Both the position numbers and the translations under genes were made by a program. From Candidatus Nomurabacteria bacterium (lineage in GTDB: Bacteria; Patescibacteriota; Minisyncoccia; Phycocordibacterales; UBA9973): a stretch of 49,718 bases of DNA. Below, in pieces: positions 1 to 49,718 of the stretch. The stretch is from positions 1 through 49,718 of the forward strand of contig JAPLXR010000005.1 in NCBI GenBank assembly GCA_026395955.1. Direction: 5' to 3'. Numbering within the stretch: position 1 is the first letter of the stretch; every line of letters starts with the position of its first letter. The notes beneath the pieces were generated by a model. The model made no database searches. It had not been told where the DNA came from and worked only from the letters and a program-made list of their open reading frames with translations.

Positions 1-1160
1 CATTCGCGAACTTTCATTAAATCCCAAATATTAGTTTTCCCCACATTTACAATTACTCTGCGCACAGCAGAAAGTGTAATAGTTTCTGTATCAGAGAAGA
101 ACATATGGTAGCGAACTAATTTTTCTACTTTCTCTGAAATATCTTTTGGGAATTTTAATCTCTCCATTATTTTTTTTACCATTCGCGCACCGACAACTTC
201 GTGCCCGTAGAAAGTATACTTCCCTTTTCCTCCAGCTTTTGTTCCGTCCCATCTGCGAGTGCGAGGTTTCCCTATATCATGAAAGAGTGCAGAGAGCCTT
301 ATATCTAAAGGTTCATTTTTATCTGCAGCATGACCGAGTGCATGGAGGATATGATCGAAGACATCATATATATGTTCACCTTTTTGTTCACAATGTATTC
401 CCTCTTCGAGTTCAGGAATAATATGTTGTAACAATTTTAATTTTGAAAGCATGCCGATACCTGTCATCGGATATTTAGACATAATTATTTTTGAAAATTC
501 ATCACGAATTCTTTCAAAAGAAATATTTTTTATTAAGTCAGAGTTTTCCACAATTGCAGAAATTGTCTCGTGAGAAATTACGAAATCCAATTCTGTGGAA
601 AACCTCACAGCGCGAATTAATCGCAAAGCATCCTCATTGAATCTTTCTTTTGTATCCCCTACTGTACGGATTGTTTTATTTTGTATGTCCTTTATACCTT
701 CATACAGGTCTACTAATTGTCCTTTAGAATTTAGCGCTAATGCGTTTATAGTGAAGTCACGTCTCTTTAAGTCATCTTCGATCCTTTGACTGAATTTAAC
801 CTCGTCTGGGTGTCTTTTATCGCTATATAGGCCCTCTATTCTATAGGGTGTGACCTCAATTATGTCATATTTAGGTGTTTCACGATTAACATCATCCTCT
901 AAAGTTTCATGTGTAACAGGAATGCATACTCCTACTGTCCCGAACTTGTTCTCATAGATAGTTTTCTCGAACAAAGGCATTATCTGTTCTGGTGTAGCAT
1001 TTGTCGTGATATCCCAGTCTTTCGGTTCCCTGCCGATGATCATGTCTCTGACACATCCGCCGACTAGGTACGCTTCAAAACCTCCTTTCTCTAAATTAGT
1101 TAAAATATTTAAAACCTTTTCAGGTACTTTCTCTATTAAGTTCTTTGTAAGTGTTTCCAC
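1..1160 (-). CDS. cca: CCA tRNA nucleotidyltransferase with HD domain (3' end runs off the window)
   Basis: Manual translation from GTG at 1160 gives AYLVGGCVRDMIIGREPKDWDITTNA, later DLKRRDFTINALA, RFNEDALRLIRAVRF and LFHDIGKP. Absent from the ORF track because it is truncated. Confidence 0.92.
   Translation of the reverse strand, partial: METLTKNLIEKVPEKVLNILTNLEKGGFEAYLVGGCVRDMIIGREPKDWDITTNATPEQIMPLFEKTIYENKFGTVGVCIPVTHETLEDDVNRETPKYDIIEVTPYRIEGLYSDKRHPDEVKFSQRIEDDLKRRDFTINALALNSKGQLVDLYEGIKDIQNKTIRTVGDTKERFNEDALRLIRAVRFSTELDFVISHETISAIVENSDLIKNISFERIRDEFSKIIMSKYPMTGIGMLSKLKLLQHIIPELEEGIHCEQKGEHIYDVFDHILHALGHAADKNEPLDIRLSALFHDIGKPRTRRWDGTKAGGKGKYTFYGHEVVGARMVKKIMERLKFPKDISEKVEKLVRYHMFFSDTETITLSAVRRVIVNVGKTNIWDLMKVRE
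876..918. promoter_or_regulatory. two degenerate parS-like sites inside cca
   Basis: TGTTTCACGATTAACA (876-891) and AGTTTCATGTGTAACA (903-918), each with 3 mismatches to TGTTTCACGTGAAACA. Confidence 0.6.
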
Positions 1161-1170
1161 TTTGTTTTTG

Positions 1171-1241
1171 TGCGGCTAGGGAGAATCGAACTCCCGTCTC
1201 ATCCTTGGCAAGGACGTGTTCTACCACTAAACCATAACCGC
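1171..1241 (-). tRNA. tRNA-Gly(GCC)
   Basis: Reverse complement GCGGTTATGGTTTAGTGGTAGAACACGTCCTTGCCAAGGATGAGACGGGAGTTCGATTCTCCCTAGCCGCA folds as a cloverleaf; anticodon GCC; CCA not encoded. Confidence 0.95.
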
Positions 1242-1262
1242 GTGGCTAATCTATTAATATAA

Positions 1263-1280
1263 ACCACTAAACCATAACCG
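1263..1280 (-). repeat. 18-bp direct copy of the tRNA-Gly 5' segment
   Basis: ACCACTAAACCATAACCG occurs at 1223-1240 (inside the tRNA) and again at 1263-1280. Confidence 0.85.
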
Positions 1281-1373
1281 TGGTTAGTAACTATTATATA
1301 CTTTTTTATTTCTAATGCAAAATATTTAATTTACTTAATCCTTTATTTAGCTTATACTTATAAGACATTTACT

Positions 1374-1445
1374 GCACCCGTAGTGAAATGGATATCATGC
1401 CTGCCTTCGAAGCAGTTGTTGGGGGTTCGAATCCCTCCGGGTGCA
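1374..1445 (+). tRNA. tRNA-Arg(TCG)
   Basis: GCACCCG acceptor stem pairs with CGGGTGC-A; anticodon loop CTTCGAA; T loop GGTTCGAATCC. Confidence 0.93.
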
Positions 1446-1520
1446 CAACGAAATCAATTAAAAAAAATAGCAAGTTGTCCTTTATTTTTGTCTTTGTAAA
1501 ACAAGGATTTTATGCAAAAC

Positions 1521-1550
1521 TGTGGATAACTGTGGGGGTATTGTTGATAA
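1521..1550 (-). promoter_or_regulatory. DnaA boxes
   Basis: TGTGGATAA at 1521-1529 (perfect reverse TTATCCACA) and TGTTGATAA at 1542-1550 (1 mismatch). Confidence 0.55.
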
Positions 1551-1655
1551 AGGACACACATTTGACTGTCTGTTAAATCAGGTAATTTATATTTTAGCTT
1601 ATATTATAAGGACATTTTGTATAAAAGACATAAAAACCCTATTTTTACAGTAAAG

Positions 1656-1671
1656 TGTTTCACGTGAAACA
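1656..1671. promoter_or_regulatory. perfect parS site
   Basis: TGTTTCACGTGAAACA, the canonical parS consensus, inside a 26-bp perfect palindrome at 1651-1676. Confidence 0.9.
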
Positions 1672-1680
1672 CTTTATATA

Positions 1681-1743
1681 TGTTATTCATGAAACATAAC
1701 TCAATAAAAACACAAGATACCGTTTAATGTTACTCATGAAACT
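1681..1743. promoter_or_regulatory. two degenerate intergenic parS-like sites
   Basis: TGTTATTCATGAAACA (1681-1696) and TGTTACTCATGAAACT (1728-1743). Confidence 0.55.
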
Positions 1744-1885
1744 ATAGTATGCAAAAATGGCTTTTATTTCGGGTACGAAAATTTTTTACTAAAAATTTTC
1801 TGAAGTTAGTTTGCCGTCGCAAACTAAACCCCCTACATAAAAGCATTTTTGCATATTGCATTGTTGGGTTTATAATTATATTAAT

Positions 1886-2302
1886 ATGCCAAAGGTTTTT
1901 ACCTCTGAAACACAAAAGATAGGGGAAATAGGGGAGAATGTCGCCTGTAAGTTTCTCGTGAAACAAGGTTTCACTGTTGTTGAAAGGAATTACACTAGAA
2001 AGTACGGAGAAATCGATATTGTCGCACAGCGACAGGAAAAGCAGGGAATTAAGCTATATTTTATAGAGGTTAAGGCTGTTACACGAGATCTGAGTGTTAA
2101 TCGTGAAACATTGGATAGCTGGCGCCCAGAGGATAATATGCACCCTTGGAAGCTGAAACGTCTCTCAAGGACAATTCAGACGTATTTGGTGGCAAAGAAA
2201 GTCCCTGAAGATGTCGAGTGGCAGTTTGACCTTCTGGTTGTCTTTTTGGATATGAAAAAAAAGAAAGCAAGAGTGAAAAGGGTAGAAGATGTGATTTTAT
2301 AG
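1886..2302 (+). CDS. yraN: YraN/UPF0102 family PD-(D/E)xK endonuclease
   Basis: GEIGENVACKFL, ERNY, GEIDIVA and FIEVK motifs. ATG at 1886 preferred to TTG at 1856. Contains parS-like sites at 1950-1965 and 2095-2110. Confidence 0.88.
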   Translation: MPKVFTSETQKIGEIGENVACKFLVKQGFTVVERNYTRKYGEIDIVAQRQEKQGIKLYFIEVKAVTRDLSVNRETLDSWRPEDNMHPWKLKRLSRTIQTYLVAKKVPEDVEWQFDLLVVFLDMKKKKARVKRVEDVIL

Positions 2303-2361
2303 AATGTTTACTCTGTATATTTTCTGTGTTATGTTATAAGAAAATCTTTAACATATAGGAA

Positions 2362-2970
2362 ATGAGAAAAAATATAATTATTACTGGATTACCACATTGT
2401 GGTAAATCTACTTTGCTTAAAAAAATTATTTCAGACATTGAAAAAGGAAAGTCCAAACAATCTTCTTTCGGTTTAGTTACAACTGAAATTTTAGAAAAAC
2501 CTCATAGGAGAATTGGTTTTAAAATGGGCTTCATAGAGAATGAACGTAATTCTCGTGCAACTGAAATTATTACACTGAAAGAATGGAAAAACAAACCTGG
2601 TTTGAAAAATATTGGGAGTTATGGAGTAAACTTAAATATTATTGCAGAAATTTGTCAGGCTGTTCATTTGAATTATGAACATTTAGATTTTATACCCAAA
2701 ATTTTATATTTGGATGAAATTGGTCCAATGCAAGTCGATGTTCCCGAATTCCAAAATTTAACTGAAGAATTTTTAGATTCTGAAAAAGTAACCCTGATGA
2801 CAATGGCGAGTTGCTACTATCACAATAGTGAACAACATCCTTTTGTTACAAAATTAAAAAAACGTGAGGATGTTAGGATTATCGAACTATATGATCATAA
2901 CAGGGAAGAAACAGAGGAAGGAATTTTAGAGTTAATTGATAGAATTCAAAAAGAGAAAATAAAAAAATAA
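2362..2970 (+). CDS. NTPase_1/THEP1-like nucleoside triphosphatase
   Basis: Walker A IIITGLPHCGKST, RIGF, and Walker B LYLDEIGPMQ. Confidence 0.75.
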   Translation: MRKNIIITGLPHCGKSTLLKKIISDIEKGKSKQSSFGLVTTEILEKPHRRIGFKMGFIENERNSRATEIITLKEWKNKPGLKNIGSYGVNLNIIAEICQAVHLNYEHLDFIPKILYLDEIGPMQVDVPEFQNLTEEFLDSEKVTLMTMASCYYHNSEQHPFVTKLKKREDVRIIELYDHNREETEEGILELIDRIQKEKIKK

Positions 2971-2974
2971 CACC

Positions 2975-3000
2975 AAAAACGCGTCTATTAACGCGTTTTT
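2975..3000 (+). terminator. intrinsic terminator
   Basis: AAAAACGCGT-ctatta-ACGCGTTTTT hairpin with a T tract. Confidence 0.75.
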
Positions 3001-3052
3001 TATTTTTTGATTAAATTGGTAAATAGGGAATTTATATAGTAATATATTTATT

Positions 3053-3451
3053 ATGAGTTCAGAAAGTAAAAAACATGGTCCAGTGCATCATTTAGGTCAT
3101 TCTTTGAATGAAAATACAGGTAGATTTAATGATGATATTGTTCGGTCAGATAAAGGTGAGAGTACAAATCCAGATGAAATAAAAAAGAAATGGAAAGGTG
3201 AGATTAATGCAAAGTTGAGAACTTTAGAAGAGACACAGGAAAATATGTTGGTTAAATACCAAGTAGTAAAATCTCTTTTAAATAAATTTGCATTAGGAAC
3301 TTTAGATAAAGGTCTTTTAGCTGAAATAGGTCTCTTTATGAAAGAGTTTGATGGGATAGATAAAGATTCTTTAGATTTTGAACCAAGTATGGAGGATTTG
3401 ATAGATGAGATTGAAATCTTTTCTGAAAGATATCTAGAAAAATTTATGTAA
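3053..3451 (+). CDS. hypothetical protein
   Basis: 132-aa ORF with normal composition and no recognised motif. Confidence 0.6.
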   Translation: MSSESKKHGPVHHLGHSLNENTGRFNDDIVRSDKGESTNPDEIKKKWKGEINAKLRTLEETQENMLVKYQVVKSLLNKFALGTLDKGLLAEIGLFMKEFDGIDKDSLDFEPSMEDLIDEIEIFSERYLEKFM

Positions 3452-3526
3452 AAAATAAAAGAGGACTAAAATATTTTTATTGTTTTTTCCTTTAAATATG
3501 TTAAGATTATTATGTTTTTGATACGA

Positions 3527-3597
3527 CGGGCTGTCGTATACCGGTAGTACACGTGTTTTGGGAACACGTTGACTGGGTTCGATTCCCAGCAGCCCGA
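3527..3597 (+). tRNA. tRNA-Pro(TGG)
   Basis: CGGGCTG acceptor pairs with CAGCCCG-A; anticodon arm CGTGT-TTTGGGA-ACACG; T loop GGTTCGATTCC. Confidence 0.95.
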
Positions 3598-3601
3598 ACG
3601 A

Positions 3602-3632
3602 AAAAATAAACAGGTAAAACCTGTTTATTTTT
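3602..3632. terminator. bidirectional intrinsic terminator
   Basis: AAAAATAAACAGGT-aaa-ACCTGTTTATTTTT between convergent tRNA-Pro and the 3635-3892 ORF. Confidence 0.7.
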
Positions 3633-3634
3633 GT

Positions 3635-3892
3635 TTATTTAAATTTTATCTTATTTTCTTCCAAGTATTCGTTCATTGGTTTTCCGTCTACCTTCCAAGC
3701 CTTTTCTTTTTCTGATTGTTCAGCTTGATCTTTTACTTCTTTTGAGAATTTATCCTTATTTTTTAAATAGTAATCTTCAAAATCTTTATATACTGTATCT
3801 TTTGGATGATTAATAATATAAACTTGATATTTATTTAAGGCATAACCCTTTAATGGGTCTTCTAGAAATTCTGAATCTTTTATATTGTCCAT
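3635..3892 (-). CDS. hypothetical protein
   Basis: 85-aa ORF coupled to the upstream ORF (3-bp gap). Confidence 0.55.
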   Translation of the reverse strand: MDNIKDSEFLEDPLKGYALNKYQVYIINHPKDTVYKDFEDYYLKNKDKFSKEVKDQAEQSEKEKAWKVDGKPMNEYLEENKIKFK

Positions 3893-3895
3893 AAT

Positions 3896-4246
3896 TTAAT
3901 TTTCACTAATTATTATTTTTGGATATAATTTTGATTTTGCTCTATTTTGAACAGCATCGAAATCCTCGATTTCTTTGTTTAGTTCTTCTATATGTCTGTT
4001 TGCATAATCAGAAATGAGATCTTCTTTTTTAGCTGGTTTGTCGTTGATCATTATATTTGGTTTGAAGTATTTTTCAGCAAATTTTTTACGTCTTTCTTCT
4101 TGAGTTCCAGTTTGAAGATATGTTATTTTATCGAGCTCTGCATTAGCAACATTTAATTCTGCTGTTTTTTGTATTAGCTCTTCTCTGAGTTTCTCAGTGT
4201 TACTTTTTATTTCTTTTGTTTTATTGAAAATTCCTAATTCAAACAT
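3896..4246 (-). CDS. hypothetical coiled-coil protein
   Basis: Probable ATG at 4246; heptad-like E/K/L-rich sequence. Confidence 0.55.
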   Translation of the reverse strand: MFELGIFNKTKEIKSNTEKLREELIQKTAELNVANAELDKITYLQTGTQEERRKKFAEKYFKPNIMINDKPAKKEDLISDYANRHIEELNKEIEDFDAVQNRAKSKLYPKIIISEN

Positions 4247-4354
4247 GGTTATATTATACACCCTTTCAAATTAAAAGTCAATACTATGCAATATAGATAG
4301 TATTTTGTCAAAATATCTAGCTTTTTATAAATAAAATGCTAATATATAACTATT

Positions 4355-4425
4355 GCGGGATTAGTTTATCGGTAAAACAACAGTTTTCCAAACTGTGGTG
4401 AAGAGTTCGACTCTCTTATCCCGCA
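4355..4425 (+). tRNA. tRNA-Gly(TCC)
   Basis: GCGGGAT acceptor pairs with ATCCCGC-A; anticodon arm ACAGT-TTTCCAA-ACTGT; T loop AGTTCGACT. Confidence 0.95.
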
Positions 4426-4433
4426 CAAATAAA

Positions 4434-4464
4434 AATTCCCCCGACCATTTTGGTCAGGGGAATT
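4434..4464. terminator. terminator hairpin between tRNA-Gly and the sigma gene
   Basis: AATTCCCCCGACCA-ttt-TGGTCAGGGGAATT. Confidence 0.7.
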
Positions 4465-4470
4465 AGATTT

Positions 4471-5343
4471 TTAACCTAAAAATGCTTTTAATAATTTACT
4501 TCGCGAATTATGTCTTAATTTTCTAATAGCTTTTTCTTTTATCTGTCGAACTCTTTCGCGGGTTAAATCAATGTCTTTATGGCTAGCGATTTCGTCTAGT
4601 GTCATAGAATGATTGTATTCACTAAGACCAAAATACATTTTTACTACACTACGCTCTCTTTCTGTTAAGGTTGAAAGGGAACGCTCTATTTCTTTTTTTA
4701 GTGATTCATCTATCAACCCTGCATCTGCTGGTTTTTCGGATGTATTCTCCATTACATCTAATAGAGAATGATTTTCATCGTTAAAGAATGGTGTTTCTAT
4801 TGAAACATGTTTATTAGAAATAAAAATAGCATCTGAAATTTTATCTTCATCCATCTCTAGTATTTCTGATAATTCTTCTGCGCTAGGTTCTCGCTCAAAC
4901 CTTTGTTCTAATTTAGAGAATTCTCTATTTATTTTGTTTATGTTACCAACTTTGTTTAAAGGAAGTCTAACAATACGAGATTGTTCTGCTATTGCTTGTA
5001 GAATTGATTGTCGAATCCACCAAACAGCATAAGAAATAAATTTAAATCCACGTGTCTCATCAAATCTTTTTGCTGCTTTGATAAGACCTAAATTCCCTTC
5101 ATTTATTAAATCCGGAAGACTTAAACCTTGGTTTTGGTACTGTTTTGCAACAGACACTGCAAAACGTAGGTTTGCAGTTGTTAGTCTATGTAGAGCAATG
5201 TCATCTCCTTGTCTTATTTTTATTGCAAGAATCACTTCTTCTTCTGCTGTGATTAAATCTACTCGGCCAATTTCTTGAAGGTATTTATCTAATGAAGCAC
5301 TATCACGATTCGTGATGGATTTGGTAATTTTTAACTGTCTCAT
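4471..5343 (-). CDS. rpoD: RNA polymerase sigma-70 factor, RpoD/SigA family, short Bacteroidota-like type
   Basis: Region 2 ([45 protein letters not shown]) and region 4 ([18 protein letters not shown]). No region 1.1; N-terminus [13 protein letters not shown]. Confidence 0.92.
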
Positions 5344-5431
5344 TTTTAGTGGGTTTTTAAAATAACTTGTTTTTTTGTTCTAACTACAATATAACACATT
5401 TTTATAAAAAAGAAAGGGTTTCAAGTAAGTC

Positions 5432-5472
5432 TTGACTTTACTGATATAATATTATATTATCTTGTTTAGATA
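5432..5472 (+). promoter_or_regulatory. sigma-70 promoter with TGTTTAGATAA motif
   Basis: TTGACT (5432), 17 bp, TATTAT (5455), then TGTTTAGATAA. Confidence 0.7.
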
Positions 5473-5503
5473 ATATTGAAAATTAAATAAAAAAATAAAT
5501 ACC

Positions 5504-6409
5504 ATGGCAAGTAAAGAAATACAAAAAACAAATCAAAATCTAGTAGAAAAAGTAGATTTTAGAATTTTAACACTTAATGATTTATCGAATCCAGTACAAA
5601 TTCAAAGACTCTTCGAAGAGGTTAAAAGAATCAATCCTTTCAAGAAAAGAATAGGATTACCAGAGATAAATATTTTATTAGAAAAAAGGTTAAGAAGATC
5701 AGAAGTGGCAGAAAAAATGTCACAAGCGATACTTTCTGCTGATAATAAAATAGCAAAATTTATTTGGAATATTTCTACACCAAAATTCAAGTATGAAATG
5801 ATTTTACCTGGGGCAGGAGAAGTTAATTTAGATTTAATTAATAAGCTCGACCTTCGGGGTAAGATGGTTTGCAAAGCTTTTTTGAGTCATAAAAATTTAC
5901 CAGTACCAAGGCAAACTGCCTATGCAACAATTTTCGGTGAATATTCTTATGATGATGCTGCAGAGCTTGCTCTAATCTTAGAAGAGCTTTGGAATTCTGG
6001 AGTTTATGGAAAAGTCCTTGTTCAGGAATTCTTTGAATTTATCGATATTAGGGTTTTGTTCCTAATAGGAATTTCAGAAATGGGATCTTTTGTTTCTGAT
6101 TCTTCTGATGATGGAAGGGAGATGTACATAGCTTTGAAAACTGATGATCAATTACCAATTGATTTAAATTTTCTTTGTTGGATGCAACTTCGAATACCTG
6201 AAAAATACAGTAAATTGAGAGAAGAATTACTTAATCCAAAGTATCCAGAAGATAGAAATCTTTTTTGGGAAACGTTTCGTAAACAAAACAAACCGCATCT
6301 TCGTGAAAATAATTTTTTTCCTGAAAAACAAGAAAGATTTAACGAAAGTGTAGTTGAAAAAAATCTGGATGCTTCTATGAAGATTATCGAGAATGGAAGT
6401 GGTGAATAG
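5504..6409 (+). CDS. hypothetical protein with degenerate ATP-grasp-like motifs
   Basis: KMVCKAFLSHKNLPVPR and VLVQEFFEFIDIRVLFL resemble RimK/ATP-grasp segments. Confidence 0.5.
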   Translation: MASKEIQKTNQNLVEKVDFRILTLNDLSNPVQIQRLFEEVKRINPFKKRIGLPEINILLEKRLRRSEVAEKMSQAILSADNKIAKFIWNISTPKFKYEMILPGAGEVNLDLINKLDLRGKMVCKAFLSHKNLPVPRQTAYATIFGEYSYDDAAELALILEELWNSGVYGKVLVQEFFEFIDIRVLFLIGISEMGSFVSDSSDDGREMYIALKTDDQLPIDLNFLCWMQLRIPEKYSKLREELLNPKYPEDRNLFWETFRKQNKPHLRENNFFPEKQERFNESVVEKNLDASMKIIENGSGE

Positions 6410-6468
6410 ATAAATTGCGTATGATAGAAATATCATACGCAAAAAAATAAACTTAAAATTTAAAGAAA

Positions 6469-8022
6469 ATGGAAGAAAATAAAGAATTAAGTGTATTGAG
6501 TGAACAAGCTCTCTTAAATGCTCAGAGTAAAAAAGATTTTCCTGAGGAACAATTTACTAAATTAGCTAATTTGTATTATGCTTTGCTGTTTAAGCAAGCT
6601 CTTAAATCAAGATCTGATGTCAAAGCTAGTGCTCTAAAACAAGAAGCTGTATTGATATGCTTGCTTGGAATGTTTTCCGCCCAATCTTTAGGTAAAGATT
6701 TTCATCAGATTAAAAATACTGATGATTTGATTGGCCTAATTCATGAAGCGACTGGTTTAGAGAAAATAAAAACTTGGTTAAAAAATGAAAAAAAAGATGC
6801 TGAAAAAATATTAAAAACAAGCGGAATTGCTTCTCTTTATGAAGAACTTCTTAAGCTCGTGTTTAATTTTAGAACAAAAGAAATGATCCAGTCTTTGGAT
6901 TGTTTTCGTAAAAATGTTTTAGAAATGTTTGACTGGTTAAAACTAGTTAAAATATTAAATACTAATAATATTCATAGTGGTAACTTTGAAAAGTTTATAT
7001 CTGAATTCCAAAGATTCTTTGTTTGGGATAAAGAAAAGCTTTATAATATGTTTATTATGGGTATAACCATTGATGCGAACAGTTCATTGTTCTCCTTGAA
7101 AGATCTAATAAATTTTTGTCATAAAATACAACAGCCAAACTGGTTTAAAGATTTTGAGAATAAATTAAATAGTTCATTGAGTGGTGATGATGTTGCCTTA
7201 ACAATCTTCAAAGACAGCTCTTTTAATAGAATTGTTAAAAATATTTTACAGCCTAAAAATCAAAATATTGTTTATTTTCTGCGTAAAGTAAATCTCTCTA
7301 AGAGTGACTTTTATATCACTAAAGATTTGGTTAAAATTATTGATCAGTCTTTAGGTCATATTAAAAACAAAATTCAAAAAGAGAAAGAAATTGGATCAAA
7401 AAAAGATTCATTTAAAACAGTGAAGAAACATGTTAGTGCTTTTACTGCAAGATACAGAGCAGAAGATGTTCACAGGATTGTTTTAGAGCGACCATACTTA
7501 GCTACTTGGTTCTCTTATGAAGAAATGATGAGGATTGCAGTTATTGATTTAAAAAATGAAAATCAATTGCAAAATAAACTAGAGGCTGAATACGGTTTGA
7601 GTCCTGAAATGATTGAAATTTTTGGTTTATTGAATACGAAAGAACCAATAGGGGAGATATTATATAAACTAATGAGAGATAAAAAGATATTATCTTTTCA
7701 GTTTAGTTTCTTCTTGGAAAATCGTAAACAAAGACTATTGTTACCTTTAACAAGTGTTCAAAATCATAATTTTTTAAAGGAATTTATGGCAATTGTTGCC
7801 AGAGACATAACCTATAAACAATTTTCTATTTGGTTAGAAGAAATTGAAAAGAAGAATGCTGAAGTTGTTTTAGATAGTATTCCTATTTCAAGGCTTGCTT
7901 TGCATTTATTCCTTCAGCCTGAAGGTAAGGTTTCAAAAAATGTTTTAAAAAGATTAACAAAAGAATCTTGGTTTCAGTATTTAACTCCTGAAATGATAGG
8001 TTCGATAAAAAAAATGGTATAA
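6469..8022 (+). CDS. hypothetical helical protein
   Basis: 517-aa ORF with no recognised motif, followed by a terminator. Confidence 0.65.
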   Translation: MEENKELSVLSEQALLNAQSKKDFPEEQFTKLANLYYALLFKQALKSRSDVKASALKQEAVLICLLGMFSAQSLGKDFHQIKNTDDLIGLIHEATGLEKIKTWLKNEKKDAEKILKTSGIASLYEELLKLVFNFRTKEMIQSLDCFRKNVLEMFDWLKLVKILNTNNIHSGNFEKFISEFQRFFVWDKEKLYNMFIMGITIDANSSLFSLKDLINFCHKIQQPNWFKDFENKLNSSLSGDDVALTIFKDSSFNRIVKNILQPKNQNIVYFLRKVNLSKSDFYITKDLVKIIDQSLGHIKNKIQKEKEIGSKKDSFKTVKKHVSAFTARYRAEDVHRIVLERPYLATWFSYEEMMRIAVIDLKNENQLQNKLEAEYGLSPEMIEIFGLLNTKEPIGEILYKLMRDKKILSFQFSFFLENRKQRLLLPLTSVQNHNFLKEFMAIVARDITYKQFSIWLEEIEKKNAEVVLDSIPISRLALHLFLQPEGKVSKNVLKRLTKESWFQYLTPEMIGSIKKMV

Positions 8023-8033
8023 AAGAGTTAATG

Positions 8034-8109
8034 ATACCCCTGATACAATATCAGGGGTATTTTTTATTAAAAACACAAAAACCCTAGGCTTTTACACCAT
8101 AGGGTTTTT
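8034..8109. terminator. two back-to-back terminators (accessory ORF and hup)
   Basis: ATACCCCTGATA-caa-TATCAGGGGTAT-TTTTT (8034-8065) and AAAAACCCTA...TAGGGTTTTT (8077-8109). Confidence 0.7.
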
Positions 8110-8131
8110 ATACTTTGTCTCGAGACAAATA

Positions 8132-8404
8132 CTATTTAACAGCGTCTTTTAGACCTTTTGCAGCACGGAATTTTGGAACCTTTGTAGCTGCTACTTTAAC
8201 TTGTTCTCCAGTTTTTGGATTACGAGCCATTCTAGCTGCACGAGGCTTTACAGAGAAAATACCGAAGCCAGCGATTGAAACTTCATTTCCTTTTTTCATT
8301 GAAGAAACGATAGCATCAAACATCCCACTTACGATTTCTTCTGCTGCAACTTTAGTACCTCCCATTTTTCCATGTACGAATTCGATTAAATCTTGTTTGT
8401 TCAT
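8132..8404 (-). CDS. hup: HU family DNA-binding protein
   Basis: MNKQDLI, VSIAGFGIF, ARMARNPKTGE, PKFRAAKGLKDAVK. Confidence 0.95.
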   Translation of the reverse strand: MNKQDLIEFVHGKMGGTKVAAEEIVSGMFDAIVSSMKKGNEVSIAGFGIFSVKPRAARMARNPKTGEQVKVAATKVPKFRAAKGLKDAVK

Positions 8405-8588
8405 AGTTTTTTGATATTTGTTTATAATACTTTCGACCTTTTGTCTATAAATTACTTACCTATACATTATATATCAAGGGTTTTTTTAGGCAATAGCATT
8501 ACAAAGAGTTTATTTTTTTGACTTTTTATTGAAAAATCTGTAAAATAAAATGTAGAAAATAAGAATTGAACTTTAAAAAACTTTTATT

Positions 8589-9194
8589 ATGAAAAAAACA
8601 GTTTTAATTCTGTGCCTATTGATTGGTATTTTAGGTGCATTTGCTAAAAAAAGAAATGTTTTAGATATTCTTAAAAATAGAAAAGAAAAAAAGGCACATA
8701 TAGTAGATATTAAAAACGTAGATTGGAAGAGAAAAAATGATTACGTTTATCAGATTGAAAAATTAGAATATACAGAATCCGTTCCTGTTTGGAGGAGAAA
8801 AGAAAAAGATACTATTGGTAAACCATCTAAGGTTTATAATTACATTGTAGACACTAATGCATCACACAATCCAGCATTTTTTGCTAGAGCATTTAGTCAC
8901 AAGGACAATACTGTGACCTTAGATAGATATGAAATAGTAACGAAATCTTTATTTTTAGAAGATAGTGTTTGTTATCATTATATTGTTGCTCGTTTTTATT
9001 CAAAAGAAAACAAGTTTATTTTCTTTGAGTACAATGGACCGGCACATATTGAAGCTAAATTCTTTGTTCATACATCTTTCATATCTTTCATTTTTGGAAT
9101 GATCGTTTATATTGTAATCGTTATTAGAGAATATGATATAGCTAGAGCGAAAAGAATGTCAGAATATTTTTATGTAACAAAAAGCCCTTCGTAA
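8589..9194 (+). CDS. hypothetical protein with signal peptide and C-terminal TM helix
   Basis: N-terminal MKKTVLILCLLIGILGAFA; hydrophobic FISFIFGMIVYIVIVI. Own promoter (TTGACT 8518, TAAAAT 8541) and terminator (9180-9206). Confidence 0.65.
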   Translation: MKKTVLILCLLIGILGAFAKKRNVLDILKNRKEKKAHIVDIKNVDWKRKNDYVYQIEKLEYTESVPVWRRKEKDTIGKPSKVYNYIVDTNASHNPAFFARAFSHKDNTVTLDRYEIVTKSLFLEDSVCYHYIVARFYSKENKFIFFEYNGPAHIEAKFFVHTSFISFIFGMIVYIVIVIREYDIARAKRMSEYFYVTKSPS

Positions 9195-9223
9195 TGAAGG
9201 GCTTTTATGCTTTTATTTAATTT

Positions 9224-10753
9224 TTATCTCGCGTATTCGATGATTCGAGATTCACGAATCATCGTTACCTTAATTTCACCTGGATATTTAAGTTCCTGTT
9301 CAATCTTGTTTGCTATTTCACGAGCCATGAGTTTTGCTTCGGTATCAGAAACTTTTTCTGGAGTTACGAAGATTCTAACTTCACGACCTGCTGATAATGC
9401 ATAAGATTTTTCAACTCCTCCGAAACCATTTACTAGAGCTTCGAGTTCTTGCAAACGTTTCAAGTAGTTTTCTACAGAGTCTCTACGTGCTCCTGGACGG
9501 CCTCCAGAGATAGCATCAGCTGTCTGAACGATAACTGATTCAATAGTCTCATAAGGATAGTCTTCGTGATGAGATTTCATTGCAGTAATGATTCTCTCAT
9601 CTGCTCCGAATTTTTGAAGGATACGCATACCGATCTCGATATGTGTGCCTTGAACTTCGTGATCGAGAGCTTTACCGATGTCATGTACGAGTGCTCCTGC
9701 TTTTGCTATTGCTACGTCTGCACCGAGTTCTTCAGCAAGCATTCCTGCAATGTGAGCCATTTCGATGGAGTGTTGCAATACGTTTTGTCCATAACTTGTA
9801 CGGAAATATAAACGTCCGATGATAGCTACGATACGTGGGTCAAAATTGAAGATTCCACATTCGTATACTGCTTGTTCTCCTTTTTCTTTTATAATTTTGT
9901 TAATTTCTTCTTTTGCTTTTTCTATCAATTCTTCAATCTTTGCTGGCTGGATACGTCCATCGAGAATCAAGTTCTCAAGGGCGACACGAGCGACTTGGCG
10001 ACGAATAGGGTCGAAAGAAGAGATAACAATTGTTCCAGGAGTATCATCAACGATGAGCTCAACTCCTGAAGCTCTTTCGAAAGCACGTATGTTACGACCT
10101 TCTTTACCTATAATCTTACCTTTGATTTCATTGTTCGGAATTGTGACTATCGTCGTCATTAATTCTGAAGCAGTACTAGATGCTAGGCGTTGGATAGAAG
10201 TAGAGAGAATGTCTTTTGCTCTACGGTCTAGTTTCTCTGTAGCTGAATTTTCAAGTTTTTGCATACGAACTAAAATATCTGCTTCGTATTTTTGTTCGAT
10301 ATCTTTCAAGAGTTCTTCTTTTGCTTCTTCAGCTGTTAGCTTTGCTACTTTTTCAAGTGCAGCTAATTTTTCAGCTTGAGCATTTTCTACTCTTTCTTGG
10401 ATTTTCTTTATGTCTTCGACTTTTGTTTTTATGTTTTCTACTTCTTTGTCTATTTCGACTTGGCGAGCATCGAGGAGTTCATCTTTTTTGATAAGTCTCT
10501 TCTCTGTATCTTTGAATTCTTCTGTCTTCTTCTTTTCTTCTTCTTTGAGTTCAGCCAAAGTCGTCTCAGATTTTTTCTTTGCTTCATCTGTGATTCTTTG
10601 AGCTTCTTCTCGAGCACCGACCATCATGTCTTTGATGTCGATTTCGATCGAACGCTTTTTTCCTAAAGCGATGATCAAGCGGAGATAGTATCCTATACCC
10701 GCGCCTAAAAGGAGTGCACCGACTCCGATCAAGATTATTGTTAATATACTCAT
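9224..10753 (-). CDS. rny: ribonuclease Y
   Basis: N-terminal TM, coiled coil, KH domain (KGKIIGKEGRNIR), HD domain (RTSYGQNVLQHS, LVHDIGK, ADAISGGRPGARR). Confidence 0.96.
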   Translation of the reverse strand: MSILTIILIGVGALLLGAGIGYYLRLIIALGKKRSIEIDIKDMMVGAREEAQRITDEAKKKSETTLAELKEEEKKKTEEFKDTEKRLIKKDELLDARQVEIDKEVENIKTKVEDIKKIQERVENAQAEKLAALEKVAKLTAEEAKEELLKDIEQKYEADILVRMQKLENSATEKLDRRAKDILSTSIQRLASSTASELMTTIVTIPNNEIKGKIIGKEGRNIRAFERASGVELIVDDTPGTIVISSFDPIRRQVARVALENLILDGRIQPAKIEELIEKAKEEINKIIKEKGEQAVYECGIFNFDPRIVAIIGRLYFRTSYGQNVLQHSIEMAHIAGMLAEELGADVAIAKAGALVHDIGKALDHEVQGTHIEIGMRILQKFGADERIITAMKSHHEDYPYETIESVIVQTADAISGGRPGARRDSVENYLKRLQELEALVNGFGGVEKSYALSAGREVRIFVTPEKVSDTEAKLMAREIANKIEQELKYPGEIKVTMIRESRIIEYAR

Positions 10754-10991
10754 AAGCTTTGTGTCAGCTTATAAGAACACACCATTAATTTGGCATTTCT
10801 CTAGTTTTTTGTGGTAGTTTTTCCTTACCAGCACTGATATTTTTTATAAAACTTTTTGAAACTTTCAAGATTGTCATAATTTAACGATATATTCCTAAAA
10901 ACCAATGTAAATAAAATTTCTAAATCTCACACTTTTAATATACCAAAATAAGCCCATATTGTCTATGGGTAAAAAATAGGGGATAAAGTAT

Positions 10992-11585
10992 TTATTTAAT
11001 AGGATTTTTTGATTTTGTGACTATTTCGTCAACGATTCCGTATTTTTTAGCTTCTTCGGAATCCATGTAGAAATCTCTTTCGACGTCTTTTTCTATTTGC
11101 GCGAGAGTCTTGCCAGTATTTTTCGCTAGGAGTTTGTTTAAATTATCACGAGTTTTTAAAATATGCTTTGCAGAGATAGCGATATCTGTAGCTTGTCCTT
11201 CGACACCACCTAGAGGTTGGTGAATCATAACTTCAGCATTTGGGAGAATATATCTCTTACCTTTCTTTCCAGCAGAGAGAACGATAGCAGCACCAGACGC
11301 TGCCATACCTACGCAAAATGTCGCGATGTCTGGGCGAATGTGATTCATTGTATCAACGATAGCCATAGTAGAAGTGACAGAACCACCAGGGGAGTTGATA
11401 TAGAGAAAGACATCTTTTTTAGGATCTTCACTTTCTAAAAATAATAATTGAGCAATAATAATGTTTGCTGTGTGGTCGTCTATTTGTCCGGAAAGGAAAA
11501 TAATACGATCGCGAAGTAAACGAGAGTAAATATCGTACGCTCGCTCACCAAACTGTGACTTCTCTATTACTGTAGGTATTAACAT
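10992..11585 (-). CDS. clpP: ATP-dependent Clp protease proteolytic subunit
   Basis: [35 protein letters not shown]. Confidence 0.97.
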
Positions 11586-11700
11586 AGCTTTATAATATAC
11601 CGAAACACCCTCTAAATCAACTGACTCAATTTTATTGACATTGGATGATATTATTGTTAATTTAAAGTCAGATTTAACTTACATTAAAAAAACAAAAAAA

Positions 11701-12504
11701 ATGAGAAAAATAGCTTTTTATTTCGGAATTGTACTAATTTTAGTTTCATCCATCATTGGTGGAACTATGCACGGCAAAAAAGACAATGATTACTCAACAC
11801 CCTTAATTGTATTGGCTGTTGGTCTGGTTTGTCTTTTATTTAGCTTAAAAGGACGTTCTTCAGAAGAAGAGATTCTTGATGAGGAAATAGTAAAATGCAA
11901 AAAAAGAATTTTAATTTCAGTTACAGATAAAACTGGTATTGAAAAGTTCGGACAGCTTCTTTCTATTGGTTATGAAATAATTTCTACTGGTGGAACACTA
12001 AAATATCTAACAGAGCATGGAATTCCATGTATTCCTATAGAAGATATTACCGGTTTCCCTGAGATGATGGATGGTAGATTGAAAACATTAAATCCATATA
12101 TTTTCGGTGGAATTTTAGCAGACACTTTTAATAAAGAACATTTGGAAGTTATTGCTGAAAATGGTATCGATTTAATCGACATTGTCGTAGTAAATTTCTA
12201 CGACTTTAATGCTGATAAAAGAATGGAAAAAATCGACATCGGAGGTCCTTCATTATTGCGTGCAGCTTCAAAAAATGGAACTTCAGCTATTCCATTGATT
12301 GATCCGGCTGATTATGATGAAGTAATCAAAGCAATCATTAAAGAAAATGATTGGCGCGATGAAGAAATTGGTACATTGATTCCAGATGGTATAAGGAAAA
12401 GACTTGTTCTAAAAGTTTTTAGAGCTACTTGTCAGTATGACAGAGAGATCTATCAGTGGATGGAAAGTTGTAATTCAGATGAAAAGAACTTTTTTAAACA
12501 ATAG
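11701..12504 (+). CDS. PurH IMP-cyclohydrolase (MGS-like) domain with two N-terminal TM helices; no transformylase domain
   Basis: ILISVTDKTG, IISTGGT, TGFPEMMDGRLKTL, IDIGGPSLLRAASKN. ATG at 11701 follows promoter TTGACA (11635), 17 bp, TAATTT. Confidence 0.8.
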   Translation: MRKIAFYFGIVLILVSSIIGGTMHGKKDNDYSTPLIVLAVGLVCLLFSLKGRSSEEEILDEEIVKCKKRILISVTDKTGIEKFGQLLSIGYEIISTGGTLKYLTEHGIPCIPIEDITGFPEMMDGRLKTLNPYIFGGILADTFNKEHLEVIAENGIDLIDIVVVNFYDFNADKRMEKIDIGGPSLLRAASKNGTSAIPLIDPADYDEVIKAIIKENDWRDEEIGTLIPDGIRKRLVLKVFRATCQYDREIYQWMESCNSDEKNFFKQ

Positions 12505-12546
12505 AAAAAACCCTTCACGGCTTAGTAAAGCAGTGAAGGGTTTTTT
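12505..12546 (+). terminator. intrinsic terminator
   Basis: AAAAAACCCTTCAC...GTGAAGGGTTTTTT. Confidence 0.75.
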
Positions 12547-12632
12547 ATTTTAGATACAAAATATTTAATAGATTGATTATTTTTAATTTTATGGTAATGT
12601 ATAAATAAATTTGAATTTTTAAAAATAAAAAT

Positions 12633-13319
12633 ATGAAGACAATAAATAGATTCGCTTTCGACAATGATGGAACATTGATCGATTCACAACTACCTTTTCA
12701 TGCTACAGCTGAAGCTAGAATTTTAGAAAAATATGCTGGATTAATAGTAAGTCCTGAAGAAATTTCTGAAAGATTCGCTGGTATGCCTACTGTAAAAGTA
12801 TTTCAAGAGCTTGCTCCTTGGTATAGAAATCGTAATTTTCTTTGGGCAGAAAAATGGAAATTAATGGGGGAAATGACCAAAGAAAATCCTGTGAAATGTT
12901 TGCCTGGTATGTATGAATTAGTACATCTTTTGTGGGAAAGAAATATCCCTATCTCTGTCGCTTCTGCTGCACCACCTACATGGATAGAACAATCCCTTTT
13001 TGGTGCGGTAAAAAGTAATTCTACTATTCCAAAGATTAAATTAATTGATATGTTTAATTTAATCTTCTCTGCAGAACAATGTAAAAATCCAAAACCACAT
13101 CCTGAAATTTTTGAAACTGCAGCTAATGCAATGAGAGAAACTGAAGGTAAAACATTTGTAGTTGGTGATGGAAGAAGTGATGTCCTAGGAGGATTGGCTG
13201 CTAATTTCGAAGTTCTGTATTTATCTAGAACAAATACAGAGTTTGATTTAAATGAAAGAGTAAAAAGGTTTACTGATTCATTGCAGTTAACACAGTATGT
13301 TTACAATAATTTATTGTAA
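12633..13319 (+). CDS. HAD-family phosphatase (beta-PGM/CbbY-like)
   Basis: FDNDGTLIDS (motif I), KPHPEIF (motif III), VGDGRSD (motif IV). Confidence 0.85.
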   Translation: MKTINRFAFDNDGTLIDSQLPFHATAEARILEKYAGLIVSPEEISERFAGMPTVKVFQELAPWYRNRNFLWAEKWKLMGEMTKENPVKCLPGMYELVHLLWERNIPISVASAAPPTWIEQSLFGAVKSNSTIPKIKLIDMFNLIFSAEQCKNPKPHPEIFETAANAMRETEGKTFVVGDGRSDVLGGLAANFEVLYLSRTNTEFDLNERVKRFTDSLQLTQYVYNNLL

Positions 13320-13321
13320 AC

Positions 13322-13349
13322 AAAAAACCCGCAACGAATGCGGGTTTTT
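13322..13349. terminator. bidirectional terminator
   Basis: AAAAAACCCGCA-acgaa-TGCGGGTTTTT. Confidence 0.75.
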
Positions 13350-13361
13350 ATTTTGGCTATT

Positions 13362-14417
13362 TTATTTTTGATTTTCCAAAAATTGAAATACTTTTTCAGA
13401 AGCGAGGACATTTTCAGTATGTAGTCGAGCACTTTCTGGATCAGCGTCTTTGTAGTGTTCTAGAATATGTTCTACTTCGTGTTCTATTTCTGATTCTTCC
13501 GGTTTCAGATTTTCCTTTTTTGCTATTTCTGCGAGCACGAGAGAAAGTTTTGATCTTTGTTCTCCATCTTTACTAAATTCTTTTCTTAGATCATCTTCTG
13601 TCTTTTTCAAGTGACCTAGATAATCTTCGAACTTCATTCCCATACGAGCGATGTCGTCTTTCATACGAGCTAGGATTTTATTTGTTTCTAGGAATATCAA
13701 TAATTCAGGAACTTCCATTTCAGAATCTTCAATAATCTTTTCAATAATTTTAATTCTTGTTTTTTCTTTTAGATTATTTTCTTTTTCGAGTTTCATATTG
13801 TCACGGACTTTTATTTTAAAGTCTTCGACATTTTCAAAAGGTCCCATAGCTTGTACAAATTCATCATTGAATTCTGGCAGTACTGGTTCCAATTCCTTTT
13901 CTCCTTCTTTAGGTTCTACTCCTTCAGCTACTTCTACTTTTGGTGCACGAGCTGTGCGGATGTCTAAAATAACTTTTTCTAATTCTTCATCAGTGATATT
14001 TGTATTTTTTTCTTCATCAGTGATTCCAGAAATTATTTCTTTTGAGATTTTTTTATAATCTGCGAGTTTTACTTCTGGTAATACTGCTGTTTTTATTTTG
14101 AAAGATAATGGATTATTACGTCCGAGTTTTGTGATAGTTATTTCTGGTCGTCCAATAGCATCTATTTTATTTTCTTCTAATAATTTTGAATATTGTTCAC
14201 TGAGTGCTATTTCTGCCATTTCTTCTAATATTTTTATTTCAGGAATTTTAGAGATTAAAATATTTTCAGGAGTTTTACCTTTTCTGAAACCATCTATTTC
14301 TACGTGTTCACCTAGGTGCTTTAAAGCTTTAGGATAATATCCTTCAAAAACTTCCGCTGTAATTTCACCTTCTATTTCCAGTTCACTTTTTGGTAATTTG
14401 TTTATTTTTATTTGCAT
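13362..14417 (-). CDS. tig: trigger factor lacking most of the PPIase domain
   Basis: IDGFRKGKTP ribosome-binding signature, LPEVKLADYK, LPEFNDEF; only 351 aa. Confidence 0.9.
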   Translation of the reverse strand: MQIKINKLPKSELEIEGEITAEVFEGYYPKALKHLGEHVEIDGFRKGKTPENILISKIPEIKILEEMAEIALSEQYSKLLEENKIDAIGRPEITITKLGRNNPLSFKIKTAVLPEVKLADYKKISKEIISGITDEEKNTNITDEELEKVILDIRTARAPKVEVAEGVEPKEGEKELEPVLPEFNDEFVQAMGPFENVEDFKIKVRDNMKLEKENNLKEKTRIKIIEKIIEDSEMEVPELLIFLETNKILARMKDDIARMGMKFEDYLGHLKKTEDDLRKEFSKDGEQRSKLSLVLAEIAKKENLKPEESEIEHEVEHILEHYKDADPESARLHTENVLASEKVFQFLENQK

Positions 14418-14497
14418 AATTTTATATTATATTTATTGCTTCATTTTGTCAAAAAAACAAAAATCCCCCGTTCGGGGGATTTTTGTTTTTGTAATTT

Positions 14498-14725
14498 TTA
14501 AATTTTACTATCGATACTATTTAAATCTGTACTATTTAAATCTGTTTCGAGGTTTGTTAAATCGGCGCTTGTTTTATTTTGTTGAACTGTCGCACCAACA
14601 TTTGTATTTACTGGTTGTTCCATCTTTTGTTGAACGTTAGTATTGTACAAATAAATTCCACCGATAATTAATATTATAATTATAACTACTGAACCTATTA
14701 ATGCACCATTTGATTTTTTATCCAT
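14498..14725 (-). CDS. small membrane-anchored hypothetical protein
   Basis: GALIGSVVIIIILIIGGIYLY TM segment; terminator at 14459-14484. Confidence 0.7.
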   Translation of the reverse strand: MDKKSNGALIGSVVIIIILIIGGIYLYNTNVQQKMEQPVNTNVGATVQQNKTSADLTNLETDLNSTDLNSIDSKI

Positions 14726-14754
14726 TTTTATTTTTAGTTATTTATTAATAATAA

Positions 14755-15639
14755 TTATTGTTGAGTTGTTGAAGCATTATTTTCTGGTGTTGATCCTTCT
14801 GTAGAGCCTGTTGCGATTCTTAATGATTTAATAGAACTCTTTAAATCTTGTCTTGATTGTTCTAATAGATTTCTAGCATCACGAGCAGTTAATTTTATTG
14901 CAGCGAACTGGTCAGCTGTGATTGTTGATCCGTCTGCAGGTACAACTATTTCTGCTATTTTAGCTTTTGCATCAGCAAGGTTTTTAACAGAACTATCTAA
15001 AAATGTTTGAGCGTCTGTTGTATTTATACCTGTTGCAGACAATTCAGTTATTTTTGCAGAAACTTTTGCTTGGATTGCTTCTAAATTTGAAACAGCATTT
15101 GCAAATCTTTGTGTTTTCATTTCTTCAGCATTTTTTCTGAAATCACTTCTTTGTGCTAGTGTTGTTGCTTTGAAAGTAGCCTTTTTAGCTTCAACTTCAG
15201 TTTTGAAAGCATCCATTCTTGTTTTAATTTCTGTTTTTAATGCTGTTCTGTCTGATTCTATTTTTGCTTTTAAGGCATCTTTTTCTGCTTGAGTCATTGC
15301 TGGGTTTGCTTTTAATGCTTCCATAGCAGCTTTGTTTTGAGCTTTCATGTTTACTATGTCTGCTTGGTTTCCTGATTTTAAACCTTCACGCTCATTCTCA
15401 ATTTGAGAATCCATTCCACCTTCTGCTTCTTGGATACCTTGATTCATTCCTTGTCTTTGTTGTTTTAAAGTTTCAGCTTGAGCTTTAAAAGCATCTCTAT
15501 TTACTTTATTATCTTGTCTCATTTGACCTAAACCTAAATTTAGACCACCTCCTTCATTTTCATTATCTTCTGCATGAGCAATACCTACATATGAGATTGC
15601 TAAACCTAACACCATTAATAAACCTAAATATTTTTTCAT
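14755..15639 (-). CDS. secreted coiled-coil protein
   Basis: Signal peptide ending AHA; long A/K/E/Q-rich helical body. Confidence 0.75.
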   Translation of the reverse strand: MKKYLGLLMVLGLAISYVGIAHAEDNENEGGGLNLGLGQMRQDNKVNRDAFKAQAETLKQQRQGMNQGIQEAEGGMDSQIENEREGLKSGNQADIVNMKAQNKAAMEALKANPAMTQAEKDALKAKIESDRTALKTEIKTRMDAFKTEVEAKKATFKATTLAQRSDFRKNAEEMKTQRFANAVSNLEAIQAKVSAKITELSATGINTTDAQTFLDSSVKNLADAKAKIAEIVVPADGSTITADQFAAIKLTARDARNLLEQSRQDLKSSIKSLRIATGSTEGSTPENNASTTQQ

Positions 15640-15902
15640 AATTTTAATTCTTATAGAATCTCTTTTTCTTAGAAATTCTATTACTTATAATAATAATTTT
15701 AATAATTAATAATAGCTTGACCCACTATCATTATACACTATATATGACGTTGTGATTGTGTAAATCTTACACTATTTATAGTGTACTTTAGTTAAATGAA
15801 ATATAGATGAATTTTTATAGGCATTCTAGAATAAAGGTTTGACTTTTTAGCTTATGTATGATATATTCTGTTTAGATAAACGTTTTTTAACATCCCTAAT
15901 AA

Positions 15903-17210
15903 ATGAATCAATCAACAATAACAAATCAGAAAAATTCCACTTCAAGTGGTTACAGTAGACAGTTTGATTTACTAAAAGAATCGCATATCAAATTAAATAT
16001 CCTTGGAGTGCCTAATAAGGATCAGCGTGAACTTGAAAAAGGGTGGGCTACCTTTAATTATTTCAATGAAGATGAATTGAATCGTGCACAACAGTTGTTT
16101 TTGTCGATCGGAGTTGAGTCTATAAAACGAGAAGACAAAAATAACAACTTGTACTTTGCATTACAATACTTCAGGACAATTCCTGTTTCAAAAGCACCAG
16201 TACAAAAAAGAGTGTTCGAAAGTAATTTACACATTCCTATTTTTATCTGGTTGGTGAAAAAAGTGCTTCGTAAGTCATTCTTTACTGAACCGGTTGATGC
16301 AGAATTTTTTTCAAAGCCAGCTCGTATCAAGATGTTATTTCATGAATTCGAAGAAATAAAGCTCGACATGGAAAAACGTTATGACATTGTTTGTCTTGCA
16401 GCTATGAACGACATCAAGCATGTGGATGTGTGGATTTTGAAAAGCGAAGAAGCGCGAGTAACATATTGTATGTATCGTCAGTTGGGTGATTTTTCTATTG
16501 TTAAGTTGTCTGGAATATTATCTGATCCTGAAAAATTGAAACAAATACGATCAGGAATTGAAAGAGACAATTTAAAAGTAGATATGCGCAGACCGTTCAA
16601 ATCCAAGGTAGACAAGATCAGGAACAAAATGGTTAAAAAAGAAACAGTAGAAAAAAATGCTCTTGCGGCAGAAGTACGAAAAGCAATACGCCAATCCGGT
16701 ATTTGTAAATTAAAATCTGATAAACCACTTTTAAAACGTGAAATGTATATGCAAATATTTGTTATAGCAGTAGACAAGGTAAAAATTACTGTTTCAAATA
16801 GGACAGAGAAGCAAAGAGTAAAAACAATCAAACGTTTGGAAGTATATTTACGGAAGACATATCCACAAGCCGCCGTTGTAGAAATTATTACTGAACAGCA
16901 GACACAGTTATCGGTAAGTATTTCTGGATTTTTGAATCAAAGTTTTGTAAACAAAAAATCAACAGCATTGGTTCGAAAAGAAAAAAGAGAAATGCAAAAA
17001 AAGCTAAATCTGTGGATTAAACAGCTTCCTGAAGAGATGCACAGACAATTCCTTGAATTTATGGGTGCAGGCCTTTTTGGTATAGATGAAGCAACAGCGG
17101 TAGAGATATTGTCAAAAGGATTTTCTTTTGTACCTAAAAAGAAGTATCTGAAAGCTTCTCTATTTGCTAAACCAGAAAAGTTAGTTAAATTCATAGAAAG
17201 AAACAAATAA
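15903..17210 (+). CDS. hypothetical basic protein (accessory cassette)
   Basis: 435-aa ORF. Promoter TTGACT (15839), 17 bp, TATATT, then TGTTTAGATAA; terminator at 17212-17244. Confidence 0.65.
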   Translation: MNQSTITNQKNSTSSGYSRQFDLLKESHIKLNILGVPNKDQRELEKGWATFNYFNEDELNRAQQLFLSIGVESIKREDKNNNLYFALQYFRTIPVSKAPVQKRVFESNLHIPIFIWLVKKVLRKSFFTEPVDAEFFSKPARIKMLFHEFEEIKLDMEKRYDIVCLAAMNDIKHVDVWILKSEEARVTYCMYRQLGDFSIVKLSGILSDPEKLKQIRSGIERDNLKVDMRRPFKSKVDKIRNKMVKKETVEKNALAAEVRKAIRQSGICKLKSDKPLLKREMYMQIFVIAVDKVKITVSNRTEKQRVKTIKRLEVYLRKTYPQAAVVEIITEQQTQLSVSISGFLNQSFVNKKSTALVRKEKREMQKKLNLWIKQLPEEMHRQFLEFMGAGLFGIDEATAVEILSKGFSFVPKKKYLKASLFAKPEKLVKFIERNK

Positions 17211-17254
17211 CAAAAAACTCCTCACGAGATAGTGAGGAGTTTTTATTTTGTCTT

Positions 17255-17839
17255 TTAGTCTAATTTTGGAGCGTAGTCTTTCTCATATCTTTCCTGGCAT
17301 TCTTTTATTATCTTTACAGCTTCATCTGCTTCAAAGAATCCTAGAGGTTTACAAGTACCAACTTTTTTCAAATGTTTATAGAATTCAAAATAGTGTTCTA
17401 CTTCTTTTGCCCAATGTTCACCGAGGTCATTATAACTTTTTATATGATCCATTCTCTTATCATCTGCGAGTACTGTGATTATTTTATCATCACGTTCACC
17501 TCCGTCTTCGAACTTCATCACACCGATGACACGAAGCTCTGCAAGTGATCCGGGAACTAATGGTTCAGTTACGTTTGCAATCAAAAGATCGAGCATATCA
17601 TTGTCTTGGTCCCATGTTTGTGGAATGAGTCCATAAGCGACAGGATATGCAAGTGAAGAATATCCGACACGATCAAGTTTTAATTGACCTGATTCAGTTA
17701 TAAATTCGTATTTATTAATTGAATTCGCATTTATTTCTACTAATCCATTAATTATATTTTTACTTTCATCTGCAAAAGCCGGCAACACATGTTGCAAGTT
17801 AAGCATGAATTTTGATGGTTTGTGATTTATATTTGCCAT
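17255..17839 (-). CDS. ppa: family I inorganic pyrophosphatase
   Basis: NKYE, LKLDRV, YPVAYGLIPQT, DNDMLDLL, DGGERDDKII, FEFYK. Confidence 0.92.
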   Translation of the reverse strand: MANINHKPSKFMLNLQHVLPAFADESKNIINGLVEINANSINKYEFITESGQLKLDRVGYSSLAYPVAYGLIPQTWDQDNDMLDLLIANVTEPLVPGSLAELRVIGVMKFEDGGERDDKIITVLADDKRMDHIKSYNDLGEHWAKEVEHYFEFYKHLKKVGTCKPLGFFEADEAVKIIKECQERYEKDYAPKLD

Positions 17840-17875
17840 AAGATTATTTTCTAGATTAGATTTATAAAATTATTC

Positions 17876-19075
17876 TTATTTATCAGTATCTTCTGAAACT
17901 TCTTCAGATAAATCTTCGGTCATATTTACATTTTCTCCATCAGTAGAGGCAACTTCGCCACCTGTACCTTTGATGTCGATTCTCCAACCAGTAAGTTTCG
18001 CAGCGAGGCGGACATTTTGTCCTCCTTTACCGATAGCGAGTGAGAGTTGGTCTTCAGCTACTTCGATAACTGCTTTATGTTCTTGTTCATTTACTTCTAT
18101 AGACAAGACTTTTGCAGGAGATATAGCATTTGCAACGTATTCTTTTGGATCAGCTGACCATGGAATAATGTCCACTTTTTCATTTCCGAGTTCACCTGTA
18201 ACGGTATTTACACGAGTTCCTTTTTGACCGACACATGAACCGACAGGGTCGATATGCTCATCATTAGAGAAAACAGCCATTTTTGAACGACTTCCAGCTT
18301 CACGGGCGATACTTTTTATCTCAACTACGCCACTTGTGACTTCTGGAGCTTCTACTTCAAAGAGTTTTTGAAGGAATTTAGGGTGTGTACGAGACATTCT
18401 GAGGTTGATTCCACGAGGACTTTCTTCGACAGAGTACAAATAAGCCTTTATTCTTTGGCCTCGGCGGAAAAATTCACCTGGAATTTGCTCTTCAGCAGGT
18501 AAAACACCTGTTGCACGGTTAAAATCAACGTAAATATTGCCTCTTTCAATCTTTTGGACTACTCCAGAGACTATTTCGCCTTCTTTTGTACCATATTCAT
18601 CCATAATAGATGTACGTTCTGCTTCACGAATACGTTGAATTATGACTTGTTTAGCTGTTTGAGCAGCAATACGTCCATAATCATCTTTCATTTCAAGAGG
18701 AAATATCATTTCGTCGTTTAATTCTACCCCTTTTTTCATTTTTTTAGCATCTTCTAGCAAAATATGGTGTTCAGGGTTAAAACGAGGACGTTCATCACCG
18801 TCTTGTTGGACTGAGTATTCTTGCTCTTCTTCACCTTCTGCTGGTTCTTCTATACGTACAATAGACTCATCTACTACGATTTTTACTTGGTAAAAATCAG
18901 TTTGACCAGTTTCCATATCAAATTTTGCACGAACTATTTGACCTTTCTTTCCGTAATCCTTCTTATAAGCAGCAGCCATAGCTTGTTCGATAGCTTCAAT
19001 TATTTTTTCTTTTGGTATTTTGCGCTCTTCTTCGAGTTGTTCGAGAGCTGACTTCATTGTTTTTAGATCTAACAT
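17876..19075 (-). CDS. nusA: transcription factor NusA
   Basis: GRIAAQTAKQVIIQRIREAER, AREAGSRSK, DPVGSCVG, LSLAIGKGGQNVRLAAKLTGW. Confidence 0.97.
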   Translation of the reverse strand: MLDLKTMKSALEQLEEERKIPKEKIIEAIEQAMAAAYKKDYGKKGQIVRAKFDMETGQTDFYQVKIVVDESIVRIEEPAEGEEEQEYSVQQDGDERPRFNPEHHILLEDAKKMKKGVELNDEMIFPLEMKDDYGRIAAQTAKQVIIQRIREAERTSIMDEYGTKEGEIVSGVVQKIERGNIYVDFNRATGVLPAEEQIPGEFFRRGQRIKAYLYSVEESPRGINLRMSRTHPKFLQKLFEVEAPEVTSGVVEIKSIAREAGSRSKMAVFSNDEHIDPVGSCVGQKGTRVNTVTGELGNEKVDIIPWSADPKEYVANAISPAKVLSIEVNEQEHKAVIEVAEDQLSLAIGKGGQNVRLAAKLTGWRIDIKGTGGEVASTDGENVNMTEDLSEEVSEDTDK

Positions 19076-19117
19076 AATATTTTTATATTTACATTAAAGA
19101 CGACTATTAAATTTTTT

Positions 19118-19196
19118 AAAAAAATAAGCCCGTTTCATGACGGACTTGTATTTCAATATTACTCTATTTGACGTCAAAAGTCAATGTTTATCCACA
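19118..19196 (-). promoter_or_regulatory. nusA promoter, leader attenuator-like hairpin and adjacent DnaA box
   Basis: Minus-strand TTGACT, 17 bp, TAATAT, then hairpin AAGTCCGT-catgaa-ACGGGCTT plus a T tract. TTATCCACA at 19188-19196. Confidence 0.55.
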
Positions 19197-19250
19197 ACTG
19201 TATTTTTTATATTGTTATTTTATTTTTTAATAGTATATAATATATATATT

Positions 19251-19553
19251 ATGATATATGATAAAAAGAAAATAATTAGTTTAGTAGCATTAGTAATTAT
19301 TATTATTTTAGGAGTCTCTATTTATTTTTTAAATTCTAAATTTAAAAATCAAACAAGCAACAACACAAACCAAGGTTTAACAGAAGCACAACGTACTCAA
19401 ATTTTAGAAAATCTAAAAAGCCAATCTGCAAATATGAAACCTTTGTCTGATGCTGATAGAGCAAAAATTTTAAAGAGTTTAAGTGGAACAACAACTAATA
19501 AGCCTTTGACAGACGCTGAGAGAGCACAAATTTTAAATTCTTTAAAACAATAA
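19251..19553 (+). CDS. membrane-anchored protein with three short helical repeats
   Basis: Probable ATG at 19251; TM helix; LTEAQRTQIL / LSDADRAKIL / LTDAERAQIL. Confidence 0.7.
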   Translation: MIYDKKKIISLVALVIIIILGVSIYFLNSKFKNQTSNNTNQGLTEAQRTQILENLKSQSANMKPLSDADRAKILKSLSGTTTNKPLTDAERAQILNSLKQ

Positions 19554-19571
19554 AAAATTTTTAAACAAAAT

Positions 19572-22500
19572 ATGAAAAAAATATTAAAATCTAAATTTGC
19601 GCTAATAAGCTTGTTGTCTATTTCTATTTTAATATTTTCTAGTTTTTTATTTAGTAAACACGTAGAAGCATCTGTTTCTTTTAATTTTGTTACTAAATGG
19701 GGAACTATGGGTTCTGGTAATGGTCAGTTTAATATGCCCGTTGGTATTGCTGTTGATTCTGGTGACAATATATATGTTGGTGAAAGATACACAAATAATC
19801 GTATACAAAATTTTACTTCTAATGGAAACTTTATTTCTTTGTTTAATTCACCAAATGGTAATGGTCAATTTAATTTGAGTGATAATGGTGAAGCTATGAC
19901 AGTAGATCATCATGACCATGTTTATGTTAGTGGTAATAGTGCGGTTAATGAGTTTGATACTGCGGGTCATTTTATAAAAACATTTGGTTTTGGTGTTTTA
20001 GATGGTAGTAATGTTTTTCAAATTTGTAATGCTGGATCTACTTGCCGGGATGGTATAGATGCTGGGTCTAATTTAGGTTCATTTAGTGGAGTAGGACATA
20101 TTGCCGTTGATGATCAAGATAATGTCTATGTTCCTGATTGGAATTATAATGTTATCCAAAAATTTACTCCAACAGGAACTCCTGTTTTTAGATTTGGTGG
20201 AAATTTTGATACCACAGTTAGTGTCGCTATTGATTCTAGTGGAAATATTTATACTACTGATTACACGATGTATGTTCAAAAATTTGATTCAAATGGAAAT
20301 TTTATAACGAGTTGGGGTGGATATGGTTCTGCTGATGGACAATTTAATTATCCTTCTAATATTGCGATAGACTCAACAGACCTTATTTATGTTTTTGATA
20401 GTGGAAACAATCGTATTGAAGTTTTTGATACTGATGGAAACTTTATAACAAAATTTGGTTCTAGAGGTTCTGCTGATGGACAAATTCGCGGTGTAGTAGA
20501 TAAGGGTACTATTGCTATTGATTCTCATGATAATATTTATATAACTGATTTTTATAATTATCGTGTTCAAGAATTTACAAAAGTAATTTCTCAAAATCGT
20601 TCACTTTCAGTCCCTCCTAAACTCGAACTCCGTATCGTAGATAATGCTAGTGCAAATACAGCAGGAGTAATAAATACAGCAGATAATACAGCTTCAGCTC
20701 CACCTGCTACTGCTGCAACTAGTTTATATTTATCATCAAGTAATACAACACAAGGCATTAGTATATATTGGGCAGGTGATACTTTAGCATCACCAAACAA
20801 TACACTCGATCCAAACAAATGTAGTGCATATACAGATGTTTCTGGAAGTTCTTGGAGTTGGGGTGGTCCTGCATATACAGGAACATCTATTGCTCCTACA
20901 ACTGTCTGGAGTACTCCTATTGTAGATCATCCAACTATTCCTACTACATATTATGTTTCTTGTGCTAGTTCTGTCGGTGGACCTACATTAATTGCTTCTA
21001 TTACTGTTACTCCTGCTATTGTAGCTCCTACACCTAGTACCGCCCTCAGCCTCCAAATCGTAAACGGAACTTCAGCTCCAGTATTTAGTAATTCAAACAA
21101 TACAACTCCTACACCTTATCCTACACCAATGACTATACCCTTAGGTTCATCTATTGATATTTCATGGGCAGGTGATACTTTACCAAGGTGGTGGTAACTG
21201 GAACTGGGGAGGACCTGCATATACAGGAACTTCATTTGTTAACAACATTTACAGTACTGCAATTACTGATACACCAACTGTTCCTACTACTTATTATGTT
21301 TCTTGTAACAGTGCTGTTGGGGGGCCGTTGCTTATCTCTTCAATATTAGTGACTCCTACTTCAGTAGCTACTGGCGACGTTCTTGTTTTGAAGGTTACAG
21401 AAAGTAATACTACAAATACAATTTCTAATCCTGCTACAACAACAACACCTGTCCCCGTGGATCGATCTATAAGTGTTGCTCAATCAAATGGTGTCAGTAT
21501 TTCATGGGCAGGTATTCCTTCTACTCTTTATTATCCAAAATGTTTTGCTGGTTCGTCTAACGGTGGTTCTTGGTCTTGGGCTGGTTGGAATTCTGGTGGT
21601 GCTACGTTACCTTCAAACTTTAGTCCTATTATTATGGATCACCCAACGGTTCCAACTAAGTATTATGTTTCTTGTTCTGATATAGTTTCAGGCACAACTT
21701 ATTCTTCTGAAATTATCGTAACTCCTGTTGCTGGAGCTCCAGTTTCTCCAGCCCTCAGCCTCCAAATCGTAAACGGAACTTCAGCTCCAGTATTTAGTAA
21801 TTCAAACAATACAACTCCTACACCTTATCCTACACCAATGACTATACCCTTAGGTTCATCTATTGATATTTCATGGGCAGGTGATACTTTACTTCATTTG
21901 TTAACAACATTTACAGTGCTGCAATTACTGATACACCAACTGTTCCTACTACTTATTATGTTTCTTGTAACAGTGCTGTTGGGGGGCCATTATTGCAATC
22001 AACTATTATCGTAACCCCTGTTGCTGGATCATCTGCATCTCCAGCTTTGAAACTTCGTATTGTTGAAAATAGTAATATTTCAAATGATATTATAAATACA
22101 GCAACTAATGCTAGTTCAACACCTGCGACTTTACCTATGACAACTGCTCAACCAGGTTCTGCTATTAGTATTTATTGGGCAGCCGATGATACTAGTACTC
22201 TTTATTATCCAAAATGTGTCGCTTCTTCATCTGCTTCCAATAACTGGAACTGGGTAAGCGGTTGGACTGGTGCTACTATTACTCCATTAGTTTGGGGTGG
22301 ACCTATTTCTGATAGTCCTACTGTTGCTACTACTTATACTGTATTTTGTCCTAGTCAAGTTAGTGGTCCAGATTTAACTGCTTCTATAACTGTTACTCCA
22401 AAAGGAGCAACAAATAATACTCAAAGTTGTACAGGAGCTTCTTCTGGTGGTGCTTTGACTGGTTGGGCTTGGTCAGACAATGTCGGATGGATTAAAATGG

Positions 22501-24059
22501 ATGGAGTTGTCTACGATACAGCTGGTAATTTTTCTGGATATGCTTGGGCTGATACTGTAGGATGGATTAGATTCGGAGGTCTTTCTGGTTGGCCATCTGG
22601 AGGTGGAACTCTCTCATCAAATGCTGTTCTAAATACTACAATAGGTAAAATAGGTGGTTGGGCGCAAGTTCTGTCTATGGCTGGTACATCACCTGACTCT
22701 GAATCTTTTGATTGGGCAGATGGTTGGATTAGTCTTTATTCAAATGGAACTGATGTTTCTACTCCTTATACATATGGTCCTGCCTTTAATCTATCTACTG
22801 GAAATGCAATAACTCCTTCTTATGCATGGGGTGGAAATGTAACAGGTTGGGTTGATTTTTCACAAGTTCGATTAATCCCTTGTACTGTAAAATCAGCTAA
22901 ACTTGAATTAATGATAAAAGACAATTCAAATCCAACAAATACAATTACTGCTACAGCAAACCAAGCTCCAAATGGTCCTAATGCATCAGGAAGTGCAACT
23001 TTAGTTATAAATTCTGCTCATAGTTTTGATATTTCATGGGCAGGAGATGATAGAACAACAATGTTTTATCCAAAATGTACTGCTTCTACAAGCAGTCCTT
23101 CTACTAATTCTTGGACTTGGACTGGTTGGCTTTCAAACACTGGTGCTACTATTACTCCACTTAGTTGGGGACATCATATACAGAACACTGATCAAATTAC
23201 TTCTACACAAAAGTATGTAATTACTTGCCCTAGTCTTATTTCTACAGGAACTACACTTACAGCTGTTATACAAGTCAAACCTATTATTTGTGATGTTGGT
23301 TCAACAGATCCTGCATGTAGTAATACTTCTGATGTTTCAAGTTTAAATATAAATGCTCCACAGAATGCTTGTGGTGGTGGTCATTATAAACCACTATTAA
23401 TCAGTTTGACTGGACACGGTGTTACAACTGGTGCTCAATGTACAGCATCTATTTCACCTGCCTTGAGTATAAATAATCATCCAGAATGGACAGGTAACTT
23501 GAGTTATTCATCTGTTCCAAATAGTTATATGCTTGCTTTTCCAAGTAATAATACAAATAATACTATTCCTTATACTCTTAATCTAAGTTGTCCAACTACT
23601 GCAGCCTTACCAAACCCAGCAGATACAAGTATTAGTCCAAACCATCCAACTGTAATTAATTTATTATCAACTCAAGACTGTAACCCTGGAATCACAGAAT
23701 TTTATCCAACTTATCCTTGTGTTAATCCTCCTATAGGTGAAAATGTTCCTACTATGCAAGTAAATGTGTCTGCACATGGAATGAGTTCTTGTGTTGTTAC
23801 AGATACTGTAAATGGTCATGATTATCCTGTTACTTTTAATCAACCTGGTATGGGAACAGCAACAGTAGATGTTTTTGGAAATAATCCAAATTACACTTTA
23901 TCTTGTACTGGAAATGATAATGGTACTTATGTTAATACTGATTTCACCGATGCGAATGGAGTGCCACTCAATGATTTTACAATAGAAACAACTGATCAAT
24001 GTTCGGGAACAAATCCAATTATTCCACCAAAACCAAGACCAGTTTTCATTGAGAGATAG
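19572..24059 (+). pseudogene. large secreted surface protein (NHL beta-propeller plus Cys-pair Ig-like repeats), split by two frameshifts; possibly an assembly artefact
   Basis: Signal peptide, NHL repeats (GSGNGQFNMPVGIAVDS) and repeated ISWAG...C...W.W...PT..TTYYVSC units continue across ORFs 19572-21197, 21154-22014 and 21993-24059. Includes a GWAWSDNVGWI domain. Confidence 0.7.
21042..21892 (+). repeat. 142-bp identical intragenic direct repeat
   Basis: 21042-21183 equals 21751-21892. A second ~99-bp near-identical repeat lies at about 21229-21327 and 21891-21988. Confidence 0.85.
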
Positions 24060-24135
24060 CATTAAAAAATAAAAAGTCGTGATATAATTAAAAGATAAAT
24101 AAATTAAAAATTATTAGTTAGCATTATAAAAATAT

Positions 24136-27100
24136 ATGAAAAAAATTAACACCATCTTGTCGATAAAAGTTCTATTACTCATTACAGTTTTTGTTATGAG
24201 TGCGGTCTCAGTTTTTGCTTTTGGTCCTACTGGTCCAGCACCTACAAACAACGTAGAAGGTCCACTAAATGTCGGTCCTGCTTTTCAAGAAAAAACTGGA
24301 GCATTGCAGGTGGATGGAGATATAAGTGGTGGAAGTAATTTGTATCTAGTAGGTGGTGAAAATGCTCATGGAAATATCAGTACAGATAGTTCATTTAATG
24401 CCGCTCCTTTAGCAGGAGTAGGCCCTAGACCTCTTTGTGCAACTTCGAATGGTACAATTACAGTTACTGGATGTATCACTAGTACTGGTTTACCTGTAGG
24501 TTTGACTAGTGCTAACTTGAACGAAACTCTTCGTTGGAATGGAACTGCATGGATAAATACTTCTGTTTTGAAAACAACTACAACTGGAATAAATGTTACT
24601 GGAGGAATAACTACTACTGGTAATGTTTTGTTCGGTGCTTCAACCACTCCTTATACAAATAATACTGTTGGTGTTTATGGAAGTTCTGTTTTAACAGGAA
24701 ATGAAAGTGTAGGTCATACATTATTTGCTGATCAAGCACAACTAGGTGGAAGTGGAACAGGACATAATCTTACCGTGTATGGAGATGTTATTGTACCACC
24801 ATTGAATCCTAGTGGAGTGGTTAAACCTTTGTGTATAGGTACTACAGGAACTCTTACTATTGGATGTCCACCTATTGTTATTCCAGCGTTACCTGCACAA
24901 GGAATAATAGGAGGTCTTTTACCTACTGCTTTAAATACTCAAACTATAAGATTTAATACAGCAGCTTCAGGTGGTCCTAAATGGGAAGCTTCTTCAACTT
25001 TAACTAATAATGGATCTAGTATTTTTGTAGGAAGTTCTGGTACTAATGCAAACTTGTTTGTTTATGGAAATCAAGTAAACTCGGGAGTCATAACAAATAC
25101 TTCTTATGCTCTTACTGGTGCACCTATAAGACATTTATGTGTTGATTTAAATGGACAATTTACGATGTCTTGTCCTAATAACGGATCAGTAGGTGGAAGT
25201 TTACCAGCAGTTGGATCAGTAAATAATGTTTTAAAAAACATAGCTGGTGTATGGACATCTTCCCCTATTGCTCAAGGTACAGTTGGAGGAAGTCTTCCTA
25301 CTGGTGCCATTGGCCAGGTTTTACATTCTAATGGAGCTGCATGGCTTGGAACAGGTGGTTCCTTAACAGAAGATGCAAACGGTGCCGCAGTAACTGGAAC
25401 TTTTATAGTTTTGAATAATGCTACTACAACTTTAACTGGAAATCTTACCACTTCTAGAAGCGTATCTTTAGGTATTCCAGGTTATCATGTTACTATTCCG
25501 GACTTGTCTTGGACTGGTAATGCCTATCCTTCTGGTAGAGTTGTATGTACTAGTCCTGGTGGAATATTAACTTCTAATTTATTTGGCGGGGCTTGTCCTA
25601 GAGGAATACTAGATGGTTTATTACCTAGTCCAGGTGCATCAGGCACAGTTTTGACTAGTAACGGTTCAGCATGGCAACCTGCACCTTTGCCTGTACAGTT
25701 ACCTCTTTCTGGTAATACCTCTGGAGATGTTTTGACATGGAATGGTGCTACAAATGCGTGGGTTCCTTTTGCTAGTGGTTCTACTGATGGCCAAACTCTT
25801 CGTTGGAATCCAAACAAATTTGCTACAAACCAAGGAGGATGGGAGCCTACGATGTGGCTTTCTGATAATGCTGGTTTTACGTTAAGTACTTCAAATATTT
25901 TTATGGCTGCCGGTGATACTCAGCTAGGTCTTAATCCAAGTAATATAACTTATATTGCAGGTAATACAACAGTCGGAGGAACTTTAGGTAATCCTTTAGG
26001 TAATCCAAATGCAAGTTTGACTGTCAATGGGAATACAACAATTGGTACAAACGGTCATAACAATTCTTTGTTAGTTAATGGTGGAACTTTAACAAATACT
26101 TTATATTCTTGGGGAGAAACACACTTAGCTTTTAATAGTGGAAATGTTTTAGTTGGAGATGTTACTAATCCTGGTTCTTATAATGCAAGTTTGTTTGTTC
26201 GTAGCCTTGAAGGTCAACCACAACCAAACTGGATAACAGGACCTATAACAACTGTTTGTGTTGTTGGTAGTGGATCAAATGCAGGCTTAGTTATTCAATG
26301 TCCACCTCCTGTGCATAGTACTACTCCTGTTACTTTTTCTACAAATGGAACATGGACAGTACCAGCTGGAGTAACTTCAATAAACCTAGAATCTTGGGGT
26401 GGAGGAGGTGGTGGAGGAGGTGGTGGAGGTGAAGCCGGTTTTTGGCGTCCAGCAAGTTACACCCCTTGGGGTGCTGTTGGAAGTACTGGCGGTGCAGGAG
26501 GAGGTGCTGGAGGATACACAAAAGTAACTATACCTGTTACTCCTGGTCAAACTTTTAATATCAATATAGGACAAGGTGGTGTAGGAGGTATGGGAGGACC
26601 TTCTCAAGAATTAATAAGCCCTGCTCGTGCTGATTCTTGGTATATGGGTTCAAACGGTGTTAATGGTACAAATACTACAGTTACAACTACACCTTTGGTT
26701 TATCCTACTACACCTATTACAATAATAGCTGGTGGTGGACAGGGTGGTAACGCTGGATATTTTCCATTTGTTACAACTGGTAGTGCTTGGTCTACTTCTT
26801 TTAATAATAGAAATAATTTTCCAACTACTGGCGGTGCAGGAGGAACTGGATATAATTTTGGACAAAATGGTAACGATGGAGGTGCTACTGGTGTTGGAAT
26901 AGGAGGTTCAACGATATTTGGTTCTGCGAACTCTTATGGTGCAATTGCTGATTGGTCTCGTTTTACTGATGTAAATGGTAATTATTTAAGTGGTAATCCT
27001 GGTCTTTTTCAAAGTAATTCAACAGGTCCAGTAGCTATTGGTACTCCTGTTGTTGTTTTTAATATATCTTATATAAACAATCCACTTGCCAGTGCTCATG

Positions 27101-27261
27101 GCGAAGATGCTTCTTTTTATGGAGTAGGTGGTGCTGGTGGTGGTCCTGATTATTCACGTGGACATGGTTACAATCGTACTGTTAATCAAAATAACATGTC
27201 ATTTGTTGGTGGTGCTGCTGGTGGTTCAGGTGCTGATGGTTATGTGAAAATTACTTACTAA
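24136..27261 (+). CDS. large Gly/Thr-rich secreted fibre/adhesin-like protein with C-terminal glycine-rich domain
   Basis: Signal peptide; recurring G(Q/D)(T/V)L.WNG..W and (R/K)PLC...G motifs; TWTVPAGVTSINLESWGGGGGGG domain. Confidence 0.75.
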   Translation: MKKINTILSIKVLLLITVFVMSAVSVFAFGPTGPAPTNNVEGPLNVGPAFQEKTGALQVDGDISGGSNLYLVGGENAHGNISTDSSFNAAPLAGVGPRPLCATSNGTITVTGCITSTGLPVGLTSANLNETLRWNGTAWINTSVLKTTTTGINVTGGITTTGNVLFGASTTPYTNNTVGVYGSSVLTGNESVGHTLFADQAQLGGSGTGHNLTVYGDVIVPPLNPSGVVKPLCIGTTGTLTIGCPPIVIPALPAQGIIGGLLPTALNTQTIRFNTAASGGPKWEASSTLTNNGSSIFVGSSGTNANLFVYGNQVNSGVITNTSYALTGAPIRHLCVDLNGQFTMSCPNNGSVGGSLPAVGSVNNVLKNIAGVWTSSPIAQGTVGGSLPTGAIGQVLHSNGAAWLGTGGSLTEDANGAAVTGTFIVLNNATTTLTGNLTTSRSVSLGIPGYHVTIPDLSWTGNAYPSGRVVCTSPGGILTSNLFGGACPRGILDGLLPSPGASGTVLTSNGSAWQPAPLPVQLPLSGNTSGDVLTWNGATNAWVPFASGSTDGQTLRWNPNKFATNQGGWEPTMWLSDNAGFTLSTSNIFMAAGDTQLGLNPSNITYIAGNTTVGGTLGNPLGNPNASLTVNGNTTIGTNGHNNSLLVNGGTLTNTLYSWGETHLAFNSGNVLVGDVTNPGSYNASLFVRSLEGQPQPNWITGPITTVCVVGSGSNAGLVIQCPPPVHSTTPVTFSTNGTWTVPAGVTSINLESWGGGGGGGGGGGEAGFWRPASYTPWGAVGSTGGAGGGAGGYTKVTIPVTPGQTFNINIGQGGVGGMGGPSQELISPARADSWYMGSNGVNGTNTTVTTTPLVYPTTPITIIAGGGQGGNAGYFPFVTTGSAWSTSFNNRNNFPTTGGAGGTGYNFGQNGNDGGATGVGIGGSTIFGSANSYGAIADWSRFTDVNGNYLSGNPGLFQSNSTGPVAIGTPVVVFNISYINNPLASAHGEDASFYGVGGAGGGPDYSRGHGYNRTVNQNNMSFVGGAAGGSGADGYVKITY

Positions 27262-27271
27262 TAATTTTTCT

Positions 27272-27303
27272 AAAAACACTCAACTTTTTAGTTGAGTGTT
27301 TTT
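27272..27303 (+). terminator. intrinsic terminator
   Basis: AAAAACACTCAACT-tttt-AGTTGAGTGTTTTT. Confidence 0.75.
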
Positions 27304-27311
27304 GTTTTTAC

Positions 27312-27346
27312 ACCCTCTCCTTAATAAGGAGAGGGTTGGGGTGAGG
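27312..27346. repeat. REP-like palindromic element
   Basis: ACCCTCTCCTT-aat-AAGGAGAGGGT followed by TGGGGTGAGG; GC-rich within an AT-rich spacer. Confidence 0.6.
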
Positions 27347-27373
27347 TGAATTTTTTTATGATATAATTTAGTT

Positions 27374-29122
27374 ATGCAAATAAATGAAGAGCAATTAATA
27401 AAATTTATTTTAGAATCAGGTTTATTAAATAAAACTGATCTTGAAAATGCTCAAAAAAAATCTCTAGAAGGAAATATAAAATTAAGTGATCAACTTCTCT
27501 CTGAAGGTAAAATTTCTGAAAAAGATTTAAAGAGAATGGAAGCAAGTGTTTTAGGTATTCCATTTGTTGATTTATCTGGCCAGAAGATTGATCTGGATGT
27601 TTTATCTATGATTCCGGAACCTATTGCACGTAATCACAATATTATTACATATAGAAAGAATGATAATACTAGTCTCGAAGTAGCGATGCTCGATGTAGAA
27701 GATTTACCCGTTATTGATTTCATAAAAAAGAAATCAGGATTAAAGATTTTGCCTAGACTTACAGATACTCCGTCTATCAAATTCGCCCTCGTGCAATATA
27801 GAAAAAGTCTCGAAGCAGAATTTTCTGATTTGATAAAAAAAGATGCTAGTGCAATAAAGAAAAATGATAAAGAAAATTTATCTGAAGAAGAAAGACTAAA
27901 AGAAATGGCTGAAGATTTGCCTGTGGTAAAAATAGTTGATTCGCTTATTTCTCATGCTGTTTTACAAGGTGCTTCTGATATACATATAGAACCAGGGGAG
28001 CATGATCTGACTGTGCGTTATCGTATCGACGGTATTTTGCACGATGCTATGACTTTAGAGAAAGAAGCCGGCAGTGGTATTACAGCTCGTATTAAAGTTC
28101 TTTCAAACTTGAAACTCGATGAAAAGCGTTTACCTCAAGATGGACGTTTTAAAATAGAAAATGAAGGACAAAAAACTTCTTTCCGTGTTTCTACTTTACC
28201 AACTTTTTATGGAGAGAAGACAGTTATGCGTGTGCTCAATGAAACTTCTCATGGTTATACACTCGAAGGTCTAGGTTTTCATGGTGACGGTTTAGAATTG
28301 ATTCATAATTCTCTAAAGCAGAGAACAGGTATGATACTCGCTACTGGTCCGACAGGCTCTGGAAAAACAACTACACTTTATACTGTGCTCGATATGCTCA
28401 ATAAACCAGAAGTAAATATTTCTACAGTAGAAGACCCGATAGAGTATCAAATGCCTAGAATAAATCAGACACAAGTAAAACCAGAAATCGGTCTTACTTT
28501 TGCAAACGGTTTGCGTACACTCCTTCGTCAGGATCCAGATATTATCATGGTGGGAGAGATTCGTGATGGAGAAACAGCATCACTCGCAGTGAATGCGTCT
28601 CTTACAGGTCACCTCGTATTATCTACTATCCATACGAATAGTGCGGCTGGCGCTATTCCACGTCTGACAGATATCGGAGTAGAAGCTTTTCTTATTGTCT
28701 CTACTGTAAAAACAATTATTTCTCAGCGTCTTGTACGTAAACTATCTTCGAAAGAAGGAAAATATTTTATGTCAGCAGATGAAATAAAATCATTAGCAAA
28801 AATTGTTGATCTAGAAAGGATGCTCGGATTCTTGAAAGCTGAAAAGTTGATTGCAGGTGATATGACATGGGAAAAAATACCTATGTATAAACCGATAAAA
28901 ACAGAAGAATTCCCTGATGGTTACAAAGGGCGTCTAGGTATACATGAAGTTTTAAAAGTCAGTAATGTTTTAAAAGAAATGATTATCAAAGGTTCATCTA
29001 CAGATGAACTCGAAGTTCAAGCCAAAAAAGAGGGAATGATGACGATGTTAGAAGACGGTATTTTTCAAGCCGTAAATGGTCTGACGACTATAGAAGAAGT
29101 TTTGCGTGTTGTTTCTGAATAG
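27374..29122 (+). CDS. pilB: type IV pilus assembly ATPase PilB/GspE
   Basis: ASDIHIEP, EKRLPQDGR, TGPTGSGKTTTLY, TVEDPIEY, LRQDPDIIMVGEIRD, TGHLVLSTIHTN. Confidence 0.93.
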   Translation: MQINEEQLIKFILESGLLNKTDLENAQKKSLEGNIKLSDQLLSEGKISEKDLKRMEASVLGIPFVDLSGQKIDLDVLSMIPEPIARNHNIITYRKNDNTSLEVAMLDVEDLPVIDFIKKKSGLKILPRLTDTPSIKFALVQYRKSLEAEFSDLIKKDASAIKKNDKENLSEEERLKEMAEDLPVVKIVDSLISHAVLQGASDIHIEPGEHDLTVRYRIDGILHDAMTLEKEAGSGITARIKVLSNLKLDEKRLPQDGRFKIENEGQKTSFRVSTLPTFYGEKTVMRVLNETSHGYTLEGLGFHGDGLELIHNSLKQRTGMILATGPTGSGKTTTLYTVLDMLNKPEVNISTVEDPIEYQMPRINQTQVKPEIGLTFANGLRTLLRQDPDIIMVGEIRDGETASLAVNASLTGHLVLSTIHTNSAAGAIPRLTDIGVEAFLIVSTVKTIISQRLVRKLSSKEGKYFMSADEIKSLAKIVDLERMLGFLKAEKLIAGDMTWEKIPMYKPIKTEEFPDGYKGRLGIHEVLKVSNVLKEMIIKGSSTDELEVQAKKEGMMTMLEDGIFQAVNGLTTIEEVLRVVSE

Positions 29123-29132
29123 TTATAAATAA

Positions 29133-30350
29133 ATGATATTTACTTATAAAGCAAAATCAAAAAAAGGAGAATTTTTTGAAGGCAAGATAGATGCTTTTGA
29201 TCGTTTTGCTGCTGCGAGAGAATTGATATCTCAAGGTAACATGCCTTTGTCTATCTTTATTCAATCTCATCAAAATGAAGCGATAGATGATCTTTTTCAA
29301 AAGATTTTTGGGAAAGTAAAAATGAGTGAAAAAATTATTTTTACTAGAAATCTAAGTGGAATGTTGAAAGCTGGATTATCACTCTCTCGTGCTATTTCTG
29401 TTTTAGAAAAACAAACAAAAAATAAAACATTTGGTAATATTCTAAGTGCAATTCATACTGAGATAGATAAGGGCGAATCTTTGTCTTTTGGTTTAGCAAA
29501 ATTTCCAAAGGTTTTTTCTAAACTTTTTGTTTCTATGGTAAAGGCAGGTGAAGAATCTGGAAATTTATCCGGATCTTTAATTGAAATAGGTATTAACTTG
29601 GAAAAATCAAATGCAATTACTAAAAAAGTAAAAGGTGCACTTATGTATCCGGGAGTTATTCTCTCTGTGATGGTATTGATCGGAGTATTGATGTTGATGT
29701 TCGTTGTTCCGACACTTTCAAAAACATTTACTGAGCTCGGTGTTGATTTACCCGCTTCTACAAGACTCATAATCAATACTGGTAATTTATTTTCTTCACA
29801 TCCTATTTATGCATTTTTAGGTATTTTTGGAATTGCAGGATTATTGGTTTTGTTTTTTAGAGCAAAAGTAATGAAACCTATTTTTGATAAGATTGTGGTG
29901 CGTCTACCTATGATCGGAACTCTCGCAAAAGAATTAAATACTGCTCGTACTGCTCGTACTTTAGCATCGCTTATAAGTTCTGGAGTTCCTATCACTCGTG
30001 CAGTAGAAATAACAAGTGACGTTGTTCAAAATATTTATTATAAAGAAGTTTTAGCAAAAGCGAAATCAAGTGTAGAAAAAGGAGCTCCATTTTCTGCTGC
30101 TTTTAAAAATCATACAGAACTTTATCCTATAATGGTGGGTGAGATGATGGAAGTAGGTGAGGAGACAGGTAAACTATCAGATATGTTGCTCGAGATAGCT
30201 ATCTTTTACGAAGGAGAAATTGAAAATAAGACAAAAAACCTTTCTACTATTATTGAACCATTGCTGATGGTTTTTATCGGAGGTGCTGTAGGATTCTTTG
30301 CTATTTCTATGATATCACCTATGTATTCTATTATGGATAATATAAAATAA
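29133..30350 (+). CDS. pilC: type IV pilus platform protein PilC/GspF
   Basis: MVKAGEESGNL, ALMYP, VGEETGKL, IIEPLLMV; two T2SSF domains. Confidence 0.92.
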   Translation: MIFTYKAKSKKGEFFEGKIDAFDRFAAARELISQGNMPLSIFIQSHQNEAIDDLFQKIFGKVKMSEKIIFTRNLSGMLKAGLSLSRAISVLEKQTKNKTFGNILSAIHTEIDKGESLSFGLAKFPKVFSKLFVSMVKAGEESGNLSGSLIEIGINLEKSNAITKKVKGALMYPGVILSVMVLIGVLMLMFVVPTLSKTFTELGVDLPASTRLIINTGNLFSSHPIYAFLGIFGIAGLLVLFFRAKVMKPIFDKIVVRLPMIGTLAKELNTARTARTLASLISSGVPITRAVEITSDVVQNIYYKEVLAKAKSSVEKGAPFSAAFKNHTELYPIMVGEMMEVGEETGKLSDMLLEIAIFYEGEIENKTKNLSTIIEPLLMVFIGGAVGFFAISMISPMYSIMDNIK

Positions 30351-30354
30351 AATT

Positions 30355-30822
30355 ATGAAAAAAATATTTAAAAAAGACTTTGTAAATAAAAATTTAGTAA
30401 AAATTATTGTATCCCTTATTTTATTTATGGCGATAATTATATATTCTATTTTTACATATCATAATTATCGTTCAATGCAAAATGCTGTACAAACTACACT
30501 TGAATCTATAAATAGTGCTCATAATAAATCTTTTTCTTCAATAAATTCAGACCCTTTTGGTGTTCATTTAGAAAAAAATGAAATAATAATTTTTTCAGGA
30601 GAAAATTATTATACTAATAATAGTTTAAATGAAATTTTTCCCATAAAAAATGGTGCAAGTATTTCAAATGTAGTTTTAAATGGTATTAGTTCTAATTCAG
30701 GAGATATATCTTTCCAGAAAATTACTGGAATTCCAAATAAAACAGGAAATATAAATATTACAGTGGGTAATAAAACTAAAGTTATAAATATAAACTCTAT
30801 AGGTCTAGCTAATATGAATTAG
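30355..30822 (+). CDS. FimT/GspH-like minor pilin, atypical N-terminus
   Basis: N-terminal TM; FGVHL; C-terminal ISFQKITG...ININSIG. Canonical G/FTLIE site is absent. Confidence 0.55.
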   Translation: MKKIFKKDFVNKNLVKIIVSLILFMAIIIYSIFTYHNYRSMQNAVQTTLESINSAHNKSFSSINSDPFGVHLEKNEIIIFSGENYYTNNSLNEIFPIKNGASISNVVLNGISSNSGDISFQKITGIPNKTGNINITVGNKTKVININSIGLANMN

Positions 30823-32294
30823 TTTTTTAATTCTTGCCAAGATAGTATTTGATACTGACTAGAAGTAAGAGGGAAACTAGGTGGTGGTGCATATAGTAGA
30901 TTTCCATCATAATTAATATTTCTAGTAGAGTATCCAGAACTCGCAGGACTACCATAAGCAAATCCATATCTGAGATTTGAAGCTATCATTCCATATAAAG
31001 TGAGACTAGATCTGAGTACATAACTAGCATTACAACTAGCTCCTACATAGTAAAATCTACCTACAGAGTTGTGTTGTGCCATTAATGCACCATCTATTGT
31101 TAAAGTATTTGCACTGACCATGCCTACATCTACTCCGCCTTGAGCAACAATACCTAGGGAATCGGTACCATCAAAATTTGTATATAATAAATTATTATTT
31201 ATTATTATATTTTTATATAGTGTTGTGTCTGATGGTTCTGGTAATGTAGCTGCAACAATAGTTAGACGTGCCCCATTTATTTGTCCATCAATTACAGTAT
31301 GATCTTGAAGAAAAATTACTCCATTGACTGGAAATGGATAGTTTCCTTGTATGCTTTCTGAATTTACACTCCAAGTCAAACCTAATGGATTTGATGTAAG
31401 GTCAACTGTGCAAGCATTAGGATTTCCTGGAAGTGGAACCCAACTATTTATTTTATATAAATCAAAAGTATCATTTGTTTTTAAAACTATATGATATCCT
31501 ACAAAACCACTACCAGCTGCGTCTCTATAAAATCCATTTGTAGTTTGAGCTGCTGTTTTTAAAGTAGCTATATCATTACTAAAACCAGAAAAATCAATTA
31601 ATGGTACACTCATTTTTCTTCCAGCAGCAAATACGTCTGAGTGAGCTTGAAGTGTTCCATTTGGTGCTGGGTCTTGAGTTGCGACACAAGTGTGTACTCC
31701 ATATGAACTAGATGTACATCTATCACTATCAGTATCTGTATATGTAGCAGCACCACTACTGACTAAACTATGAGCAAGACCGTCAAAACGAATGCCTCCA
31801 TTTACACGAATAGTTCCATAAACTTCAGTACCTACACCGAAACGCATTGCTGCATTTCCGGCAAAAGAATTTTCAGCAACTGAAGGTTTTGATACTCTAC
31901 TTTCTATTATTCTTTGTTGTGTCATATCAGCAGTAGCTTTTCCTACTGATTTTATTTTAACAAGTGTAGATCCTGTTCCTGGTGGAGTAATAGTTAAAGA
32001 AAATTGCCCCACTGTATTTCCGTCTTTATCGATCAGAGAATGTACATATGGGCCTGATGTACCAGTACCATCTTGAAAATCTATTGAATTATGAGCTAAA
32101 TGCCAACGATAGTAGTCTATACCTGCTTCTGCTGATTGTATTGCTTGTTCACGGTTGAATGTTGTTTTACCTGCTTTTAAAGTAGTTGCCGCCCAGCTAG
32201 CAAGAGCAGAAATCATAATTACAGATACAGCAGCAAAGACTACTAATTGTAATAATATTGATCCTTTATTTTTATTTTTAAAATTTTTAAACAT
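30819..32294 (-). CDS. PilX-like minor pilin
   Basis: KG/SILL prepilin-like N-terminus, AIQSAEAGI, and C-terminal YDGNLLYAPPPSFP. Confidence 0.75.
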   Translation of the reverse strand: MFKNFKNKNKGSILLQLVVFAAVSVIMISALASWAATTLKAGKTTFNREQAIQSAEAGIDYYRWHLAHNSIDFQDGTGTSGPYVHSLIDKDGNTVGQFSLTITPPGTGSTLVKIKSVGKATADMTQQRIIESRVSKPSVAENSFAGNAAMRFGVGTEVYGTIRVNGGIRFDGLAHSLVSSGAATYTDTDSDRCTSSSYGVHTCVATQDPAPNGTLQAHSDVFAAGRKMSVPLIDFSGFSNDIATLKTAAQTTNGFYRDAAGSGFVGYHIVLKTNDTFDLYKINSWVPLPGNPNACTVDLTSNPLGLTWSVNSESIQGNYPFPVNGVIFLQDHTVIDGQINGARLTIVAATLPEPSDTTLYKNIIINNNLLYTNFDGTDSLGIVAQGGVDVGMVSANTLTIDGALMAQHNSVGRFYYVGASCNASYVLRSSLTLYGMIASNLRYGFAYGSPASSGYSTRNINYDGNLLYAPPPSFPLTSSQYQILSWQELKN

Positions 32295-32908
32295 TATAAA
32301 TTATCTTTTACATTTCTAAGTGAAATTTGTGTGGTAAATGTAATTGGAGCAGGTGGTAGGTTTGGATTATCATCTAATGTAAGTGTTATTTTTACTAAAC
32401 GTACAACTGAGACGTCGAGAGGAATAGTCAAAGCAGCTGTTGTTCCATCGTAATTAGTATCATAATAATTAAATATTGTAGCTGTATTTGTTACGTTTGT
32501 AAGGAGTGTAGTAACTGTTTCTGTTCCTGTATAGCCTAAAGGTGATCCCGTTGGAATCAATGTTCCTTTTTGCAAAGATGACCCATTCATAAAATATCTG
32601 ATTCTTTCTTTTAATCCATCACCATTTATGTCTGAAAAAAAAGTAAAACTAGTAGCACTGGCTTGGTTTACAGCATAGGATCCATTGTTTGCAGCAGATG
32701 CTGTACGTATTTCAGCCTCCATCATTTTTATTGCCTTTTTACCTGCAGCCACATTTGTGAAGCCTTTTGATATTGTCGAGTTGTAAGTCCAAATATTTCT
32801 AGCTAGTAATGTTAAAGCTATTAAAATTATAACAAATATGGCAGTACTTACAGCCATTTCTATTAAAGTAAAACCCTTATTACTATTTCTTTTAAGTCTT
32901 TTTTTCAT
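32294..32908 (-). CDS. PilW/PulJ-like prepilin
   Basis: KG/FTLIEM class III signal. Confidence 0.8.
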   Translation of the reverse strand: MKKRLKRNSNKGFTLIEMAVSTAIFVIILIALTLLARNIWTYNSTISKGFTNVAAGKKAIKMMEAEIRTASAANNGSYAVNQASATSFTFFSDINGDGLKERIRYFMNGSSLQKGTLIPTGSPLGYTGTETVTTLLTNVTNTATIFNYYDTNYDGTTAALTIPLDVSVVRLVKITLTLDDNPNLPPAPITFTTQISLRNVKDNL

Positions 32909-32909
32909 A

Positions 32910-34241
32910 TTATGGTGTTAATGTTACTATTTGATTTTTCCATGCAGTCGAAATACTCAAAGCACTGTTTGTGTTTGTTTGATAACCTATTTTTGAAACA
33001 GTCAAAGTATATGTTCCGCTCGCAAGTCCATTCCAAAAAGTTTGTCCTGGTGTAGCACATGCTCCACTGTTTGTTGTTTTTGTTTGATTAAAACCTGTTT
33101 TTGTTAATGTTACTGTTGCTCCATCTATTGGGATATTATTTGCGTCTTTTACAGAAACTAAAAGTGCCATATTTACGTGCGGTACAGCTATTAATTGCAG
33201 AGAAGCTGTTGTATTTGGACTAAGTGAAAAAGTTGGTAGTAAACTTGCTCCAGCTAGATCATAAGAAGCTGATGTTAACAATGTAGAATAAGTATCCCAT
33301 TCTAAGCTCGGTACAGACAATATACCATTAGTATCAGTAGTAAAAGTGTGTGCTGTATACTTTAAGACTGATGGTGTACCTATTAATTTTGCACCAGTTA
33401 GAGAAAAACCAATACTAGGAGTAGCTACACAAGAAGCATTTACAGTAGAAACATTTAAAGTACTTAATCTGTCGATAGCAAAACTTAGTTGTGTTGTTTG
33501 TCCTGCAGTAACAGTGGAATCAGGTTTTACTGGTGTTGCTCCGGCAACTCCACCTATTGGATAAGTTTGGTCTTGAGAATATCCTGCTTTCGTAGCTGTA
33601 ATGTTGTATACGTTTGTTCCTGTTGGTGCATCAACAATTTTAAACCATCCTGTATTGTCTGTTGTTTCATCTATTGTTGTTGTGGGTGAGGTATGAGTAT
33701 TAACAATATGTATAGCTGCACCAGGAATAGAAACACCGCTTGCATCTATTACTTGCATATTTAGAACCCCATTTGTTGTTAATGTTTCAAGGGTTCTAGG
33801 AGCTATTAATGTTGTAAATCCCAATGGATTAAAGCTTTTACATCTAGGACATGTTATATCTAGATCTGCGAGCTTGTAGTCAGCAGGAGAGGTGTCATTC
33901 GGACTTCCTCCAAAAGTTCCATCGAAAGGGTCATCGATACTTCTGATTGTTGTTTGAACATTGAAAGCAAAACCATTTCTAGTTAATGTTTGAGTTCTAG
34001 GAATTTTACCTACCGGTATTCCAGCTACTACTCCTACATTGCTATAAGGTAGATTCCTTATTATTTCGAATTCTTCGTTGGCTAATGCTGTAGCTGTCAC
34101 TTTTGCTTTTGAAGATATTACAGCAGTCATTAATGTATCAAAAACTTGATAACAAGCAAGCACAACAATAGCAAAGACAGCAACACCAATCATTGTTTCT
34201 ATTAAAGTAAAACCATTTTTCCTGTTAGATTTGGAATTCAT
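32910..34241 (-). CDS. prepilin (PilV-like) with carboxypeptidase-regulatory-like domains
   Basis: NG/FTLIET; YNITATKAGY and YTLTVSKIGY beta-sandwich repeats. Confidence 0.8.
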   Translation of the reverse strand: MNSKSNRKNGFTLIETMIGVAVFAIVVLACYQVFDTLMTAVISSKAKVTATALANEEFEIIRNLPYSNVGVVAGIPVGKIPRTQTLTRNGFAFNVQTTIRSIDDPFDGTFGGSPNDTSPADYKLADLDITCPRCKSFNPLGFTTLIAPRTLETLTTNGVLNMQVIDASGVSIPGAAIHIVNTHTSPTTTIDETTDNTGWFKIVDAPTGTNVYNITATKAGYSQDQTYPIGGVAGATPVKPDSTVTAGQTTQLSFAIDRLSTLNVSTVNASCVATPSIGFSLTGAKLIGTPSVLKYTAHTFTTDTNGILSVPSLEWDTYSTLLTSASYDLAGASLLPTFSLSPNTTASLQLIAVPHVNMALLVSVKDANNIPIDGATVTLTKTGFNQTKTTNSGACATPGQTFWNGLASGTYTLTVSKIGYQTNTNSALSISTAWKNQIVTLTP

Positions 34242-34282
34242 AACTTATCTATATTTTATCATATTGTGATATAATTTGTCCT

Positions 34283-35035
34283 ATGAATAAAAAGATTATT
34301 ATTGCTAATTGGAAGATGAATCCTTTGTCTGCAAAAGAAGCTATAAAAATAGCAAAAGGCACAGATTTAAAGGGTGTGATTTTATGTGCTCCTACGATTT
34401 ATTTAAAAGTTATTAAAAAAGTTATTAAAAAAGCTAAACTCGGATCACAAAATGTCTCAGTTGAGAATCCTTTGTCTGGAGTTGGTGCATTTACCGGAGA
34501 AGTTTCAGCTAAAATGCTTTATGATATTGGATCTAGATATACTATAGTCGGTCATTCTGAAAGACGTGCTATGGGTGAGACTAATCAAATAATAAATAAA
34601 AAAATTAAAGTTTTAATAGATACTGCTATTACACCAGTATTGTGTATTGGTGAAATAGAAAGAGATGAGAATCATGAATATTTAAATATTGTTAAGCATC
34701 AGATAGAAGAATGTCTATTTGGTTTAAATAAAAATTTATTATCAAAAATAATTATTGCTTATGAACCTGTTTGGGCTATTGGTAAAAATGCACTTCGTGA
34801 AGCAACACCTGCAGAATTTCTAGAAATGAAAATATTTACAAAGAAAGTTCTAGTAAATATTTTTGGAGATAAAGTAGAGATGCCAGCGATGCTCTATGGT
34901 GGTTCTGTGGATGAGAAAAATACTAGATGGTTTGCAATAGACGGGGGAGCAGATGGTTTCCTTGTCGGACGTGCGAGTTTAGACCCAAAGAAATTTAAAG
35001 AAATTGTAAAAATATGCGAAACATTAAACAAATAA
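34283..35035 (+). CDS. tpiA: triosephosphate isomerase
   Basis: ANWKMN, GAFTGEVS, VGHSERR, AYEPVWAIG, LYGGSV, GFLVGRASL. Confidence 0.96.
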   Translation: MNKKIIIANWKMNPLSAKEAIKIAKGTDLKGVILCAPTIYLKVIKKVIKKAKLGSQNVSVENPLSGVGAFTGEVSAKMLYDIGSRYTIVGHSERRAMGETNQIINKKIKVLIDTAITPVLCIGEIERDENHEYLNIVKHQIEECLFGLNKNLLSKIIIAYEPVWAIGKNALREATPAEFLEMKIFTKKVLVNIFGDKVEMPAMLYGGSVDEKNTRWFAIDGGADGFLVGRASLDPKKFKEIVKICETLNK

Positions 35036-36132
35036 AAAATTTAAAAGGTAAAAAAGTTTTAGTGCGTGTTGATTTCAATGTGCCGATAAAAGATGGAAAA
35101 GTTGAAGATAATTTTAGAATACAAAAAGCCTTACCAACAATAAATTTTTTATCTAAAAAAGGTGCAAAAGTTATTTTGATTACTCATTTAGGTAAGGGTG
35201 GAGAAACATTGTTACCAGTTTCTAGGTCTTTGAATAAATTTATAAAAGCTAAATTTGTACCAGAAATTATTGGTAGTAACACTACAAAATCTGTTGCTGA
35301 TATGAAAAACGGGGACGTTATTTTACTTGAGAATTTACGTAATGAAAAAGGTGAACAAGGTAAAGATAAAATCTTTGCTATGAATTTAGCAAAACTTGCA
35401 GATATCTATATAAATGAAGCTTTTCCTGTGTCTCATCGCGAAGATACTTCTATTGTTTTATTACCAAAATTACTACCAGCTTATGCTGGATTTCAATTAG
35501 AGAATGAAGTAAAAAATCTTTCAAAAGCGATAAAAAACACTAAACATCCTTTTCTATTTATTCTCGGCGGTGCAAAGTTTTCTACAAAAATGCCTTTGAT
35601 TAAAAAATATTTAAAACTTGCTGACCATATATTTATCGGTGGGGCTTTACTAAATGACTTTATAAAAGCTAAAGGTTTCGAAGTAGGGCAATCTTTAGTC
35701 GATGAAAATAATTACGGTATAGATAAAATAATTAAAAATAAAAAATTAATTATTCCTGACTATGTAATTGTTAGAAATGGAGATGGAGTAATGATTGAAA
35801 AAACTATAGCAGACATCTATAAAGACGATACTATTTTAGATGTTGGTATTGAATCAGTAAAATTACTTGAACCAATTATAAAAAAATCAAAACTTATTCT
35901 CTGGAATGGGCCACTCGGTAAATACGAAGATGGTGGAGCAAAAGCTACAAAAGAAGTTTTAAAAATGATATCTAAGACTAAAACTGAAAGTATAATCGGG
36001 GGAGGTGATACTGTAGAGCTTATTAATGAAATGAAAATGGAAGACAAATTCTCTTTTGTTTCTACTGGAGGAGGCGCAACATTAGATTTCCTTGCTAACG
36101 GAACTTTGCCAGGAATTAAAGCATTGAAATAA
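35014..36132 (+). CDS. pgk: phosphoglycerate kinase
   Basis: LVRVDFNVP, LLENLR, LGGAK, WNGPLG, GGGDT, VSTGGGA. Confidence 0.96.
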   Translation: MRNIKQIKNLKGKKVLVRVDFNVPIKDGKVEDNFRIQKALPTINFLSKKGAKVILITHLGKGGETLLPVSRSLNKFIKAKFVPEIIGSNTTKSVADMKNGDVILLENLRNEKGEQGKDKIFAMNLAKLADIYINEAFPVSHREDTSIVLLPKLLPAYAGFQLENEVKNLSKAIKNTKHPFLFILGGAKFSTKMPLIKKYLKLADHIFIGGALLNDFIKAKGFEVGQSLVDENNYGIDKIIKNKKLIIPDYVIVRNGDGVMIEKTIADIYKDDTILDVGIESVKLLEPIIKKSKLILWNGPLGKYEDGGAKATKEVLKMISKTKTESIIGGGDTVELINEMKMEDKFSFVSTGGGATLDFLANGTLPGIKALK

Positions 36133-36133
36133 A

Positions 36134-36547
36134 TTATTTAATCTCTTTTGAAATAAGTTCTGCTATTTCTTTTTTTTCTTTGTCTGTATAGCCTTCTTTG
36201 CTGTGCCACATATCTAATCCGTCATTGTCGTATCTAGGTATTATATGTATGTGTGTATGAAAAACTCTTTGTCCTGCGGCATGATTGTTGTTCATGTGAA
36301 CATTTATACCATCTGCTTTCATTGTGGTTTTTATTGCAATACTTATTTTTTTAGCTATTTTTATTATTTCAGATAAATTTTCATCAGAAGTTTCATATAT
36401 GTTTTGAGAATGCTCCTTTGGAATTATAAGAGTATGACCTTTGTTTATAGGCTCTATATCTAGAAAAGCTAGAACCTTATCATTTTCATAGATTTTGGTG
36501 CAAGGTATTTCACCTTTTATTATTTTGCAGAAAATGCAGTTATCCAT
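36134..36547 (-). CDS. HIT family protein
   Basis: CIFCKII, GHTLIIPK, HTHIHIIPR. Confidence 0.92.
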   Translation of the reverse strand: MDNCIFCKIIKGEIPCTKIYENDKVLAFLDIEPINKGHTLIIPKEHSQNIYETSDENLSEIIKIAKKISIAIKTTMKADGINVHMNNNHAAGQRVFHTHIHIIPRYDNDGLDMWHSKEGYTDKEKKEIAELISKEIK

Positions 36548-36584
36548 ATGAATTTATTATATATTATAAAATAAAAAAACGGTA

Positions 36585-37118
36585 CTATGTACCGTTTTTA
36601 ATTTTTCCTTTTCTTGAATCTATTTCGTCTCTAATTTTGCTAGCTTTTTCATAGTTCTCTTTTGTTAGTGCGTTTTGAAGAATCTTTTGAAGATTTTCAG
36701 TACGAGCTTTTTTGAAATCTTTTTCTTCTATATTATCTCCATAATATCCTAGTTTTGAAACAGATTTAGTTATTATGATGGGTATTTTATAATGTATAGA
36801 AAGAATAATAGCATGGGCAATAATATAATCTGCTTCATAGCCACATATATCAATTTTTGCATATAATTTACCCTCACTATTTTTCTTAATATTTATACTA
36901 AAAATATCAGCCTCAAGCGTCTCAAGAGTATTACCCAAAGAGTAACTTATATCACATGTACCATTTTTTATTTCAGATTCAATTTCTGTTGTATATAAAA
37001 AAGATGTTTCAATTTCTAATTGAAATGCACTTGTTGGTTCTTTAAGAATAATAATATCTAAACTATTATCTTCATCGTCATTTTTAATGATTTTGAAATA
37101 CTCCATTTCACGTTTCAT
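36585..37118 (-). CDS. divergent bifunctional-nuclease (DUF151)-like protein with UvrB/C (UVR) domain
   Basis: IIILKE, G.LYAKI, AIILSIHYKIPI and C-terminal LQNALTKENYEKASKIRDEI. Promoter TTGACA, 17 bp, TATTAT at 37180-37152. Confidence 0.65.
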   Translation of the reverse strand: MKREMEYFKIIKNDDEDNSLDIIILKEPTSAFQLEIETSFLYTTEIESEIKNGTCDISYSLGNTLETLEADIFSINIKKNSEGKLYAKIDICGYEADYIIAHAIILSIHYKIPIIITKSVSKLGYYGDNIEEKDFKKARTENLQKILQNALTKENYEKASKIRDEIDSRKGKIKNGT

Positions 37119-37216
37119 GACATTTAGTTTTAAAGGTTTATATCTATTACTATAATAGTACTCATATTTATTATTGTCAAAAGTATTATTAGTTATTTTT
37201 ATGTTAATATAATCCT

Positions 37217-38971
37217 ATGACTAGCTCAGAATTACTCGATAAATTACTCGAAAAAAGAGGTTTACACACAAAAGAAGACAAAGAAAGTTTTTTAAATCCT
37301 AATTATGAGCGGGATATTTTAGACCCTTTTTTGATGCGTGATATGCAGAAATCCTGTGAACGTATTTTATCTGCGATACAAAACAATGAGAAGATTTTGA
37401 TATATGCCGACTACGACTGTGACGGTATACCAGGAGCAGTTATTTTAAATGATTTGTTTGAAAAGTTAGAATACAAAAATTTTGATGTGTATATTCCTCA
37501 GAGAAATTCTGAAGGGTATGGTTTAAATACTGAATCAGTTGAGAGAATGAAAGAAGACGGAGTGAAAGTTTTAATAACTATCGACCTCGGTATCACAGCT
37601 ATAGAAGAAGTTGCTGATGCACAAAAGCACGGTATCGATGTGATCGTGACGGATCACCATTTACCTCATGCAGAAATTCCAAAAGCTTTTGCAATTTTAA
37701 ATCCAAAGTGCGATGACTATCCAGAAAAAATGCTTTGTGGTGCTGGAGTGGCTTTCAAATTAGCGCAAGGATTTTTAAAATATTTGAAAGGATCAGGGCT
37801 TTCCTTTTCTTCGCCTGCGGAACTCGCTTCGCTCAAACAGTCCTCGGTGTCAGAAAAGCAAATCCCTACTCCTTTTATTCCAATAGAAATTCAGGCTGGC
37901 TGGGATAAATGGCTTCTCGATATGGCAGGACTCGCAACGCTTTCAGATATGGTTCCACTTCTCGGAGAAAATAGAGCGATAGCGTATTTCGGTATGAAAG
38001 TTTTAAAGAAGTCTCCACGCCCAGGACTGAAAGCACTTTTGCGAAAAACAAAAATTGCGCAAGAATATCTCACTGAAGATGATATCGGTTTTATGATTAC
38101 TCCACGATTAAATGCTGCGTCACGTATGGATGATCCACGCAGAGCTTTTGAATTACTAGCAACGAAAGATACAGCAGAAGGGGAAACACTTGCGAACCAC
38201 CTTTCAAATATAAATGATGAAAGAAAAAATCTTGTGAAAAGTATTATGCGAGATATAAATAAAAAATTTGAGAAAAGAGAACACACAGAAGTCATCGTCA
38301 TCGGTAATCCTACATGGAAAGTCGGCGTGCTCGGACTCATTGCTGGGAAAATTACAGATGAATATAAACGCCCAGCCTTTGTGTGGGGACGAGATGAGAA
38401 TGATGTTATAAAGGGTTCCTGCCGTTCTGATGGCTCGGTATCCGTCGTAGAACTAATGACTGAGACAAAAGAGCATTTCACAGAATTCGGTGGGCATGAG
38501 GGCGCAGGAGGATTTTCTGTTCATAATGATAAGATTCATTTCCTTGAAGAAGCACTTTGTAAATCTTTTATAAAAGTTTTTGAGAGCGGGAAAAGGCAAG
38601 ACCTTAAGGGGGCCCAAGGTCTTGCCTTGAGGAGCGATCTCACTTTAACTCTCGATGACATCAGTATGCAGAATTGGAAAGAAATAGAAAAAATGGCACC
38701 ATTTGGACTCGCGAATCCGAAGCCAATGTTTTTATTTGAAAATATTCCCGTTACGGCTATGAAAAAATTCGGCAAAGCTGAGGAGCATTTGGAATTTATG
38801 TTTACAAATTCTCGCGGACAAAAGATAAAAGCTATTTCTTTTTTCTCTACACCTGAATCTTTTACAAAAACTCCTGCTGTCGGCGAACCAATATCACTCC
38901 TCGCCACTTTCGACCTTTCCCGCTTCGCCGGTCGTGTCGAACTTCGTCTCCGAGTGGAAGATATTATTTAA
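37217..38971 (+). CDS. recJ: ssDNA exonuclease RecJ
   Basis: DYDCDG, EGYGL, VTDHH, LCGAGVAFKL, PRLNAASRM, GSCRS, FGGHEGAGG. Confidence 0.95.
   Translation: MTSSELLDKLLEKRGLHTKEDKESFLNPNYERDILDPFLMRDMQKSCERILSAIQNNEKILIYADYDCDGIPGAVILNDLFEKLEYKNFDVYIPQRNSEGYGLNTESVERMKEDGVKVLITIDLGITAIEEVADAQKHGIDVIVTDHHLPHAEIPKAFAILNPKCDDYPEKMLCGAGVAFKLAQGFLKYLKGSGLSFSSPAELASLKQSSVSEKQIPTPFIPIEIQAGWDKWLLDMAGLATLSDMVPLLGENRAIAYFGMKVLKKSPRPGLKALLRKTKIAQEYLTEDDIGFMITPRLNAASRMDDPRRAFELLATKDTAEGETLANHLSNINDERKNLVKSIMRDINKKFEKREHTEVIVIGNPTWKVGVLGLIAGKITDEYKRPAFVWGRDENDVIKGSCRSDGSVSVVELMTETKEHFTEFGGHEGAGGFSVHNDKIHFLEEALCKSFIKVFESGKRQDLKGAQGLALRSDLTLTLDDISMQNWKEIEKMAPFGLANPKPMFLFENIPVTAMKKFGKAEEHLEFMFTNSRGQKIKAISFFSTPESFTKTPAVGEPISLLATFDLSRFAGRVELRLRVEDII
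37787..37875. repeat. ~88-bp structured palindromic element, copy 1, in-frame in recJ
   Basis: Long terminal stem around the core CTGCGGAACTCGCTTCGCTCAAACAGTCCTCG; core 38/42 identical to copy 2. Confidence 0.8.
38591..38628. repeat. 38-bp palindromic element in-frame in recJ
   Basis: AAGGCAAGACCTT-aagggggccc-AAGGTCTTGCCTT; related to 40678-40715. Confidence 0.75.
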
Positions 38972-38988
38972 GATAAAAATTTGTTATA

Positions 38989-39034
38989 AAAATAAATGTT
39001 AACTACTTCTGCTATCGCTGAGTTATTTAACATT
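38989..39034. repeat. 46-bp palindromic site at the 3' end of the PaaX/Cas2-like gene
   Basis: AAAATAAATGTTAACTACTTCTGCTATCGCTGAGTTATTTAACATT; 40/46 identical to 39527-39572. Confidence 0.85.
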
Positions 39035-39505
39035 ATATGCCTTGGCTAATTTAAAAGTTTTGACGGCATCTTTTAGGTGAATCTTTTTTAAATATTCCAT
39101 AAATTCTTTTGGAAGTGGGGAAGGACCGACCCAGACACTTCGCTGGATCATAACATAACTAAATTTTTTCAAATGCCAGCGGAACCACTCTCTTTCCGCT
39201 TTTTGTGTTTCAGGAATATCAAACATAACAATTAGATTTTTAGGTGTGTCTTTTGAAAAATGATTCTCAAATTGACTCAATGATTCCGCTTTCTTTTTCA
39301 TATAATTTTTCCCTGTAAGAGTAATATGCCAGCCTTTGTCGGTATTTTCAATCAGACCCTTTGTTTTCATATAAGAAAGCGTCGAACGCATGTTTCCATA
39401 GGATTCATTTTTGAATTTTGGTAAACCAAAAATATTTACTTTTGTTCCTTTATAGGAAAGGGAAGTATTTTCCAGGGTTTCTAAAATTTTTTCTATTAGT
39501 TTCAT
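39023..39505 (-). CDS. PaaX-like wHTH plus Cas2-like domain protein
   Basis: wHTH segment RSTLSYMKTKGLIE...WHITLTG; Cas2/PaaX-like LIVMFDIPE, REWFRWHLKKFSYVMIQRSVWVGPSP. Confidence 0.8.
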   Translation of the reverse strand: MKLIEKILETLENTSLSYKGTKVNIFGLPKFKNESYGNMRSTLSYMKTKGLIENTDKGWHITLTGKNYMKKKAESLSQFENHFSKDTPKNLIVMFDIPETQKAEREWFRWHLKKFSYVMIQRSVWVGPSPLPKEFMEYLKKIHLKDAVKTFKLAKAYNVK

Positions 39506-39526
39506 AACTTAATTATATTATAAGTT

Positions 39527-39572
39527 AAAATAAATGTTAAGTCTTTTTGCTATAGCAGAGTTATTTAACATT
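39527..39572. repeat. 46-bp palindromic site upstream of the PaaX/Cas2-like gene
   Basis: AAAATAAATGTTAAGTCTTTTTGCTATAGCAGAGTTATTTAACATT; dyad centred on GCTA|TAGC with AATGTTAA/TTAACATT outer arms. Confidence 0.85.
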
Positions 39573-39648
39573 TTATATTTTGATATGGTATGTTTGACTT
39601 TAAATACAAAATATTTTACAGTTAAATAAATTGTAAAATATATGTATC

Positions 39649-39948
39649 ATGAAAAAAATAGCAAAGTCCTTTAAATTTCTTTGGTGCCCTCTCCAGAAAT
39701 TTTATAAGTTTTTTCACAAAGTGAAATCAAAAAATAGAGGAATTAAGTATGTAACTATTATTAATACTGGTCTAAAAAATGAACTTGGAGAAGTTATTTT
39801 TGAAACTGGTGAAAGTGGAGTTACATATATGACTGAACCAAAAGTAAAAAAAGCAGAAAAACAGTTAGGAGATTTTAAAAATTTTCTTAAGAGGGTACAA
39901 AAAATACCATCAAGAAATGATCCTTTTTGGTTCGAGCGATTTAATTAA
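39649..39948 (+). CDS. hypothetical basic protein (accessory cassette)
   Basis: 99 aa. Promoter TTGACT (39594), 17 bp, TACAGT; weak terminator at 39953-39978. Confidence 0.55.
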   Translation: MKKIAKSFKFLWCPLQKFYKFFHKVKSKNRGIKYVTIINTGLKNELGEVIFETGESGVTYMTEPKVKKAEKQLGDFKNFLKRVQKIPSRNDPFWFERFN

Positions 39949-40010
39949 AATTAAAAGATCTGAATAAGGTCTTTTTTTGTTTCTAAATATAATAATGTTA
40001 CAATTTAGAA

Positions 40011-40484
40011 ATGTCAGAAAAAGTAATAATTTATACAGATGGGGCGGCGAGGGGGAATCCGGGTCCTGCGGGATGGGGAGCTATAGTTATTGATGGTAAA
40101 AAAGTACACGAGCTCGGTGGAAGGTCAGACAAGGCTACGAATAATCAAATGGAACTTTCAGCACCTATTGGCGGACTAAAATATTTAAAGAAACATAAAA
40201 TGTCAAAGGGCACCTTTGACATTGAAATATTTTCAGATTCAAAATATGTGATTTTGGGAATTACTGAATGGATTTTTAATTGGCAGAAGAATAATTGGCG
40301 AAATGCTGCGAAGAAGCCAGTGGTGAATCAAGAACTTTGGGAAGAGCTTTTTGAACTCACAAAACTTTTCAAAATAAAATGGACTTATGTGAAAGGTCAC
40401 GCAGGTGTTGAATGGAACGAACGCGCAGATGTGATAGCGACAAGTTTTGCCGATGATGAACCTATTAAATTAATTAGTCACTAG
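40011..40484 (+). CDS. rnhA: ribonuclease HI
   Basis: IYTDGAARGNPGPAGWG, TNNQMEL, SDSKYV, WTYVKGHAG..WNERAD. Confidence 0.95.
   Translation: MSEKVIIYTDGAARGNPGPAGWGAIVIDGKKVHELGGRSDKATNNQMELSAPIGGLKYLKKHKMSKGTFDIEIFSDSKYVILGITEWIFNWQKNNWRNAAKKPVVNQELWEELFELTKLFKIKWTYVKGHAGVEWNERADVIATSFADDEPIKLISH
40199..40223. repeat. 25-bp palindrome in-frame in rnhA
   Basis: AATGTCAAAGG-gca-CCTTTGACATT, encoding MSKGTFDI. Confidence 0.65.
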
Positions 40485-40487
40485 ATT

Positions 40488-41858
40488 ATGCGAAACAAAT
40501 TTACTTCATATTTATTAATCATATTAGTAATTGTGACAGTAATAAGATTTTATATTATTTTTATTAAAAAAAATCCTGACATAAAGTTGGGATTTTTTTC
40601 TGGCACGAGTGTGATACAAGACGAGTCGGATATAAGAGAGACGAATCAGAAACTAACGGTGGAAATTTTTACTCCTCAAAGTCGGACCTTTGGCTCCCTT
40701 AAGGACCGACCTTTTCCCGTAAAAATTTTAATCACGACCGATTTATTTACTGACTATAAATACGGAGATGAAATTAAATTCTCCGGGATGCTCGAAAAGC
40801 CAGACAATTTTGAAACAGATCAGGGGAAGATTTTTGATTATATAAATTATCTGAAAAAAGATGGGATATATTTCTTGATGAAAAATCCTAAAATAGAAAT
40901 ACTTTCTAGGGGTAATGGAAACTTTTTAAAAAGTATTTTATTTTCTGCGAAAGAAAAGTTTTTAGAAAAGATGAATAGGGCAATACCCGAGCCTGAGTCA
41001 CTCCTAATGGGTGGGCTGATACTCGGAGAGAAGTCTTCTTTCTCTCAAGCTCTTCGCCAAAGCTTCGTGAATACAGGCACGATACATATCGTCGCGCTTT
41101 CTGGATACAATGTCACCATTGTTGCTGAGTGGATTATGAAAATATTTGGTGCTATTTATTTTGTGCCGAAAAATTTTGGAATTGGTATGGGAATATTTTC
41201 TATTGTTCTTTTTGTTTTGATGACGGGAGGAAGTAGTACTGCTATCCGAGCGGGGATTATGGCTGTGCTTGCACTTTATGCGCGCGCGACCGGCAGGAAT
41301 TATGATGCCGGTCGCGCGCTTCTATTCGCTGGAATCATTATGATTTTAATAAATCCATTACTTCTCGTTTATGATGTCTCATTTCAGCTTTCATTCCTCG
41401 CCACTATCGCTGTGATATTTTTATCACCGAAACTCGAAGAATATTTTTACTGGATTAAATGGGCTTGGCTTCGCGATATCGTATGTGTGACTTTTTCTGC
41501 TTATGTTTTCGTCACACCATTTATTCTCTATCAAATGGGTAATCTGTCCGTCATCGCATTACCGGCAAATATTTTAATTTTGCCTTTTATTCCACTTACT
41601 ATGATCCTCGGTTTTATTACAGGGTTCCTTGGTCTCATTTTCTTTTCGCTAGCTATACCATTTGGTTATATTTCATATGCATTTTTGCATTATGAACTCG
41701 GGGCAATAGCCTTCTTCTCAAATCTACCTTTTGCATCTTTCACCATACCAAATTTCCCACTAATTTTAGTAATTTTAATTTATCTATTTTTCTTTTATAA
41801 ACTTTTTTGGAAAAGCATTAAGAAATGGTTGAAAACTAATTTTTTTTCGGCTGCGTAA
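40488..41858 (+). CDS. comEC: ComEC competence channel (OB/DUF4131 plus Competence domain, no MBL domain)
   Basis: FDYINYL, GTIHIVALSGYNV, AIRAGIM, DVSFQLSFLAT; many TM helices. Confidence 0.92.
   Translation: MRNKFTSYLLIILVIVTVIRFYIIFIKKNPDIKLGFFSGTSVIQDESDIRETNQKLTVEIFTPQSRTFGSLKDRPFPVKILITTDLFTDYKYGDEIKFSGMLEKPDNFETDQGKIFDYINYLKKDGIYFLMKNPKIEILSRGNGNFLKSILFSAKEKFLEKMNRAIPEPESLLMGGLILGEKSSFSQALRQSFVNTGTIHIVALSGYNVTIVAEWIMKIFGAIYFVPKNFGIGMGIFSIVLFVLMTGGSSTAIRAGIMAVLALYARATGRNYDAGRALLFAGIIMILINPLLLVYDVSFQLSFLATIAVIFLSPKLEEYFYWIKWAWLRDIVCVTFSAYVFVTPFILYQMGNLSVIALPANILILPFIPLTMILGFITGFLGLIFFSLAIPFGYISYAFLHYELGAIAFFSNLPFASFTIPNFPLILVILIYLFFFYKLFWKSIKKWLKTNFFSAA
40678..40715. repeat. 38-bp palindromic element in-frame in comEC
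   Basis: Reverse complement AAAAGGTCGGTCCTTAAGGGAGCCAAAGGTCCGACTTT is 28/38 identical to 38591-38628, with compensatory stem changes. Confidence 0.75.
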
Positions 41859-41910
41859 CTCGCTCCGCTCAAACAGTCCTCGCTGTCAAAAAAATTGTTT
41901 CCACCCATTT
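41823..41910. repeat. ~88-bp structured palindromic element, copy 2 (comEC stop / sod 3' end)
   Basis: AAATGG...CCATTT terminal stem; core CTGCGTAACTCGCTCCGCTCAAACAGTCCTCG. Confidence 0.8.
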
Positions 41911-42519
41911 TTATTTTTTAGCGTTCAAAAAATTTTTTTCAATTACTTCCCAATTTAGATTTTCAAAAAAAGCTTCTACGTATTTTTTCTTTTCAGAAGT
42001 AGGGTAGTCATATACATATGCATGTTCCCACATATCGATAGCGAGTATCATGTCGCAACCATTGAGCTGACCGAGGTGTTGTTCGTCTACCCAGCTGGCT
42101 AGAAGTTTATCTTCTTTTTTGTCATACCAAAGCACAGCCCAGCCGATACCACGAGTCATAGCAATATTTTTGAATCCCATCATAAATATTTCAAGTGACA
42201 TACAATCGAGATTTATTTTTTTAGCTAGTTCACTTTCAGGATTGAGAGCTTTTGCTCCACCAGAAAGGGAATTGAAATACACTTCATGATTTCGCATACC
42301 ATTGTATTCGAAAGAAAAACGGCGGAAGAGTTCGGCAATGAGATAAGAATTATCTTCACCATTTTTAAACATCCCTTCAGACAAACTACTCATTTTTTCT
42401 ATATTACTATTTACGTTTTTTACATAGCCACTGTAAAGTTTTAAATGTTCTTCGATATTTTTCGCACCGATACCTTTTAATTCACCGATATTAAATTTTT
42501 GTTCTTCAAATTTTGTCAT
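41911..42519 (-). CDS. sod: Fe/Mn superoxide dismutase
   Basis: EEHLKLY, NHEVYF, GIGWA and IDMWEHAY metal-ligand motifs. Confidence 0.9.
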   Translation of the reverse strand: MTKFEEQKFNIGELKGIGAKNIEEHLKLYSGYVKNVNSNIEKMSSLSEGMFKNGEDNSYLIAELFRRFSFEYNGMRNHEVYFNSLSGGAKALNPESELAKKINLDCMSLEIFMMGFKNIAMTRGIGWAVLWYDKKEDKLLASWVDEQHLGQLNGCDMILAIDMWEHAYVYDYPTSEKKKYVEAFFENLNWEVIEKNFLNAKK

Positions 42520-42532
42520 AATGTTTCATTTC

Positions 42533-42619
42533 GCGAGATAATAATTTTCTCAGGTCCTCGGATCTCGCCTCCGGTCTTAGGACCATCGGCGCCAGACCAT
42601 TTGAAAATTATTATCTCGC
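42533..42619. repeat. 87-bp element with 17-bp perfect terminal inverted repeats
   Basis: GCGAGATAATAATTTTC ... GAAAATTATTATCTCGC around a GC-rich core with an internal GGTC-ttag-GACC hairpin. Confidence 0.75.
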
Positions 42620-42648
42620 TTCATTTATTAATATGGTAAAATTATAGC

Positions 42649-43497
42649 ATGTTTCGGAAGTATTTTTTAATTATTTTCGTTGCCTTTCTGCTGATATTTA
42701 ATATTTTTCTAATTTATACAGAATATCAAAATAGCCATAGAATGCTGACTTTTGCAGCCTTAGACATAGGTCAAGGGGATGGACTATTTATCGAGTCGCC
42801 GAGCGGTGTACAAATGCTCGTGGACGGTGGGCCGATACATAAGATAATGGCTCCACTAGCAAAAGTAATGCCACTTTACGATAAACATATCGATGCAATT
42901 ATGATTACGAATCCTGATGCGGACCATATCGGTGGCTTTATCGATATTTTGAAAAATTATGATGTGGGCTATATTATCGAGCCGGGGACTTTTAATCCTT
43001 CGAAAACTTATGCGACAGTTGAGCAACTCGTGGCTGAAAAGCATGTGAAGAAAATAATCGCTCGAAGAGGAATGAAATTAAATCTAGGCTCTGGTGCGTA
43101 TGTAAATATTTTATTTCCAGATCGAGATGTTTCTACCTGGACGACGAATGACGGCTCGATAATTGCGCGACTTAGTTATGGAAATAATTCTGTAATGCTG
43201 ACGGGGGATGCGACTCAGTCTACTGAAGGGATTGTGTTAAAAGACAATCCAGCCCGACTTTTAAAATCTGATATTTTAAAAGTCGGGCATCACGGCTCTC
43301 GCACCTCAACTTCTTCCTCATTTGTAAAAGCCGTCGATCCTACATATGCCGTCATATCTGTCGGTAAAGATAATAAATATGGACATCCACATAAAGAAAC
43401 CCTTGATACTTTAAATTCTTTTAATATCAAAACCCTTCGCACCGACTTGCTAGGTACAATAATTTTTAAAGGGGATGGTATTGACTTTAAACTATAA
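42649..43497 (+). CDS. ComEC-type metallo-beta-lactamase-fold protein (stand-alone C-terminal domain)
   Basis: LDIGQGD, TNPDADHIGG, LTGD, LKVGHHGSRTS, NKYGHPH. Confidence 0.9.
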   Translation: MFRKYFLIIFVAFLLIFNIFLIYTEYQNSHRMLTFAALDIGQGDGLFIESPSGVQMLVDGGPIHKIMAPLAKVMPLYDKHIDAIMITNPDADHIGGFIDILKNYDVGYIIEPGTFNPSKTYATVEQLVAEKHVKKIIARRGMKLNLGSGAYVNILFPDRDVSTWTTNDGSIIARLSYGNNSVMLTGDATQSTEGIVLKDNPARLLKSDILKVGHHGSRTSTSSSFVKAVDPTYAVISVGKDNKYGHPHKETLDTLNSFNIKTLRTDLLGTIIFKGDGIDFKL

Positions 43498-43558
43498 TAA
43501 ATGTATTATCCAGTTTAGATAAATTCAATAATAAACACGGGCGAATGCTCTTTAAAAA
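43481..43558 (+). promoter_or_regulatory. sigma-70 promoter plus near-consensus boxA
   Basis: TTGACT (43481), 17 bp, TATTAT, then AGTTTAGATAA, then TGCTCTTTAAAAA (43546-43558; boxA consensus TGCTCTTTAACA). Confidence 0.65.
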
Positions 43559-43567
43559 CCAAAAAAT

Positions 43568-44413
43568 ATGAAAAAATTATTTATGATGCTTTTAGCATTT
43601 TCATTTTCTTTTAATGTTTCAGTTGCTGCACAAATAAAATCTCTGTATGAGATGCTTGGTAAAGATTTACCTGCTTATGGAACACCAGCCCGTACTGCTA
43701 TGGCGGTAGAGGCTGGAATAACTTCTGGTTATATAGGAAGTTATGATCAAAACCAAAAGATTGCAGAATTTTTGCAGTCTAAAAAGGTTACAGTAAAAAA
43801 TACTGAAATTGAAATGGTAAAAAATTACTGTTTAAAACTTGAAAAAAGTGTAGTTGTTCCTAACGTAAAAGGAGAACAAAATATTAAAAAGTTACTTTCT
43901 ACTAATGTAAAAGAATCTATAGCTAATGCAGAAATAAATTCTATAGATGTTCGTATTAATGTTGATGATTATCAATCTATGCAATGTGACAGTCTTTTAA
44001 TGTTAAGTATTTCTTCTGTTGTTGCAAAAAGAACTTCAGATGAAGAAATACTTAAGGCTGCTGGAAATAAATTTTTTACTGATATTAGTGTAAGGCAAAC
44101 TTTAATATATTTATTAGGTAAACAGCCACATGGTGAAAAGGGGATATTGGCTACGAATAGCAATAGCAATATTTTTTATGTAAAAAAAGTAGATGGAAGT
44201 ATTTATTATATTTCCCTTGGATGGTCTACTGATTATGGTGGATGGTATTTGAATTATCATGATTGGATAACTCCTACTGGCAGTGAATGGGAATATAGAG
44301 GGGACAAGGTTTTTTCTTTTGTCTATAATCCTAAAAATCCGTTAACCTCATTTGAGGATTCGGAAATGCCGAGCAAGAAAAAATTCATAAATTCAATTTT
44401 AGCGAATAAATAA
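43568..44413 (+). CDS. secreted protein with a DUF3597-like N-terminal module and an aromatic-rich C-terminal domain
   Basis: Signal peptide; RTAMAVEAGITSGYIGSYDQNQKIAEFL; QPHGEKGILATNSNSNIFYV...W...GGW...EW...KVFS. Confidence 0.6.
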   Translation: MKKLFMMLLAFSFSFNVSVAAQIKSLYEMLGKDLPAYGTPARTAMAVEAGITSGYIGSYDQNQKIAEFLQSKKVTVKNTEIEMVKNYCLKLEKSVVVPNVKGEQNIKKLLSTNVKESIANAEINSIDVRINVDDYQSMQCDSLLMLSISSVVAKRTSDEEILKAAGNKFFTDISVRQTLIYLLGKQPHGEKGILATNSNSNIFYVKKVDGSIYYISLGWSTDYGGWYLNYHDWITPTGSEWEYRGDKVFSFVYNPKNPLTSFEDSEMPSKKKFINSILANK

Positions 44414-44434
44414 GTTTATTATAGATATAAACAA

Positions 44435-44464
44435 CAAAGCCCATCTCAATGAGATGGGCTTTTG
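44435..44464. terminator. bidirectional terminator
   Basis: AAAGCCCATCTCA-a-TGAGATGGGCTTT. Confidence 0.75.
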
Positions 44465-44469
44465 AAGTT

Positions 44470-44715
44470 TTATTTAATGATTCCAGCTTTCTTTAATGTT
44501 GCGTATGCTCCATTCTTTGTTAGTGTTCTCATTCCTTGAGTAGAGATTTCTAGATTGAAAGTCTTACCGAGTTCAGGAACAAAAACCTTCTTCTTTTGAA
44601 GATTTGGGTATTTGCGAACCATACCAGTAGGATTGAACTTTGTCGCACGAGTGCGGTTAGAGTATCCTCCTGCCATAATTGAACCTTTTTTAGTTATTGG
44701 ACAGATTTTTGCCAT
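44470..44715 (-). CDS. rpmB: 50S ribosomal protein L28
   Basis: MAKICPITKK...RKYPNLQKKKVF...ISTQGMRTL. Confidence 0.92.
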   Translation of the reverse strand: MAKICPITKKGSIMAGGYSNRTRATKFNPTGMVRKYPNLQKKKVFVPELGKTFNLEISTQGMRTLTKNGAYATLKKAGIIK

Positions 44716-44775
44716 ATATTTATTGTTTCTATATTTCTATAAAAGTATTTTTATGTTATCATAACAATGTATTAA

Positions 44776-45420
44776 ATGCAACTTATGGACACAACAAACA
44801 CAATTTTTTATATAGTGATCCTAATAATGTCAGTGATTATTCACGAAGTTTCTCATGGTTTTATGGCAGAGAAATTCGGAGATAAAACTGCCCGATTTGC
44901 AGGCAGACTCACACTCAATCCTATTCCTCATCTCGACTTATTTGGTTCTATAATTTTACCAGTGCTTCTGATCATTACTCATGCAGGATTTCTATTTGGT
45001 TGGGCAAAGCCTGTACCATATAATCCAAATAATCTGACTAATCGCAAGTGGGGGACGCTCGCAGTAGCGAGTGCCGGGATAATTGCGAATTTATTTATAG
45101 CAATTATTTTTGGAGCCTTTATTCGTCTCGGAGTTTATCTTGATTATACTAATCCATCTTTCTATTTTATATGTGGGCTTATTTCTTTTGTGAATTTGCT
45201 TCTAGCCTTTTTCAACCTTATGCCTTTTCCGCCTCTTGATGGTTCAAAAATACTTTTTTCATTTTTACCAGCACGCTTCGCTCGTTTTGAAGATATATTA
45301 GAAAGATATTCAATTATTATTTTCTTACTATTTATCTTTTTTATCTGGGACCATATTTTCCCTGGTATCTTTTATATTTACCATTTATTGGTAGGTTCTG
45401 CTCCAGTATTTTTTGGTTAA
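44776..45420 (+). CDS. site-2 protease (M50 family)
   Basis: IIHEVSHG, GRLTLNP, FGWAKPVP, FNLMPFPPLDGSKI. Confidence 0.92.
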   Translation: MQLMDTTNTIFYIVILIMSVIIHEVSHGFMAEKFGDKTARFAGRLTLNPIPHLDLFGSIILPVLLIITHAGFLFGWAKPVPYNPNNLTNRKWGTLAVASAGIIANLFIAIIFGAFIRLGVYLDYTNPSFYFICGLISFVNLLLAFFNLMPFPPLDGSKILFSFLPARFARFEDILERYSIIIFLLFIFFIWDHIFPGIFYIYHLLVGSAPVFFG

Positions 45421-45519
45421 ATATGTTTGCTGATACTCAGCACTTGCATTTTATCTATTAATATATTATATTGTCTGAAGTAGCCGATAGGGCTATTTTA
45501 TTTACTAAATACACATTAA

Positions 45520-45942
45520 ATGCCAACAGTTAACCAATTAATTAAAAAGAACAGAAAAACAACCCGCACAAAGTCAAAGGCGGTTGCTTTAGCTCGTGGA
45601 TTTAACATCTTGAAAAACAAGCCAGTTTTCTACCCAGCTCCTTTCAAAAGAGGTGTTTGTACAAAAGTTACTACAACAACTCCAAAGAAACCTAACTCAG
45701 CTCTCCGTAAGATTGCCCGCGTACGTTTAACAAATGGAATGGAAGTAACAGCTTATATCCCAGGAGAAGGACACAATTTACAAGAACACTCAGTTGTCAT
45801 GCTCCGTGGAGGACGTGTGAAGGACTTGATCGGAGTACGTTACCACATAGTTCGTGGTGTTCTCGATACACAAGGTGTTGAAAAGAGAAGACAAGGACGT
45901 TCATTATACGGAAACAAGAAACCAAAAGCAGCTAAAAAATAA
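45520..45942 (+). CDS. rpsL: 30S ribosomal protein S12
   Basis: [40 protein letters not shown]. Confidence 0.98.
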
Positions 45943-45952
45943 TTAAACATAT

Positions 45953-46423
45953 ATGCGAAGAAAAGTAACAAATAGAAATATAGTAGAACCAGATTTTCTT
46001 TACAACTCTACAAAGTTGGAAAAGTTTATCAACTACATCATGTGGGATGGTAAAAAAGAAACAGCACGTAAAGTGATGTATGCTGCTTTTGATATAGTCA
46101 AAGAAAAAACTGGTAATCCAAATCCTCTAGAAGTTTTTGATCTTGCTATGAAAAATGCAGGACCACTTACAGAAGTTCGCTCAAAGCGTATCGGAGGTGC
46201 AAACTATCAAGTTCCTCGTGAAGTTTCTCCTGCACGTCGCCTAGCTCTCGCTATGAGATGGATTCGTGATGCTGCTCGTAATAAGAAAGGCCAACCAATG
46301 GCTACAAAGCTCGCAGATGAAATAATCGCAGCTTCAAAAAACGAAGGTTCAGCTATCAAGAAAAGAGAAGATACTCACAAGATGGCAGAATCAAACAAAG
46401 CTTTTGCTCACTTCGCTTGGTAA
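45953..46423 (+). CDS. rpsG: 30S ribosomal protein S7
   Basis: MWDGKK, EVRSKRIGGANYQVP, HKMAESNKAFAHF. Confidence 0.98.
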   Translation: MRRKVTNRNIVEPDFLYNSTKLEKFINYIMWDGKKETARKVMYAAFDIVKEKTGNPNPLEVFDLAMKNAGPLTEVRSKRIGGANYQVPREVSPARRLALAMRWIRDAARNKKGQPMATKLADEIIAASKNEGSAIKKREDTHKMAESNKAFAHFAW

Positions 46424-46433
46424 TACAAATTCT

Positions 46434-46456
46434 AAAGTCCCCGAAAGGGGATTTTT
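46434..46456 (+). terminator. terminator after rpsG
   Basis: GTCCCC-gaaa-GGGGAT followed by a T tract. Confidence 0.75.
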
Positions 46457-46472
46457 GTTATATATAATATAT

Positions 46473-46634
46473 TTGACTTTTATTTTACTATATGTTAATC
46501 TTATTTTGAAACACTTAGTGTATAAAATATTTTTAAAAAAGAAAGAATAACTAGAAATCACGCCATGGTTTTTAGAACCCCTGAAGTACAAGACTTCGCT
46601 ACTTTATCGTCTTGTATGGAGGGGGATTTTTTTT
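46473..46634 (+). ncRNA. candidate small RNA / ORF-less cassette
   Basis: TTGACT (46473), 17 bp, TAATCT promoter; ends in hairpin CCCCT..TACAAGAC...GTCTTGTA..AGGGG plus T8; no credible ORF. Confidence 0.35.
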
Positions 46635-46688
46635 GACAATTTAATATATATTTTGTAACTTTAAGTAAATAAACAAATTGTTCTAAAA

Positions 46689-47180
46689 ATGAAAAAATTA
46701 GTTATTATACAGTCTAGTAATCTCGATAAAAAAAGATCTGCTAGATTAGAAAGAGAGCCAGAAGTTTATAGTATAAAAAATATTCAGAATTTAAAAAAAG
46801 AATTAAAAAGACCTTATTTTGAATTGAATAATATAAATCTATACTATGGAGATTTTTTAGGAAATAGAATTGTAGCAAATGTTATTTCCCATGATTGGAA
46901 TATTAAAAAGATTCCAGATATTAGATTAAAATACTTTAATGAATATGTTGATTTTAAAGTAGAGAAGGTAATCAATTTCATTGAAGAAATTAAGAATAAT
47001 TCAGATACTGTCATGTTGGTACTAGATTCTAGTCATGCAACAGAAACAGTTGAAGCTTGTTCTATTAAATTTTTGAATAAAAAATTTAATAGAAAACAAT
47101 TTCAATTAAAAAATGAACAAGCTATAATCTTTGATTTAGAAAAAAATACGTTCAAACATATTGTTCCAAATAATCAATAA
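46689..47180 (+). CDS. degenerate histidine-phosphatase (SixA-like) fold protein
   Basis: MKKLVIIQSS where RHG is expected; DTVMLV; LKNEQAIIFDLE C-terminus. Promoter TTGACA (46633), 17 bp, TAACTT; terminator at 47238-47275. Confidence 0.5.
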   Translation: MKKLVIIQSSNLDKKRSARLEREPEVYSIKNIQNLKKELKRPYFELNNINLYYGDFLGNRIVANVISHDWNIKKIPDIRLKYFNEYVDFKVEKVINFIEEIKNNSDTVMLVLDSSHATETVEACSIKFLNKKFNRKQFQLKNEQAIIFDLEKNTFKHIVPNNQ

Positions 47181-47342
47181 TACTTTTATTGGCTTAGTTG
47201 GGTGTCATGGCCCGTTGTTTAGTTTGTGATTAAGCCGAAATCCCTCATCAGAGTATTCTGTTTGAGGGATTTTTTATTTGACTTATATAGCTATATTTTG
47301 TATTGTTTAGGTAAATATAAACAGTTCTAAAAAATAAATAGA

Positions 47343-47702
47343 ATGAAAAAATACTCAACAACACCGCTAATTATCTTAAAACTTGAGAAAGATAATAAAG
47401 ATAATCCAACTGGTATGCAATTACGTATATGGTCATTAGATAATGGCACTACTATAGTAGTCCGTTTATTAGAACACGATGAAAGTGCAACTCAAGCCTT
47501 GTGGAATAAAAAAACCAATGGAGAAGTTAACGATTTTATCCTTGGTTTTCTTAAAAAACAAAAGATTATTAAGAAAATCTCAAACTGGCACTATGATAAT
47601 GATATTTATGAAATAGTTCAAGAGCAAGATGAGTTTGAAGAAGCAGATGAATGTGTATATTTCTGCTGGAAAGTAAAATCAGAATTGATTAGTAAGTTTT
47701 AA
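47343..47702 (+). CDS. hypothetical protein (accessory cassette A)
   Basis: 119-aa ORF with promoter at 47278-47306 and terminator at 47710-47737. Confidence 0.6.
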   Translation: MKKYSTTPLIILKLEKDNKDNPTGMQLRIWSLDNGTTIVVRLLEHDESATQALWNKKTNGEVNDFILGFLKKQKIIKKISNWHYDNDIYEIVQEQDEFEEADECVYFCWKVKSELISKF

Positions 47703-47786
47703 ATTATAAAAGCCTCATAGAAATAAGAGGCTTTTTTATTTGCAAAATTGAGGTACTTTTATTTATTGTTTAACATAATTATCCAC

Positions 47787-47806
47787 ATCTACGCTATAGC
47801 GTAGAT
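47787..47806. repeat. 20-bp perfect palindrome upstream of the Cas2-like gene
   Basis: ATCTACGCTATAGCGTAGAT, abutting TTATCCACA at 47779-47787. Confidence 0.9.
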
Positions 47807-47829
47807 TATAAATATAATATAATTAATAT

Positions 47830-48204
47830 ATGGTTCTAAATAATAAAAAGAAATACAAAGGGGTTTCTGTAAACATCTTTGGATTACCAAATTTAGATAA
47901 TTCTAAAAAAGAAAATACTGAAAGTAAAAAAATTCCAAAAAGAATTTATCTCGATTCTTTTACTGCTGATTTTAAAGAGAATGCACCAAAGAATTTAATT
48001 CTTATGTATGATATTCCAGATAATATGAAAAAGCATCGGGATTGGTTTCGTCGTCAATTAAAAAGTTTTGGTTTTATAATGGTTCAAAAGAGTGTATGGG
48101 TCGGCCCATCACCATTACCAAAAGACTTTTTAGAATATTTGAAAGAAATTAAAATAGGGGACAAGTTTAAAACTTTTAAATTAGCTAAAGCTTATAAATT
48201 CTAA
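47830..48204 (+). CDS. PaaX/Cas2-like domain protein lacking the wHTH
   Basis: Paralog of 39023-39505: YKGVSVNIFGLP, PKNLILMYDIPD, RDWFRRQLKSFGFIMVQKSVWVGPSPLPKDFLEYLK, KTFKLAKAY. Confidence 0.8.
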   Translation: MVLNNKKKYKGVSVNIFGLPNLDNSKKENTESKKIPKRIYLDSFTADFKENAPKNLILMYDIPDNMKKHRDWFRRQLKSFGFIMVQKSVWVGPSPLPKDFLEYLKEIKIGDKFKTFKLAKAYKF

Positions 48205-48226
48205 TTAATTATTACTAATATCTTCA

Positions 48227-48246
48227 ATCTACGCTATAGCGTAGAT
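48227..48246. repeat. 20-bp perfect palindrome downstream of the Cas2-like gene
   Basis: ATCTACGCTATAGCGTAGAT, identical to 47787-47806. Confidence 0.9.
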
Positions 48247-48327
48247 GAAATTTTGCTGTTTGACTTATCTCAGTATATTTTGTATTGTTTGGATAAATAT
48301 AAACAGTTCTAAAAAATTATCTTAAAA

Positions 48328-48522
48328 ATGAAAAGTGATAGTAGTAAGGTATCAAATACCTATATTGAAGAAAAACCGCTTGATGGAGATAGTGCCTTTT
48401 GGCAAAGATACGAAGAAGTAAATGAAAACTGCAAAAATCGGTCAAAAGAAAAAGCAAAAAAAGAAATTGAAAAAGTTCAAAGGAGACATGAGTTGGACTA
48501 TCGTATGGAAGAAGAATTTTAA
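48328..48522 (+). CDS. small hypothetical protein (accessory cassette B)
   Basis: 64-aa ORF with promoter at 48260-48288 and terminator at 48530-48556. Confidence 0.55.
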   Translation: MKSDSSKVSNTYIEEKPLDGDSAFWQRYEEVNENCKNRSKEKAKKEIEKVQRRHELDYRMEEEF

Positions 48523-48648
48523 ACGTTTTAAGCCTCGTAGAAATACAGGGCTTTTTATTTGCAAAATTGAAAGAAATGTTTTATATTAAAGGTATATAGG
48601 GCTTAGGCCTTTTTATTTTATTAATAAGTAATTATAAACAAATATTAT

Positions 48649-49718
48649 ATGGAAAGAGATTATCCACTAGAGAAAGTTAGAAATATTGGAATTATTGCCC
48701 ACATCGATGCGGGTAAGACAACTACAACAGAACGTGTGCTTTATTACACAGGTGTTTCACATAAAATCGGTGAAGTTCATGATGGAGAAACAACTACAGA
48801 CTGGATGGAACAAGAACGTGAAAGAGGTATCACTATTACTTCTGCTGCTGTTACTTGTTTCTGGACACCGACATATGCACTTACAGACAAGAGCAAGAAG
48901 CATCGTTTCAATATTATCGATACTCCTGGGCACATTGACTTCACAGTGGAAGTAAAAAGATCTCTCCGTGTACTCGACGGTGCTGTCGTCGTATTTGATG
49001 GTGTGGCTGGGGTAGAACCTCAATCAGAAACAAACTGGCGTTATGCTGACGAGGCGAAAGTTCCTCGTATTTGTTTCGTGAACAAGCTCGACCGTACAGG
49101 TGCTAGTTTTGAACACTCATTTGCAACTATCCTCGATCGTTTGAATAAAAATGCTGTTCGTTATCAAATCCCTATCGGCCTCGAAGAAAAGCATGAAGGT
49201 GTTATCGATCTTTTGAAAATGAAAGCTTATTACTTTGAAGGTGAAATGGGTAATAAGGTTATCGAAAAAGATATTCCTGAAGACATGAAAGCAGACGCAC
49301 AAAAGTATCATGCAGAATTGATTGAAAAAATCGTTGAAACAGATGATGTTATGATGACAGAATATTTGGATGGAAAAATACCAAGTATCGAAGTTTTGAA
49401 AAAAACTCTTCGTAAGGCTGTTATCAACAATGATATTTTCCCAGTTTTCGCTGGATCAGCATTGAAAAACAAAGGTGTACAGCTCGTACTCGACGCCGTT
49501 ATTGATTATTTACCAGCTCCTACAGACATCCCTCCTATTGGCGGAATCAATCCTGATACAGAAGAACCAATGGTTCGTCATGCTTCTGATGCAGAGCCTT
49601 TTTCTGCTTTGGCTTTCAAAATCGCTACTGACCCATTCGTAGGACAAATCATTTTCTTCCGTGTATATTCTGGAACTCTTTCAGCTGGAAGTTATGTTTA
49701 CAATCCTCGTACAAGAAA
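48649..49718 (+). CDS. fusA: elongation factor G (runs off the window end)
   Basis: Manual translation: [67 protein letters not shown]. Own promoter TTGCAA, 17 bp, TATATT. Confidence 0.97.

Follow-up and report, generated by a model that had tools for sequence, protein, structure and literature searches.

Scattered among the core genes of the window, the 49,718 nucleotides of a Candidatus Nomurabacteria contig analyzed here, are mostly orphan genes that appear to carry their own promoters and terminators. The first-pass annotation described them as cassettes in a standardized expression frame for captured genes, forming either a co-regulated regulon or the product of an undescribed capture mechanism. 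The question is what these cassettes are. We suggest, with a probability of roughly 70%, that they represent the flexible gene pool of the species, i.e., lineage-specific, autonomous and moron-like transcription units in fixed slots between core genes. The species is a freshwater bacterium with a tiny genome. This genome (G000; 699 kb) was compared with G017, the closest relative. Genes were called with a simple home-made ORF caller, which placed at least one gene (8115-8414) on the wrong strand; terminators were called with our own hairpin and T-run finder or a second terminator scan, and cargo was annotated using Pfam and NCBIfam.

The promoter motif and its distribution

All 11 promoters originally listed (5432, 8518, 11635, 15839, 37180 on the minus strand, 39594, 43481, 46473, 46633, 47278 and 48260) match TTGACW-N17-TANNNT, and the window holds 15 matches against an average of 2.38 over 100 shuffles (maximum, 7); the four further matches, at 4281, 14452, 19184 and 40206, are on the minus strand. 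Genome-wide, this strict motif occurs 78 times (63 intergenic) compared with 26 times in a reversed-sequence control. In all 41 genus genomes, the count exceeds the respective control, and G000 has the highest count, followed by genomes with 72 and 67. The strict motif also lies upstream of two core genes, i.e., tig (14424..14452, minus strand), which is leaderless with 6 nt (AAAATT) between the -10 box and the ATG, and nusA (19156-19184, minus strand), showing that it is the general housekeeping promoter. Consistently, the promoter logo is TTGACTTTT with an extended TG -10 box in both gene classes. The "standardized frame" is, thus, the generic sigma-70 consensus with an extended -10 box, combined with ordinary intrinsic terminators, and not a special platform. 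Promoters referred to as strong are predicted to be so from their match to the consensus.

Among genes that are first in their unit, the strict motif precedes 42 of 116 Pfam-less genes compared with 12 of 180 Pfam-positive genes genome-wide (p=2.6e-10), and 32/100 compared with 11/165 outside the window. When at least 10 of the 12 consensus positions had to match, the counts were 60/116 and 37/180 over a coding-sequence background of 10/296, and this enrichment had the same direction in all gap-length and gene-length strata. Similarly, a terminator follows 70/116 Pfam-less and 70/180 Pfam-positive first-in-unit genes (p=3.5e-4). A homolog in G017 was found for 118/180 Pfam-positive genes, for 1/32 strongly promoted orphans and for 19/84 other orphans; if classes are defined by conservation only, the motif precedes 45/155 non-conserved and 8/134 conserved genes (p=2e-7). 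In G017's own genome, the effect is weaker (14/159 vs 6/124, p=0.25; by score, 22/159 vs 8/124, p=0.05), which, together with the top count of G000, suggests that its strength may be partly species-specific. We infer that a gene newly acquired or born between core units would work and spare its neighbors only with start and stop signals of its own, so that promoters become enriched at orphans, while strict motifs would be fewer at core genes because many of these are in operons and because ~40% of all genes are of the leaderless type, with a -10 box just before the ATG.

An alternative is that one shared regulator, or the extra RpoD-like sigma factor encoded at 4471..5343 (minus strand), drives the orphans as a co-regulated regulon via the promoter and a start-site motif, GTTTAGATAA. 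This sigma factor (290 aa; regions 1.2, 2, 3 and 4) is encoded in a variable island (2362-8022), together with tRNA-Pro and tRNA-Gly. It shares 39% identity with the longer sigma factor of this genome on contig C7 and with that of G017, and only 39-41% with the primary sigma factor of every genus genome; it is absent from G017, and its best other match is in G031 (59%). Its patchy distribution supports the earlier label of a foreign sigma, and both this accessory nature and the top motif count of G000 are in line with a regulon. However, the strict motif is the housekeeping consensus, genomes that lack any short extra sigma come close to this motif count (72 in G034 and 67 in G041), genomes with one are unremarkable (G031, 52; G040, 54; G035, 42; G046, 37), and over the 41 genus genomes the counts do not track the presence of such a sigma.

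The start-site motif had been reported at five promoters. It is exact at 5464, 15870 and 43513, which are three of only six copies genome-wide and begin 3-4 nt past the -10 box. At 47305 and 48287, the "variants" share two bases with the 3' end of the -10 box, which puts them ~5 nt off the register of the other three; moreover, one is a duplicate of the other, with 86% identity over 66 nt. The bare 10-mer GTTTAGATAA, with one mismatch, is not enriched (16 in the window vs 10.1 expected). In support of a regulon, six promoters have TTTAGATAA, with up to one mismatch, 3-4 nt past the -10 box (0.6-0.8 expected), and all six precede Pfam-less genes; however, these are only six of 88 promoters. Altogether, we regard a regulon as very unlikely.

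Cassettes and cargo of the window

The cassette at 5432..8060 (plus strand, as are those below unless stated) has a promoter (5432-5460), GTTTAGATAA (5464-5473), two orphan ORFs (5504-6409, 301 aa; 6469-8022, 517 aa) and a terminator just past 8022. Neither ORF matches a Pfam, PHROGs, NCBIfam or PADLOC family or has a homolog in G017, and an Atlas search with ORF 5504-6409 yielded nothing usable. The cassette at 8518..9225 (promoter 8518-8546) encodes an orphan (8589-9194, 201 aa) with an N-terminal hydrophobic segment and ends in a hairpin common to the convergent rny gene; this slot is 809 nt in G000 and 140 nt in G017. Two units (11635..13361) separate clpP from tig and are read from the opposite strand. 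The first consists of a promoter (11635-11663), the N-terminal half of PurH (11701-12504) and a terminator, and the second of a HAD hydrolase gene (12633-13319) with a terminator common to tig. Neither gene has a homolog in G017; there, the slot is taken by a 191-aa ORF that is unrelated and has a TTGACA promoter of its own. The cassette at 15839..17254 (promoter 15839-15867; GTTTAGATAA 15870-15879) carries one orphan ORF (15903-17210, 435 aa) and a bidirectional terminator. This orphan matched nothing but itself among 5.8 billion protein clusters and is present in 0/300 other genomes of the order; such a gene is easier to reconcile with very fast divergence or an origin on the spot than with import from a shared pool.

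In the recJ-HIT slot, the cassette at 36575..37180 (minus strand; promoter 37180-37152) carries an ORF of 177 aa (37118-36585) with a UVR motif and ends in a weak terminator hairpin (36575-36599). The cassette at 39594..39985 consists of a promoter (39594-39622), an orphan ORF (39649-39948, 99 aa) and a terminator. In the cassette at 43481..44462, the promoter (43481-43509), whose -35 box shares bases with the end of the gene before it, is followed by GTTTAGATAA (43513-43522), an orphan ORF (43568-44413, 281 aa) and a strong hairpin (44436-44462). The hydrophobic N-terminus of this orphan appears signal-peptide-like by eye; only two relatives were found among 5.8 billion clusters, with one paralog on contig C8.

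The remaining units lie toward fusA. At 46473..46634, a promoter (46473-46501) is followed by ~127 nt without a long ORF and a 3' hairpin with a T-run; this unit (RNA fold z=-3.7; no Rfam family) is a candidate small RNA. The cassette at 46633..47275 has a promoter (46633-46661), an orphan ORF (46689-47180, 163 aa) and a terminator. The cassettes at 47278..47751 (promoter-leader frame 47270-47335; orphan ORF 47343-47702, 119 aa; tail 47710-47751) and 48252..48570 (promoter-leader copy 48252-48317; orphan ORF 48328-48522, 64 aa) both end in a terminator and a TTGCAA-type promoter tail, the latter just upstream of fusA. Terminators, reported earlier for most units, were recovered after those at 5432, 8518, 11635, 15839, 39594, 46633, 47278 and 48260.

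The earlier cargo labels held for the NTPase (PF03266), the HAD protein and the PurH half, whose residues 67-260 cover positions 5-199 of the 510-position profile. The "ATP-grasp-like" and "SixA-like" ORFs matched no Pfam family at E<=0.01, and the DUF151-like label of ORF 37118-36585 is weak (BFN_dom, E=1.1e-5, 25.6 bits, below the cut-off of 27). The composition of the cargo is native: GC3 is 0.21-0.23 in all gene classes, 32/42 strict-motif orphans keep the order GC1>GC2>GC3, and the purine share at first codon positions is 66%, like that of core genes.

Slots, boundaries and private palindromes

In comparisons with relatives, the cassette boundaries are discrete indels. The motif is, thus, enriched at orphans and the boundaries are discrete, the two points on which the first-pass reading could have failed. 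Of the 274 neighbor pairs conserved with G017, 187 are gene-free in both genomes, and the strict motif occurs in two of these (2/187). It occurs in 11/40 pairs that enclose genes in G000 alone, in 0/12 that do so in G017 alone, and in 15/35 for which the two genomes hold different genes. The rpsG-fusA spacer is 9-61 nt in 6/14 relatives, 118-188 nt in 2/14, and 0.5-2 kb with unrelated ORFs in 6/14; the cargo differs in seven genomes, and in contigs of run X4, 4-7 other nucleotides take the place of everything between 46424 and 48646. The recJ-rnhA spacer, in which the 39594..39985 cassette lies, is 1040 nt in G000 and 46 nt in G017. Among 30 genus loci including G000, 24 have a recJ-HIT slot of 17-147 nt and six have a filled one, and ORF 37118-36585 has no homolog in relatives. 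At four of the six filled loci, TTGAC promoters begin 36-39 nt from the recJ ATG; this spacing equals the footprint of a leaderless recJ promoter and may, therefore, be explained by selection on geometry. Finally, the Fe/Mn superoxide dismutase gene (41911..42519, minus strand; Pfam) forms an indel of one gene, with comEC on one side and a metallo-beta-lactamase-fold gene on the other (791 nt in G000 vs 60 nt in G017). It is present in a ~90% identical contig of run X6 (record 27). In a contig of this run, ~247 nt replace 43392-44461 and the 43568-44413 unit is absent.

These data bear on the possibility that nothing was gained or lost, and that the orphans are old, resident genes that evolve fast and encode surface or host-contact proteins with high expression. 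Among the "non-conserved" genes in shared slots, some are indeed fast-diverging positional orthologs rather than gains: pilin-like pairs keep weak similarity (z=4.6-5.7), and gene 14755-15639 (294 aa) has a 21% identical positional partner in G017. An N-terminal hydrophobic segment in 9/32 strongly promoted orphans and the native composition also fit. However, many slots of relatives are empty, with 9-60 nt between the flanking genes and no diverged gene inside; slot partners differ in length and lack similarity in 6/11 pairs (z of -1.5 to 0.1); and the ~90% identical contig lacks one cassette outright. We therefore consider this explanation unlikely.

Two genes for PaaX_M/Cas2-fold proteins (PF20803) adjoin cassettes. 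The first (39505-39023, minus strand, 160 aa; E=3.6e-13; element 38989..39576) is flanked by two copies of a 50-nt imperfect palindrome (Repeat D1, 86% identical; 38989-39038 and 39527-39576), of which the latter is overlapped by a TTAACA-17-TATAAT promoter (39540-39512). The second (47830-48204, plus strand, 124 aa; E=3.6e-14; element 47787..48246), in the rpsG-fusA slot, lies between identical 20-bp perfect palindromes (47787-47806 and 48227-48246) with only these two copies genome-wide; in the same slot, G017 has a 60% identical homolog with its own palindromes. The downstream palindrome ends 17 nt before the 39594 promoter in the first case and 13 nt before the -35 box of the 48252 frame in the second. 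As for PaaX-type repressors, both genes match PF20803; unlike these repressors, the proteins are much shorter (124-160 aa) and lack the C-terminal PaaX domain, and DNA binding is putative. The proteins probably bind the bracketing palindromes and control the adjoining cassette promoters.

An undescribed integron-type or site-specific capture into a standard promoter-terminator frame could account for the discrete boundaries and the independent reuse of the recJ-HIT and rpsG-fusA slots. Also, one promoter-leader has been copied 3-4 times, each time before an unrelated ORF (the copy at 46633 has diverged from the 47278/48260 frame), so that one promoter-leader and terminator frame carries different ORF bodies. 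However, this frame occurs in 0/60 other genus genomes, i.e., in this species only. Consistent with the first-pass annotation, no integrase or recombinase domain was found by Pfam in the 51 window ORFs, and two empty-vs-filled junctions showed neither a shared recombination site nor a target duplication. The cassettes share no end-repeat at their boundaries, the palindromes being private to each PaaX_M gene, and each unit has its own promoter. We found no evidence for a dedicated mechanism and judge capture highly improbable. What does stand, as a local refinement of the flexible-pool reading, is the copied promoter-leader.

Known systems and a proposed flexible gene pool

What stands of the first-pass interpretation are discrete, orphan-enriched and self-contained units; the dedicated platform, the regulon and the capture mechanism lack support. 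Flexible genomic islets are hot spots at set positions, flanked by syntenic core genes, in which the accessory genes vary. The cassettes resemble them in their fixed slots, variable content, conserved flanks and lack of mobility genes inside but are mostly single genes, and their near-consensus promoter is ~5x commoner than at core genes; a literature search found no such promoter-marked islets described for Patescibacteria. Like integron gene cassettes, they are small, mostly consist of one ORF, vary in cargo and follow one another at a single site (rpsG-fusA), but they lack an IntI-type integrase, an attC-like shared imperfect palindrome at the 3' ends and a common Pc promoter. Phage morons are independent transcription units that horizontal transfer has spread among phage genomes (PMC3594210). 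Going by the outline of morons given there, the likeness lies in a promoter, ORF and terminator per unit, insertion between genes adjacent in relatives, cargo unrelated from unit to unit, and patchy content between close genomes. By the same outline, the cassettes differ in residing in a cellular chromosome between core genes (rpsG/fusA, clpP/tig, recJ/rnhA) rather than in a prophage; also, none of the 47 orphans tested matched a PHROGs family, and their base composition is not deviant.

In the flexible gene pool that we propose, each unit would comprise a near-consensus sigma-70 promoter (TTGACW, 17 nt, often TG, TAnnnT), an AT-rich leader of 30-60 nt without a Shine-Dalgarno site, mostly a single ORF, and an intrinsic terminator often common to the convergent neighbor, and would occupy a slot between conserved core transcription units. 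The window encodes ComEC and, as type IV pilus genes, T2SSE/F and pilins (Pfam), and the genome encodes DprA and RecA. The content of the slots would turn over fast between species, most likely through uptake of DNA that then recombines homologously within the conserved flanks.

Promoters of the accessory units and the genes that use them

The strict motif TTGACW-N17-TANNNT occurs 15 times in the window, against a mean of 2.38 (sd 1.5, maximum 7) over 100 shuffles, and a pattern search of the window recovered it at all 11 promoters that the first-pass annotation had assigned to accessory cassettes (5432, 8518, 11635, 15839, 37180 on the minus strand, 39594, 43481, 46473, 46633, 47278, and 48260). 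Hairpin terminators follow most of the units at these sites. The additional matches, each on the minus strand, lie at 14452, separated by 6 nt (AAAATT) from the start codon of the trigger factor gene tig; at 19184, upstream of nusA; at 4281, before a leaderless orphan, i.e., a gene without a Pfam domain; and at 40206, within rnhA, where the match is probably due to chance. Three exact copies of GTTTAGATAA, half of the six in the genome, are found in the window and start 3-4 nt past the −10 box. In an alignment of 88 promoters, position 6 after the −10 box is T in 64% and position 7 is A in 68%, as expected for a pyrimidine-purine start site, and the GTTTAGATAA motif is therefore predicted to span the transcription start. 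At this same offset, 3-4 nt past the −10 box, 6/88 promoters carry TTTAGATAA with no more than one mismatch, versus 0.6-0.8 expected, and all six precede Pfam-less genes. The exact copies of the start motif were thus borne out, whereas its supposed variants at 47305 and 48287 do not keep the register and duplicate each other. The promoter logo, TTGACTTTT ... TGnTAnnnT with a TG-extended −10 box, is the same in the Pfam-less and Pfam-positive sets. By its sequence, the cassette promoter is the general sigma-70-type promoter, with orphans as its preferential though not exclusive users. A general promoter scan at 9/12 matches does not discriminate (76 found versus 57.7 in shuffles).

The genome containing the window comprises 699 kb in 10 contigs with 33% GC and a completeness of 94.9%, the window being one entire 49.7-kb contig (C1), and its Pfam gene content is typical for an ultra-small Patescibacteria/CPR bacterium. 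fusA is interrupted by a contig break; because C1 terminates in its N-terminal part (49716) and contig C8 in its C-terminal part (15932-16786), these two contigs probably adjoin. On contig C2 (L002:16224-17746), a bAvd-like gene is divergent to a reverse transcriptase gene, and these Pfam matches point to a likely diversity-generating retroelement. In the window, four tRNAs and nothing else passed the Rfam gathering thresholds, and the region 7950-8620 gave no credible Rfam match. Among the ORFs called with a simple caller (731 in the genome), Shine-Dalgarno sites are almost absent (27/730 genes), and we found no difference in their usage between orphans and core genes. A −10 box lies 5-8 nt before the ATG of 288/729 genes (~40%), compared with 114/728 in a shifted control, so leaderless transcription appears to be common.

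The association between promoter and gene class was analyzed for the 298 genes whose upstream spacer is 70 nt or longer, with three spurious window ORFs dropped and a Pfam cut-off of E≤1e-5. Genome-wide, the strict motif lies upstream of 42/116 Pfam-less versus 12/180 Pfam-positive genes (Fisher p=2.6e-10), and is thus not equally frequent at core genes; with the window excluded, the counts are 32/100 and 11/165. A relaxed pattern precedes 58/116 Pfam-less versus 30/180 Pfam-positive genes, and a mismatch score of at least 10/12 is reached by 60/116 versus 37/180, with a background of 10/296 in coding sequence; this score enrichment keeps its direction in all strata of spacer length (three) and protein length (three). 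The enrichment at orphans concerns leadered near-consensus promoters (27/116 versus 10/180). Leaderless use does not explain the pattern completely, as it differs only slightly between Pfam-positive (72/180) and Pfam-less genes (35/116; p=0.11). Paralogy was rejected as a source of the shared promoters, with only one related orphan-orphan pair among 296 first-in-unit proteins. Terminators at the 3' end are also more frequent for Pfam-less (70/116) than for Pfam-positive genes (70/180; p=3.5e-4). In the closest relative, G017, the corresponding association of the motif with non-conserved genes is weak (14/159 versus 6/124, p=0.25; by score, p=0.05). Altogether, the association of orphans with this promoter is real and statistically strong. 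Moreover, the best promoters, as predicted from sequence, appear to mark the least conserved genes, which is a useful new quantitative point.

Slots between conserved genes and their contents

The closest relative is G017 (S7 protein 89% identical), and nearly all of its 656 kb were compared. Window positions 8115-43497 are collinear, in inverted orientation, with G017 C1 29282-56966, and no G017 homologs were found for the cassettes at 8589, 11701-13319, 15903, 36585, 39023-39948, and 43568 or for the SOD gene. Between recJ and rnhA lie 1040 nt in the window versus 46 nt in G017, and between comEC and the MBL gene 791 nt versus 60 nt. Among 274 neighbour pairs conserved between the two genomes, 187 are empty in both, 40 are filled only in the genome studied here, 12 are filled only in G017, and 35 hold different genes; the strict motif was detected in 2/187, 11/40, 0/12, and 15/35 pairs of these classes, respectively. 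A G017 homolog exists for 118/180 Pfam-positive genes and 19/84 other orphans but for only 1/32 orphans that are strongly promoted, as judged by consensus match. Public metagenome contigs give the same picture: contigs of run X4 connect 46424 to 48646 with 4-7 other letters in between, and in a ~90%-identical contig of run X6, in which SOD is present, ~247 nt replace window 43392-44461. The 40 slots filled in one genome only, the two spacer comparisons, and the X4 and X6 contigs argue against the possibility, raised in the first-pass annotation, that cassette boundaries are not discrete in relatives. Across six relatives, the window is not collinear as a whole, with only rpmB-M50-rpsL-rpsG-fusA staying in place.

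Two slots were followed more widely. In 14 relatives, the rpsG|fusA spacer spans 9-61 nt in 6/14, 118-188 nt in 2/14, and 0.5-2 kb in 6/14; the six long spacers hold unrelated small ORFs, including a PaaX_M homolog, and the spacer in the window (2.2 kb) holds four ORFs and one RNA-like unit. By six-frame translation, the spacers of loci L059 (G018) and L066 (G005) contain small ORF pairs resembling RelE/ParE-type and HicAB-type toxin-antitoxin systems. The recJ|HIT slot was traced in 30 loci of the genus, including that of the genome studied here. It measures 17-147 nt in 24/30 and is filled in 6/30, and it is empty in the nearest HIT relatives. In 4/6 filled loci, the distance between the recJ ATG and the start of a TTGAC promoter is 36-39 nt; this matches the footprint that a leaderless recJ promoter would occupy, and we read it as a packing constraint rather than targeting.

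Several other features of these regions deserve mention. A 5.7-kb island at 2362-8022, in which no integrase was seen, is not found in G017; it contains an NTPase gene, tRNA-Pro, tRNA-Gly, a gene for a short extra RpoD-like sigma factor (4471-5343), and five orphan ORFs. The caller placed ORF 8115-8414 on the plus strand; the conserved gene at this position is probably ORF 8132-8404 on the minus strand, which is 80% identical to G017 56644-56961 and lies downstream of rny, with cassette 8589-9194 between them. A contig of run X6 links 30343 to 30820 via 4 other letters (region 30355-30822), so a related organism may lack the 155-aa gene that follows pilC. A GC-rich nested palindrome at 42536-42615 lies between the SOD gene and an MBL-fold gene within the AT-rich genome; the ~90%-identical X6 contig has 19 other letters in its place, and similar GGTCCTCGG-type elements are present in relatives, within their rpsG|fusA and recJ|HIT spacers.

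The orphan cargo does not have a foreign base composition. GC3 is 0.214-0.235 in the orphan classes versus 0.230 in Pfam-positive genes, GC1>GC2>GC3 holds for 32/42 strict-motif orphans, and 66% of their first codon positions are purines, which indicates native-like coding. No match to PHROGs (E≤1e-3) was found for 47 orphans or to NCBIfam for 15, and 44 Pfam-less ORFs had no match in PADLOC, save one at E=9e-4. All hits of an Atlas search with 5504-6409 had scores <0.9 and TM <0.5. The sole named relative of one window orphan is from a Candidatus Nomurabacteria assembly. The 435-aa orphan at 15903-17210 is without relatives among 5.8 billion protein clusters and among 300 genomes of the order, which leaves import from a shared pool unsupported. 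Some apparent non-homologs in the same slot are fast-diverging pilin-like orthologs (z=4.6-5.7). A stand-alone N-terminal half of PurH (MGS/IMP-cyclohydrolase; 11701-12504), with a hydrophobic N-terminus added, lies on the strand opposite to the flanking clpP and tig and is without a G017 homolog.

Relation to known systems and a locally copied frame

The first-pass annotation had proposed that the cassettes form either a co-regulated regulon or the product of an undescribed capture mechanism. The extra sigma factor at 4471-5343 could in principle direct such a regulon. It has 290 aa, comprises regions 1.2-4, and is 39-41% identical to the longer sigma factor of each genome of the genus, its best other match being 59% (G031); these comparisons mark it as truly accessory. 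However, an alternative-sigma regulon is expected to have a distinct promoter motif, whereas the motif here is the housekeeping consensus and is carried by tig and nusA too. Nor do motif counts track the extra sigma factor: strict motifs number 15-78 per genome, with the genome studied here highest; G031, G040, G035, and G046, which also encode short extra sigma factors, have 52, 54, 42, and 37, while G034 and G041, which lack one, have 72 and 67. We therefore consider a regulon under the extra sigma factor improbable. The capture mechanism appears no more probable, as none of the 51 window ORFs has an integrase or recombinase Pfam family, repeat searches found no repeat common to the cassette ends, and the two junctions read show no target duplication.

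Integron arrays, likewise, differ in three respects. Their IntI tyrosine-recombinase integrase is absent among the 51 window ORFs; an attC-type shared 3' imperfect palindrome was not found, the repeats being ordinary terminators and private palindromes of PaaX_M genes; and integron cassettes are promoterless under a common Pc, while each unit here has its own −35/−10 pair. Phage morons, which PMC3594210 describes as autonomously transcribed units that spread horizontally, are more similar. As in morons, one or a few ORFs are enclosed by their own promoter (11/11 sites) and, in most units, a terminator, and the units are inserted where related genomes have adjacent genes (recJ|rnhA, comEC|MBL, and rpsG|fusA). 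In contrast to morons, the units are flanked by core cellular genes and do not reside in a phage or prophage, the PHROGs search returned no orphan match (0/47), and base composition does not deviate, GC3 being close to the Pfam-positive value. Flexible genomic islets, or hot-spot slots, share with the cassettes variable genes at fixed positions with syntenic core flanks, as in the G017 census and the sets of 14 and 30 loci. A literature search, with most subscription journals outside its range, found no work on promoters in Patescibacteria or on accessory genes of this cassette-like kind in the group.

A standardized expression frame for varied cargo, as the first-pass annotation had envisaged, holds only for one copied promoter-leader. 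This promoter-leader, TTGACTTAT-N13-GTATTGT-N5-TAAATATAAAC, occurs at 47278, 48260, and position 20892 of contig C7, was found by pattern search in 0/60 other genomes of the genus, and has a more diverged copy in the promoter at 46633. Units 47278 and 48260 share ~85 nt comprising promoter, leader, and start codon (86% identical), as well as the terminator and a TTGCAA tail (84-92%, by repeat search; MAFFT left the terminators unaligned), while their ORF bodies do not align. The ORFs behind the three closely matching copies are 47343-47702, 48328-48522, and C7 20988-21491. By these comparisons, the copied frame is local and recent.

Right after rpsG, a candidate small RNA (46473-46634) consists of a consensus promoter, ~127 nt without a long ORF, and a terminal hairpin with a T-run; its predicted fold is stronger than 200/200 shuffles (z=−3.7), and it has no match in Rfam. 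A second conserved leader class, with a consensus promoter followed by a ~90-160-nt leader opening ...TAGTTAAGGTTnTTTGAAAAAAG, precedes unrelated genes on contigs C3 (50826, 61686, and 85285), C7 (12210), C8 (5622), and C10 (17193 and 18143).

Two PaaX_M/Cas2-fold genes of the window (PF20803, E=3.6e-13 and 3.6e-14) are each bracketed by a private palindrome pair: 39023-39505 between palindromes at 38989 and 39527, and 47830-48204 between palindromes at 47787 and 48227. Such pairs also flank the C7 paralog and the G017 ortholog, and no flanking palindrome was found for the fourth copy in the genome, on contig C9. The upstream palindrome overlaps the predicted promoter of its own PaaX_M gene, and 13-17 nt separate the end of the downstream palindrome from the −35 box of the cassette that follows (39594 and 48260), or 11 nt on C7. 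Based on these positions, the PaaX_M proteins probably bind the palindromes, repress their own synthesis, and control the adjoining cassette. It is conceivable, though we consider it improbable, that strong promoter-leader-terminator frames are the unit of innovation, copied within the genome (3-4 copies, in this species only) as homology arms for ORF swaps or seeds for new ORFs, with the newest units gated by private PaaX/Cas2-fold repressors. If true, this would amount to gene capture or birth without a recombinase in ultra-small bacteria.

Implications for gene content in ultra-small bacteria

Patescibacteria have tiny genomes in which, to our knowledge, few mobile elements are recognizable and gene regulation has hardly been studied. 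We conclude that the cassettes are autonomous accessory units in reusable slots, with a mechanism that is ordinary as far as the evidence goes; they fit the general hot-spot islet notion of the flexible genome and reveal no new class of mobile element. Between this genome and the nearest sequenced species, 87/274 conserved neighbour pairs, about a third, differ in what lies between them. The promoter signature provides a simple means of finding the flexible genes of uncultivated CPR bacteria, which probably face hosts or phages, and the candidate strong promoters and terminators offer a ready set of parts should genetic tools be built for such bacteria. Silencing is a common fate of newly acquired genes in model bacteria; here, contrary to that pattern, the newest DNA would be the best promoted, as judged by consensus match, which raises the question of why this should be so.

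What the first reader, a model, noticed from the sequence alone, without database searches (positions are those of the whole stretch)
38989..39572. PaaX/Cas2-like gene bracketed by two 46-bp palindromic direct repeats
Seen: the wHTH plus Cas2-like gene is flanked by repeats that are 40/46 identical. Each is a ~40-bp imperfect dyad with a GCTATAGC-type core and AATGTTAA/TTAACATT arms. One lies 21 bp before the ATG; the other overlaps the last codons and supplies the stop. The unit sits antisense between recJ and rnhA. There is no CRISPR array or cas1. Known: PaaX has a wHTH and a Cas2-like ferredoxin domain, and the beta-1 Asp (MFDIPE) is catalytic in Cas2/VapD. Inference: a minimal site-gene-site module, either a mobile cassette moved by recombination at the palindromes or a repressor with operators at both ends. 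The paralog at 47.8 kb shows the same layout, which makes this the best candidate for an undescribed system in the window.
Basis: partly seen in the sequence, partly recalled or inferred. Interest (0 to 1): 0.85.

Follow-up and report, generated by a model that had tools for sequence, protein, structure and literature searches.

The report
Repressor gene bracketed by own operators
A small DNA-binding protein gene of an uncultured freshwater bacterium sits between two copies of its probable 40-base binding site, and its relatives across a whole phylum of tiny bacteria share this layout, which I could not find described in print.

Summary
Window 39023-39505 (-) encodes a 160-aa winged-helix plus Cas2-like (Pfam PaaX_M) protein. 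It is flanked by 50-nt repeats at 38989-39038 and 39527-39576 (86% identical, none expected by chance), and each repeat is a ~41-nt imperfect dyad. The 47.8-kb paralog has the same layout.

The layout is general. 32 of 45 non-redundant relatives carry a copy of the upstream site after the stop codon, against 1 of 205 control windows. So do 13 of 29 loci sampled across the phylum.

Best reading, confidence 0.6: a minimal PaaX-type autorepressor.
- The upstream dyad supplies the -35 box of the gene's own leaderless promoter.
- Its geometry (6-bp arms 25 bp apart) matches the published E. coli PaaX site (N27).
- Arms differ between paralogs, while the core tracks the Cas2-like domain.

The second, 3' site is conserved even where it faces a convergent gene. 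Its role (looping or roadblock) is inferred only.

Movement of the gene as a cassette is not supported: orthologs keep the recJ|rnhA position and empty sites hold no solo dyad. Still, the gene is patchy and decays to pseudogenes. Solo dyads have entered new places, including reading frames. The Cas2 Asp is invariant.

The parts
38989..39038 (.). Downstream (3') dyad. It overlaps the last four codons and the stop of the gene and lies 17 nt after the recJ stop.
   Evidence: no terminator-like site in 38850-40050
39023..39505 (-). 160-aa wHTH + Cas2-like (PaaX_M) protein gene
   Evidence: AF2 model pLDDT 83.4. Foldseek finds Cas2 and E. coli PaaX 8a39, E about 1e-2. D96, R105 and R109 are invariant in 38 sequences.
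39512..39517 (-). -10 box TATAAT, 6 nt before the ATG (leaderless mRNA inferred)
   Evidence: family-wide count
39535..39540 (-). -35 box TTAACA, which is the left arm of the upstream dyad
   Evidence: TTAACA-17-TATAAT, 11 of 12 matches
39527..39576 (.). Upstream dyad (core dyad 39532-39572), between the gene and the divergent ORF99
39565..39622 (+). Two candidate promoters for ORF99. The first uses the right arm TTAACA as its -35 box.
   Evidence: 9 of 12 matches each; weak
39649..39948 (+). ORF99, a variable 'cargo' gene of the recJ|rnhA insert, no known family
   Evidence: Other genomes carry other genes here. A related strain lacks it.
47787..47806 (.). Upstream perfect 20-nt palindrome of the short paralog. 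It covers the -35 region; the -10 box is at 47818-47823.
47830..48204 (+). 124-aa paralog: Cas2-like domain kept, recognition helix and wing of the wHTH missing
48227..48246 (.). Downstream copy of the same palindrome, 13 nt before the TTGACT (48260-48265) of the promoter-like leader of ORF64 (48328-48522)

Best explanation
The gene encodes a minimal PaaX-type DNA-binding protein. It has an N-terminal winged helix and a Cas2-fold domain that serves as the dimer core, and it lacks the ligand-binding C-terminal domain of PaaX. The two flanking dyads are its own binding sites.

How it would work:
- A dimer reads the two 6-8-bp outer arms (TGTTAA-N25-TTAACA) with its winged helices.
- The Cas2-like domain, through helix alpha-1 with the invariant R105 and R109, probably reads the conserved GC-rich centre (CTGC-TATC-GCAG).
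- Bound at the upstream site it covers the -35 box of its own leaderless promoter, and of the divergent neighbour's promoter, so the gene represses itself.
- The 3' site is a second cognate site kept by selection. It either loops to the upstream site or blocks transcription that enters or leaves the gene at its 3' end.
- Solo copies of a paralog's site at other genes form small private regulons.

Shown: the sequence anatomy, its generality, the promoter overlap, and the co-variation of site and protein. Inferred: binding, dimer state, repression, and the role of the 3' site.
For: 1. Fold and family. PaaX_M 3.6e-13. The model shows a wHTH plus a beta-alpha-beta-beta-alpha-beta domain. Foldseek ranks Cas2 first and E. 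coli PaaX 8a39 third, aligned over 169 columns.

2. Site geometry. The published E. coli PaaX site is TGATTC(N27)GAATCA, and PaaX represses its own promoter by hindering RNA polymerase (PMC9493321, passages). Here the site is TGTTAA-N25-TTAACA.

3. Promoter overlap. The best promoter in 38850-40050 is TTAACA-17-TATAAT, 11 of 12 matches, and its -35 box is the dyad arm. A -10 box 5-8 nt before the start is found in 41 of 53 family genes against 85 of 1060 random positions. The dyad centre lies 26-47 nt before the start in most loci.

4. A more distant subgroup (7 loci, and C9:45902 in this genome) has only the upstream dyad, over a TTGACA box. That is a plain operator layout.

5. Generality of the pair. 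32 of 45 genes against 1 of 205 control windows. 13 of 29 phylum-wide loci.

6. Private specificity. The four paralogs of this genome have different arms, and the two sites of one gene agree. Among 21 close members the N-terminal half is 47% identical and the Cas2-like half 75%, which matches variable arms and a constant core. The core changes with residue 110 of helix alpha-1: H goes with CTGC, Q with ACGC or ACGG.

7. Double-stranded rather than hairpin recognition. Dyad mismatches are G.T 40, A.C 50, other 196. The asymmetric centre points either way. RNA folds are weak, -7.4 to -9.2 kcal/mol with z -1.5 to -2.7.

8. Solo sites with the arms of the C4 paralog lie just before the -10 box of a leaderless rpe-like gene and at the rsmA start.

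9. The sister genome G045 lacks the four genes and also lacks the cores and the arm-class sites.
Against: - No binding, repression or dimer has been shown.
- The 3' site faces a convergent gene in 22 of 45 loci, this one included, so it cannot be a promoter operator there. Its role is a guess.
- Site spacing shows no helical phasing (n=37, Rayleigh p about 0.1).
- In several phylum-wide loci the two sites are identical over 26 of 26 compared bases and are perfect 36-nt palindromes. Operators do not need that much identity.
- The Cas2 beta-1 Asp is invariant down to 18% identity. A pure dimerisation scaffold would not obviously need it.
- The 122-125-aa paralogs lack the recognition helix and still keep ~30-nt dyads at both ends.
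- Solo dyads lie in frame inside ORFs, namely a DGR reverse transcriptase and the start of an amidase gene. One has entered a 10-nt gap since the split from the sister species. Operators do not usually behave like this.
- Two close relatives carry pseudogenes.
Confidence: 0.6

Rival explanations
1. Selfish palindrome-plus-gene module, analogous to REP elements with their RAYT transposase. The Cas2-like domain would be an active metal-dependent nuclease that recognises the dyads, perhaps as cruciforms. It would nick or join there, copying the dyads to new places and keeping the two flanking copies alike.
For: - Each paralog is flanked by two dyads of its own class, and solo dyads of the same class are dispersed. 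For the CTCACCAC class there are five copies: the C4 paralog's own upstream site, two solos in intergenic gaps, and two less perfect solos inside ORFs. The C4 paralog's downstream site shares only the core.
- The rpiB|rpe solo is present in 1 of 30 genus loci, while the sister species has a 10-nt gap there.
- Dyads lie in frame at one loop of DGR reverse transcriptases that are only 48-71% identical to each other.
- The Cas2 Asp and two Arg are invariant.
- The two sites are 26 of 26 identical in 5 phylum-wide loci.
- In L120 a cargo block is flanked by a duplicated arm.
- Contigs of related strains break at both edges of the upstream dyad (contigs only, a weak hint).
- Presence is patchy and pseudogenes occur.
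Against: - Copy numbers are tiny: 0-5 strict cores per genome in 41 genomes.
- Paralogs within the genome are only 54-59% identical, so there has been no recent burst.
- Orthologs hold one position, and their identity tracks that of recJ.
- Empty sites hold no solo dyad.
- Dyad orientation is not fixed and there is no wobble signature of a folded strand.
- No transposase or integrase fold is present, and no nuclease activity is shown.
- Every promoter-overlap observation fits a repressor better.
Confidence: 0.2
2. Controller of an accessory (defence or addiction-like) island. The protein is a regulator, possibly also a VapD/Cas2-type nuclease toxin, that controls the variable small 'cargo' genes next to its dyads. 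The bracket marks the two promoters it controls.
For: - Every recJ|rnhA insert carries a different extra gene beside a dyad. By eye, from their sequences, two look NUDIX-like and deoxyribosyltransferase-like; no family search was run on these. The others are unknown small ORFs.
- In L103 and L120 a cargo promoter fires from beside the 3' dyad.
- In the short-paralog loci a TTGACT promoter follows the 3' dyad.
- Both rpsG|fusA and recJ|rnhA are variable hotspots.
Against: - PADLOC matches only Cas2 models for the protein and nothing for four neighbouring ORFs.
- The cargo is unrelated from genome to genome and sits at three different positions relative to the dyads.
- In this window the 3' dyad has no gene to control.
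- No antitoxin-like partner is conserved.
Confidence: 0.1
3. The dyads act as RNA or single-strand hairpins: intrinsic terminators that insulate the gene, or processing sites for a Cas2-like RNase.
For: - The dyads of the short paralog fold at -10.4 and -12.4 kcal/mol, z about -4.
- Some sites are followed by T-rich runs.
- No other terminator-like site lies between the convergent recJ and this gene.
Against: - The promoter lies downstream of the upstream dyad, so that dyad is not in the gene's own mRNA.
- Folds of the 39-kb sites are weak, z -1.5 to -2.7.
- Mismatches show no G.U bias, 40 against 50.
- T-runs are absent in many loci.
- There is no Rfam match.
Confidence: 0.04

Closest known systems
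PaaX, repressor of phenylacetate catabolism (E. coli; PDB 8a39)
   Same: It has a winged helix followed by a Cas2-like dimerisation domain. Its operator has two 6-bp inverted arms about 25-27 bp apart, and it represses its own promoter by occluding it (PMC9493321, passages).
   Different: The protein here is half the size and has no C-terminal effector domain. TIGR02277 scores 14.8 bits against a cut-off of 264.55. There are no paa genes nearby. The site has an added conserved GC-rich centre, a second site at the 3' end of the gene, several paralogs per genome each with a private site, and solo sites inside ORFs.
Cas2 (CRISPR adaptation) and VapD
   Same: The ferredoxin-like fold, the beta-1 Asp and the helix alpha-1 Arg pattern. 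TIGR01573 scores 26.9 bits against a cut-off of 24.5. Cas2 chains are the top Foldseek hits.
   Different: There is no cas1 and no array in the genome. The domain is fused to a DNA-binding domain. The flanking repeats bracket the gene itself rather than spacers.
REP elements with RAYT transposases (recalled from memory, not tested here)
   Same: A gene flanked by two ~35-40-nt imperfect palindromes. Each gene lineage has its own palindrome class. Solo copies are dispersed in short intergenic gaps.
   Different: RAYT is an HUH/Y1 enzyme acting on folded single strands, and REPs number tens to hundreds. Here the fold is wHTH plus Cas2-like, there are 0-5 copies per genome, there is no hairpin signature, and the upstream copy is part of a promoter.
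Autoregulated winged-helix repressors such as PadR, MarR and CggR
   Same: The N-terminal domain resembles them. They use a palindromic operator over their own promoter.
   Different: Those families are not known (recalled) to keep a second cognate site behind their own stop codon as a family-wide rule.

Membership tests
PaaX family (TIGR02277 equivalog) | N-terminal winged helix DNA-binding domain | tested here: met
   The model has H36-48 and a wing at 52-61. Profile and fold hits to S19e, MarR, PadR and CggR. Pfam wHTH hits lie below their cut-offs.
PaaX family (TIGR02277 equivalog) | Central Cas2-like domain (Pfam PaaX_M) | tested here: met
   49.9 bits against a cut-off of 24
PaaX family (TIGR02277 equivalog) | C-terminal helical effector domain; whole-protein score over the cut-off | tested here: not met
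   160 aa ending with the Cas2-like domain. 14.8 bits against 264.55. The search for longer forms found 1 protein, with an unrelated domain.
PaaX family (TIGR02277 equivalog) | Control of paa genes and response to phenylacetyl-CoA | not testable with these tools
   No paa genes were seen among the neighbours.
Cas2 (CRISPR adaptation) | Ferredoxin-like fold with a beta-1 Asp | tested here: met
Cas2 (CRISPR adaptation) | Partner cas1 and a CRISPR array | tested here: not met
   0 Cas1 matches in the 94.9%-complete genome, while the control rings in 7 of 14 genomes. The k-mer scan found no array.
REP/RAYT-like palindrome system | Gene flanked by two palindromes of the class that is dispersed in the genome | tested here: met
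REP/RAYT-like palindrome system | HUH/Y1 transposase fold | tested here: not met
   No such Pfam or fold hit
REP/RAYT-like palindrome system | Many dispersed copies; recognition of a folded strand | tested here: not met
   0-5 strict cores per genome in 41 genomes. No wobble bias.
Excisable cassette bounded by its repeats | Empty sites that keep one repeat; the unit ends at the repeats | tested here: not met
   Of 26 empty recJ|rnhA gaps, 22 are 0-42 nt, too short for a dyad, and none was seen by eye in the other four. The inserts include genes outside the bracket.

The most novel reading that the evidence does not exclude
The Cas2-fold domain is an active, sequence-directed DNA enzyme and the dyads are its substrates. 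On this reading the family is a self-maintaining palindrome system of the candidate phyla radiation. A Cas2-like protein keeps, homogenises and occasionally copies its own flanking repeats into new sites, including reading frames of retroelement genes. It would be a free-living relative of the repeat-handling half of CRISPR adaptation that works without Cas1.
Probability: 0.12. Interest if true: 0.9.

Novelty: new variant of a known kind. Interest (0 to 1): 0.6.

Why it matters
- Patescibacteria have very small genomes and few recognised regulators. This family is abundant: more than 1380 proteins at E<=1e-5, 75 of 301 sampled genomes, and up to 12 copies in one genome.
- Sources label it 'hypothetical', 'Cas2' or 'PaaX'. 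Labelling it Cas2 wrongly suggests CRISPR immunity.
- The rule found here gives every member a predicted binding site for free: a ~40-bp dyad at both ends of the gene, with arms private to each paralog and a core tied to the Cas2-like helix. Regulons can then be read from sequence. One unexpected target is DGR reverse transcriptase genes.
- A binding site kept behind the stop codon, even where it faces a convergent gene, is an unusual regulatory layout that can be tested directly.
- If the invariant Asp proves catalytic, the family would link Cas2 to repeat recognition outside CRISPR.

Tried and rejected
- Homodimer prediction: no verdict. Not used as evidence either way.
- Helical phasing of the two sites: none (n=37, p about 0.1). 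This does not decide about looping at 440-770 bp.
- Rfam on 38800-39800: no match.
- Sequence search of solved structures with the single protein: 0 hits. With the profile: only weak Cas2 and wHTH hits, E 2e-4 to 1e-2.
- Foldseek: no hit at E<=1e-3.
- Sequencing runs: no RNA holder is listed, so nothing can be said on expression. Only contigs could be laid. They show no circular junction. They cannot show rare forms.
- Leader repeat 47264-47345 searched against the genome: only the two window copies. That output was needlessly long.
- The ~820-nt inserts at rpiB|rpe in 7 genomes encode what looks, by eye, like an inositol-monophosphatase-like gene. None of their ORFs matched the family profile, so the solo dyad there is not a relic of a lost gene.
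- Careful recJ tree: not finished in time, so the quick tree was used.
- Literature. PaaX + Cas2-like: 0 papers. PaaX + Cas2: 0. 'Cas2 homolog' + wHTH: 0. Cas2 + Patescibacteria + orphan: 2 papers, 1 listed, unrelated by title and abstract. Subscription papers and supplements were not searchable, so prior description cannot be excluded.
- Whether true PaaX proteins keep D96, R105 and R109 could not be checked, because no PaaX sequence was in hand.
- I did not test the amidase (C3:58044) and truB (C6:2165) dyads against homologs.
Full report
**1. The observation.**

The region holds one ORF on the minus strand, 39023-39505, 160 aa. Two 50-nt direct repeats flank it at 38989-39038 and 39527-39576. 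They are 86% identical. A degenerate pattern built from them finds only these two places in the window, and none in 100 shuffles.

Each copy is itself an imperfect dyad of about 41 nt (pairs I5 and I7). The outer arms are AATGTTAA/TTAACATT and the centre is GCTATAGC or GCTATCGC. The downstream copy covers the last codons and the stop. The upstream copy ends 21 nt before the ATG.

The protein matches Pfam PaaX_M (3.6e-13) and CRISPR_Cas2 (2.2e-5), and the NCBIfam cas2 model just over its cut-off. An AlphaFold model (pLDDT 83.4) shows a winged helix followed by a beta-alpha-beta-beta-alpha-beta domain. Foldseek ranks Cas2 chains first and E. coli PaaX (8a39) third, all at E about 1e-2.

The paralog at 47830-48204 (124 aa) lacks the recognition helix and wing. 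It is flanked by a perfect 20-nt palindrome on both sides.

The genome (0.70 Mb, 94.9% complete) has no cas1 and no array by my scan. It omits a 99-aa ORF between the upstream dyad and rnhA.

**2. The layout is a family rule.**

The genome has five PaaX_M genes. Four have a ~40-nt dyad before the start and another after the stop. The arms differ between paralogs: TGTTAA, CTCACCAC, AGTGACACA, ATCTAC. The two sites of one gene agree, fully or at least in the core. The fifth gene, more distant, has only an upstream dyad over a TTGACA box and an ordinary terminator.

- All 24 other genomes of the genus that were searched have relatives.
- Over 45 non-redundant genes of the bracketed group, 32 have a match of at least 21 of 30 to their upstream dyad within 145 nt after the stop. 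Only 1 of 205 control windows from the same loci does. Several of the 13 misses come from mis-set starts or from inserted genes.
- The 7 genes of the distant subgroup score at background, 14-21.
- In a sample of 301 genomes of the phylum, 75 carry PaaX_M. Of 29 scored loci from many families, 13 have at least 21 of 26 identity between an upstream dyad and a downstream copy. Five of these are 26 of 26, and three of those five have perfect 36-nt palindromes.

**3. Anatomy of the site.**

The layout is: outer arm (6-9 bp), A/T-rich spacer (4-5 bp), GC-rich half-core, 4 central bases, half-core, spacer, outer arm.

- Mismatches in 44 dyads are G.T 40, A.C 50 and other 196. There is no wobble signature of a folded strand.
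- The asymmetric centre (TATC or GATA) points either way relative to the gene.
- RNA folds of the window sites are weak, and there is no Rfam match.

This speaks for recognition of double-stranded DNA by a symmetric protein.

**4. Relation to promoters.**

The best promoter-like site in 38850-40050 is TTAACA (39540-39535), 17 nt, TATAAT (39517-39512), with 11 of 12 matches. Six bases later comes the ATG. The -35 box is the dyad's arm.

The other arm is the -35 box of a weaker divergent candidate that points to ORF99.

A TAnnnT box 5-8 nt before the start is found in 41 of 53 family genes, against 85 of 1060 random positions. So these genes are read as leaderless, and the dyad lies over the -35 region. 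The same promoter style serves rnhA from inside the last codons of recJ in genomes without the insert.

**5. The PaaX precedent.**

A review of the paa pathway (PMC9493321; I read the passages found by term search) gives three points.
- The E. coli PaaX site is TGATTC(N27)GAATCA.
- PaaX represses its own promoter by hindering RNA polymerase.
- PaaX consists of a winged helix, a dimerisation motif and a C-terminal domain.

The window site is TGTTAA-N25-TTAACA, which is the same unusual wide spacing. The protein here is PaaX without the C-terminal domain. It fails the PaaX equivalog model (14.8 bits against 264.55). No longer forms were found.

**6. Who reads what (inferred).**

Among 21 close members the N-terminal half is 47% identical and the Cas2-like half 75% (210 pairs). 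That parallels variable arms and a constant CTGC-TATC-GCAG core.

Subgroups with another core also differ in helix alpha-1. R-x-H goes with CTGC, and R-x-Q with ACGC or ACGG. D96, R105 and R109 are invariant in 38 sequences down to 18% identity.

I infer that the winged helices read the arms and the Cas2-like dimer reads the centre. The sequences are kin, so this co-variation is only a lead.

**7. The 3' site.**

The next gene downstream is convergent in 22 loci, co-directional in 18, and absent within 450 nt in 5, out of 45 (ORF-based, with a few miscalls). In this window the 3' dyad lies between the stops of recJ and the gene, with no promoter and no terminator-like site.

Where the neighbour is co-directional, a leaderless promoter often follows the dyad by 30-70 nt (by eye). 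In L103 and L120 a cargo promoter sits beside it.

The 3' site is therefore kept whatever lies beyond it. I infer either a loop to the upstream site or a protein roadblock at the gene's 3' end. Spacing shows no helical phasing.

**8. Mobility.**

Synteny in the genus is hit-recJ-rnhA-comEC.
- Of 30 loci, 4 carry the gene in a 1.04-1.22-kb insert, each with a different extra gene. The other 26 are empty: 22 have gaps of 0-42 nt, and I saw no dyad by eye in the four longer gaps.
- On a quick recJ tree the 4 filled loci are scattered. They need 4 changes, of which at least 2 are forced. The sister G045 is empty, with support 100.
- Yet all 12 nearest relatives found in genome contigs (57-97% identity) lie at recJ|rnhA. 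Three of them are the same proteins as in the 4 loci above. Their identity to the window protein rises with that of recJ. This indicates one old position with repeated loss or allele replacement, not transposition.
- Two of the three closest copies are pseudogenes with different deletions that remove the beta-1 strand.
- The short paralog shows the same pattern at rpsG|fusA: present in 5 of 30 loci, always with both dyads.
- Contigs of related strains break at 39535 and 39574, the two edges of the upstream dyad. One joins 39574 to the rnhA start, skipping ORF99 (contigs only, a weak hint).

**9. Solo dyads.**

The genome holds further copies.
- CTCACCAC class, whose arms are those of the C4 paralog's upstream site. 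Solos lie between a uvrD-like gene and rsmA, and between rpiB and an rpe-like gene. Less perfect copies lie inside a DGR reverse transcriptase ORF and at the start of an amidase ORF.
- TGTTAAC class, the window gene's class. One solo lies inside the same reverse transcriptase ORF.

The rpiB|rpe copy ends 3 nt before the -10 box of a leaderless gene. It is found in 1 of 30 genus loci, and the sister species has a 10-nt gap there.

The rsmA copy is conserved in two close relatives.

The reverse transcriptase carries a 45-aa in-frame insert made of dyads, just before motif KGLPLGN. Most genus homologs lack it. Others carry one dyad there in the same frame, and so does a reverse transcriptase only 48-52% identical to this one.

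The sister genome has only the distant-type gene, no strict cores and no CTCACCAC-class sites. Strict cores number 0-5 per genome in 41 genomes.

So the sites do reach new places, but rarely.

**10. Verdict.**

The best-supported reading is a minimal PaaX-type autorepressor whose gene is bracketed by two cognate sites (0.6).

A selfish palindrome system driven by a Cas2-fold enzyme remains possible (0.2). It is the reading that would explain the invariant Asp, the perfect identity of some site pairs and the dyads inside ORFs.

A controller of accessory cargo (0.1) and RNA hairpins (0.04) explain less.

I found no description of this family or layout in the searchable library.

Noticed in passing
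window 37805-37857 and 41841-41893: A 53-nt repeat, 89% identical and richer in G+C than its surroundings. One copy lies in frame inside recJ, where residues about 190-223 form an insert that is absent from most genus homologs. The other lies at the 3' end of comEC. It looks like a small palindrome-free repeat element that is tolerated in a reading frame.
   Followed up: partly
G000 contig C2:33613-34746 (L091:1614-2747), dyads at about C2:34195-34320: A DGR-type reverse transcriptase (RVT_1 1.3e-25) with a bAvd gene beside it. It carries a 45-aa in-frame insert made of two family dyads of different classes plus a third small palindrome, just before motif KGLPLGN. Reverse transcriptases of at least five other genomes carry a family dyad at the same spot. 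Either these retroelements are targets of the family, or this loop is a favoured landing place.
   Followed up: partly
window 47264-47345 and 48246-48330 (weaker 46619-46657): A shared promoter-like leader, 86% identical over 66 nt, stands in front of three unrelated small ORFs between rpsG and fusA. There is no further copy in the genome.
   Followed up: partly
window 47728-47751 and 48547-48570: A 24-nt direct repeat, 92% identical, consisting of a terminator tail plus TTATTTGCAAAATTGA. It brackets the block formed by the short paralog, its dyads and ORF64. It may mark how that block was inserted or duplicated.
   Followed up: no
window 38950-38971 and genus loci L032-L060: In genomes without the insert, the rnhA promoter (TGATATAAT, about 6 nt before the ATG) lies inside the last codons of recJ. 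Extended -10 boxes 6 nt before start codons are the rule here, which implies widespread leaderless mRNAs.
   Followed up: partly
L120:2001-2461 and L127:2001-2428: The two closest relatives but one carry broken copies of the gene. Independent deletions remove the strand that holds the invariant Asp and shift the frame, while the upstream dyad stays intact.
   Followed up: yes
window 39534-39574 and 40015 (run X3): A related strain, about 92% identical in rnhA, has the upstream dyad joined directly to the rnhA start, without ORF99. It has different sequence on the other side of the dyad (contigs only).
   Followed up: no
G000 contig C6:2165 and C3:58044: Family-like dyads lie inside a truB-like ORF (ACGCCATGGCGT type) and in the signal-peptide region of an amidase ORF. 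The latter shares 22 identical bases with the rpiB|rpe solo. They were not compared with homologs.
   Followed up: no
genus loci L165, L167, L171-L174, L176: Seven genomes carry what looks, by eye, like an inositol-monophosphatase-like gene (264-273 aa) between rpiB and the rpe-like gene, where the others have a gap of 6-40 nt.
   Followed up: yes

Follow-up and report, generated by a model that had tools for sequence, protein, structure and literature searches.

The window, that is, the whole stretch of 49,718 nucleotides that was analysed, belongs to a genome of Candidatus Nomurabacteria (designated G000; 699,333 bases, 33% G+C, 94.9% complete). At 47.8 kb it carries a gene for a protein of 124 amino acids, neighboured by rpsG, orphan ORFs and fusA, and at 39 kb a longer paralog of 160 amino acids. 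The features of the two loci are as follows, with the basis of each assignment in brackets.

38994..39035, no strand: downstream site of the 39-kb paralog, centre GCTATCGC, overlapping the stop codon (sequence)
39023..39505, minus strand: 160-aa full-length paralog with a winged helix and a Cas2-like domain (Pfam, alignment, AlphaFold)
39532..39573, no strand: upstream site of the 39-kb paralog, arms AAATGTTAA and TTAACATTT round GCTATAGC (sequence)
47779..47787, plus strand: TTATCCACA, a DnaA-box-like 9-mer with a 1-base overlap with the upstream palindrome (sequence; judged incidental)
47787..47806, no strand: upstream 20-bp perfect palindrome ATCTACGCTATAGCGTAGAT, a putative operator (sequence; mismatch searches)
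47813..47823, plus strand: two overlapping TATAAT hexamers, 47813-47818 and 47818-47823 (sequence)
47830..48204, plus strand: ORF of the 124-aa HTH-less protein with a Cas2 fold, best read as a mini-PaaX (Pfam, paralog alignment, AlphaFold, Foldseek)
48227..48246, no strand: downstream copy of the 20-bp palindrome ATCTACGCTATAGCGTAGAT, a candidate second operator, roadblock or hairpin (sequence)
48260..48288, plus strand: TTGACT-17-TATTGT promoter-like site of the next orphan ORF, 48328-48522 (promoter scan)

The two identical palindromes that an earlier note on this DNA had placed around the ORF at 47830-48204 were confirmed, and their positions, the gaps (23 bases from the upstream palindrome to the ATG and 22 bases from the stop codon to the downstream palindrome) and the 22-bp inverted repeats were re-derived from the sequence; extended by one base at either end, the sites give two 22-mers, of which one is the reverse complement of the other. 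Only two exact copies of ATCTACGCTATAGCGTAGAT are present in the source genome. With up to 3 mismatches allowed, 2 matches were obtained in the window against 0.01 expected, and the next best match genome-wide has 4 mismatches (C6:2159-2178). The core GCTATAGC occurs three times in the window (39549, 47793 and 48233) against 0.37 expected, a count reached in 1 of 100 shuffles. The 39-kb paralog is flanked by a 50-nt repeat, 86% identical between its two copies (38989-39038 and 39527-39576), and its downstream site lies between convergent genes, with recJ ending at 38971. The statement that the core matches the sites of this paralog holds for the upstream copy, which carries GCTATAGC, but not for the downstream copy, which reads GCTATCGC.

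The centre of the upstream palindrome is located 33.5 bp 5' of the ATG, the usual location of a -35 element, and no -35-like hexamer was found at the position of the palindrome by inspection of the sequence or by the promoter scan. The second TATAAT hexamer ends 6 nt 5' of the ATG, a position which implies that the predicted mRNA of the 47.8-kb gene is leaderless or near-leaderless. On the other side of the gene, the promoter TTGACT-17-TATTGT of the orphan ORF begins 13 bp 3' of the downstream palindrome, and further copies of this promoter-leader are found at 47278-47322 and, on contig C7, 3' of the paralog's downstream palindrome.

A perfect DnaA box had also been described as abutting the upstream site. 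The 9-mer TTATCCACA is indeed present, with an overlap of 1 base, but its significance did not hold up: 15 perfect boxes were counted in the source genome against 8.9 expected from composition, scattered and with no cluster here. The ATCCACA part of TTATCCACA corresponds to an extension, ATCC[CA]CA, which adjoins many upstream sites of related short genes in other genomes. A DnaA/oriC reading was rejected, and the box was judged incidental.

The 124-aa protein was matched by Pfam PaaX_M (PF20803; 3.6e-14, 53 bits against a cut-off of 24) and by Pfam CRISPR_Cas2 (PF09827; 3.4e-07, 30.8 bits against a cut-off of 23.8), by PADLOC Cas2 models (down to 3e-08) and by a PDB profile of Cas2 (5xvn, E 0.016). 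The AlphaFold model (pLDDT 67) consists of an N-terminal beta hairpin followed by a beta-alpha-beta-beta-alpha-beta fold, for which the best Foldseek matches were type II-A Cas2, VapD and PaaX, with weak E-values (3e-03 and above). A Cas2 fold is supported by Pfam, the profile match to 5xvn and Foldseek. For the 160-aa paralog (AlphaFold pLDDT 84.4; PaaX_M 3.6e-13), the best Foldseek matches were the PaaX-like Rv0674 (3kfw), Cas2 and PaaX (8a39); only generic HTH families were matched in Pfam, all below their cut-offs, and the winged helix is present in the AlphaFold model. Both proteins end 6-10 residues past the last strand of the Cas2-like domain, and no Pfam match to PaaX_C, the C-terminal helical effector-binding domain, was found in either of them.

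Five PaaX_M genes are present in the source genome, and four of them (the 47.8-kb gene, 39023-39505 and those on contigs C4 and C7) form one subfamily sharing the motifs Y-x-G..V-N-[IL]-[FL]-G-[LI]-P and V-W-V-G-P-S-P-L-P. Alignment with the three paralogs of 160-166 aa bore out that the 124-aa protein keeps Y-K-G..V-N-I-F-G-L-P and the whole Cas2-like domain, and some 12 residues at the N terminus and a block of roughly 26 are absent from it. As judged from the AlphaFold model of the 160-aa paralog, the missing parts are helix 1 (residues 3-13) and the recognition helix with the wing (residues 36-61), and the kept motif is the turn and the second helix of the winged helix.

The short form had been regarded as a paralog which has lost its winged helix, and as a local event this was not upheld. 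By protein search with the short form, 1740 relatives were obtained, and the best 120 of the 1740 are nearly all 117-142 residues long and 59-90% identical; they are named 'CRISPR-associated endonuclease Cas2', 'DNA-binding transcriptional regulator PaaX' or hypothetical protein. The clade is old and comprises more than 120 clusters with identities of 59-90%, and its genes often have a syntenic place between rpsG and fusA. Mean column identity of the short-form alignment is 63%, with Y9, G11 and Y60-D61 invariant and with a basic helix alpha-1 (invariant K67, K68, R70, R74 and R75). Short-form genes are found between rpsG and fusA in the source genome and at four loci (L022, L046, L049 and L060), and many others are found elsewhere; locus L055 starts with rpsG, and at L067 a long form occupies the rpsG-fusA gap. 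As judged from these sequences, the short form is a large, old and conserved clade of Paceibacteria, not a product of recent decay. 'CRISPR-associated endonuclease Cas2', the name given to it in databases, is most probably misapplied, and the best reading of the 124-aa protein is a member of an undescribed 'mini-PaaX' family of Paceibacteria (CPR). No paper linking PaaX with Cas2 or describing a mini-PaaX family was found in the openly accessible literature. As for the company of the short form, it is joined by long forms in 4 of the 5 sampled genomes where it occurs, and the fifth (G033, 97% complete) has a short form and no long-form member of the subfamily.

For the estimation of flanking sites, loci from 61 genomes of the taxonomic family and 24 loci from further genome contigs were used, and genes with more than 80 bits which were not at a contig edge were counted as bracketed when an element with a score of at least 12 was shared by both flanks. 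Such an element was found for 42 of 51 family genes and for 19 of 176 control genes from the same loci; the genomes are relatives and not independent, and these counts describe the sample. When a wrong start codon or diverged arms were allowed, 7 of the 9 misses also had sites on both sides, which leaves L043 without a clear site and L047 with an upstream site only and a plain terminator downstream. Among more distant PaaX-like genes (less than 80 bits), a matched flank pair was found in only 2 of 16. In the source genome, each of the four subfamily genes is closely preceded by one long palindrome, with a second at the stop codon or shortly past it, and each has its own outer arms round a similar centre. 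Bracketing by matched palindromes is a rule of this family.

That gene and site pair evolve as a unit was borne out by the paralog- and ortholog-specific sites flanking these 42 of 51 genes and by G019, a genome of another genus. There, 68 of 120 residues of the protein are identical, the 20-mer is identical at 20 of 20 positions on both flanks, and the intergenic DNA around it has no visible similarity to that of the source genome. Because the protein has diverged to this extent and its surroundings are unrelated, the unchanged site indicates purifying selection. The 20-mer is also identical in L049. Paired sites are identical even at asymmetric positions in some loci (8 of 8 in direct orientation in L024, 8 of 8 in inverted orientation in L041), and overall 48 of 82 asymmetric positions match between paired sites against 27.9 ± 3.2 in shuffled pairs; the orientation of the two flanking copies is mixed, being direct in some loci and inverted in others. 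Because the pairs match even at asymmetric positions, copying between the two flanking sites probably occurs, and the sequences point to site-to-site copying and not only to selection for binding. The related claim that each gene's two sites resemble each other most failed for the C4 paralog, the upstream site of which matches a solo copy (33 of 36) better than its own downstream site.

Short-form and long-form sites were compared as two profiles. In the 30 short-form rows, sequence is conserved to ±10 and 90-100% symmetric there, and symmetry is 70-83% to ±15 (the downstream rows of G000 and L049 show upstream context as the strings are identical, which affects only the positions beyond ±10); the half-site is A-T-[C/A]-T-A-C-G-C-[C/T]-A, i.e. 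ATCTACGC[C/T]A. In the 41 long-form rows, which include three plain hairpins that are not sites, sequence is conserved only at GC at ±3/4 (a GC-N4-GC centre), and symmetry is 88-100% in the arms at ±12..18, which are different in each paralog and lie about 24 bp apart within a site of about 36-42 bp. A strict tripartite model of arms, free spacer and centre for the long forms was only partly borne out, as positions ±5..11 are still 73-93% symmetric. The recognition-helix sequences vary along with the long-form arms, which is not an independent test since both are inherited together, and among 19 gene-site pairs no residues covarying with the variable site positions were evident in the short proteins. 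The simplest reading is a modular site, in which the winged helices would read the arms and the module common to both forms would read the centre. Because short-form sites keep only that centre, we infer that the shared part reads it; the proposal of recognition by the Cas2-like domain is supported to this extent, with the N-terminal motif included in the shared part.

The register of the site with the promoter is also shared. Of the 38 upstream regions in which a site was clear, 30 contain a -10-like hexamer, matched at 5 or more of its 6 positions, the end of which lies 4-9 nt 5' of the ATG (6-9 nt in 29 of them), which implies leaderless or near-leaderless mRNAs in the family as predicted from sequence. 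The distance from the site centre to the -10 hexamer is mostly 21.5-23.5 bp in short forms and mostly 32.5-35.5 bp in long forms, and the spacing at the 47.8-kb gene matches that of the other short-form genes. With the site centre at the -35 position, occupancy should control the gene's own promoter, and the sign may be repression or activation.

The position of the downstream copy ranges from 12 bp within the gene to a few tens of bp past it; in one subgroup, the tail S-I-S-A-[I/M]-A at the C terminus of the protein and the stop codon are part of this copy. Because the next downstream gene is convergent in 21 of 51 cases (co-directional in 30), the downstream copy is not in general an operator of a downstream promoter. 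As RNA, the downstream palindrome of the 47.8-kb gene would form an 8-bp hairpin (-12.4 kcal/mol) followed by GAAATTTTGCTG, with no adjacent U tract, and neither palindrome was flagged as an intrinsic terminator in a scan of 46400-48700. Across the sites, mismatched pairs on the sense strand were G:T and A:C in ratios of 17:15 upstream and 5:15 downstream (other kinds, 28 and 27, respectively), and an RNA-structure role is disfavoured because there is no G:U-compatible excess among the mismatches. We favour a second protein-binding site, which may act by looping or as a roadblock.

Solo palindromes, the search for which had been proposed, were found, e.g. within truB in G000, within uvrC in two genera and at 7 positions in G033. 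The solo copies of G000 comprise one of short-form type, ATATACGCCATGGCGTATAT, in frame inside truB, and four of long-form types (three C4-like and one C1b-like); two copies of the C4-type upstream site lie in intergenic gaps of 43-48 bp, and the third lies inside a reverse-transcriptase ORF beside the C1b-like site. The 12-bp centre ACGCYATRGCGT was found in 11 of the 61 family genomes (8 of the 14 with a subfamily gene and 3 of the 47 without one), and its reversed control gave at most 1 match in any genome. The richest of the 61 genomes is G033, with 11 matches to ACGCYATRGCGT, namely 2 round the short gene, 2 round a C9-type gene and 7 solo; many of these solo copies are perfect palindromes of 40-44 bp with copy-specific outer arms, often between convergent genes. 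The in-frame copies in uvrC of the two other genera are at the same loop and add 2 and 16 residues relative to G000. Two further core matches, one in a conserved Clp-type motif and one in another ORF, were rejected as chance since the outer bases are absent. Within the order, a 14-mer of the palindrome was found in 24 of 301 genomes, at most 10 times per genome; the same-genus genomes G000, G256, G324 and G030 have 3, 6, 1 and 0 copies of this 14-mer, respectively. Overall, copy numbers are 1-11 per genome.

Two known systems provide the closest comparison for the protein. PaaX is the phenylacetyl-CoA-responsive repressor of E. coli and Pseudomonas (PDB 8a39, 3l09 and 3kfw), and Cas2 is the spacer-integration subunit of CRISPR systems, encoded with cas1 next to the CRISPR array. 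The Cas2-like middle domain (PaaX_M), the N-terminal winged helix of the long paralogs and the fold matches to 3kfw and 8a39 are shared with PaaX. In the review PMC9493321, PaaX is described as having a wHTH, a dimerisation motif and the operator TGATTC(N27)GAATCA, and as repressing its own promoter there by steric hindrance of RNA polymerase; the two-arm layout of the long-form sites, with arms about 24 bp apart over the -35 region, is reminiscent of that operator with its N27. Unlike PaaX, the present proteins end after the Cas2-like domain with no C-terminal effector domain, their sites have an added conserved GC-N4-GC centre and a second copy at the 3' end of the gene, the 124-aa protein is without a winged helix and its site has shrunk to the contiguous central 20 bp, and no phenylacetate genes are near the 47.8-kb gene. 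With Cas2 and VapD, the fold, a weak but consistent sequence similarity and the conserved Asp after strand 1 (Y60-D61) are shared. In contrast to Cas2, there are own palindromes, an N-terminal motif which in the paralogs is part of the winged helix, and no Cas1: Cas1 (PF01867) gave no match in the 94.9%-complete source genome, whereas 7 of 14 control genomes were matched, and a CRISPR remnant was rejected because the genome has no Cas1. To our knowledge, neither the bracketing layout in bacterial regulators nor in-frame copies of such sites inside essential genes have been described.

From the anatomy, the conservation and the promoter geometry observed here, we infer that the short protein itself binds the palindromes, and that it is a self-contained autoregulator in which a Cas2-fold dimer would read the centre of the site; the chances of this reading appear to be about even. 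The mini-PaaX would then be a sequence-specific DNA-binding protein whose own gene has a site for it on either side. A dimer of a full-length paralog would read the whole long-form site with its two winged helices on the arms and its Cas2-like dimerisation module over the GC-N4-GC centre. The HTH-less clade would keep the central module only, i.e. the Cas2 fold and the invariant Y-K-G..V-N-x-F-G-L-P stretch, and short-form recognition would have grown to the 20-bp palindrome. Protein at the upstream copy would cover the -35 position in the leaderless-type promoter of its own gene, with self-regulation as the result, and the downstream copy may offer a second binding site which cooperates by looping or blocks transcription into or out of the gene. 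The bracketed gene would thus be an insulated unit, here placed inside an accessory cassette array between rpsG and fusA. Autonomy of the short form is supported by G033, where no long-form subfamily member accompanies it, and by the source genome, which has no Cas1. The earlier note had suggested a non-autonomous element served in trans by the paralog; the short-form sites are without long-form arms and G033 has the short form only, both of which argue against it. In G033, a wHTH-bearing PaaX-like gene of C9 type has flanking sites that share the 12-bp centre, and a trans reading is possible there. In-frame solo copies, and copies between convergent gene ends, are unusual for operators and weigh against an autoregulator.

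The layout of a gene between two cognate palindromes, with an own palindrome class for each paralog, is reminiscent of REP/RAYT modules, in which, according to PMC2817692, genes for IS200/IS605-type Y1 (HUH) transposases are bracketed by their cognate REPs and REPs usually number more than 100 copies per genome; the extra copies elsewhere are likewise shared. Low-copy dispersed palindromes might accordingly be recognised or mobilised by the Cas2-fold protein, possibly as a nuclease through the Asp of Y-D-I-P. This reading stays alive because solo copies occur and because copying between sites is indicated, and it draws on the scattered copies (1 + 4 in G000, 7 of 11 in G033), on those in frame in uvrC of two genera, truB and the reverse-transcriptase ORF, on the three genomes with core copies but no subfamily gene, and on the compact junctions of G030, from which both units are missing. 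We nevertheless hold it to be unlikely: the protein has an unrelated fold and is not an HUH/Y1 transposase (PaaX_M and Cas2 are its only Pfam matches), the copies number 1-11 instead of hundreds (for the 14-mer, 24 of 301 genomes with no more than 10 copies each), the flanking copies are direct or inverted, the genes keep their recJ-rnhA-comEC and rpsG-fusA neighbourhoods in different genera, as expected after long residence by vertical inheritance, and the fixed register of the site with the -10 box is that expected of an operator. A further-reaching version, in which the HTH-less Cas2-fold domain alone reads the bases of double-stranded DNA as a new recognition module that descends from the CRISPR spacer-integration subunit or gave rise to it, and forms together with its palindromes a self-propagating unit, copied even in frame into housekeeping genes and with one copy kept at each gene end, is considered improbable.

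The binding activity may also reside elsewhere. If the short protein binds no DNA and another wHTH-bearing PaaX-like protein reads the sites, the short form could be a partner or decoy in mixed dimers formed through the Cas2-like domain, which corresponds to the middle region of PaaX, described as a dimerisation motif in PMC9493321. The long forms present in 4 of 5 sampled short-form genomes, and the C9-type gene of G033 flanked by sites with the short-form centre, would fit such a role. The 20-mer is shared by no site of any other paralog in G000, the short-form sites have no arms at winged-helix distance, and across genera the short protein and its 20-mer are jointly conserved, irrespective of which long forms accompany them; a partner or decoy is quite unlikely on these grounds. 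It is highly unlikely that the palindromes act as RNA, namely as hairpins at mRNA ends for stability or termination which are perhaps bound or cut by a Cas2/VapD-like ribonuclease, even though the 8-bp hairpin of the 20-mer (-10.4 to -12.4 kcal/mol) is as stable as the canonical terminator hairpins of neighbouring cassettes, the 47.8-kb gene has no other terminator, and VapD and several Cas2 proteins, endoribonucleases by PDB title, are among the fold matches. Besides the sense-strand mismatches, among which G:U-compatible pairs are not enriched, and the stem with no U tract directly 3' of it, the -10 box lies 3' of the upstream copy and so places this copy outside the gene's own transcript, and non-complementary positions separate the centre from the arms in the long-form sites.

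Genes of this kind labelled 'Cas2' or 'PaaX' are present in hundreds of CPR genomes, and by the present analysis they belong neither to CRISPR systems nor to the regulators of phenylacetate genes; their products appear to form a family of compact site-specific proteins, each tied to its own palindrome. The contribution of the window is that HTH-bearing and HTH-less paralogs stand side by side in one genome, which suggests modular reading of the site. If the short form binds the 20-mer, a Cas2 fold would read DNA sequence directly, which would bear on the relationship between Cas2 and PaaX, and a protein of about 120 aa with a site of 20 bp would be at hand as a minimal pair that is easy to test. 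The bracketing or the in-frame copies could represent a new kind of gene insulation or selfish DNA in genomes almost without spare space.

A search for empty alleles had been proposed. In G030, a genome of the same genus, 13 bases separate rpsG from fusA and about 50 bases separate recJ from rnhA; no palindrome is present, and both units of G000 are absent from these junctions. In metagenome contigs from four DNA runs, relatives with rpsG joined directly to fusA were found, together with a strain which skips or replaces the two cargo ORFs located 5' of the Cas2-like gene. Neither a joint at the palindromes nor a sign of excision or inversion was seen in these contigs, which drop rare variants. 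A defence-system reading of the neighbouring orphan ORFs was rejected, as they gave no match in Pfam or PADLOC. The rpsG-fusA gap is a hotspot, with sizes from 0.3 to 3.1 kb in four other genomes, and the two largest gaps (G017 and G038) contain arrays of orphan ORFs in which every ORF has a separate promoter and hairpin terminator. Conservation in the close relative L049 extends to the promoter-leader and terminator blocks, but the intervening ORFs are unrelated.

In truB of the genome from which the window derives (G000, contig C6), two palindromes lie in frame within the coding sequence, one of the type that brackets the short-form genes (encoding the HTH-less PaaX_M/Cas2-like proteins):
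C6:2159-2178, short-form-type palindrome, ATATACGCCATGGCGTATAT
C6:2487-2517, palindrome of 32 bp with the centre CTGCTAGCAG
At the 32-bp palindrome, TruB of G000 carries four additional residues compared with the single ortholog aligned to it. The 20-bp palindrome was also located in frame in uvrC of two genera, at the same loop in both (locus L073 of G033 and locus L083 of G010), where it encodes the residues Q-S-T-P-W-R-R; a subfamily gene was not found in the 90%-complete assembly of G010.

In G000, palindromes of the type belonging to the long-form (winged-helix-bearing) paralogs were likewise detected away from their genes. A reverse-transcriptase-like ORF (C2:33613-34746) contains two adjoining in-frame copies at C2:34202-34306, one C4-like and the other C1b-like, and two solo copies of the upstream site of the paralog on contig C4 occupy housekeeping intergenic gaps of 43-48 bp:
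C9:82799-82834, 33/36 match to the C4 upstream site
C3:18532-18567, 30/36 match to the C4 upstream site
The C4 upstream site is closer to both of these copies than to the downstream site of its own gene.

In one short-form subgroup (L052, L055, L060 and other loci), the downstream palindrome overlaps the 3' end of the gene and codes for a conserved tail, S-I-S-A-[I/M]-A, together with the stop codon. Two short-form genes (1211-1586 and 2688-3078) share the L055 contig, separated by about 1.1 kb that holds an unrelated 160-aa ORF, and their palindrome variants differ (ATCTACGCTA... for one and ATATACGCCA... for the other, both sequences partial).

The rpsG-fusA gap is filled by a small-cassette array (window 46424-48648; L049:1505-4133; L095 and L097), in which every cassette carries an orphan ORF between a promoter-leader and a hairpin terminator, with TTATTTGCAAAAT after the terminator. 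Between the window and L049, a close relative, the regulatory blocks are kept and the ORFs are unrelated. No such cassette was found in this gap of G030, of the same genus, and six were counted in that of G038.

Additional perfect or near-perfect long palindromes of G000 have no link to any PaaX_M gene:
C2:57825-57867, long palindrome
C3:101486-101518, long palindrome
C7:138363-138393, long palindrome
C9:69704-69736, long palindrome
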